Source: Malassezia furfur (lineage: Eukaryota). Taken from it: a DNA stretch of 35,502 bases. The notes beneath the pieces are model-generated. The model was not told the origin of the DNA, did not search any database, and saw nothing but the letters and a program-made list of their open reading frames with translations. This document shows positions 1-35,502 of this stretch, in pieces. Positions within the stretch are counted from its first letter, which is position 1. Each line of letters opens with the position of its first letter. Made by a program: the position numbers and the translations under genes. The stretch lies in the NCBI GenBank assembly GCA_052055015.1, contig JBQJIT010000074.1; one strand, written 5' to 3'.

Positions 1-713
1 GGACCAGTCTTGGTCCGCGGCCGCCGCCGGCGCTCGCTCGGCATCCCACGTCGGGCGCTCGGTGCTCGCCGAGGCCCAGGCGCGCTCGCGTGGCGGCGCA
101 GCACCATCCGTCCAGCTGCTTCGAGACGGTGCATCCGTCCACGTCGGCGCCTCGCTGCTGACGGGGGCCGATGCACTGGTCCACGCCGTGCGTGCATCTG
201 CGGGCGGTGCGCAGCTGGGTGCAGCGCCGTCGTCGCTCCATTGCTCGTTGCGCTCCGTGCCGATCTCGTTCGGCGGCGGCGGGGGGGCACGGAAGAAGCC
301 GTCCTTGCGCCGGCTCTCCATTTGATGCTGCAACACCCGCGAGAGGTGCTGCGGGTCTTCGATGCTGCTCAGCGACGACCGGCTCAAAGCGATGCCAATG
401 GGAATAAAGAAAAGCGAGCCTGCGAACCCACTCGCAAATGACAGTGCAAAAAGACGGGTATTGCTCATAGGGCGCCCCGAACGGCGGAGCGCAAACACCA
501 TCGCACTGGCACCGGCCACAAAACCACACTGCGTCAGATGCCTCCTACATACGACTCTCGCGCGCCAGACATTCGTACCGATATGACGCAAAGCTTCCGC
601 TGGAATTAACCATACCACATACCCTCCTTGGGTGTTAGCTTGGCGTCGGGCTGCGCAGCGCCGTTGTTGGACGGCGCCGCACCGGGACTCGGGGCAGCGG
701 GGGCCATCGACAT
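1..713 (-). CDS. Uncharacterised membrane protein, 3' end outside the window; exons 713-623, 599-553, 528-<1
   Basis: ATG at 713. Introns GTATGT..TTAATTCCAG (622-600) and GTATGT..CTGACGCAG (552-529) join an open frame: MSMAPAAP..LTPKEAEALRHIGTNVWRARV-CGFVAGASAMVFAL..LFALSFASGFAGSLFFIPIGIALS. This gives two hydrophobic segments followed by a Trp-spaced low-complexity tail. Confidence 0.7.
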
Positions 714-1523
714 GCTGGGCGTTTGGTGCGCGCGCACGGCCGTTGCTTTCGTAAGCAACAAGCCCGACCGCGCACGCCGGCCGAGGTCGTGGCAGGGCGT
801 GCCGCACGCGGCGGACGGCCGACGGGCGCGGGGCGTCGCGCGCAGCAGGCAGGAGGCGCACGGACAAGGCGACCAGACGTGACGAGGTGTCTGTACCCGC
901 GCCCAATAGAGGTCGCACTTGTCATCGCCACGATCGCCGCGCCACGATGCCATGACAAGGATGCGCGCGAGCCATCTCTCTACGACTTCTACGTAGGGCC
1001 GTACCGGGGAGCTATGGGAACAGCACCCACGGTGGCGCTGAGGTGCCAACCATTCATGATCAAAGTCCGCAGAGCACGGCAAAGCGGGGCGGAGCATCGC
1101 GCCGTGCCGAGCCACGCCGTGGCACCATAGCTACCCCGCCACACGCGGCACTGGCTCGCCAAGACGCATACATGCAGTGCCTTCCACGTGTTGCCTTTGT
1201 CTCGATCCGTCGCTGGTCGCGTCAGCGCGCGGGCGGCCGCGTGGACCGCGCGCGCGCGCGGTGGGACCCTTGCGTGCACGCAAATGATTGGGCGGCTGGC
1301 GCCACGCGGCGTGTCTCTAATCTCCGGCCGACGCGTCGCGACGCGGGTTTAATTGCGCGGCCGGCGCCCTGCAAGGCCGCGCGCGAGGGCCGACCCCTGC
1401 AGCCCGCTGACCCGCGTGTCCGTCGCTCGCGCGCGTGCCTTGCGCGGAGGTTGGAGTTGGCCATCGACGCGCGTTCGTCGTGCCCTTACACCGCCGAGAC
1501 ACGGAGTCGCCCACGCGTCAGAC

Positions 1524-2882
1524 ATGGCCGCTGCCTCCGTCTCCACGCACACACCCGAGGGCGGCACCACGCCGCAGCTTCTCGAGGTACGCTGCCCCGT
1601 CTGACCGCAGCAAGCGCAGCGCCTGCGCGAACGTCTTACGCTCGCAGCCCACCACACGGGACTCACGAGTGCGGGGCAGGCCCCCGACCTCGCCTCCAAG
1701 CATACGCTTGGCAACCCCCTCGTGGAGGCGCATGCCGTAGCGCCGCCCACGCGGTCGCTGCCGCCGCTGCCACGCACGCCCGAGCACAAGCGCAAGGCCC
1801 CCGCGTCGCCCGCATCCTCCGACCTGTACCAGGGCGTTCTCGGGAGCCATGTGGCGCTCGCCTCACCGTCGTCTACTCATGCCGGGTCTATGGCGTCGCC
1901 GCCGTCGCCTGCGCCGCGCGCACGCTCCACGCCGCGCACGCCCCAGTCGCGCGCGAGTGCGGGCGAATGGCTGAACCACGTCGCTTCCTCGCCGCAGCTC
2001 GGCTCGCCGCACCGCCGCGCAACGAGCGACGTACACAACTACCCCACCGCCGAGCAGCTCCAGCGCGAGCGGCGCGCGGCGCAGCGCGTCTCGCCCAAGC
2101 GGCGGCGTATGGACATGCCCGCGCCGTTTGCCTTTCCCACACGCGCGCTGCCGCACTCGCCGCCCCATCTGCGCAGTGGGCGCGTCGCCTCGGCGCTCGC
2201 GCAGGATCTCGGCATACACACCGACGCATCGCCCGGTCGCCTTGCGGGGGCGCGCGTTGTGCCGTCTTCGCGCCACGCGCGCTACGCATCCATGTCGTCG
2301 CTCCCCGACGCACTGCACGATACACACTACGTGCCAGTGCGCAGCTACGACCCGCCGCCGCACGACCCTCGCGACACGCGGGCGTCGCGGCACCAGTACT
2401 CTCACAGCGTCGGCGGCGCGCCCGGCGATGCGCACGCGCCGCTGTCGTACGCGCGGCAGGGCCCCGCGCCGGCACCCACGCACGACGCGGGTACCGCGCG
2501 TCGTGCGGACGCAGCGTGGGCTCCGCCGCCGGCCGCGCGGAAGCACCGCCGCAGCGTGTCGCACAATGTGCTCGATACCCCCGTGCCGGTGTCGCATGAT
2601 CGGCACAGCAGCATCGTCACACCGCCAAGCGAGTCGCCCCTGTTCCCGATGACGCCCAAGTCGCTTGCGCCGTCGTTCCGCTACGGCGACTTGTTGAGTA
2701 CGAGCCCTACGCCGCAGCCGCGGCACGGGCGGCCTCCGCGTGCGGCGCCGAGCAGCGCGCCGCCCAAGGCGCCACGTCACCTGCGCTTCCGCTCCGAAGA
2801 CCTCGGGGCACGCGGCGCCCGCCCGCTGTGGGCGCAGTCGCCGCGCGCACCGCCTGCACCCTGGAAGGACATAGCCATGTAG
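1524..2882 (+). CDS. Whi5/Nrm1-like G1/S transcriptional repressor candidate; exons 1524-1586, 1611-2882
   Basis: Removing a 24-nt intron (GTACGC..CTGACCGCAG, with in-frame TGA) joins MAAASVSTHTPEGGTTPQLLE to QAQRLRERLTLAAHHT, which resembles the Whi5/Nrm1 GTB motif. The rest is disordered with many S/T-P sites (SPKR, SPHR, TPRTP, TPKS). Confidence 0.55.
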
Positions 2883-2913
2883 AGACCACGTGATGGTGTT
2901 GTTCTCGCCCGGC

Positions 2914-3954
2914 ATGGCGGCTCGGTACGCGCGCGAGACGCGCATCGGCGCGGGGTCGTACGGGTAGGTCTGCACGCGTTGACGCAGCGAGGTGTACCGG
3001 GGGCACGAGCGTGCGACAGGCAAGGTCGTCGCGATCAAGGTCATCGATTTGGAGCTGTCGCACGACGAGCTGATCACGGTACAGCGCGAAATTGCGGTGC
3101 TCAGCCAGGTGCGCAGCCCGTGCATCACGACGTACTACGACAGCTTCCTTGCGGACGCGCAACTGTCCATCGTCATGGAGTACTGCGGCGGGGGCAGCTG
3201 CGCCGACCTGCTCGACGCGGGGCTGCTCCGCGCGCAGCATATCCCCACCATCCTGCGCGAGGTGCTGAATGCGCTCGTGTACCTGCACGGCGAGCACAAG
3301 CTGCACCGCGACATCAAGGCGGCCAACGTGCTGCTCGCCAGCGACGGCGCCGTCAAGCTCGCCGACTTTGGCGTCGCTGGGCAGCTTACCGCCGCGGTCA
3401 AGAAGGACTCGGCCTTCGTCGGGACGCCTTACTGGATGTCGCCCGAGGTGGTGAAGCAGAGCGGGTACGACGCCAAGGCGGACATCTGGAGCCTGGGCAT
3501 CCTTGCCTATGAGCTCGCCGAGGGCGACCCGCCGTACGCCAACTTGCACCCCATGAAAGTGCTGCACCTTATTCCGCGCAACCCCCCACCAGCACTGCCC
3601 CCCAAGCACGACAAGCAGCTCTGCGCCTTTGTGCAGCTATGTGTGCAGCGCGACCCAAAACAGCGCCCAACCGCCGCAGAGCTGCTGCGCCACAAGCTGA
3701 TCCGCAACGCGGCGCCCACTTCCGTCCTGGCGCCGCTCGCGATGCAGCGCAAAAAGCGCGCGCTTGACGAGCCGCGCGGTATCCAGCCGGTGGATGTGGC
3801 GCCAGAAGAGGCGCTGTGGGACTTTGGGACGCGCACGCACCGTGCGCGGCCGGGTGCGGTGCGCGACGGCGGCGGCGATGCGCCGCGCTCGCCGTCGCTC
3901 GTGTCGACGTGGAAGAGCCGCATGGCGACGGTGTTGGGCGGCACACCGCGGTGA
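2914..3954 (+). CDS. STE20/GCK-family Ser/Thr kinase (Don3/Sid1/MST3-like); exons 2914-2963, 2988-3954; alternative in-frame ATG at 2893
   Basis: Splicing the 24-nt intron 2964-2987 restores the glycine loop IGAGSYGEVY. Other motifs: VAIK, HRDIKAAN, DFG, FVGTPYWMSPEV, and the GCK-type PPYANLHPMKVLHLIPRNPPP. Confidence 0.9.
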
Positions 3955-3970
3955 AGGAGACCTACAGTGT

Positions 3971-5990
3971 CTACACACGCGCACCACACTCCTTGCGCAG
4001 CCAGGCAATCGCGCGTGCATCGCCCTGCTTCTCGAGCAGCGGCAGAAGCTTGGCGTACACCTCGTCGTGGTACGCATTGACCCACGCGCGCTCCTCCTCG
4101 GAGAGCAGCGACGCGTCGATGAGCTTGGTCTGGATCGGGCACATGGTGATGTGCTCGAAGCGCAAGAAGCCCTTGCTCGTGGGCGGCTCGGGCGTGCCGG
4201 ACGGCAGGTAGTGCGGCTGGACACTGGGGTGAGTGCGGCGAGACGTACATGACCAGGTTCTCGATGCGGATGCCCCACTCGCCGTCGAGGTAGTAGCCGG
4301 GCTCGTTGCTGATCACCATGCCCGGCTTGAGGCCCGTCTCGTTGAACGCAATGCGCGTGCCGATGCCCATCGGCGGCTCATGCACGTTCAAAAAGTGGCC
4401 CACGCCGTGGCCCGTGCCGTGGCGGTACTCGAGATGGTCGCGCCAGCCAGGCGCGCGCGCCAGCGCATCGATCACGTAGCCCGTCGTGTTGTACGGGAAA
4501 ATGAGACGGTCAATCGCAATGTTGCCTTGCAGCACCCGCGTAAAGCACCGACGCTGCTCGGCGGTCGGCGTGCCAAAGTGCAGCGTGCGCGTCACATCGG
4601 TGGTGCCAAATGGGAAGTGCGCACCGCTGTCGCACAGGTAGAGCGCGTCGCGGTCAATCGCGGGGCCGCCCTCCTCGGGAGGGGAGTAGTGGATGATGGC
4701 ACCGTTTGGTCCGGTGGACGAGATCGTGGTGAAGCTCAGCCCTTGGAACTCGTCCTGCTGCTCGCGGAATTCCGTGAGCTTGTTCGCGCCCTGTGTCTCG
4801 GTGACGGTCTCGCCGCGCTGCAGCGCCTCCTCGAGCCACGCAAAGTAGGCCACGAGCGCCGCACCATCTCGCAGGTGCGCCTCGCGGAAGCCGTCCTGCT
4901 CCACGACGTTCTTGATGCTCTTGGCATCCACCACAAGGGAGCGGTCCACCATCGCACGCTCTGCGCCCAGTGCCTGGAACACGGCATAAGAGGCGCGCTT
5001 GCCAATCAGCATCTTTTGGCCTGGCTGCAGCTGCGACTCCATCGCGCGCAGGTCGTCATAAAAGGCGGAGTAGGGGCGTACCACCACGGTCGCGCCCAGG
5101 TGCTCGCGCACATCGGTGGTGAGCTGCGCATCGTTCACGTAGAGTACGGTGCGGTCCATGGTCACGATCGCAAACGTGAAAAACACGGGGTTGTATGGCA
5201 CATCCTTGCCGCGCAGGTTAAAGAGCCACGCGACCTCGTCGAGCATGGTGGCGACAAAGCCATACGCGCCCATCTTCTGCAGTTGCTGGCGCAGATCCTG
5301 GATCTTTTTGTCGAACGAGCGACCGGTGATCGACTCGGGCAGCGCGAGGATCGGTTCCTGCGGGCGCTCGGGGCGGTCGTGCCATACCTGCGCGACGAGG
5401 TTTTCGACGAGCGGCACAAACTCCATTTCGCTCGCGCGCAGGTCACTGATCAGCCTCTGCGCCTCCTCAACGCCGATCACCTTGGGGTCGACGCCGATCC
5501 GCGCATGCGCAGGGAGCTGCGCGACAAGCCACTCTTGCCACGTCGGCACCTCGGGCTCGCCCATCTTCATCAGCGTCCACACGCCCGGCTCGAGCTGCTG
5601 CGACGCTTGCAAAAAGTAGCGGCCGTCGGTGAAGAGCAGCGCGTCATCGTGCGTAAGCAGCGCCGTACCGGCGGAGCCGTTGAAGCCCGTGACATAGCCA
5701 CGCAGCAGATCAGACACCGCAGGGTACTCACTCGCGTGCTCGTCCTCGGACGGGACGAGATACGCGTCGAGGTTGTGCTCCTTCATGCGCGCACGCACCC
5801 GCTCGACAATCGCCTTGGTCGGCACCACGCCGTTGTTCACAGCGCCCATCGTGATAGAGGAGTTGGTTCGGAGAGAAGGAAGGAAGGGGGTTCGACTCGA
5901 AACACGAGGCAGAGAAGGACGTGCAATACGCCGTCCCACAGCACAGCGCACAGAGGTGGTCGCGAGGCAACCTAAAAGACGCAAAGGCAT
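3971..5990 (-). CDS. Xaa-Pro aminopeptidase P (M24B, AMPP1/Fra1-like); exons 5990-4249, 4223-3971; second start at 5849
   Basis: Motifs EDEHASEY, GFNGSAG, TDGRYFLQA, DSGAHFPFGTTDVTRT, HGTGHGVGHFLNVHE, NEPGYY, GIRIEN. The 25-nt intron 4248-4224 joins the C-terminal FEHITMCPIQTKLI..WVNAYH segment. Confidence 0.93.
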
Positions 5991-6208
5991 CGACACCCTC
6001 CGCGTGGCTCCACACGCCGATCGAGCCCACCGCTGCGGTGCGCCGAATCGCTGAACGGACCAATGGGGTTGCCTTGTTGAAAAGGCGGAATTTTAGCCTA
6101 TGGGTGGATACGTCGCGCGGAATCAACACCGAGCGAAGGTGGGTAGCAAGCGCGTTGAGTACTGTACATGCAGGTGTTGATCATGAAGAGATGCAGGGGG
6201 CGACGCGC

Positions 6209-7510
6209 TTAGTAGCGGTAGTGGTCGGCCTTGTACGGACCCTCGATCGGAATGTCGAGGTAGTCCGACTGGACCTGGGTGAGCTTGGTGAGCTGCACGT
6301 TGAGCTTGGCGAGGTGCGCCAGCGCGACCTCCTCGTCGAGCTTCTTGGGCAGCATGTAGACCTGGCCACGCTTGTACTGGCCCTCCTTGTCGTTCCACAG
6401 GGCAATCTGCGCCAGCGTCTGGTTGCAGAACGAGGCGCTCATGATGAACGACGGGTGGCCCGTGGCACAGCCAAGGTTCACCAGACGGCCCTCGGCAAGC
6501 AGGATGACATGGCGGCCGTTGGGCAGCGTGTAGCGGTCCACCTGGGGCTTAATGTTGACCACCTCCTTGGCGATCTTCTTCAGGCCCGCGACATCGATCT
6601 CAATGTCAAAGTGGCCGATGTTGCACACAATGGCGTCCTCGCTCATCTGCTCAAAGTGCTTCGTCGTGATAATGTCACGGTTGCCCGTCGTCGTCACAAA
6701 CAGGTTCGCCTGGCTCACGACGTTGTCCATCGTGTCCACCTGGTAGCCAGCCATGGCGGCCTGCAGCGCGTTGATCGGGTCAATCTCGGTGACAATCACG
6801 CGGCAGCCGTAGCCACGCAGCGACTCCGCACAGCCCTTGCCGACGTCACCAAAGCCGGCCACGACGGCAACCTTGCCGCCGAGCATGACGTCCGTCGCAC
6901 GCTTGATACCATCGACGAGCGACTCGCGGCAGCCGTAGTAGTTGTCGAACTTCGACTTGGTCACCGAGTCGTTCACGTTGATCGCGGCAAGCTTGAGCTC
7001 CTGGCGCTTGGCAGCCATGTAGAGGTGGTGCACACCGGTGGTGGTCTCCTCCGAAACACCGTGGATGCCCTCCAGGAGCTGCGGGTATTTCTTGTGGACG
7101 AGCCAGGTGAGGTCACCACCGTCATCCAGGATCATGTTGAGCGGCTCACCATTGGGGAAGGCGTGCAGCGTCTGCTCAATGCACCAGTTGTACTCCTCCT
7201 CGGTCTCGCCCTTCCAGGCGAACACGGGGACGCCGGTAGCCGCAATCGCCGCGGCGGCGTGGTCCTGCGTCGAGAAGATGTTGCACGACGACCACGACAC
7301 CTGCGCACCGAGCGCAATGAGCGTCTCGATCAGCACAGCGGTCTGGATGGTCATGTGCAGGCAGCCAGCAATACGCGCGCCCTTCAGGGGCTGGTCCTTC
7401 TGGTACTTCTCGCGCAGAGCCATCAGACCGGGCATCTCGCCCTCGGCAATTTCAATCTCCTTGCGGCCGAAAGCGGCAAGCGAAATGTCGGCGACCTTGT
7501 AGTTGGACAT
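6209..7510 (-). CDS. SAH1: Adenosylhomocysteinase (S-adenosyl-L-homocysteine hydrolase)
   Basis: Intronless. [69 protein letters not shown]-terminal [10 protein letters not shown]. Confidence 0.98.
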
Positions 7511-7647
7511 GGTGAAAGTTGGGGGGTGGAAGAAAGGGCGGCCAAGGCGCACCGTAGAAGTCTTGCGCCGTGCGCGCCAGCGCAGGGCCACGTGTCGTGC
7601 GCACGTGGTGCCGCAGCCGGCCGGCCGGCGTGCTTCTTCCTGCTTCG

Positions 7648-7914
7648 ATGCCGCCGCAAGGCAGCACGCGCGGCGAGTGCCGCCTAGCAGAGCTCACGCA
7701 GTTCCACTGCCAGCTACTGCATAACCGGATCATGTGCCAACCAGTGGAGCGTATCTTCCGCATGTGTCCGAGGCGCCCGGCCGTGGAAGTGACACACCTC
7801 GTGGAGTACGATGCAAATATGCAGCCGTACCTCGTTGATGCCCTTCCGTACGTGTGCCGAGGCTCATGCAGCGAATATACCCAGCTGGACAAGCACGATA
7901 GCAAGACGCAGTAG
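7648..7914 (+). CDS. Som1-like mitochondrial inner membrane peptidase accessory subunit; probable in-frame intron 7848-7871
   Basis: Small protein with the pattern [32 protein letters not shown], characteristic of Som1. Carries a GTACGT..CTCATGCAG 24-nt intron motif. Confidence 0.7.
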
Positions 7915-8101
7915 ATGCTAACGGGAAGTTTCCAGGACGCCTTGGGTGCGATGTCAGAAATGGCCCGATCTAGGAGTCGACTATGCGCAACCTACGCAAA
8001 GCCAGACGGGACAAATTGGGCCAGATCAACCAAACCATGTCTTACTAACCGGCTCTTTGACTGATCAAAGAGTATGGCTGATGGGCGTGGTACATGTAGC
8101 A

Positions 8102-10393
8102 CTACGTAGGCCGCATAAGGGAAGATACAGGAAGAAGCGTCTCGGGATGTGCTGGTTCGTGGGGCGTCGTTTGCTGTGCAATCGCAGCCAGCGACGGCGT
8201 GTCACCAACCAGGCCACGCAGCTCGTCCATCAACACCTGAACTCGCGCCATCTTAGCATCATTTCCCTCGTGGTCGGGAGTCGCGCCAAGCCACAGTCGA
8301 ATCATGCCGTGGTATGCCTGCATCGTCGTTCGTAGCACGTCGGCGTCCTCAGGATGATGCGCAAGGACATGCGCCAGCGCCAGTCGAAATTCTTCAAACA
8401 AGGACCAGAGCCGCTCACGCACGGCAGGCATGTGCGCCAGACGTGTACGGCTCGCCTCGTAGAGACACGCCGCGTACATATCCAGTCGCGCCGTCGTCAC
8501 GTCCCAATCGGCCTCGACATCGTCCGGCGGCACCGCATACAACGAGCGCGCCAGCGCCAGCGTTGGCTCAAATACACCCGCATGGAAAAAGGCACGCAAT
8601 ACACCAGACGCAAACGAAGGGTGCACGGGCGACTGCGCGGCGCACACGTCGAGGACGACTTGCTGCGCTACTGTCCGCATGTTGCCGGCGAGCAGCGCGC
8701 GTACAAACACTTGCGTGTCATGTAAAGGGAAAATTTGACCAAACGCTGCTGCGTCGTGGTACAGTCGGAGCGCAAACAGCAGCTGCCCGCTGCGTTTGAT
8801 CGCCTGACGGAAGAGCCACAGCAAGCCGCGGGGCGGTGCGTCGCCGGCGCCGAAGAAGGGCAGGTGTGTAGGATTGTACATACGCGCCCTTTCATACAGA
8901 CGCCGGCCCATTGCGTAGTGGCCCTGACTCACACATATGGCCAGTAGCCGATTATGGTGCGGAGGAAGAAGCAGGGGGCCATCGTCCATGCGGTTCAACA
9001 CATGCTCGACAAAGGAGATGAACCGTGCGGACCAATCCGGCGCGTCGTCGACGTATGTTGCGAGCGCTTCACCTAACGCATCAGGTTGTGGTGTCTTTTT
9101 GCCCAGCAGGGTGGCCTCCCATGCGCGGACCAGCTCACCGTACATCTGCTGGTCGGCCTCCAAGTCGGTGTGCTCCCGTAAGGCGTGGAGCGTATCGAGT
9201 GCCAGCACCATGGCTGCCTCATACCCGCCCCGTCGCTCGCGTGCGCGCCATGCCAACGCGCTAATCGCAGCCGCATACACATCGTACGGCTGGGCGTCTG
9301 CAGAGCGAGTTAATACCAACGCCGCGCGAGGGTCACCCAAGCGGCACAGTGCCACGGCCGCTCGCTGCGCCAAGTATTCGGGACGTGTCCGAGCAAGCCC
9401 GTGCAGCAGTGCTGACCACGGCACAGTATAGTCAAACGAAGCCAGCGTCGCCTCTGTTGGTTTGCGACACGCATCAAAGAGGACCTGCGCTCGCTCGGCG
9501 CCGAGTCGCGTCAAGAGCGTCTGCACCAAGGCGCCCCGGATGGGCAATAAACGCGCAAACGCGAGACAAAGACCATGAATGCCTAGCTTTAGCTCTGGAT
9601 CGCGTGGGTCGCTTTTGTCACGAAGACGAAGGCAAGCCTCGACGAGGGCATTGAAAGGCTGTGCAGCACTCGACCGGTCGTCGTCAAGGTCCGAGCGTGA
9701 GGCAAGCGCCTCCACGAGCCGCAGAGGTGGGAGATGGTCAAACTTCGCAAGGCGGAACACGGTGCGTCCGAGCAGCGGCGTGTCAAGCTCCGCCGGCGCG
9801 TACACAACCGCTTCGGACAGGGCCCCGGCTTGCCTTACCCGCTCTTTGTCCCACTCCTCGCCTTCAAAATGTTCCAGTCGCTCGCCGCGTTTAAGCAATA
9901 GGTATAGATACCGCCGATATAGTGATGGCGGTATGGGTGAGGAAACGTGTGCGGCATGGAATGAGAACAGGGCGCACAACCGTTCACAGACACGATCGAG
10001 GCGTGCATAGAGCCCCAGAGGAGGCCGCGGATTTGGCCCTTGTGCGAGAAGCGACATGGCGCCATGCCAAAGGGAGTAGGGTATCGTGGTGCTTTTCGCA
10101 CGGCAGAGGACAAATTGATGCCAACAAGCGTCCTCGTCGTGCCGTGCCAATGCATCAGCCATGTCACGCAAGTCCGGTGGCCATGTGTGGCGGTCACCGG
10201 GCGGGAGATAGGGGTAGGTGTATCGTTCAAAGCTCGCTTGAGCCTGGCATGACCGTGCCAATACCGCAAACGTGCGGTGTACCAGGGAAGCGGCACCGGG
10301 CGCGTGCCAAGGACGCTGCGAAGAAAAAGGACCCGCACGAACATCGCACCACGGACGCGGTGCGACGCCGCAGCGGAGCGCCCTCATGAGCAT
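8102..10393 (-). CDS. Predicted mitochondrial helical-repeat (degenerate PPR-like) protein, about 763 aa
   Basis: Long intronless ORF with an Arg/Ala/Ser-rich N-terminus. Repeated helix pairs such as [47 protein letters not shown] and [13 protein letters not shown]. The product assignment is inference. Confidence 0.5.
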
Positions 10394-10582
10394 TTCGCTG
10401 CTTGTATGTCGCACAGGGCGCCAATTTTGCAGCGAGCACGGCGCTGTTGCGAGCGCGGCACACCGACCGAGCTCACGCCGCGCCATGCATGCGGCTTCCC
10501 CTACGATTTTTTCGAGGCACGTGGCAGAGAGCGTCCACGCCTGCGACGCGTCTCGTTCCTTCTCCACCCCACCCCCCGCGCG

Positions 10583-11197
10583 ATGTCGCACTACTCGGCT
10601 GTCGCCAAGGCACGATCACGGCGCGTGCCATCATCCAGTGGACTGCTGAGTACTCCCAGCTATACTGGAGTGCGCGCACCTGCGCCGCCGCACGCGGAGC
10701 TTAGTGAGGACCAGCGTGCCGAGATCCAAGAAGCGTTCGAGTTGTTCGACACGGACAAGGACGGCGCGATTGACTACCACGAGCTTAAAGTAGCGATGCG
10801 TGCGCTCGGCTTTGATCTCAAGAAGCCTGAGCTGCTCAAGATTCTGCGCGAGAACGACGCGAGTGGGTCGGGGCTGATGGAGTGGAAGGACTTTGAGCGG
10901 ATTCGTACGTGGCGCGCAATTCACACCAGTAACGGAGCGTATCCTCTCGCGAGACCCTCGGGAAGAAATTCGGCGCGCATTTGCGCTCTTTGATGACGAC
11001 GGCACGGGCAAGATCAGCTTGCGCAATCTGAAACGCGTCGCGAAAGAGCTCGGAGAGAACTTGGACGACGAGGAACTGTGCGTACCGACTATGTTAGATA
11101 CTAATGCAGTCAAGCTATGATCGACGAGTTTGACCTGGACCAGGATGGCGAGATTGATGCGAGCGAATTCGAGCAAATCATGATGGACGAACCGTGA
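10583..11197 (+). CDS. CDC31: Centrin (Cdc31); exons 10583-10904, 10930-11077, 11110-11197
   Basis: EF-hand sequence [40 protein letters not shown], then [38 protein letters not shown] and [16 protein letters not shown]. Introns of 25 and 32 nt. Confidence 0.95.
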
Positions 11198-11266
11198 CCG
11201 TAGCGCGTCCGACTTGTAATACACACCTCCACCTACACCCCGCCCACTGCCTCCACGACCGTCGTC

Positions 11267-11632
11267 ATGGCCGGCGGACGCAACCAGTACTATGAGTTCT
11301 ACCGGCAGAGCAGGTAGGTTGTTGTACGCTTACATGGCATCGGGATGCAGCTCACGGATGCGCTCGACGAGCTGATCCAATCGGGTCACATCAACCCGAT
11401 CCTCGCCATGAAGGTGCTGGAGCAGTTTGACAAGTCGATCTCGGAGACGCTCGCGACGCAGGTCAAGTCCAAGGGCAACGTCAAAGGGCATCTGCACAAC
11501 TACCGCCTATGTGACGAGGTATGGACGTTCATCGTGAAGGATGCCATGTTTAAGCTGGACAACGGTGAGACGCTCCCGGTGGACCGCGTGAAGATTGTGG
11601 CGTGCAAGCTGGGCGAGAACAATACGCGGTAG
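11267..11632 (+). CDS. TOA2: Transcription factor IIA gamma (small) subunit; exons 11267-11313, 11338-11632
   Basis: MAGGRNQYYEFYRQS(S)IGMQLTDALDELIQSGHINPILAMKVLEQFDKS..KGHLHNYRLCDEVWTFIVK..VKIVAC. The join requires a GT-GG intron. Confidence 0.93.
11314..11337 (+). other. Predicted non-canonical 24-nt GT...GG spliceosomal intron
   Basis: Sequence GTAGGTTGTTGTACGCTTACATGG has a consensus donor and a CTTAC branchpoint, and ends in TGG at the usual +5 position. Only this junction restores the conserved YRxSSIG frame. Confidence 0.7.
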
Positions 11633-11673
11633 CGCCGCATAGGAGAAATGTGCATACGTAAACTTACATGCTG

Positions 11674-13745
11674 CTATGTTTGTTGTTGCTGCGATACCGT
11701 CGCTTGGTTCAGACCAGTAAACATGTCAGAAAAATGGGTAGAGTCCGTCGCGGGGAGCAGGCCGATGGTGGCGTCGTTGCCGGTGACACTCGCTGACACG
11801 GCCATGGAGTCCATCGGCACTGAGAAGGCCACGTCGCTCTTTTTCAACGGTGTACCGGTAGGCGCGTTTGCGGAGTGCGTCAACGCTGCAAAGATGGGCG
11901 TCTGGGGGTGAGAGGCAGGGAGCAGCGAGTGCGACAGGATCGCATCCAGCGTTTTGGGGTCGTAGTCAGGCCGATTAGGTGGCAGCGCCAAAGGTGCCGT
12001 GGGAGGACGCGCGAGGTAATCGCCAGGCAACGGCACCGCCGGGTTGGGAGCGGCACTCACCGCTGAAGCCGGTAGCAGTGGCGCACCTGGCGCGGCCGCA
12101 GGCACCGCGTGCAAGCCCGGCACGGGCGCCTTGTGTACGCCCTGTCGCGCGTCGGCGGTGGCGGCGGCGGCGGCAAGCGCCACCGAGTGTGGTACACCGT
12201 CGACCGTCTGGGGTGCGTAAGTCGGCGCTGCGTCCGCCGACGCACTCTGCGGGAGGCCCGCCAGGACGTTGGCAAGGCGGTCGTCCTGCGAGGACATCTC
12301 CGGCGCGCCTACTTCGTTGGACAGCGCCGGGCGTTTGTGCGCGCGACGGTGCACCCCTGGGCGGGAGCCGCCTCCACTTCCGCGGCTCGGCGGGACCATG
12401 TTGGGATCGCCCGTAGGCTCCACGGTGACGACGGTGCCGTCTTTGGCGCGCTTGCGTTTGTTCGATAGGGAGCGCGCATAGCGCAGCCCGCATGCGTTGC
12501 AAAGCTGGGTCAGTGGCTACGACGTACAGTTTTGTGCCCCGAGGGACCACGCCGCCACTCGGGACTGTTGCTCTTGCCGCAGCTCGAGCAGGACTTGGTC
12601 GGTGCCGTACTCGTGGCCGTCGCTGCCGCCAGTGCTGCGACGTTGTCCTGAGCCGACGGGCTGGCATCCGCCCGAGTCGATCGTGGGTATGGCAACGACG
12701 ACTGCGCCTGCGCAGACTCGACCGGGACTGACGCGTGCGTCTCCGATTTCCACTCGCTTTCGCCTGGGCTGCGCCGATCGTGGCCAGCCGCGTTGTTTCC
12801 TTCCGACAACTTGGAATGTGGCAGGGCCGCTGTGCCCTTGGTTGGCTCGGAACTGGGCCGGTCGCTCGTCACCTGGAAGCAAGCCAGGACGATGGACCCG
12901 TACGGGATGAGCACACTCGAGATGGCACGCACGCGTCCGGACGCCGTGAGTGTATGGGACGCACGGAACCGCTGGGTGCAGCTGGTCGTGTCGCTTGCTC
13001 CTGCTGCGGGGCCCGCGTGGATGCCCTGGACTAGCCGCGCAAAATCTTCTGCGTGGTAGGTATCCGATGCGCGGCTGCCCTGCACCGCCTCGGGAGGAGG
13101 CCAGCTAAGCAGGATCTGGCGCTGGGGCGCGTTGCCGAGCACCTCGAACACATAGTGCAGCGGGCGCGTCAAGTGTTCCTGGGTCGCGGCGTACAACTGG
13201 CGCCAGAGCTGCTGCGACTGTGCCGCGTCAAATGCGTGCGCCGAGTTACCACAATGCGTAGAAGAGAGCACGTCGGGCGACGGGATCGTGTGGAAAAAGC
13301 ACAGGGCGAGTCGGTCGCCGACCATGTTCACTACCACGTCCGTCGGTGTATACTCGGAGGCGGCATCCGCAGCGCGTGGCGCGCTGCTGAGCATGCACCG
13401 GATGTGGGCGGTGCTTGCATATCGGCACCGCGTCACGCTGCCAAACAGCGTGCGGCTCTGCACGATGCGCGCCAAATCGCTCCGTGCGTGCGCACGTTCG
13501 TCGGCGTGCACAAAGTCGGTGAACTGGCGCCCGAGAATCGCATGTGCCATGGCGCCAAGCTCGTGCTGGACGTCGGGGTCCACATACACAAACTTGAGCT
13601 GGCCCTGCGTCGCCTCCGATACCTCGTGCTCGGCCGGAGTCGAGAGCAGCGCCCAGAAGCAGCGGGACACGTCACCTTCGCTCGACGGCTCGACGCGGCT
13701 GCTCTGCGCCAAGACCGACGGCTCGTCGGTCCTCTCAGCCTTCAT
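11674..13745 (-). CDS. GATA zinc-finger transcription factor with N-terminal PAS-like domain; exons 13745-12528, 12504-11674
   Basis: The 23-nt intron 12527-12505 completes CSSCGKSNSPEWRRGPSGHKT|LCNACGLRYAR (CX2CX18CX2C). PAS-like segment: FVYVDP..ILGRQFTDFVHADER..ARSDL. Confidence 0.88.
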
Positions 13746-13921
13746 TTCAATGAGGCAAGAAGACGGGATTGGTAGTGGCGCTGCACGCAGCCAATAGTCC
13801 CAAATACGAACCGTGTCAAGCGCCCCGCTGAAGCGTTGGTGGGAGCTCACTGCGCGGCGAGGCACCGCCTTACGTAAGACGTTCCTCGCCGCGACGCGAC
13901 ACCTCTAGGCGCGCCGCTGCG

Positions 13922-14566
13922 ATGCGCATCCAGATCCACGCCGGGCAGGGCCCACGACCGGCCGACGACTGCCCCCTGCCGCCACCGCCGCTCGCGCGTC
14001 TGAGTCCGAACGGCGAGCTGGTCCTGGTCGAGCTGCAGGGCTCCCTGGAAATGGACGGCGTCGACCCGGAAGGCGGGCAGACGATTGGCGTGTTGCGCTT
14101 CCCAGAAGGGCGCGAGGTACGTGCCATGCCGCTCACGCAGGACAAGCCCATACTCCAAATCTCCCACCATTTGCTCGAGGGAAAAATTGTCTCGCTACCC
14201 CGGCCCATTGCAGTGCTCGAAAAACGCGTCACGCCGGCGGACCAGGTCGAGAGCGACATCGAGTCCGACGACGATGCAGGCGTGTCGCCACCCGCGAGCC
14301 CGGCACCTGCGTCACCCTCGCAGCTCGCCAAGCGCGCGCGCATGGAGCCGCCGGAGACGCCGACTAAGCCGAGGGAGGTGCTCAGCAGCAGCCCGATGCC
14401 GGAACGCGCCCCTCGTTACTCTGATGGGCACCTCGACTTTTCGTCCCCGCAGCCGGGGCGCGGCAAAAAGCCCTCAACCGTCACATCCTACCACGTCGTC
14501 ACCCTAGTGCGGCAAAAGGTGCTCTTCGCCAAGCGCCCAGAGCCCATTGTCCAACTAAATTCATAA
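13922..14566 (+). CDS. CTF8: Chromosome transmission fidelity protein Ctf8 (Ctf18-RFC subunit); probable in-frame intron 14117-14140
   Basis: LVLVELQGSLE, IGVLRF, PILQISHHLLEGKIVSLPRPIAVLEK, and C-terminal YHVVTLVRQKVLFAKRPEPIV. Confidence 0.88.
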   Translation: MRIQIHAGQGPRPADDCPLPPPPLARLSPNGELVLVELQGSLEMDGVDPEGGQTIGVLRFPEGREVRAMPLTQDKPILQISHHLLEGKIVSLPRPIAVLEKRVTPADQVESDIESDDDAGVSPPASPAPASPSQLAKRARMEPPETPTKPREVLSSSPMPERAPRYSDGHLDFSSPQPGRGKKPSTVTSYHVVTLVRQKVLFAKRPEPIVQLNS

Positions 14567-14583
14567 TGTACAGAAGCCCTTGC

Positions 14584-15457
14584 CTACAACAACTCCACAC
14601 GCCGTTGCTGCAAGAAGATGCGGACGTCGCGGTATTGGAGGAGATGAATCGTGCCTTGGGCAAGCTGCGCCGTCTCGTCGCTGGGTGAGCGTCGACTCCA
14701 CGTACTTGGGCAGCGGGAGCGCACCGCAGTCTTCGCGGCAATACACAAATACGGGGGCGCTCAGGTTCGGCGCCGTCACTGAGTCAGTCTCCCCACCTAC
14801 CCATTCCACCTGCAGCATTGCTGGACGTCGCACCAGGGGCTGCGTCATCGAGTCCGCGCATCGGCTCCGGAAGAAACTGGAGCACAGTACTTTGGAAATG
14901 GTCCGTATTCAGCTGGTGGAACCTGAGTCAGCTTCGCCAACGTACCGGCGCACGTAGCCCAACTCGATGTCGCTCAGCCGCTGCTGCTCTGACCGATGGG
15001 ACATGATGTATGCAGCATACGTCTCAATCTGGGTCAGCCAAACACGCACCTTGGCAAGCCGAGCACGCAAATAGTTGCGAAGAAGCCACTTGGCCCGCTC
15101 CACGTCGAGCTGAACCAAGTTCAGCCGGAAGTGTTCCTCTTCGGAGGTAGACGCGTCAGATGCGAGCGAATCAAGGATCGACTGCTGCTGCGCAATCTGG
15201 TCCATCACTTCTTCAACCATGGATGCATTCCACGGCTGCACCTCGGGCGCGCCGCGCTCATTGAGCCACGCGTGCGCCAAGCGCACAATGCTTGATCGGG
15301 TCTCACCGAGAGGCTCCTCCTTGACATCCAGACCAAGCGGTAGCGCCTCGGGACTCGACCGCGTATTTTCCTTTACCGAAGTATACGAGGACGACGGCTG
15401 CGTAGGACGGGGCACCTCGTCCTCGTCATCGGACAGTGCATAGCGTGCATGCGACAT
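14584..15457 (-). CDS. SLD5: GINS complex subunit Sld5; exons 15457-15050, 15028-14946, 14922-14801, 14778-14706, 14680-14584
   Basis: LAHAWLNERGAPEV, LVQLDVERAKWLLRNYLRARLAK|IETYA, LSDIELGY, and C-terminal APNLSAPVFVYCREDCG..LAQGTIHLLQYRDVRIFLQQRRVELL. Four introns of 21, 23, 22 and 25 nt. Confidence 0.9.
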
Positions 15458-15521
15458 GATGGTGCGCGCGCGTTGGCCGCTTCGATCGATCGGGGAAGGC
15501 GGATGTCGAATCGGGCCCACC

Positions 15522-17169
15522 ATGTCCGCCGACCTTGTGCCGAAGCTGCACGCACTTGACGAAGTGTATGCGCCCGCATCCCAGGAACAGGAAACACAGC
15601 GCTGGAATGCCCTCCAGACCAGGTTTTCAGAGGTGTATGGCCGCGCGGCAGACTTCGTCGCACGCGCGCCAGGCCGTGTCAACTTGATCGGCGAGTACGT
15701 ACCCCGCTAACCTAGGCACGTCGACTTTGTCGGCTATAGGTAGGTGGTATCACTGACGAAGCGTATTCCCCGCGGCCATTGACAAGGACATTCTCATGGC
15801 GGCCGCCATGATTCCAGGCAAGCCGGGCGACTCCTTGCAAGTTACGCTGCACAATGTTGCCCCACGCTTTGCAACGACTGTCTTCGCGTGTGACATTAAC
15901 AGTCCGTCCTCGGTGCAGCTTACACATGAGGGAGATACGCGCTGGGCTAACTACTTCAAGGTCGCACTCCAGGGCCTGCAGCCCCACTTGCCGCCCGAGG
16001 CACTTGCGCAGGGATCCGGTCATCTCCTGGTGCTGGTGGATGGCAGCGTGCCCCCTGAAAGCAGCTTGAGCTCAAGTGCAGCGATGACTACCTGCAGCAG
16101 TATTGTTGTTTTGACCGCACTGGGTGCGCGCGACTGCATTCCCCGGAAAGAAATGACAGAGGTCGCAATCGAGAGCGAACGTCTGGTCGGTGTCAACTCC
16201 GGTGGAATGGACCAAGCGGTATCGGTATTTGGCGTGCGGGACCATGCCATCTATGTATCTTTTGTCCCGTCGTTGGAGACTCAGCCCGTCCGTCTTCCGG
16301 GCGCGCAGAACGAAGCCTTCGCATTCGTTGTGTCCAACACGCTTGTGGTATCTGACAAAAAGGTCTCGGGACCGGTTCAGTACAATTTGCGGGTCGTCGA
16401 GACACGCTTGGCGGCCGCTCTGCTGGCACAAGCCCTGGGCGTGGATGCCGATGTGCCGGACCTGAAGCCGAGTTACCGCAATACGCTTCGTGCTGTGGCC
16501 GACGCATATTTCGCGACCCAACCCGAGGCATGGAACGCGTTGCTTCAAGACCAAGACATCAAAGCTGTCCACGAAACACTTGGCAAGGAAGCAGCACAGC
16601 TCCAGGCAATGCTGTTATTGGTGGACAAACACATCCCGCGCACAGGAATCACGCGCGAAGAGCTGGAAAACAAGCTCCAGCTAACCAGTGACGCATTCCA
16701 TGAAAAATTCTTATCAGCGTTCCCCGTACATGCAGACCAATTTTTTTTGCATGCGCGCGCAACGCATGTATACTCCGAAGCGCAGCGCGTGCTGAAATTC
16801 AAGGCGCTTTGTGATCATGCTAATGCCGCGGAGCAGGTCAACACCCAGGCCATTTATGCCGAGTTGGGTTCGCTCATGAATGCAAGCCATGAGAGTCTAC
16901 GTACCAACTACGATTGCAGCTGTCCCGAACTGAATGCGGTTGTCGAGATCGCGCGCAAGCATGGCTCGCTTGGCTCACGCCTGACGGGTGCTGGCTGGGG
17001 AGGGTGTGCCGTGCATTTGGTTGCCTTTGACCAGCTGCCGTCGGTTCTCGATGCGCTTACGCGAGAATACTACCAGGCCAAATTCCCTGAACTCGACAAG
17101 AAGCAGCTCGCCAATGCGCTTTTTGCTACACAACCGGCCCAAGGCGCTTGCGTTTACACGGAAAAATAG
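15522..17169 (+). CDS. GAL1: Galactokinase (GHMP family; GalNAc-kinase activity not excluded); exons 15522-15694, 15716-15739, 15762-17169
   Basis: Splicing introns of 21 and 22 nt restores [26 protein letters not shown]. Also PPESSLSSSAA, GVNSGGMDQ, YNLRVVE, HVYSEAQRV, YDCSCPEL, GSRLTGAGWGG. Confidence 0.9.
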
Positions 17170-17186
17170 ACAAATGTATTCAACAA

Positions 17187-18128
17187 CTATTGCGTTGGGT
17201 ATAACCACGTAGGGTAGGGCGCCATTCCTTGTGATGCCATCATCGGGTTGGAAGTGTACATGCCGGCAGCATAGTGCATGCCTGTTGGCACCGGTGCCAT
17301 GTAAGACGTCATGGGCGTATACGAGGGAGCATAGGCCATGGGCGCCGGCTGGAAGGGCGCTGCAGAAGGTAACGCATAATTTGCATGTACAATGGGAGGT
17401 CCATCCTGGAGTTCGAGCAGGTCGGAATACACTGAAGGAGACACCGACGATCCCGAGTAAGACTGAGTGGGGGGACTTGGAGAAGCCCGGGATAGAGGAG
17501 CGTAAATACCATATTGTGCGTTGGAAACCGCTGGAGTCGAGTTACCGTTCGTGTTGAAGGCACCAGTGCTCATATTTACATGTGTGGTTGCCGTCGCAGC
17601 GCTGGCGGTAGGTGAGGGAAGTGGGACGCTCTGTGTGACACCCAGCATATGCTGTACGACAGGAGGGCGAGACGGATGAGATTGTTTCGCAGTCGGATAA
17701 TTGTTCGTCTGCACCTGAGACGACCTGGCACTGCGCACAGGATCTTTGCGTACAAAGTCTCGGCGCTCGTATTTCCGTCGAATGTAGACTTCCAGTTCGC
17801 CACGCACCCCGGGATCGATGTCCGTAGGCGGGGGATGCTTCGCCGGTTCCGGGTTGTAGTATTGGTTGCTCCGCATATTCCCGACTTCGCGCATATGCGC
17901 CGCTTCTTCGCGACTCCACGGCTCGTGAGTCAGGGACTTGACGTGCGACAGATGAGCATCCAAACGACGATGCACCGTAGCGCATGATGCGCATAGGAAA
18001 ATTCCAAGGCTTGCATTAGCCCATCGTGGATATCGTGCCGAGCAATCGGCACATCGGTCGTTTTCTGGTTCCTTGGACAATTCGAGCACGCTACGCTGCT
18101 GCCGCTCTAGATGCGCCAAGGACTGCAT
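17187..18128 (-). CDS. ArfGAP (Age2/SMAP-like) with Pro/Ser/Met-rich tail
   Basis: ArfGAP zinc finger ENDRCADCSARYPRWANASLGIFLCASCATVHRRL..HLSHVKSL, followed by GNMRSN and YIRRKYE. Confidence 0.9.
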   Translation of the reverse strand: MQSLAHLERQQRSVLELSKEPENDRCADCSARYPRWANASLGIFLCASCATVHRRLDAHLSHVKSLTHEPWSREEAAHMREVGNMRSNQYYNPEPAKHPPPTDIDPGVRGELEVYIRRKYERRDFVRKDPVRSARSSQVQTNNYPTAKQSHPSRPPVVQHMLGVTQSVPLPSPTASAATATTHVNMSTGAFNTNGNSTPAVSNAQYGIYAPLSRASPSPPTQSYSGSSVSPSVYSDLLELQDGPPIVHANYALPSAAPFQPAPMAYAPSYTPMTSYMAPVPTGMHYAAGMYTSNPMMASQGMAPYPTWLYPTQ

Positions 18129-18333
18129 ATTGATGCCAGAATACAGGTGGGAACGCGGGACATCTGTAAATAAATCATGACTTGATATTGGTGTGTAGGC
18201 GGTGTCATTTAATCGCCGTCAACCAATGAAATGAAAGTCGGATAAGATTTAGTCCAATTTGAACCTCATTGTGCATAGAAATGTGGGGTTGGACCCGTTG
18301 CGCCATAGTGCTGTGCAATCAGATGATCACGAG

Positions 18334-18341
18334 TATATAAA
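18334..18341 (+). promoter_or_regulatory. Candidate TATA box (TATATAAA)
   Basis: Consensus TATAWAW lies 33 bp upstream of the ATG at 18375, in an otherwise GC-rich genome. A CCAAT also occurs near 18223. Confidence 0.5.
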
Positions 18342-18374
18342 GACTGAGGTGTTCCGAGGAGTCCATTACCCACC

Positions 18375-19136
18375 ATGGTTGCCTCTCCCACGCCCATTCC
18401 GGAGCCACGGCACCGCCGGTCTGATCCGCTGGACATCCCGCAACCATCCACGAATGGCGCTCCCCTGTCTCGCTCGCCATTCAGCGCTTTAGCCCAGGGC
18501 AGTCTGGGGACGAGTCTATCGCCGACAAAGTACTGCACGCCTTATCAAGCCACCATTGCCTCGCAATGGAAAAGCGCACGTCACAACAGTATCAGCAAGA
18601 TGCCACCGCAGACTCCGTCGCTGTCTGTCCCGACAGACCCCAACATGTATGCTGCGAGTGCGCCATCTTCCCGACCCTCTGGCTGGCCCTCTCTCCCCCG
18701 TTACGATGTCAACAAACTACCCGACACAGCTAATGCGAATGCGTCGGCGAATGGTACACCGTTTACTAAATTATATCGCCAGCTTAGCAACTCGCAGCGA
18801 CGCAGTCCACCGACTGCGATGGCGACTGAGAATGCGGGGTTCAGCACTAGCTTCGGAAGCAGCACGTCGGAATCACCAATGACGCCGCAGAGCCAACAAG
18901 GATTTGAATACACCTCGGCACGCCGGTATGCCGAGCGCCTGGAACATGTCGATGCAGATGGGATGTGGAGTCAACCGGACACACACCATGTGGACAGCTG
19001 TGTGTTCAAGAGTCCAGAAAATAATGAAGAGCCGACCTTACGACGGTCGTTGCAACGCCACCTCTCGTCTCACTCCAAACGCAGACCAAGTCCTATGGGA
19101 GAGCGACTGCTCATGGGCCACTTGGATACGCAGTAA
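18375..19136 (+). CDS. Hypothetical Ser/Pro-rich disordered protein with C-terminal RRPSPMGERLLMGH motif
   Basis: 253-aa ORF with good start context (CCACCATGG) and an upstream TATA. The C-terminal motif resembles one I associate with small basidiomycete proteins of unknown function. Confidence 0.7.
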   Translation: MVASPTPIPEPRHRRSDPLDIPQPSTNGAPLSRSPFSALAQGSLGTSLSPTKYCTPYQATIASQWKSARHNSISKMPPQTPSLSVPTDPNMYAASAPSSRPSGWPSLPRYDVNKLPDTANANASANGTPFTKLYRQLSNSQRRSPPTAMATENAGFSTSFGSSTSESPMTPQSQQGFEYTSARRYAERLEHVDADGMWSQPDTHHVDSCVFKSPENNEEPTLRRSLQRHLSSHSKRRPSPMGERLLMGHLDTQ

Positions 19137-19490
19137 AAATGGTAACCAGCCGGGACTGTCGACGCGCCGTACACCTGTCGCATCACCACTTGTAAATATT
19201 CGGGACGGAAATTGTTACCCACCTTGGTTTTTTCTTTTTGGTTCAGCTGTCTATAGCGATATTTGCATTGCGCGTGAAGTAGATTTGATATCACAAAAGA
19301 TACAAATACCTTTCCAAGAGTAGACTGGTTCGCCTATGAGCGATCCTGCAGCGCCCTTAATGGGTTCACATGTTTTAACGCATACAAAGGAACGTAGATG
19401 CCTCGTAAAGTCGTAGTCGCCCGACACGGGCAGAAGTGCACGGGCAAATTTAGAATAGGCGACTAGCCACCCTACTACGCTATCAATACA

Positions 19491-21071
19491 CTACTTGGAC
19501 GGTGCTGGAGATGAGGTTTCTGTGGCTGCAGGCGTCTCGGACTCCCGCTTAGGCGCCTGTTCTGTCGGCTGCTCGGGAGCAGTACCCGACTCAAGAGCTT
19601 GGAGCCGCTCTTGTGCAATGCGGTATTCTGCCTCAACCCGGTCCAACTGTTTCTTCATTTCCAGACCGCCAGCCACGGCCCCCAACAGGGTCTCCCACTT
19701 CTCCACGTTGGTCGCCGTCGGATACACGAGACGGGACCCGATGGGAGGATGCAGCTCCGACAAAGCTTGCACCGCGCGGGTGTATTGGTTAGGACGGAAC
19801 GTCAGCATCCGCATGGAGCGTAGGTAGGCACCATGATGCGCGTTGCTCTCTGCCTTGGTGCCCTGAGCTCCCGTCGCAGCGACCGGGGGCAAAGCTGAAG
19901 GTGTGCCGATCAAGTTTGGATACGGCGTACGCAGCACATTGGGAGCATTGGGCGTGAACCGTGTAATAAAGTGTTGAGCATCGAACAGTGCCTGCTTGGC
20001 ATCGCCTTTGGCCGAGCTCGCAGTGGCACCTGCCTCGGTCTTGCGCCGTTTCTTGTTGTCGGGCTCCTCGTTCACGCCCGGCGTCCAGAGCAAGCCGGCA
20101 CCCGTTGCAGCCACATTGCGACTCGAGCAATTGGGCAGTGATTCCCAGCCGCCAAGGAGGCGAAGAAGATCATCACGTTCCTTGGCAAACTTAGCCTCAT
20201 TTTGCTCGAGCCGGCGCGTCTCGACATAGAGTGCCTCTTCTTCCGCCAGCTGCTCTGGCGTCCGCGAAAAGAGCTTCTCCACAGCGCGCTTGCGTTCGAC
20301 CTCCTGGTTGCGGTCAAAAGCAAACGTTTGCAGTTGGGCCTGACGGGTCTCAAGATCATCGTTGCTGATACGCTCGCGTAAAAGACGCCGGGCGATGGTA
20401 TAATAGCGCGATTTCAGGTCTTCAATGCTCCGCTGCTTTCCCGGCCACTCGTAGCGATCGGCAATTACAATGAAGCGCAGATCGTACATCTCGCACATGC
20501 CGATCAGGTAGTCCGTCTCATCCTTCGTCCAGTCGTCATCCCGAAGATGCTGGTTGTATTCTTCGGTGGAGTAGTGGAAGACTTGCGACGAGGTGTTGAA
20601 AGGCGACCATGCGTCTTCAAGACGTGCCTCATCACTCTCCTCCTCATTAGGAACGAGCGGATGCCAGTGGTGCAGCACAAGTCCGTGACCCTTATCCTCA
20701 TCCAGTATGTTCGTCTGCGTGTCGCTCCGGGCTGGATTGCGGAACGGCGACCACATCCACTTGCGCACAGCAACCGCGTTCGACTTCCGCACAAATTTGG
20801 GCCGGAATGCCCGCTGTGCATTTGTTCCCGCGTTTTCGATGCCTTCGAGCGTGGTGAGCGCTCCATTTCCGCCAGAGCCCATGACAAGGCTAGGTGCGTT
20901 GGGACCCAGCAGGGCGTACAATTCACGCGACATGCCCTCCGGACGCTGCTTTGGCCGAACATCTCCCGGCATGGGCGGTGGCGCCCTAGCTGGAGTCCTG
21001 CTTGGCCCAGATTCGTTGCCGGCAGGCCGGTTCGGCAGCGACAGAATGTCGCGCACGTCGTTCGAGGTCAT
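19491..21071 (-). CDS. SWC4: SWR1/NuA4 subunit Swc4/Eaf2 (DMAP1 homologue)
   Basis: MTSNDVRDIL, RPEGMSRELYALLG, WMWSPFRNPARSD, LHHW, SANT domain DDDWTKDETDYL..YDLRFIVIADRY..RSIEDLKSRYY, EVERKR..LFSRTPEQ. Confidence 0.95.
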   Translation of the reverse strand: MTSNDVRDILSLPNRPAGNESGPSRTPARAPPPMPGDVRPKQRPEGMSRELYALLGPNAPSLVMGSGGNGALTTLEGIENAGTNAQRAFRPKFVRKSNAVAVRKWMWSPFRNPARSDTQTNILDEDKGHGLVLHHWHPLVPNEEESDEARLEDAWSPFNTSSQVFHYSTEEYNQHLRDDDWTKDETDYLIGMCEMYDLRFIVIADRYEWPGKQRSIEDLKSRYYTIARRLLRERISNDDLETRQAQLQTFAFDRNQEVERKRAVEKLFSRTPEQLAEEEALYVETRRLEQNEAKFAKERDDLLRLLGGWESLPNCSSRNVAATGAGLLWTPGVNEEPDNKKRRKTEAGATASSAKGDAKQALFDAQHFITRFTPNAPNVLRTPYPNLIGTPSALPPVAATGAQGTKAESNAHHGAYLRSMRMLTFRPNQYTRAVQALSELHPPIGSRLVYPTATNVEKWETLLGAVAGGLEMKKQLDRVEAEYRIAQERLQALESGTAPEQPTEQAPKRESETPAATETSSPAPSK

Positions 21072-21096
21072 CGCCGTCGTCGCCGAGAGAGGGTCT

Positions 21097-21102
21097 CACG
21101 TG
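21097..21102. promoter_or_regulatory. E-box CACGTG (TCACGTGAC) in the 42-bp SWC4/CAB2 divergent promoter
   Basis: Palindromic bHLH (Cbf1-type) site. The same hexamer recurs in several other minimal intergenic gaps. Confidence 0.55.
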
Positions 21103-21113
21103 ACTCCACCAGC

Positions 21114-22124
21114 ATGTCCCCAGACGCCGCATCCTGGACCCCGGAACGGTTCTATCGCGAGTATGAGGCGCCTACTGGCTACAATGGACACATGGAGCAT
21201 GTGCGCGAATTTATCGATCACAACAAGCAAGCGGGGCGCAAGGTGGTTCTCATCACTGTACGTAACCGGAGCTCACGCAGAGCGGAGGAACCACCGTGCC
21301 GCTGGAGCGCAACGTGTACGTGATCCATCTTATGCAGGGTGCGCTTTCTGGACAATTTTTCGGCAGGGACACGCGGTGCTGCATCCGCTGAATACTTCTT
21401 GGCCGCGGGCTATGCGGTGATTTTCTTGAGCCGCCAACACAGTCAATTTCCCTACACGCGGCGCTACAGTCACACGACCAATCCCTTCTTTGACATTTTG
21501 CAAGAACCAGAGAGTTCCGATGGCGCACAGGAAGTGCGCGTGCAGCAGCACCAAGTCGCAACGCTGCTCCCCGTGCTCCGCGCCTATCACCAAGCGCGCC
21601 AAGCGGGATGTCTATTGCCGGTGCCGTTCGTAACGGTGGTTGAATACCTGTTCTTACTGCGGGGTATCAGCGAAGCGATGCAGCCGCTCGGACGGCATGC
21701 GATGCATTATCTGGCTGCGGCGGTGAGCGACTTCTTTATTCCTTTGGACCATATGTCAGAGCACAAGATCCAGTCCGGCGACGGTGCACTGCACCTCACC
21801 CTCGAGCCCGTACCCAAGGTGCTGGGGAGCCTCGTGCAGGAGTGGGCGCCGGCATCGTATGTGATCAGCTTCAAGCTGGAGACCGACCGCGAGCTGATCG
21901 TGCCCAAGGCGGAAAAATCGCTCGAGCGCTACGGGCACCAGCTTGTAATTGGCAACGAGCTGTCCACTCGGAAAACCGAGGTGACCCTTGTGGAGCGTAC
22001 GTCGGACGGTACGTATACGACGACGCCGATGCGCATCCCCGCCGATACACCGCGCGAAATTGAGCAAGATATCATTACGACTCTAACGGACCGGCATGTA
22101 CGCTGGATCCATACATCCTCATAG
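21114..22124 (+). CDS. CAB2: Phosphopantothenate-cysteine ligase (CoA synthesis); exons 21114-21257, 21281-21315, 21338-22124
   Basis: Introns of 23 and 22 nt restore KVVLIT|SGGTTVPLERNV|VRFLDNFSAGTRGAASAEYFL. Also YLAAAVSDFFIP, HKIQS, ISFKLETD, VIGNELSTRK. Confidence 0.93.
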
Positions 22125-22160
22125 CACGCACTACAGGACGTCTGTTGCAGGGTATAATAA

Positions 22161-23203
22161 TTATTTCGGGGATGCAGGAGGCGACATCATCACCGTCGCA
22201 TACTCCTCGCCTAGGCACCTTTCAAGCAGCTGGTCCAACGTCGCGCGGCACGTCTTAGCAAGTTCGGCCTCCTCGCGACGCAGTGCCTGGATCTGCGAGT
22301 GCCACTGTTCCCGAGCGCGCAGGCCGGCACGGAATTTGGCCTTCTCGATGAGGTAGCGGTGGTGAATCTGGGTGCATTTTTCCTCGTCTAGTGCCGAATC
22401 AGGCGCCTCATCCGACGACTCCGCCTCATCTGTTCGGGCTCGTTTCTGCGCGGGCTCGGAGGCGTGCACATGCTGCAGCACACTGTCGAGCTCACGAGCC
22501 TCTTGGTTCGCGAACTCGGCACGTGTGTCGTCAGCGAAGCGCTGCGCCGTGACCAACGTCGACACGGGCGGGGTCAGCATTGCACCGCGCGACCGATCAC
22601 CGTCGGTGGCATCTACCACGTCTTCGTCAGCACGGCGCGCACCAGGCGCGCCATGGGTATCGCGTCCTTCGTCCGAGTCGCGCGCGCCTTGGGCTTGAGG
22701 CGGAGTGTTGTGCTGCACTCGCATGTGCTTTGCGAGTGCATCCGAGCGAGTAAAAGATTTGTCGCACTCGGGACGGGGGCACGTAAATGGTTTCTCACCC
22801 GTATGGCTGCGCAGATGGCTCAGCAGGGCGAAGCGAGACGTCTGGCTTTTGCCTTTGCGTGCACAGCCGACCCATTCGCACGCGTAGCGCGACTTGTGAA
22901 TGCCGATATGAACTGTGTGAGTGGTTCATGCTGCTTACAGTTGTGAAGGTGTTCAATGAATGGGTGCAAGCTCGTAAACGTCTCGCCGCAGTCCTCCCAC
23001 ATGCACCGCACTTCGGGTGCCGGCTCGGGCGAGCCTGGCGGCGGCGACGACGCGAGCTTGCTGATCGACATGTCCTCATCCACCTCCGAGGCATCATCTT
23101 CCGGCGCCGAGTCAGATGTCGAAATCTCGTCGAGAACTGGGGTGCGCGCGGCTGCCGCGCCGTACATCGCCTCCAGGCCACCGCCTTCTTCGAGCCGGAA
23201 CAT
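22161..23203 (-). CDS. C2H2 zinc-finger protein, Iec1-like (INO80-associated); exons 23203-22939, 22912-22161; alternative start at 23167
   Basis: A 26-nt intron joins CMWEDCGETF..FIEHLHN|FHIGIHKSRYACEWVGCARKGKSQTSRFALLSHLRSHTGEKPFTCPVPECDKSFTRSDALAKHMRVQH. C-terminal coiled coil YLIEKAKFR. Confidence 0.8.
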
Positions 23204-23237
23204 GGCAGACGAGGATGACTAAACTTCCCCGCACCCC

Positions 23238-23580
23238 ATGCCACCACCTGGCCATCCGCTCCGCGCGCGCGCCATCGGACTGTACAAAGAAGTGCGTGCA
23301 GGTGCAGTAACGCTCACGCCAGCTGCATCGCTTGGGAAGGGAGTACCCTGATCCAAACTACCAGTTCATCCCCAAGCTGCGCGCTATGTTCCGGAAGAAT
23401 GCGCACCTCACAGACAACGCCGAGATCGAGAGCAAGCTGGCGCTCGGCGAGTTCGTGCGAAAGGGTACGTGCCACACTCACACAGAAACGGAAAGTAGGT
23501 GTTTGATCACTCACCCAGCTCTGTATTCGTTGAAAAAGTACCGGACGCTACGTAGGCGCTACATCGAGGGCGACTCTTAG
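23238..23580 (+). CDS. LYR-motif mitochondrial protein (LYRM5/ETFRF1-like); exons 23238-23291, 23323-23464, 23486-23494, 23519-23580
   Basis: LRARAIGLYKE|LHRLGREYP..KLRAMFRKN..GEFVRKETETLYSLKKYRTLRRRY after removing introns of 31, 21 and 24 nt. Confidence 0.85.
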
Positions 23581-24478
23581 AGCTTCGGTACAAACTGCAG
23601 CATCTGACCGCCGTCGATCGGCAGTGCCGCTCCAGTCATGTGCGAGCCGGCACGACTCGTCAGGAACAAGACTGCGCCTGCAATGTCCTCGGGCGTGCCA
23701 AGTCGGCCCGTGGGCTGCACACCCTCGAGCAGGTCCTTGCCCTGGCCCAAGCTCCAAGCGGTCATCCGGCTGGGGAAGACACCAGGGCACAGTGCGTTGA
23801 CGAGCACGTACCGGTCGGCCAGCTCGTGCGCGAGCATGCGTGTGAGATGCACCGACGCCGCCTTTGATGGCTGGTAGCTGTATGTCCCATTACCAGGCTC
23901 TGACAGTGGCCCAGATGCAGCTGGCGCGTACGCAGCGACCGAAGCAACGTTGATGACGCTCGCATGGTGCGTGTTGCTCTTGTCCTTCTCGAGCAGGGGT
24001 AGCAGCGCGACAGTCAAGTAGAACTGGCTCTTGACGTTTAGGTCAAACACCTTGTCCCACCCCTTTTGTTCCGGGAAATCGTCCAACTTACCGCCCCATG
24101 TAAGACCCGAGTTGTTGATCAGGATGTCGAGCTTCTCCTCCTTCTGTTTAATTTCGTTGGCCAGAGCATCGCAACCGGCCTTAGAGCCGACGTCCGCCTG
24201 AATCGGGATGCAGAACGTTCCTGGCTCAAACGGAGACTTGGGTGCAGTCTCATTAAGCTGCTTCGCGACGCGCTGGAGCTCGTCAAACTTGCGCGATGCA
24301 ATATAGACACGGCAGCCGTTCTGGATCAGGGCAGCGGCCATCACTGCATCAGTGCGTTGCACCTACTTTTTCCCAGGCCTGAACCGCCGCCAGTGATTAC
24401 GGCAACCTTACCGCTGACATCGAACAGCGGGCCGACCTTAAGGTCAGGCATTACTTCGGGGGCGGCATCCTTCGGCAT
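23577..24478 (-). CDS. Short-chain dehydrogenase/reductase (RhlG-like), probably peroxisomal; exons 24478-24367, 24343-23577
   Basis: LFDVSGKVAVITGGGSGLGKMMA, LDILINNSG, catalytic YQPSK, PIDGG. Ends in -PKL, a PTS1-like tripeptide. One 23-nt intron. Confidence 0.9.
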
Positions 24479-24554
24479 TGTGGTGGCACAGGTTAACCGG
24501 AAAACTTGGGGAAGTGGAGGTTCGTGCGCCCGCGTGAATGCCGTTGTTCCTACG

Positions 24555-25227
24555 ATGAGCGGAGTGCCCGACTACTACCGCGTGCGTAGTGCGTGCTAAC
24601 CCAGATCCTTGGCGTTGTACCCACCGCTTCGGCGGAAGAGATCAAAAAGGCGTATCAGCGTGAATCTCTGCGCTCGCATCCGGACCGATTCCCGAAAGCA
24701 TCGCCCAGCGAGAAGCGGGAGTATACGCGCCGTTTCCAAAGCGTCGCCGACGCATGTAAGTGTTGTGGCTGACCCCAGATTACATCCTCTCTGACCCGGA
24801 GCGTCGACGCGAGTACGATGCAGTGCGCCCGGCGGCGACGACGGGTTCGTCGACCGACCCAGACGATGACGTCAAGGAAAGCACCAATTTCTTCCGCTCC
24901 TTCTTTGGTGCAAACTCGCAGCATGGCGAGTATGCACAGCCACAACCGGAGCAACAGTTTGCGGAGACTTGGGAAGATCTGCTGCGCCCCGAAATGGAAC
25001 GTGTCGGGCATTGGTGGCAGTATGCCGGAGCCGCCGCAGGGAGCGTGCTAGGCTACATCATTGGCAATGTCCCAGGCGCCCTCGGTGGCGGTCTCTTGGG
25101 TGGCAAAGTGGGATCGATCCGCGATGCCAAGGGGCGTGCTGTTAGCGAAGTGTTTCTGCATCTACGAAGCGATCAGCGTGCTCAGATCCTGCGGGAGCTG
25201 GCGATGAAAGTGCTTGGGTCGCTCTAA
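24555..25227 (+). CDS. DnaJ-domain protein with C-terminal glycine-zipper membrane segment; exons 24555-24581, 24605-24755, 24779-25227
   Basis: PDYYR|ILGVVPTASAEEIKKAYQRESLRSHPDR..FQSVADAYYILSDPERRREYD (HPD motif). Two 23-nt introns. Confidence 0.9.
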
Positions 25228-26222
25228 TCACGCTTGCTGCTCCAGCCCTGGCAGGGGAATGCTGAAAAATTTAGGCCAAACGAGGTACTGTTGAATAGCC
25301 ACATGCAGACGTGAAACCAAGATCTGTTCAATCTTGGGTGTGTCTTGCAGCTGGTTTTTGGAACCAATCAGGCTAGAGACGTGCGCTTCGAGGACAAAGT
25401 CAGGGTAGAGACACACACGGACCTCCTGCTTGGCAGGGTTGTGTTCCTCGGTGCCGACCTCGATGCCGAGTGTGCCCGCTATCCGCTCAATCCGGAAACA
25501 AAGTGCAAGCGCGAGCGAGCCGAAACGCAGTTGAGGAAAGTTGAACAAGAGCTTGGTGTCCAGTCCCAACGTGATGCGGTCCACATAGTCAAAGTCCACC
25601 TCGAGTCGCACACCCTGGAGATGATCAGACGGACTGAAGCGGGCGTTGGAAAAGGCCGGGTATGCGAATCCAAAGTCGATGTCAGTGACAGTGATGGTGT
25701 CCTGCAATGAGCATATAGGTGACGTACCAAGACGTTCATCGTGCGTCCTTCGACGGCACCGTTCAAGAGGCGCTCAACAAAGCGCTTCGCTGCTGCTTTC
25801 TCTTCTGTAGCTAAAGAAGGTAGCGGTAGGTCCGTGTCGCGGTCGGGCATACCGCGCGAGGTATGCAAGATGCTCTCGCGATAGCCGTGCATCGTCTGTG
25901 CGACCATGAGGTTGAGCCAGTCGAGTGACTCAGGCGCGTGGTGGTCAATATCGTATTTTGTGCGCTGCAGAATGCCTTGGAGACGAGCCTGAAAGTTGCG
26001 CTCGTACGACTCGTAGTGATCGACCGGTCGTTTGCTACGTGCGTCGAGCGACTTTTGCAGGATACGCGTTCGCTCCATGAGATCTGAACGCTGTTTCGCG
26101 AGAGATTCGGGAACATTGGTCATAAACATGCTCCAGAACACATATGCGAGGATCAGGCCGAGCACAATCTGCCCGGCGACGAACCCCTGCGCAAAGGTGA
26201 GGCGCGTCTCGGGGCCGTTCAT
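25228..26222 (-). CDS. MMM1: ERMES subunit Mmm1-like SMP-domain protein; exons 26222-25728, 25701-25228
   Basis: N-terminal TM LTFAQGFVAGQIVL, HAPESLDWLNLMVAQ, DTITVTDIDFG..PAFSNAR, DTKLLFNFP, SSLIGSKNQLQDTPKIEQIL, VWPK. One 26-nt intron. Confidence 0.88.
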
Positions 26223-26292
26223 GGTAAATGCGCACGGTCTGGGAATTTTGCAATTCTTTCCCTAATTGCACGTCCAACGCGTGCAATCTTCC

Positions 26293-27897
26293 ATGACGGA
26301 CGCGCCGTACGAGGGGTTCGCGCCGATGTCGGTGCGCCCACCCGGCGAGGAGGCAAGCAAGACACTAGGCGAACAGCCAGATACCCCGTCGCCTCTGCCC
26401 ATGTCGGGTGTGTCCGAATTGCGCGCGCTGCCCGTGCACCTTGGGCTGAGTTTAAGCCAGGGGCCCTATACCGATTCGCCCGCGTCTCCGGCGAGCACAA
26501 GCAGCTTGGAAGAGCCGAAGAATGTACGCCCTGCCCACGTCCTCCCAAACAACTTCCGCGGGCCCATTCCCCGCGAGAGCGACGCGGAAGAGATTGCACC
26601 ACATCCACACTGGGTGCCCCTCCATGATGGCGCGTCGCTGGGCACGCTCCAAAATTTTCCTCTGAACAAAAATGGCTGGCGCTACACAGCCGCCGGCCCT
26701 GCAGCACATTGGCTGCCAGAGACGGTATACCGCACGCTGGAGCTAGCGCCCGAGGGCGTGCACTGGTCATGGCAGGACCGCAGCGCGTTTATGCACATCA
26801 GTAATGATGCTATGGTTGTTGGCACCGACAAAGGCTTCCGCAGCGCGCGCACGAACCTAGGTGTGCGGCACGGCGCATGGTATGTCGAAGTCGAAATTTT
26901 GCCCCCAGACGCGTCGAGCGAGCCCGCGACACCGATGCGCGATGGACCGCATGCGCGCGTGGGCTTTGGGCGCCGCGAGGCGGGACTGAACGCGCCGGTG
27001 GGTTGGGACGCGTACAGCTATGGATACCGTGACAGAAACGGCGCGCGTGTCACGCTGTCGCGCCCGCAACCGTTTGGGCGTGCGTTTGGACCGGGTGACG
27101 TGATTGGGATGTACATACGGCTGCCATCCGAAGATGCACCGTTGCCCGAAGGCACGGAGCATGCCGTGCACCAGAAACGCGTGCCCATCCGGTACAAAGG
27201 CCAATTGTACTTTGAGAGTCTCGAATACCCCCCCACCAAGGAGATGGAAGTACTGATGGACAAAAACCGCCGTGGCGAGTTGCCCTGGTCCGAGGACGGC
27301 AGTGTGGCAGGCAAACCAACGGCGCCACCCAAGTCGACGGATCGCGACGAGAAGCGGCCTGGGCAAGCAAAACGGTCGGTGCCGCTGCGCCCTCTCCCCA
27401 AGCTCGCCGAGAGTTATGTGGGCTTTGTGGTGAACGGTGAACCGCAAGGCATTGCGTTTAAGGATCTCTACGACTTTCGGCCCCTCGTGGCCGTGGAGCC
27501 TACGCGCAAACGGGAGCGGCGCAAAGCGGACGCCGAGATTACCGCGCACACAAGTGTGAGTGCCGTGTTGCGAAGCCGACTGAATCCCTACGACGACGGG
27601 TCGTTGGGCTACTACCCCATGGTATCGCTCTACGGCGGTGCACGCGCGCGGCTTATTCCGTCCAACTTCCGCTACCCTCCGCCCGCGGCACTGGAGGAGG
27701 CGCTGTGGGAGGCGAATGCCGCGCACGGACGACCTGTCACACGCAAAACCCCAGCGCCGCCCTGGCGCCCGTTCAGCGCGCGTTGGGGTGCTGCGCTCCA
27801 CGAGGCCGTGCAGCACGACCGCGACGCCGACATGGACGCGCGCCCTACCGCAGAGCGTGACAGCGTGCCTGCGTTGCCGGAGTCCCGATCGACGTAG
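26293..27897 (+). CDS. BRE2: COMPASS subunit Bre2/Ash2 (SPRY domain)
   Basis: NKNGWRY, WSWQDRS, KGFRSARTNLGVRHGAWYVEV, HARVGFGRREAGLNAPVGWDAYSYGYRD, GDVIG, KRVPIRYKGQLYFE, DDGSLGYYPMVSLY. Confidence 0.9.
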   Translation: MTDAPYEGFAPMSVRPPGEEASKTLGEQPDTPSPLPMSGVSELRALPVHLGLSLSQGPYTDSPASPASTSSLEEPKNVRPAHVLPNNFRGPIPRESDAEEIAPHPHWVPLHDGASLGTLQNFPLNKNGWRYTAAGPAAHWLPETVYRTLELAPEGVHWSWQDRSAFMHISNDAMVVGTDKGFRSARTNLGVRHGAWYVEVEILPPDASSEPATPMRDGPHARVGFGRREAGLNAPVGWDAYSYGYRDRNGARVTLSRPQPFGRAFGPGDVIGMYIRLPSEDAPLPEGTEHAVHQKRVPIRYKGQLYFESLEYPPTKEMEVLMDKNRRGELPWSEDGSVAGKPTAPPKSTDRDEKRPGQAKRSVPLRPLPKLAESYVGFVVNGEPQGIAFKDLYDFRPLVAVEPTRKRERRKADAEITAHTSVSAVLRSRLNPYDDGSLGYYPMVSLYGGARARLIPSNFRYPPPAALEEALWEANAAHGRPVTRKTPAPPWRPFSARWGAALHEAVQHDRDADMDARPTAERDSVPALPESRST

Positions 27898-28311
27898 GGT
27901 CCGGTGGACGACGCGTACACGCTGCTGCAAGGGCACACGCATGCCTCCTGCGTGCCACAAAATTCGATAACCACCTGCAGAAAATGGGCCTCAACATTAA
28001 TCGCGTACGCGGATTGGTCCGTGTTAATTATATCGGGCTTGTTTTCGTAGATCATTGGTCGCAAAAACCCGTCCTCAGGGGCAACTGATACCCAATGCAG
28101 ATCCATGCAGGTGCATTTACGCGAAACCTCCGCGCGTTGGGCAGGAAGTTGGGCGCGCGCGCGGCACGCGCCCCATGCCGCATCGGCCGCGTCTGCGCGA
28201 ATCCAAGGAAAAGGTAAATTGCGCCAGGCCGCCGTGACATCTCGTTCTCATCCCTCCGTCTTTGTCCCTTCTTCATACGCCGGCCCCTTTGGCTTGTCTC
28301 TCCTTTGGACC

Positions 28312-30027
28312 ATGGTCTTCTCTCTTTCATTCAAATCGTTTGTGGTGGCGGCCATTGCGCTTGCCGGCGCCGCGTCGGCCGCGAGCGGCAACTCCGTCAG
28401 TATTGTGGGCCACTCGGGTGTGAGTGGTCAGATGATGTTCTTGGGCGCGTCGGGCAAGGCCTACATCCTTGACAAGGTCGAGAACAACCCGACGCACATC
28501 AACGGCCACCCTGCGTGGGCGGTTGAGTACGACTACAACACGAACAAGTATCGCACGATGGATGTGCGTACCAACACGTTCTGTGCCGGTGGTATGACGC
28601 TCGGTGACGGCCGCTGGCTGCTCACCGGCGGCAACAAGGCCGTCAAGCAGGGAGGTGCTGACGCGACGCCGGGTGCCCAGCCGTACGAATCGTACAACGG
28701 TGGCCACGCGCTGCGTTTCCTGCGCCCTTGCACGGACGAATCGTGCCACTGGGTGGACAAGGCGTCGAACCAGATGGACAAGGAGCGCTGGTACCCCACC
28801 GTCGAGCCCCTGAGTGACGGTAGCGTTGCCATCATTGGTGGTATGCGTGACGGTGGCTACGTGCCCTCGTCGGGCTCGAACGAGCCGACGCTCGAGTACT
28901 ACCCCCGCAAGGGCGACGGCAAGTCGGTGTACGTCGACTTCCTCAGCCGCACGGTGCCCCTGTCGCTGTACCCCCACACGTTCCTGATGAGCAACGGCGA
29001 GCTGTTCATGCAGGCGAACCGCGAGACGATCCTGTGGAACTGGAACAGCAACAGCGAGACGCGTCTGCCTAACATTCCCGTTGCGCCGCGTGTGTACCCT
29101 GCGAGCGGTGGTGCTGCGCTGCTGCCGCTGCGCCCCGAGAACAACTACAAGGAGACGGTGCTCTTCTGCGGTGGCATGCAGATGAACAACAAGCAGTGGG
29201 GCAACGAGGGTGGTCCCACGGTCATGGTCACCGAGCGCCCCGCGAGCAACTCGTGTGAGCAGATCTCGCCTCTGGCGAACAACCCGCAGTACAAGTCGAC
29301 CGACGCGCTCCCCGAGGCGCGCTCGATGGGTCAGTTTATCATCCTGCCCAACGGCAAGCTGTGGTTCGGCAACGGTATTGCTACGGGCACTGCCGGCTAC
29401 ACCAACAACCCCAACCAGGCTGGCCAGCCGGTGGGCAACTCGTTCGGTGACAACCCCGTGCTGAACCACTACCTGTACGACCCCACCAAGCCCGCCGGTC
29501 AGCGCTGGTCGCACGTCGGCCGCGCGCGCGTTGGCCGCCTGTACCACTCGAGCGCCACGCTGCTCCCCGACTCGTCGATCCTGATCTCGGGCTCGAACCC
29601 CAACATGGACTACACGGACAACGAGAAGTGGAACACGGAGTACCGCGTGGAGCGCTGGTACCCCGACTTCTACAACCAGGACCGCCCGTCGGCCAAGGGT
29701 CTCCCGAACAAGTTCCACTACGGCGGCAAGGGCTTCACGATCAACCTGAACAATGCCAACGAGGCGAGCAATGCCAAGGTCGTCCTCATCCGCACGGGCT
29801 TCTCGACGCATGCGATGAACATGGGCCAGCGCATGATTGAGCTGCGCTCCAAGGCCGAGGGCAGCCAGCTGCACGTCGCGCAGATGCCCAACAACCCGAA
29901 CCTGTTTGCTCCGGGTCCGGCGCTTGCATTCGTCGTGGTCAACGGTGTTCCGTCGCACGGCAAGTTTGTCACGGTCGGCAACGGCCAGATTGGCAACCAG
30001 CCGACGCACGACAACACGAGCCTGTAA
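28312..30027 (+). CDS. Secreted copper radical oxidase / glyoxal oxidase (CAZy AA5_1)
   Basis: Signal peptide MVFSLSFKSFVVAAIALAGAASA. Cofactor Cys (NTFCAGG) and Tyr (RVYPASG), Cu ligands in RLYHS and STHAMNMGQR, plus RWYPT. Intronless with strong C/G third-position bias. Confidence 0.93.
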   Translation: MVFSLSFKSFVVAAIALAGAASAASGNSVSIVGHSGVSGQMMFLGASGKAYILDKVENNPTHINGHPAWAVEYDYNTNKYRTMDVRTNTFCAGGMTLGDGRWLLTGGNKAVKQGGADATPGAQPYESYNGGHALRFLRPCTDESCHWVDKASNQMDKERWYPTVEPLSDGSVAIIGGMRDGGYVPSSGSNEPTLEYYPRKGDGKSVYVDFLSRTVPLSLYPHTFLMSNGELFMQANRETILWNWNSNSETRLPNIPVAPRVYPASGGAALLPLRPENNYKETVLFCGGMQMNNKQWGNEGGPTVMVTERPASNSCEQISPLANNPQYKSTDALPEARSMGQFIILPNGKLWFGNGIATGTAGYTNNPNQAGQPVGNSFGDNPVLNHYLYDPTKPAGQRWSHVGRARVGRLYHSSATLLPDSSILISGSNPNMDYTDNEKWNTEYRVERWYPDFYNQDRPSAKGLPNKFHYGGKGFTINLNNANEASNAKVVLIRTGFSTHAMNMGQRMIELRSKAEGSQLHVAQMPNNPNLFAPGPALAFVVVNGVPSHGKFVTVGNGQIGNQPTHDNTSL

Positions 30028-30161
30028 ACTGTACGATGACTACAGCGGTCGCAGGACGACACCGCTCGACAACGCGCATTCATAGATACATATTTCGCGT
30101 TTTTACTGGATAAACATTGCTTTTGTACTCTTTATATACGCGCACATGCACGCCGCACATA

Positions 30162-30849
30162 CTACTTGGCCGCCTTGTCGTCGATTACAATGTTTTTCTC
30201 TCCGACGCCGCCTTCGGACTCGGGTGGCATCTGTTCGAACGGCTTCGCGCGCTGCAGCAGCAGATTCTTCACCTCGTCGACCACATCGCCCTGAATGTGT
30301 ATTTCATCCACCCCGGGGTGCTGGACGCTCTGGGTAACCGACGCACCCGTCGCAAATCGCGAGCTCAGCCTGCGTCAGTGAACATCACTTACCCCTTAGC
30401 AATCACTTTCAGCTGCGGCAGCGGCGGAGAAAAGAGGTGCAAACCATGAATACAGGTGATGACCTTGCGCTTGGTACGCGCGACACGCGACAGCACAATC
30501 TTGGATGCCTGCGTCGGTCAGTCTCCCTTGCACGTACCGCCAGCTGAGCGCGCTCCTTTTCGGCTTTGGCCTGTGCCTTGCGCTCACGTTTCGCACTCTC
30601 GCGTTCGAGCGACTCGGCCTGCTCGGTCGTGAGAGACTTGAGCTTGTCCGTGAGCGCTGCCTCCGAATACAGCTGCGCATACAACTCTGGATTCTTGGCC
30701 TCCAAATTCGCCTTGCATTTGGTCAGCGACGAGCCGTATTCACAGTATTCGTAGGGGAACGTGCAAATCTCACAATAGTGCACATCGCGCGCCGGCACCC
30801 CCGCAGGCGCTTCGACTGCGGGTGCTGCGTCCACCGTGTCCGCGCTCAT
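30162..30849 (-). CDS. TMA22: Translation machinery-associated protein Tma22/DENR; exons 30849-30538, 30508-30393, 30369-30162
   Basis: VHYCEICTFPYEYCEYG, SUI1 domain IVLSRVARTKRKVITCIHGL..LSSRFATGASV..DEIHIQGDV. Introns of 29 and 23 nt. Confidence 0.92.
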
Positions 30850-30873
30850 CGTGGCTTCGAGGACGAATGTGTT

Positions 30874-30879
30874 CACGTG
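30874..30879. promoter_or_regulatory. E-box CACGTG (TCACGTGA) in the 31-bp gap between the GTR2 stop and the TMA22 ATG
   Basis: Lies immediately after the GTR2 stop codon and 24 bp before the TMA22 ATG. Confidence 0.5.
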
Positions 30880-30880
30880 A

Positions 30881-32111
30881 CTATGGGGCCGCAAGGCGTT
30901 CGAGCTGATCGATCGTTGTGCGGAAGCGCGCGATGTTGAAGTCCTGTACTGTCAGCCGGCGTAGTCAACGTACCAGAATGCCTTGGTTGTAGGCGTAGAT
31001 ACTTGTGCGCACTGTGGCAAAGAGCGCGAGATGGCTGCGTCAGAGTATGCACGTACCTGTTCAGCTGCCAAAAGGCCACCGACGTGTCCGACCCAAGGCG
31101 CACGACGCTCGCCGACCATGTACGCATTGGCTTTGCCGTATCGGCGGTGGAAGCCATGTAGAGATCGGAAAATTCGGTGAGAAATTTCGTGTACTGGAAC
31201 ATCACGTCAAACAGGGGCAAATCGAACGGCGACGTATCACAGCCCACAAACGTGCGACTGGGTACGTCAAAGATGTACGCCTTCTCCAAAGAGCATGAAG
31301 AGCATAGTAGGTTGCATGCCTGTTCCACGGCATCGTGCAGACTGATTCGCTCTTCTGGCGGCTTGTCCTGTTCATCCTCCTGTCCAGATTCAGGTTCCTC
31401 GGGCGTAGCCTCCATCTTCCGCTCGTCCTGCATCAGCCGCTGCTGAATGCGCGAGAAGGCCACAAACACGCTCGACTCAAACACAGAGGTCAGATGGAAC
31501 CGCAACTTAACCTCGGCTTCCAGCCGGAACGGTTCAGTCGAAGAGGGGTCTTGAAACTCGTGCGAGGAATCAATCAGTTCTTCGTGCACGCGTTGCTCAA
31601 TGTCGCGCTGGGTGTCGTACTTGTAGTCGTCGCTCAGTCCATCGACCTTGTTGATGAACACATGAAAATGGATGTCTGGATTGCTGCGGTACCCCAATAA
31701 TATGACTTGGTTGAGCTTCGATAGCGCATCAAAGTAGTCGTCCTGTGCATCGACCACGAAGATGATTGCATCCGCTTCTGCCCAGGGGATGTCCAATCCA
31801 GAATCGCCTGTGGCTGATGTCGGACCCGCGCCGAACGTGTTGGGCGCAAGATCCTGAAGCGCACTTCCTGGCACATCCCAAATCTCAAGACGCTGGAATG
31901 TCTTCACCTGGTGCTTTTGTATCCGCGTTGTCGGCGCCAGGAAAAGGGTATCATTGGGCTGGAAGGATTGGTATACGACTTTGCAGAGACTGGATTTTCC
32001 CGCCCGGCGCGGTCCCAGCAGAAGGATCTTGTGGGCCGTATTGGGTTTGGAGGATGGCGCGGCCCCCCTCGAAGCTTCGCCGGCCCCCTGACGCTGGCTA
32101 AGCGCTGCCAT
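30881..32111 (-). CDS. GTR2: Rag GTPase Gtr2 (RagC/D); exons 32111-31057, 31034-30974, 30943-30881
   Basis: KILLLGPRRAGKSS..PNDTLFL..IWDVPG, IFVVDAQDDY, VFINKVDGLSDDYKYD, FHLTSVF, LEKAYIFD. Introns of 22 and 30 nt give the C-terminus GILDFNIARF. Confidence 0.92.
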
Positions 32112-32752
32112 ATTCGCGCGAGACTGGCCCCAGCTATCAAGGCACTCGTGAGGGGATGCCCTGCTTAGTCAGATAACCCGTGGGGAAGGTAGAAGTGTGG
32201 AGTGCACAAGATACGGGCTAATTCGACCCTAGTGCGCGCGTGGCTTGGAGGGGCGTCAGGCTTTGATAAAGCTGCAACCCAACCCAGAACCACAACAGGC
32301 CCTAGCGTGGTCATTTGTAAACGCGAGCCGCGAAATGTGTGGCGGTGGTTCGAGCGTGATTGGGAATTAGTGTGTGTATAGGAGTATGGACGCATTCTGC
32401 GTGCCTATGACTTGGGCCGGTTGTACCTGTACTCAAATGGACACCTTGAGACTATGACGTAGATAGAGTGCGGCAGAGCAGAGGGGTGGTTGGCCCTTGA
32501 TCATAGTTGGTGCCGTAGTAGGATTTTAGAATAGGTGTACGACATTTGACGGGAGGAATCTCGCCCGGCCGCATTCTACCACGGGAAATGTGCACGTTTC
32601 CCGCATCCTCTCCTCCGTGGGATGCGGAACCACCGCGGCGACACCTGGCGCACGGGGCACCCACTCGGCGGCGTGACGCTGAATTTCGAAATATTTTCTA
32701 AATTCGGCGATCCGCACCTTGGCGACCCACCGCCTGTGGATTCATTAGGACA

Positions 32753-33498
32753 ATGTCGGCGCGAAAGAAAGTCTTGCTGAAGGTGCGTTTCCCGTGTATC
32801 GCAGGACAGCATACTAACACAACCCTTTGCAGGTCATTGTACGTATTATCCGCTAACTCCAAGATTCTAGGTGACTCAGGGTATGTCCATCTATGTACTC
32901 ACGCAGTGTCGGCAAGACATCGTTGATGAATCAATGTGCGTGGTAAATTGCTCACACAGACGTCAACAAGCGTTTCTCTGCAGCATACAAGGCGACGATC
33001 GGTGCCGACTTCCTTACGCGCGAGGTTATGGTGGATGGCCGCTTGGTTACGATGCAGCTGTGGGATACGGCGGGCCAGGAGCGTTTCCAGTCGCTGGGTG
33101 TTGCGTTCTACCGAGGCGCAGACTGCTGTGTGCTTGTGTACGATGTGAATAACCCGAAGTCGTTCGAGGCGCTCGACAGCTGGCGCGACGAGTTCTTGAT
33201 CCAGGCGAGTCCGCATGACCCTGACAACTTCCCGTTCGTGGTGCTGGGCAACAAGATCGATATGGAAGAGAGCAAGCGCGTGGTGTCGCAGAAGCGTGCG
33301 ATGACATGGTGTCAAAGCAAGGGCAACATTCCCTACTTTGAGACGTCTGCAAAGGAGGCCATCAACGTCGAGCAGGCGTTCCAGACGATCGCCAAGAACG
33401 CCTTGCAACAGGAGGCGGAGGCGGATCTCTACGCAGACTACCCTGACCCCATCAGGATTGACTCGGCAAACCCGAGATCCTCAGGGTGCAACTGTTAG
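32753..33498 (+). CDS. YPT7: Rab7 GTPase; exons 32753-32782, 32833-32838, 32864-32880, 32907-32935, 32960-33498
   Basis: Spliced N-terminus [45 protein letters not shown]. Also [31 protein letters not shown] and C-terminal CNC. Confidence 0.96.
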
Positions 33499-33511
33499 AT
33501 GTAGAACGCGA

Positions 33512-34693
33512 TCAAATCCCTGCAGCCTTCTTAACCTCGTCAGCAAAGGACACGCCCTCGTCGCTGGGCGTGTTCGTCTCGCCGACCTCCCAGCGACGCA
33601 AGCCGACAACCTGTACGCTGTCGGGCGCATCACCAAACGACTGACCCCATGTCTGTAGCATTTCTTGCACCGTCGATTCCTCCGACGGCTTTTCGACGCC
33701 CGCGCTTGGAAGGAGCATTGCAAACGGCTGCGCCAGCAGTGCGGTGCTGGGCTCGTCGGACGCGGCTCCTTCCTCAGCATGGATGCATGTCGTGGGGAAG
33801 CCAGCAGCTTGGCGAGCGAGTGAGCGCAGCAGCGCGCGCGAGGCGGCGTGCATGGGATCGTTGGCATCCACGCGTTGCGCCGCTTCAGCGACGCGACCGG
33901 CGAAGCGCGCAAGGAGCAGCGCCGCGACGCGGCCGCTCGCAAATGTGGCCTGTGTCGGAGCTGCAGGGGGTGCAACTGAGGCGCCTGCACCATGCGCAAA
34001 CGAGCCCGTGACAAGCGTGCTCTTTGGCTCGTTCTCGCACAGGACGCATGCGGCGCGGGTCAAGGCAATCTTTTCGCCAAGGCGCGCTACCACCTCGGTG
34101 ATGGCGGAGCGTACCGTGCGAACATCAGTAGACGCCGTAGTCGCGGTGTCATAGGGCATGAGTGGGCAGTCGAGGAGGTTGTCGGGTGTGACGTCCTGGA
34201 CGACCTCCTGACCGGTTTCTTGGGCAAACACAGGGTACCACGCGACGGTGTGTGCAATGTCGCGCGCGAGAGCGCCGAAGAGCTCGTTGCGTGCGACAAA
34301 ATCGGTTTCGCAATTGAGTTCGACGATGCCCGAGCGCGCCGTCGAAGCCTGCAAGCCGTCGGCCAGGGTGCACAGACCAATGATGCCCTCCGAGGTGGTG
34401 CGCGAAGCGACCTTTGCGACGCGTTTTGCGCCCTCCTCCTTGCGGTTCTGTTCGAGCCATTGGATGGCGGCCGCAACGTCGTCCGTGTCAGGGGAACTGG
34501 GTGAGCGCGAGGCGACGAGAGCCTCGCGTGCCTTGATGAGCGAGGTGCCAGGCACGGCGCGGCGGAGCTCGGCGATGGCCTGAATCGAGGGGCGTGCCGG
34601 CTCACAGGTGCGTGCCGAGGTGGTGAGGAGGCGCGGGGTGTTTGCGCGCGCGATTGCGCGCGCCGCAAGCGGCAGCCGCAGTCCACGGAGCAT
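33512..34693 (-). CDS. TSF1: Mitochondrial translation elongation factor Ts
   Basis: Mitochondrial presequence MLRGLRLPLAARAIAR, UBA-like IAELRRAVPGTSLIKAREAL, RTTSEGIIG, signature ELNCETDFVARN, LGEKI, RRWEVGE. Confidence 0.92.
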   Translation of the reverse strand: MLRGLRLPLAARAIARANTPRLLTTSARTCEPARPSIQAIAELRRAVPGTSLIKAREALVASRSPSSPDTDDVAAAIQWLEQNRKEEGAKRVAKVASRTTSEGIIGLCTLADGLQASTARSGIVELNCETDFVARNELFGALARDIAHTVAWYPVFAQETGQEVVQDVTPDNLLDCPLMPYDTATTASTDVRTVRSAITEVVARLGEKIALTRAACVLCENEPKSTLVTGSFAHGAGASVAPPAAPTQATFASGRVAALLLARFAGRVAEAAQRVDANDPMHAASRALLRSLARQAAGFPTTCIHAEEGAASDEPSTALLAQPFAMLLPSAGVEKPSEESTVQEMLQTWGQSFGDAPDSVQVVGLRRWEVGETNTPSDEGVSFADEVKKAAGI

Positions 34694-34784
34694 GAGCGAG
34701 CGCAAGCGGAGGAAGCAGGGCGTCCTTCGCGGTGCAAATCACGTGGATCTTTCTCCCGAGTTGGCGACACTCCACGCGCGGCCG

Positions 34785-35502
34785 ATGAGCGAGGCAACCT
34801 TGGAGCGGCTCGGCGCGGCGCAGAAGCTGATCGCCAAGTGGTGCCAGCCGGGCGCGCTGGCGCTGCCGGACATCAAGGCACGGCTGCGTACGTTGCAGTG
34901 TTTTTTTGCTGACGCAGCTCCGCGCGATGCGCCGTACAAAGAGCACACGCAGGCGGACGACCCATGGGCGTCCTTTAGCGTGCTGCGGCGCCTGCCGATC
35001 CCGAGTACCGTGTTTGAGACGATCACAAGCCGCGCACCCGTGGCGACACTGTCGCTCTTCCCTGCGATCGGGCGCGCGTGCATCACGGTCGAGAACCGCG
35101 TGTATTTGTGGGACTATGCGAACGGGCAGACCGCGTTTGAGTTCCACGAGCTGCCGGACGACCAGGTGGTGTTGGCCGCGGGTCTCGTGGCTGCGAAACC
35201 CGGCGTGTTCATCCCCGAGATTCAGCATGTCCTCGTGTTGTCCACCGGTGCGAACGCCGTCGAGGGCCGGCGCGTGTCGATCCTCGGTGTGTCGCTGACC
35301 GCCGAGGGCGGCGTCAAGCTGTACGAGACCGCGATGAGCGCCAACACCAATGGTGTCGTGATGCGCGACGTGCAGGGCACCGATGCCGGGCGTGTGTTCA
35401 TGGTCGGTAGCGACTCGTGCGTGTACGAGCTGGTGTACCAGGCGACCGAGGGGTGGTTCAGCTCGCGGTGCTACCTGTACAACGTGACGCTGCCGCGCCT
35501 GT
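34785..35502 (+). CDS. Nucleoporin Nup170/Nup157 (Nup155 family), N-terminal part; probable intron 34888-34917
   Basis: LSLFPAIGRACITVENRVYLWDY..AKPGVFIPEIQHVLVLST..GTDAGRVFMVG..VYELVYQATEGWF match the Nup155/170 beta-propeller pattern. The frame runs off the window end. Confidence 0.88.
   Translation, partial: MSEATLERLGAAQKLIAKWCQPGALALPDIKARLRTLQCFFADAAPRDAPYKEHTQADDPWASFSVLRRLPIPSTVFETITSRAPVATLSLFPAIGRACITVENRVYLWDYANGQTAFEFHELPDDQVVLAAGLVAAKPGVFIPEIQHVLVLSTGANAVEGRRVSILGVSLTAEGGVKLYETAMSANTNGVVMRDVQGTDAGRVFMVGSDSCVYELVYQATEGWFSSRCYLYNVTLPRL

Follow-up and report, generated by a model that had tools for sequence, protein, structure and literature searches.

Predicted ultra-short U2-type introns across a segment of Malassezia nuclear DNA

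Genes throughout the window (the whole 35,502 nt stretch of DNA analysed here) are interrupted by very short units that are, with high confidence, ordinary U2-type (GT-AG) spliceosomal introns near the minimum size for three splice signals, in nuclear DNA from a basidiomycete yeast of the Malassezia lineage. Curation of the window yields 29 gene models containing 34 introns (1.17 per gene), spread over 19 genes, and the outermost of these, 529-552 and 34888-34917, coincide with the limits (529 and 34917) given independently in an earlier note that had proposed ultra-short introns window-wide, a proposal borne out by our census. The tight length class is directly observed: there are three introns of 21 nt, four of 22, eight of 23, six of 24, four of 25, three of 26, two of 30 and one each of 29, 31, 32 and 50 nt, with a median of 24, a mean of 25.3, and 33 of the 34 within 21-32 nt. 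The 36 introns listed earlier match these counts at every length except 24 nt, where eight were claimed and six are found; for the two surplus calls, one further probable 24-nt unit is present in the Ctf8 gene (14117-14140, outside the count of 34), and the other, given without coordinates, is unmatched. Judged from its predicted proteins, the host lineage is Malassezia; the best named matches are M. furfur for LYR exon 2 (96-100% identity), M. psittaci for Rab7 (97%) and M. brasiliensis for GAL1 (82%).

Removal of the introns restores conserved proteins and leaves all 29 gene models open from ATG to stop, and 28 of the 34 introns are frame-forced, their length not being a multiple of 3 or an in-frame stop being present. 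Gapless homolog alignment places 13 introns, continuity across Pfam or PDB boundaries another 13, the frame only five and the motif only three, so that alignment or profile/PDB continuity backs 26 of the 34 junctions. The introns are as follows.

529-552, minus strand: 24-nt intron of G01 (membrane-like protein); GTATGT...CTGAC GCAG, a multiple of 3 and stop-free; motif only.
600-622, minus strand: 23-nt intron of G01; frame-forced, with a stop 14 nt in if kept; weak TTAAT branch site.
1587-1610, plus strand: 24-nt intron of G02; in-frame TGA within CTGAC; removal links a 21-codon first exon to an ORF with a GC3 of 0.83.
2964-2987, plus strand: 24-nt intron of a CDK-like kinase gene; in-frame stop if kept; exon 2 residue 1 falls on position 14 of the Pkinase profile, and GAGSYG/EV of the Gly-loop is restored.
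4224-4248, minus strand: 25-nt intron of an M24 aminopeptidase gene; Pfam boundary, exon 1 stopping at Peptidase_M24 position 204 of 208 and Peptidase_M24_C continuing in a different frame; CTCAC branch site.
7848-7871, plus strand: 24-nt intron of the Som1 gene; GTACGT...CTCAT GCAG, a multiple of 3 and stop-free; motif only.
10905-10929, plus strand: 25-nt intron of a centrin-like EF-hand gene; frame-forced; Pfam boundary, exon 1 closing at position 64 of the 67 in EF-hand_7 and the next EF-hand pair opening exon 2.
11078-11109, plus strand: 32-nt intron of the centrin-like gene; Pfam continuity, with EF-hand_7 positions 1-41 in exon 2, 43-67 in exon 3 and the split codon at 42.
12505-12527, minus strand: 23-nt intron inside a GATA zinc finger; Pfam continuity, the GATA profile reaching position 20 where exon 1 ends and resuming at 22 with exon 2 residue 1.
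14117-14140, plus strand: probable 24-nt intron of the Ctf8 gene; perfect GTACGT...CTCAC GCAG from the pattern scan, a multiple of 3 and stop-free.
14681-14705, minus strand: 25-nt intron of the Sld5 (GINS) gene; gapless against full-length homologs; Pfam, one exon covering SLD5_C positions 1-20 and the following exon 29-56.
14779-14800, minus strand: 22-nt intron of Sld5; frame-forced; gapless against homologs.
14923-14945, minus strand: 23-nt intron of Sld5; frame-forced; gapless against homologs.
15029-15049, minus strand: 21-nt intron of Sld5; in frame and stop-free; homolog alignment.
15695-15715, plus strand: 21-nt intron of GAL1; in-frame stop if kept; homolog alignment.
15740-15761, plus strand: 22-nt intron of GAL1, after a 24-nt exon; homolog alignment.
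21258-21280, plus strand: 23-nt intron of the phosphopantothenoylcysteine synthetase (PPCS) gene; frame-forced; followed by a 35-nt exon.
21316-21337, plus strand: 22-nt intron of PPCS; PDB continuity, exon 3 residue 1 aligning to chain 7edz_D (human PPCS) at residue 54 (motif VRFLDNFS); CTTAT branch site.
22913-22938, minus strand: 26-nt intron in the first C2H2 zinc finger; frame-forced; Zap1_zf1 positions 2-23 of 27 stop at the exon 1 boundary.
23292-23322, plus strand: 31-nt intron of an LYR-motif protein gene; exon 2 residue 1 is Complex1_LYR position 10; gapless against homologs.
23465-23485, plus strand: 21-nt intron of the LYR gene, with a 9-nt exon (23486-23494) on its 3' side; homolog alignment.
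23495-23518, plus strand: 24-nt intron of the LYR gene, after the 9-nt exon; homolog alignment.
24344-24366, minus strand: 23-nt intron of a short-chain dehydrogenase gene; frame-forced; Pfam, TGGGSGLGK closing exon 1 and exon 2 residue 1 being adh_short position 16.
24582-24604, plus strand: 23-nt intron of a J-domain protein gene; frame-forced; exon 2 residue 1 is DnaJ profile position 5.
24756-24778, plus strand: 23-nt intron of the J-domain protein gene; Pfam/motif continuity, exon 2 closing at DnaJ position 49 and the conserved YxxLSDPxxRxxYD opening the next exon.
25702-25727, minus strand: 26-nt intron of the MMM1 gene; frame-forced; Pfam and PDB, exon 2 residue 1 being where the profile match begins (position 62) and the 5yk6_A match begins (residue 74).
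30370-30392, minus strand: 23-nt intron of DENR, within the SUI1 domain; in-frame stop if kept; Pfam, exon 2 covering SUI1 positions 3-29 and exon 3, from residue 1, positions 38-74.
30509-30537, minus strand: 29-nt intron of DENR; frame-forced; the SUI1 match opens at exon 2 residue 2.
30944-30973, minus strand: 30-nt intron of Gtr1/RagA; in-frame stop 6 nt in if kept.
31035-31056, minus strand: 22-nt intron of Gtr1/RagA; frame-forced only.
32783-32832, plus strand: 50-nt intron of Rab7/Ypt7; N-terminus alignment.
32839-32863, plus strand: 25-nt intron of Rab7, after a 6-nt exon (32833-32838); rebuilding the P-loop requires its removal; AAG acceptor.
32881-32906, plus strand: 26-nt intron of Rab7, after a 17-nt exon; P-loop/N-terminus alignment; CTCAC branch site.
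32936-32959, plus strand: 24-nt intron of Rab7, after a 29-nt exon; in-frame stop if kept; alignments.
34888-34917, plus strand: 30-nt intron of the Nup133 gene; GTACGT, a T-run and CTGAC GCAG, a multiple of 3 and stop-free; motif only.

An alternative 25-nt acceptor in Gtr1/RagA is disfavoured because it would fuse Gtr1 to DENR, and a good-looking candidate in MMM1 (25386-25418) was rejected as it is coding by alignment to 5yk6.

The splice signals can be read directly and are strong. All 34 introns begin with GT and end with AG; within the donor A is present at +3 in 28, C at +4 in 23, G at +5 in all 34 and T at +6 in 32, and position +3 is A or G throughout. Exact GTACGT is present in 16, and donors of the GTRNGT type are able to pair with U1 and U6. 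A YTNAY branch core is present in every intron, as CTGAC (13), CTCAC (9) or CTAAC (4) in 26 of them and in other forms in eight. The predicted branch A lies 5 nt from the 3' end in 23 introns and 6 nt in seven (5-9 nt in 33 of 34), and the acceptor is CAG in 31. The layout is uniform, with a 6-nt GTACGT-like donor, a spacer of 5-11 nt and a fused CTNAC-N-CAG branch/acceptor module, and with a donor of 6 nt, a spacer of 5 nt and a module of 10 nt the smallest introns are near the physical minimum with strong consensus retained. The example singled out by the earlier note, 15695-15715, is as described there, a 21-nt GT...CTAAC...TAG unit between the LIGE and HVD codons of galactokinase. There is no polypyrimidine tract between branch site and acceptor, where the gap to the AG is only 3-4 nt; because such a tract is not obligatory in fungal introns, its absence is no bar to U2-type membership.

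These signals are in excess over chance, and the excess is strand-specific. A scan with a pattern set a priori (GTRNGY, YTVAY and AG within 35 nt or less) gives 44 matches in the window, whereas 200 dinucleotide-preserving shuffles average 12.7 (sd 3.9) and never exceed 27; 40 of the 44 are on the sense strand of a gene, four are antisense and none is intergenic. A codon-usage gene model that lets GT-AG introns range from 16 to 150 nt and favours no length among them places about 31 of its 40 introns at 21-33 nt, and on the reversed sequence none of its 20 introns is shorter than 35 nt. The pattern also matches true coding sequence, with false positives in SAHH (6599-6628), the EF-hand gene (10800-10822 and 10863-10882) and GAL1 (17004-17034), as well as the four antisense sites, so the motif alone is no proof.

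That these units are spliced we infer from the above, and other explanations bear on different subsets of them. It is unlikely, if the most plausible of the rivals, that, of the in-frame and stop-free units at 529-552, 7848-7871, 14117-14140 and 34888-34917, some are coding sequence with a chance match to the splice motifs: they are motif-only assignments, about 13 chance matches are expected per shuffled window, and several of the false positives are inside conserved domains. Against this, all four have the strong donor, the branch A placed 5 nt before the end, the CAG and the length (24-30 nt) of the verified architecture, a far narrower definition than the scan pattern, and three other in-frame, stop-free units, the 21-nt unit of Sld5 and the 21- and 24-nt units of LYR, proved to be introns once homologs were compared. 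The seven residues that the Sld5 unit would encode if kept are missing in 14 of 16 homologs, and the spliced Sld5 model aligns without gaps at all four junctions.

There is very little chance that the introns are real with splice sites further apart, for example a 67-nt GAL1 intron or a 54-nt LYR intron that swallows the micro-exon. The eight residues of the GAL1 micro-exon are indeed precisely what is missing from two of 14 public galactokinases (M. yamatoensis and M. vespertilionis), but the spliced model is gapless against the other 12, which include those of non-Malassezia fungi. Similarly, the three LYR residues are missing in M. sp. CBS 17886 and the 54-nt model keeps the frame open, but RKETETLYSLKKYR is reproduced only by the model with a 21-nt intron, a 9-nt exon and a 24-nt intron, and is common to eight of 14 aligned orthologs, namely the M. 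sympodialis protein, curated with RNA-seq and proteomics, and seven others. We therefore rejected the single 54-nt intron on the ortholog alignment; that an open model can be wrong indicates that homolog-free curation can err. In Rab7 the P-loop is impossible without the 6- and 17-nt exons; the spliced N-terminus with its P-loop intact is common to seven of 11 sequences among the matches listed, is the same in other fungi, and is collinear with an uninterrupted homologous coding sequence at locus L001. Scarcely credible is the notion that the interruptions stem from faulty assembly, decaying pseudogenes, programmed frameshifting or an excision without the spliceosome like that of ciliate internal eliminated sequences, since errors or decay would not yield GT...CTNAC...CAG in 34 of 34 cases, all on the sense strand and 33 of them at 21-32 nt. 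The signals are canonical U2-type, and introns of such size are RNA-seq-verified in the same genus (PMC5389616, in its accessible part).

If the units are U2-type introns, recognition would be by intron definition, the donor pairing with U1 and later with U6 and the CTNAC with U2; the acceptor would be the first AG 3' of the branch point. Since the predicted branch A is at intron position 16-22 in 30 of 34 introns, branching would give a lariat loop of about 16-22 nt, in agreement with the loop of about 16 nt from which the earlier note hypothesised an unusually compact U1/U2/U6 assembly. The 6-, 9- and 17-nt exons lying between two introns suggest that neighbouring introns are probably removed sequentially rather than simultaneously. 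With a donor-branch gap of 5-11 nt and a branch-AG gap of 3-4 nt, the U1 snRNP and the branch-site/U2 machinery may not co-occupy one intron, and we tentatively raise the possibility, less likely than not, that Malassezia uses a non-standard early splicing pathway imposed by its introns. In such a pathway the factors that act at the polypyrimidine tract and the 3' site (U2AF/Mud2-type, Slu7/Prp18-type) may be unnecessary, modified or missing, and around exons of 6-9 nt the order of intron removal would be strict. Were this so, a culturable, transformable yeast would be the most tractable model for a minimal spliceosomal intron. The introns raise the question of how U1 and U2 share 16 nt, which can be addressed in this yeast; transformation methods exist for Malassezia (PMC7426719 and PMC5654937, from the portions accessible).

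Introns of comparable minimum length (18-21 nt) are present in the nucleomorph of Bigelowiella natans, a relict endosymbiont nucleus, whereas Malassezia is a free-living culturable yeast. In ciliates the introns are rich in AT, their branch signals are weak and lengths that are multiples of 3 are depleted; in contrast, GC makes up 55% of the window introns, their CTNAC branch site is strong and yeast-like, and 11 of the 34 are multiples of 3, with no visible depletion. Paramecium and Nyctotherus introns (about 25 bp) are in the same length class and, as here, are a genome-wide property (accessible text of PMC5014332). Introns of less than 30 bp likewise occur in the independent lineages Microsporidia, Dicyemida and Myxozoa, all of them parasites whose genomes are reduced; in Microsporidia splicing is inefficient, and the introns of Myxozoa (median 22 bp) have branch sites that are weak A-runs only, with U2 and U2AF kept (PMC13644364, in the sections available). 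Malassezia retains strong consensus signals, whereas those of ciliates and myxozoans are degenerate. It does not appear among the lineages that PMC13644364 lists, in the sections available, as having introns under 30 bp, and no mention of it was found in the ultra-short-intron literature as far as this is searchable.

Very short introns are already documented in Malassezia, RNA-seq included (accessible parts of PMC5389616, PMC6473144 and PMC9241646), and their existence is no discovery. M. sympodialis ATCC 42132 has 5350 introns in 4493 genes (1.19 per gene), with a mean of 30 bp and 99% RNA-seq support (PMC5389616 Table 2), and the introns of M. restricta KCTC 27527 have a mean of 37.2 and a median of 30.0 nt (PMC9241646 Table 1); gene prediction in M. 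restricta was run with min_intron_len = 15 (PMC6473144). On these excerpts the genus-level lineage, size class and density are all alike, and the M. sympodialis LYR ortholog gives the same micro-exon product, whereas the window represents a different species with somewhat shorter introns (mean 25.3, median 24, n=34). We found no account of the donor/spacer/branch-acceptor architecture or of 6-9 nt exons in the accessible parts of the same three papers.

Gene finders with default minimum intron sizes, or run with no RNA evidence, give Malassezia proteins that are truncated, frameshifted or missing conserved residues. The earlier note had warned of this, and public Malassezia proteins are indeed wrong precisely at such introns or micro-exons. 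The errors are visible in the public proteomes of at least six named taxa and in three genes, among them those of Rab7 in M. psittaci; GAL1 in M. yamatoensis and M. vespertilionis, by loss of the eight micro-exon residues; and LYR in two M. furfur proteins and in those of M. vespertilionis, M. yamatoensis and M. sp. CBS 17886, the last being the one that lacks the three micro-exon residues.

The short units that interrupt the coding sequences of the window are very probably spliceosomal introns, as an earlier note had proposed, and this reading of the sequence is well supported by comparisons at the DNA and protein level: by an excess of the splice pattern over shuffled sequences, by the reading frame (28 of 34 introns are frame-forced), by homologue alignments and by continuity across exon boundaries. 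The 35.5-kb window has a GC content of 54-70% with tightly packed fungal genes, and a Pfam scan of its 150 stop-to-stop ORFs identifies about 20 families, including a kinase, an M24 peptidase, SAH hydrolase, GAL1, Rab, Gtr1, DENR, MMM1 and Nup133. Several Pfam domains end abruptly at the end of an ORF or straddle two frames. The best named homologues are all from Malassezia; Rab7 has 97% identity to M. psittaci, GAL1 82% identity to M. brasiliensis, and exon 2 of the LYR gene 96-100% identity to M. furfur. Scans of the window for tRNA genes and Rfam families gave 0 matches at threshold.

A codon-usage dynamic programme was trained on the Pfam-validated ORFs; it could use GT-AG introns of every length between 16 and 150 nt, and no length was favoured. 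Of the 40 introns that it places in the real sequence, about 31 measure 21-33 nt; in the reversed sequence it predicts 20 introns, none below 35 nt. Earlier, looser gene-model runs were dropped because false long introns linked adjacent genes. Curation by hand using three-frame views, independent of the intron list in the earlier note (which was without coordinates), yields 29 models that are all open from ATG to stop codon, with 34 introns spread over 19 genes (1.17 introns per gene for the window). The lengths are 21 (x3), 22 (x4), 23 (x8), 24 (x6), 25 (x4), 26 (x3), 29, 30 (x2), 31, 32 and 50 nt. The earlier list has this same distribution and two further 24-nt introns that lie beyond the curated set; the unit at 14117-14140 in Ctf8 is possibly one of these two. 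Its outer coordinates coincide with the outermost curated introns, 529-552 and 34888-34917, and its example in GAL1, 15695-15715, is exact: the unit is 21 nt long, starts with GTACGT, contains CTAAC, ends in TAG and lies between the codons for LIGE and HVD.

A pattern set in advance (GTRNGY, YTVAY and AG, with a total length of 35 nt or less) has 44 matches on the two strands of the window, compared with a mean of 12.7 (sd 3.9, maximum 27) in 200 dinucleotide-preserving shuffles. Forty of the matches are in the sense of a gene, 4 are antisense and 0 are intergenic, and the scan recovers 32 of the 34 curated introns exactly. Approximately 10 matches are not introns, in line with the expectation from the shuffles, and the motif by itself is therefore not proof.

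Alignments with homologues back 13 introns, in Rab7, GAL1, LYR and Sld5. Excision of units of 50, 25, 26 and 24 nt from Rab7, keeping exons of 6, 17 and 29 nt, restores the universal N-terminus and P-loop; the rebuilt N-terminus is present in 7 of 11 sequences among the matches listed, and the joined exons are collinear with an uninterrupted homologous coding sequence on the metagenome contig L001. This locus was the closest (92%) of 80 found in a metagenome scan for genomic DNA of a close relative, which gave no Malassezia genomic locus for comparing intron and exon divergence. The spliced GAL1 model aligns without gaps to 12 of 14 galactokinases. In the LYR gene, the residues ETET ahead of LYSLKKYR are obtained only when a 9-nt exon is kept between introns of 21 and 24 nt, and are present in 8 of 14 aligned orthologues, among them the M. 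sympodialis protein, whose annotation was curated with RNA-seq and proteomics; a single 54-nt intron is ruled out, since the orthologue alignment fits the two introns with the 9-nt exon between them. The four Sld5 junctions, of 21, 23, 22 and 25 nt, are all gapless against full-length homologues, and the in-frame 21-nt unit would contribute 7 residues that are missing in 14 of 16 homologues.

A further 13 introns are backed by boundary continuity with Pfam profiles or a PDB chain, where every exon was taken unaltered from the window and scanned separately. Successive exons fall on adjacent profile positions in EF-hand_7 (41 to 43), GATA (20 to 22), SUI1 (29 to 38) and SLD5_C (20 to 29, Sld5 being counted with the alignments). 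Downstream exons match from their residue 1 in DnaJ (profile position 5), Pkinase (14), adh_short (16) and MMM1 (62), as does the LYR exon (position 10, counted with the alignments). The M24 match stops at position 204 of 208, with M24_C coming after it, and residue 1 of PPCS exon 3 aligns with residue 54 of a solved human PPCS chain. The other introns are assigned by frame or by motif, and the Ctf8 unit, which neither Pfam scans of its exons nor a PDB search could settle, is an extra candidate:

600-622, intron, by frame
1587-1610, intron, by frame
21258-21280, intron, by frame
30944-30973, intron, by frame
31035-31056, intron, by frame
529-552, intron, by motif
7848-7871, intron, by motif
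34888-34917, intron, by motif
14117-14140, probable intron in Ctf8, by motif

Several intron-like units were rejected as coding: MMM1 25386-25418, whose encoded residues line up with conserved sites in the solved Mmm1 structure 5yk6; 17004-17034, within the GHMP_kinases_C match; 6599-6628, within the SAHH NAD-binding domain; and 10800-10822 and 10863-10882, within an EF-hand. In 19895-19930 the branch motif lies 16 nt before the end and the unit reads through as plausible coding sequence, and 34863-34891 (-) is upstream of the EF-Ts start codon. A 127-nt PPCS intron in the gene-model output was replaced by one of 22 nt, and for Gtr1 we use the 30-nt acceptor, because the 25-nt acceptor would join Gtr1 to DENR. 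The unit 4229-4256 (+) fits the intron pattern but is the opposite strand of the true 25-nt M24 intron at 4224-4248 (-), and palindrome-like GT...AC / GT...AG signals can misguide strand assignment, as at 4224-4256. Two good motif matches, 9053-9084 (+) and 9241-9270 (+), were rejected because they are antisense to the curated model G07; when 9 windows of at most 300 nt were scored for codon usage, the G07 frame on the minus strand came first in 6, namely every one of the six between 8105 and 9904, and the plus-strand exons opposite it have codon-usage scores of 0.9, -15.5 and -18.6. Two units are kept as candidates:

22622-22642, minus strand, 21-nt intron-like candidate in the low-complexity tail of the C2H2 gene
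22098-22124, plus strand, 27-nt intron-like candidate at the PPCS 3' end

The 34 introns have a uniform anatomy. The donor positions are G (34), T (34), A (28, with G in 6), C (23), G (34) and T (32), with a full GTACGT in 16 and little consensus on the exon side. The branch core is CTGAC in 13, CTCAC in 9, CTAAC in 4 and other sequences in 8; the predicted branch A lies 5 nt from the 3' end in 23 introns and 6 nt in 7, and the acceptor is CAG in 31. In 30 of the 34, a spacer of 5-11 nt separates the donor hexamer from the branch hexamer, placing the branch A of those 30 at intron position 16-22; in the 21-nt introns the spacer is only 5 nt, with no space for a polypyrimidine tract. GC content is 55% in the introns compared with 62% in coding sequence, and 18 introns lie within the first third of the coding sequence. 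Eleven have lengths that are multiples of 3, and 6 of these lack an in-frame stop codon. Paramecium introns avoid such lengths, whereas avoidance is not evident in this small sample of 34.

Because the signals are of the canonical major-spliceosome type, they are most simply explained by ordinary U2-type splicing with intron definition, in which the acceptor would be the first AG past the branch site and the lariat loop would measure 16-22 nt. The extreme geometry can also be read, as the earlier note did, as pointing to an 'unusually compact U1/U2/U6 assembly', which is one possible interpretation; Malassezia may also have an adapted early spliceosome pathway, a more novel reading that we regard as less likely than not. 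In yeast the second-step factors Slu7 and Prp18 are dispensable when the distance from branch to acceptor is very short, and this suggests a concrete prediction for Malassezia. The window also contains micro-exons, each with an intron of 21-50 nt on either side:

32833-32838, 6-nt exon
23486-23494, 9-nt exon
32864-32880, 17-nt exon
15716-15739, 24-nt exon
32907-32935, 29-nt exon
21281-21315, 35-nt exon

Since the 6- and 9-nt exons are too small for simultaneous spliceosomes on both adjacent introns, the introns around them are likely to be removed in order.

The expectation that gene finders mis-annotate such genes is borne out by the Rab7, GAL1 and LYR alignments, in which errors in public proteins (P0003, P0126, P0129, P0243, P0254, P0253, P0270 and P0251), from six or more named Malassezia taxa, coincide exactly with the tiny introns or micro-exons. 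In the public M. psittaci Rab7 the P-loop is corrupted, and precisely the 8 residues encoded by the 24-nt exon are missing from the GAL1 proteins of M. yamatoensis and M. vespertilionis. Five Malassezia LYR proteins (two of M. furfur, and those of M. vespertilionis, M. yamatoensis and M. sp. CBS 17886) are faulty at the 9-nt exon, with a scrambled or truncated C-terminus. Introns are read straight through in the predicted proteins P0241 (LYR alignment) and P0303, P0312 and P0319 (Sld5 alignment). Because the missing residues are conserved in other fungi, we infer that these faults are annotation errors and not true species differences. We note that P0312 and P0319 are predicted Sld5 proteins from other organisms at a greater distance. 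They have insertions of 16 and 26 residues that coincide with junctions 1 and 2 of the window gene, and these look like read-through introns at conserved positions.

Very short introns are already known for the genus. In M. sympodialis the curated annotation contains 5350 introns, which average 30 bp and of which 99% are supported by RNA-seq (PMC5389616, Table 2), and its authors allowed intron ranges from 10 bp. Gene prediction in M. restricta used min_intron_len = 15 (PMC6473144), Table 1 of PMC9241646 gives M. restricta introns a mean of 37.2 nt and a median of 30.0 nt, and a review mentions 'very short introns' (PMC7426719). In the relevant passages of a 2026 paper on ultra-short introns, the exceptional lineages with introns below 30 bp are ciliates, Microsporidia and Dicyemida, with Malassezia absent (PMC13644364), and a survey of introns across fungi, M. 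sympodialis among them, deals in its pertinent passages only with extremes of great length (PMC8476143). In the open-access literature we found no paper on the splice-signal architecture or spliceosome of Malassezia, and the window adds a clean description of this architecture, extreme micro-exons and direct cases of annotation damage.

The product of G07 (8102-10057, minus strand) is a 651-residue, apparently helical-repeat protein with a modest codon-usage score and no match in the Pfam scan of the window. On the strand opposite the genes for the M24 peptidase and SAH hydrolase there are two long ORFs, at 4233-5972 (+; 580 codons) and 5858-7684 (+; 609 codons); shadow ORFs of this kind arise from GC-rich codon usage and can mislead ORF-based gene callers. 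The EF-Ts and Nup133 genes are divergent, with start codons at 34693 (-) and 34785 (+) and about 90 nt between them, a very tight packing, and the LYR and dehydrogenase genes are convergent, their coding sequences sharing 4 nt at the stop codons (23577-23580).

Follow-up and report, generated by a model that had tools for sequence, protein, structure and literature searches.

The AG acceptor is near-universal in introns. Among the described exceptions, the closest to the case presented here come from the basidiomycete Ganoderma lingzhi, in whose manually curated annotation GT-GG is the third commonest non-canonical class, with 38 introns (0.04%; PMC11590231). Eight U12-type GT-GG introns have been reported in human and mouse (PMC1557818), and in Giardia a GT-GG junction was counted as semi-canonical and described as rarely spliced (PMC10711314). 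With respect to the position of the 3' splice site, the shortest natural distance from the branch in S. cerevisiae is 10 nt, a minimum for which Prp18 has been proposed as the ruler; when Prp18 is missing, splicing makes use of branch-proximal and non-AG sites, AUG, ACG, UGG and UUG being the best-used non-AG sites in prp18-delta yeast, with UGG confirmed by RT-PCR in UBC12 (PMC10711555). In the yeast P complex, the last G of the intron pairs with its first G while A(-2) pairs with the branch adenosine; mutation of invariant nucleotides impairs mRNA formation, and Slu7 is dispensable when the branch lies less than nine nucleotides from the 3' site (bioRxiv 10.1101/212811).

As for the genus of interest here, the annotation of M. 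sympodialis gives a mean intron of 30 bp and was built with RNA-seq junctions filtered to GT-AG, GC-AG and AT-AC (PMC5389616), so that GT-GG cases would have been missed. Our literature search found no report joining Malassezia to non-canonical splice sites or acceptors, and none on Malassezia together with the branch point or the spliceosome, or with a 5-nt spacing between branch and acceptor; the literature on Prp18 and Slu7 included no Malassezia among the matches listed (the best 12 of 88). An earlier note on this DNA had considered that non-AG acceptors might already be reported in Malassezia; no such case was found in that search, although the kind itself had already been catalogued in fungi (PMC11590231), and the intron described below would be a further instance of this rare GT-GG kind.

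The locus lies in a window of 35,502 nt from Malassezia furfur (contig JBQJIT010000074.1), the window being the whole stretch of DNA that was analysed, with a G+C content of 61%. It carries a gene for TFIIA-gamma, the nearest named proteins being those of M. obtusa, M. psittaci, M. yamatoensis and M. japonica. Its features are the following:

11267..11313, plus strand: TFIIA-gamma exon 1, made up of the ATG and 14 codons, then the AG of a split Ser codon
11314..11337, plus strand: 24-nt candidate intron GT...GG, whose removal gives a 113-aa product (equivalent boundaries 11313-11336, GG...TG)
11314..11319, plus strand: 5' splice site GTAGGT, which fits GTRNGT
11315..11317, plus strand: in-frame TAG that terminates the reading frame upon intron retention (AGG TAG)
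11329..11333, plus strand: branch-site motif CTTAC (YTNAY); its branch A (11332) precedes the final intron base by 5 nt
11335..11337, plus strand: 3' end TGG, where the local consensus is CAG, with GG at 11336-11337
11338..11632, plus strand: TFIIA-gamma exon 2, stop codon TAG (11630-11632) included
11345..11347, plus strand: Met codon at which the public 95-aa annotation (P0091) starts
11348..11350, plus strand: first CAG downstream of the branch site, a competing, frame-shifting acceptor 18 nt from the branch A

Exon 1, from the ATG at 11267 to its end at 11313, reads MAGGRNQYYEFYRQS followed by AG, and its peptide matches residues 1-15 of P0094, the M. obtusa orthologue, at every position. 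The letters from 11314 to 11337 are GTAGGTTGTTGTACGCTTACATGG, after which exon 2 begins at 11338 with C ATC GGG ATG CAG CTC, in the same frame as exon 1. The exon ends, the stop met upon retention and the shared frame had been described in these terms in the earlier note, and all were correct on re-reading. Since there is a G at both 11313 and 11337, GT...GG (11314-11337) and GG...TG (11313-11336) yield the identical mRNA; the first of these boundaries is preferred because it is the only reading with a consensus donor. The same hexamer, GTAGGT, also opens short candidate introns at 2964, 15740 and 23495 and, on the minus strand, at 14800 and 24366.

The 24-nt stretch has the GTRNGT donor of a U2-type intron, a YTNAY motif at the usual local distance and an orthologous position and phase, and departs from that type in its end, which is GG (11336-11337) in place of AG. 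The extended donor consensus of U12 introns, those of the minor spliceosome, is of the RTATCCTT type, from which the donor found here, GTAGGTTG, differs. Being bounded by GT and GG, with a removal that restores the reading frame, the stretch has the make-up of a GT-GG intron. The human and mouse U12-type introns (PMC1557818) share its terminal dinucleotides, while its GTAGGT donor is of the U2 type; the dinucleotides are also those of the Giardia junction, reported there as rarely spliced (PMC10711314). More is held in common with the G. lingzhi introns, namely a basidiomycete host, the GT donor, the GG acceptor and the fact of being missed by automatic annotation, with truncated gene models as the outcome; those are 38 transcript-supported introns out of approximately 92,000, whereas here we deal with a single predicted case (PMC11590231). 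Also unlike that comparison set, the present intron is 24 nt long, has a spacing of 5 nt between branch and 3' end and lies in the gene for an essential general transcription factor.

Exact removal of 11314-11337 produces a protein of 113 residues, identical to its orthologues at 110 of 113 positions in M. obtusa, 109/113 in M. psittaci, 105/113 in M. japonica and 99/113 in M. sympodialis, the first 22 residues being the same as in M. obtusa. It is only upon this removal that the N-terminal motif Y-Y-E-[FL]-Y-R-x-S-S-I-G becomes contiguous, and the motif aligns with high confidence to the solved yeast Toa2, from residue 6. Both Pfam domains are recovered well above their cut-offs (TFIIA_gamma_N, PF02268, 72 bits versus 33; TFIIA_gamma_C, PF02751, 80.8 versus 27). 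Positions 1-47 of the 47 in TFIIA_gamma_N are covered only when exon 1 is included, and the form starting at Met 11345 covers positions 12-47 only.

Canonical ways of joining the two exons were also considered. Leaving aside the AG internal to the donor, the sole AG between the donor and position 11400 is that at 11349-50. An intron of 37 nt ending at 11350 would shift the frame and meet a stop after 23 codons, in agreement with the claim of the earlier note that the next AG places exon 2 out of frame. The GC at 11270, the only GT or GC donor at a codon boundary in exon 1, would eliminate the whole conserved N-terminus, and donors at 11287 or 11296 combined with the AG within the TAG (11316-17) shift the frame. 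No GT/GC...AG pair restores the frame while retaining the conserved N-terminus. Of the gene structure put forward earlier, two elements were upheld, the conserved position of the intron (see below) and the restoration of the product by this 24-nt removal and no other; that the junction is used in the cell is what the sequence would suggest.

One explanation that does without splicing is that the change from A to G killed the intron, the product now being the 95-aa protein from Met 11345 and exon 1 a recent relic or a short upstream ORF. The only public annotated protein of exactly this sequence is indeed the 95-aa P0091 (NCBI/UniRef), which starts at Met 11345, and a protein equal to the spliced product was not found among the 129 proteins fetched or in the fully listed clusters of the nearest relatives; both facts speak for a dead intron, as does the observation that AG is normally required for exon ligation (bioRxiv 10.1101/212811). 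The absence of the spliced form among protein records is nevertheless weak evidence, since in M. restricta all the non-NCBI members among those listed (15 of 53) are likewise genomic read-through ORFs. On the other hand, the 18 residues that the short protein would lack hold a motif conserved from Malassezia to the solved yeast Toa2, and with them positions 1-11 of TFIIA_gamma_N would be lost. In M. restricta, M. cuniculi and CBS 17886 the residue corresponding to Met 11345 is Ile, so that this Met is not a conserved start, and in an unspliced mRNA two ATGs would precede it, at 11267 and, out of frame, at 11334. Furthermore, an intact exon 1 with its ATG is still followed by an intact donor and branch site, and the protein encoded by exon 1 is identical to that of M. 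obtusa. Taken together, these data make a dead intron an unlikely explanation, albeit the most serious of the alternatives weighed here.

The identity of the base at 11336 could be assessed with other contigs of the species. A 102-aa ORF (P0002) that reads through the end of the intron as ...RLHGIGMQ... (CAT GGC) is present on 53 contigs, and two allelic variants, each with one residue different elsewhere (P0089 and P0090, one contig each), also read RLHG, so the G at 11336 is carried by 55 contigs in total; the RLHS form is absent from the P0002/P0089/P0090 cluster. P0002 starts with M where the window has GTA, which may reflect other contigs that differ at that base of the intron, or the choice of the gene caller, and has no bearing on the G at 11336. 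The RLHG reading on 55 contigs excludes an assembly error at 11336. A true AG-ended intron hidden by a sequencing or assembly error has nothing in its favour beyond the prior of a near-universal AG and, given the reading on 53 contigs plus those of the two variants and the lack of RLHS in the cluster, we assign it practically no probability. The earlier note had named an A at 11336 as one of the results that would overturn its proposal, and this is contradicted by the 55 contigs carrying G.

We then turned to the corresponding intron in other fungi. A motif search placed the junction in 19 of 80 fetched loci, after a mismatched hit in L007 had been dropped. Three of these 19 fungal loci with a readable junction are intronless, and the other 16 have an intron that in every case ends in AG. 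Four of them are metagenome Malassezia loci (L001, L002, L003 and L025), with an intron at the same position and phase, within the Ser codon (AG|Y):

L002 and L003: orthologous intron of 31 nt, ending in TAG
L001: orthologous intron of 39 nt, ending in TAG
L025: orthologous intron of 38 nt, ending in TAG

Along with position and phase, these introns share with that of the window a GTRNGT-type donor and a YTNAY branch site; they differ in their TAG end, their greater length and a distance of at least 9 nt between the branch A and the 3' end, compared with 24 nt and TGG in the window. Protein records offer a second view of the same junction, as 34 of the 129 fetched proteins read through the 3' end of the intron into exon 2. 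The junction codon is Ser (AGY) in 30 of them and Gly in three, which are P0002, P0089 and P0090, all from the species of the window; the remaining one, P0129, is a fused annotation artefact. Given that all 16 readable fungal introns end in AG and that Gly appears only in the window's species, the GG acceptor is, on the sequences compared, a derived state confined to this species. Comparison of the orthologous intron across relatives, proposed in the earlier note as a check, thus returned AG at 16 of 16 readable intron-bearing loci.

Other variation at this intron was seen through the proteins P0043, P0126, P0058 and P0006. The read-through ORF of one lineage implies a GC donor (AG|GCAYGT), as deduced from the protein alone. 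In M. vespertilionis the intron is 30 nt long, in frame and free of stops, and one record annotates it as coding (P0126). The intron has seemingly been lost in at least two Malassezia lineages, in which full-length ORFs exist on genomic contigs. L001 (1501-1956) and L002 (1501-1894) have a second TFIIA-gamma intron, absent from the gene in the window. A scan of a genome-contig collection for relatives found none.

These comparisons also bear on whether the intron is retained, with readthrough of its TAG to yield a protein of 121 aa that contains an insert of 8 residues. Twenty-four nucleotides do preserve the frame, but the insert would break the conserved YRQS-SIG motif, it is absent from the orthologues save the one M. 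vespertilionis record with the in-frame stopless intron (the other record of that species, P0092, has the spliced reading), and there is no sign of such readthrough in the organism. We consider this outcome highly improbable.

Short introns appear to be a general trait of the region. Two of them interrupt the neighbouring CDC31 (centrin) gene:

10905..10929, plus strand: CDC31 intron 1, GT...AG, 25 nt
11078..11109, plus strand: CDC31 intron 2 (32 nt), whose 3' G follows the branch A by 5 nt

Removal of both opens a frame that is identical at 146 of 178 positions to Cdc31 of M. vespertilionis (P0093). Across the window, candidates were collected as a GTRNGT donor followed by YTNAY within 9-37 nt (n=53); they are motif candidates, and comparison with an orthologue was made for the two CDC31 introns only. 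The first AG lies exactly 5 nt past the branch-like A in 26 of the 53 and 6 nt past it in six, where 100 mononucleotide shuffles give an expectation of approximately 1.4 per distance, and distances above 10 nt are not enriched over the shuffles. The 34 candidates with distances of 4-6 nt are mostly 21-26 nt long and have C at -3 in 29 instances. In an alternative count, 26 of 68 candidates had AG at A+4/A+5, a dinucleotide whose background frequency is 5.6%. The statement of the earlier note that the GG sits 5 nt past the branch A, as the AG does in neighbouring introns, is borne out by these figures (26/53 versus 1.4 expected).

The TFIIA-gamma stretch fits this local template in its donor, its 24-nt length and the position of its branch site, the exception being TGG in place of CAG, and it is the only non-AG candidate in the window that a verified gene needs. 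A second candidate ending in GG (15674-15702, minus strand) precedes the Met of a GINS/Sld5-like gene, on the palindromic GTACGTAC, and was judged to be due to chance; the remaining non-AG candidates are inside continuous reading frames and were judged likewise. The palindrome (15695-15702) is a consensus donor on either strand and serves a 21-nt candidate intron on the plus strand, at the 5' end of a GHMP-kinase gene, which accounts for the spurious GG candidate on the minus strand. In general, introns in the window appear to be ultra-short, mostly of 21-26 nt, their branch and acceptor being fused into a single motif, CTNAY-N-CAG, as exemplified by 2964-2987, 12505-12527 (minus strand), 14117-14140, 15029-15049 (minus strand), 21258-21280, 24582-24604 and 32936-32959. 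The few candidates in L001 and L002 have branch-to-acceptor distances of 6-9 nt or more; the rigid 5-nt spacing may be a trait of one lineage, the sample being very small.

The distance data are also relevant to the first canonical CAG (11348-50), which could be used as the end of a 37-nt intron, leaving an unproductive mRNA and low expression by some other route. This is the first AG past the branch site, it is a YAG and, at 18 nt, it is the one that a scanning model would pick. However, distances over 10 nt show no enrichment over shuffles in the window, and besides the stop after 23 codons this junction would remove Met 11345, a sole outcome that an essential conserved gene could not afford. 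We therefore give it only a slight chance of being what happens at this locus.

The TFIIA-gamma ATG comes only 69 nt after the CDC31 stop (11195-97), and the two genes appear as a single fused protein in public M. vespertilionis (P0092) and M. equina (P0129) records, seemingly an artefact of annotation caused by this short gap. On the other side, a convergent minus-strand gene, putatively of the GATA-type zinc-finger kind according to a reading of its ORF translation only, comprises two ORFs (11677-12516 and 12513-13904) that a 23-nt candidate intron (12505-12527) would connect. Its end and that of TFIIA-gamma are approximately 40 nt apart (11630-11676), so the 3' UTRs of both must overlap or be extremely short.

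From the evidence above, 11314-11337 is probably a real spliceosomal intron of the TFIIA-gamma gene, in which the ancestral AG would have mutated to GG and which would still be removed at the same position, at minimum frequently enough to supply TFIIA-gamma protein. We infer the use of the GG junction, and the mechanism that follows, from the letters of the locus, the need for the deletion, the position of the intron, the derived G and the 5-nt layout. With a tether of 5 nt, the last bases of the intron would probably be brought to the active site by position and geometry. The terminal G could still pair with the first G of the intron, leaving G(-1)/G(+1) intact; the weakening would be limited to the contact between base -2 and the branch A, so that exon ligation might be lowered and not abolished. 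The A-to-G change could then have become fixed as nearly neutral, which would account for the preservation of exon 1 with its ATG and of both the donor and the branch site. Several features count against use of the GG: the A(-2) that in yeast pairs with the branch A is lost, and changes to invariant nucleotides impair the formation of mRNA there (bioRxiv 10.1101/212811); the base at -3 is T, versus C in 29 of the 34 local short candidates; and the good CAG 18 nt from the branch A could compete and lead to a frameshift.

The sites used in prp18-delta yeast (BG sites) resemble this one in that UGG serves as acceptor, lies closer to the branch than normal yeast permits and keeps the terminal G, but those are minor aberrant products of a mutant, while the Malassezia site would be a normal, productive junction in the wild type (PMC10711555). 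The natural minimum of 10 nt in S. cerevisiae (PMC10711555) is twice the 5-nt mode of the window. The suggestion of the earlier note that the 3' site can be chosen by distance from the branchpoint fits both the rigid 5-nt spacing and the yeast work on branch-proximal non-AG sites, and would extend to this intron if its GG junction is used. A broader proposal, which we put forward tentatively and regard as possible rather than likely, is that the spliceosome of this Malassezia lineage works as a rigid 5-nt ruler from the branch adenosine with a relaxed requirement for AG, as a wild-type counterpart of the prp18-delta phenotype. If that were true, the GG intron of TFIIA-gamma would be its visible proof, and more GT-NG introns would lie behind truncated gene models throughout the genome.

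The public gene model is apparently 18 conserved residues short, and annotation pipelines limited to GT/GC-AG will repeat this truncation elsewhere in Malassezia genomes. The main value of this locus lies in the correction of that gene model and in providing a test case for the choice of 3' splice sites by position. Should cells use this junction, a wild-type fungus would rely on a non-AG acceptor to make a transcription factor that is essential and conserved universally, which would show that, at a tether of 5 nt, position can replace the A(-2) contact seen in structures of the yeast spliceosome.
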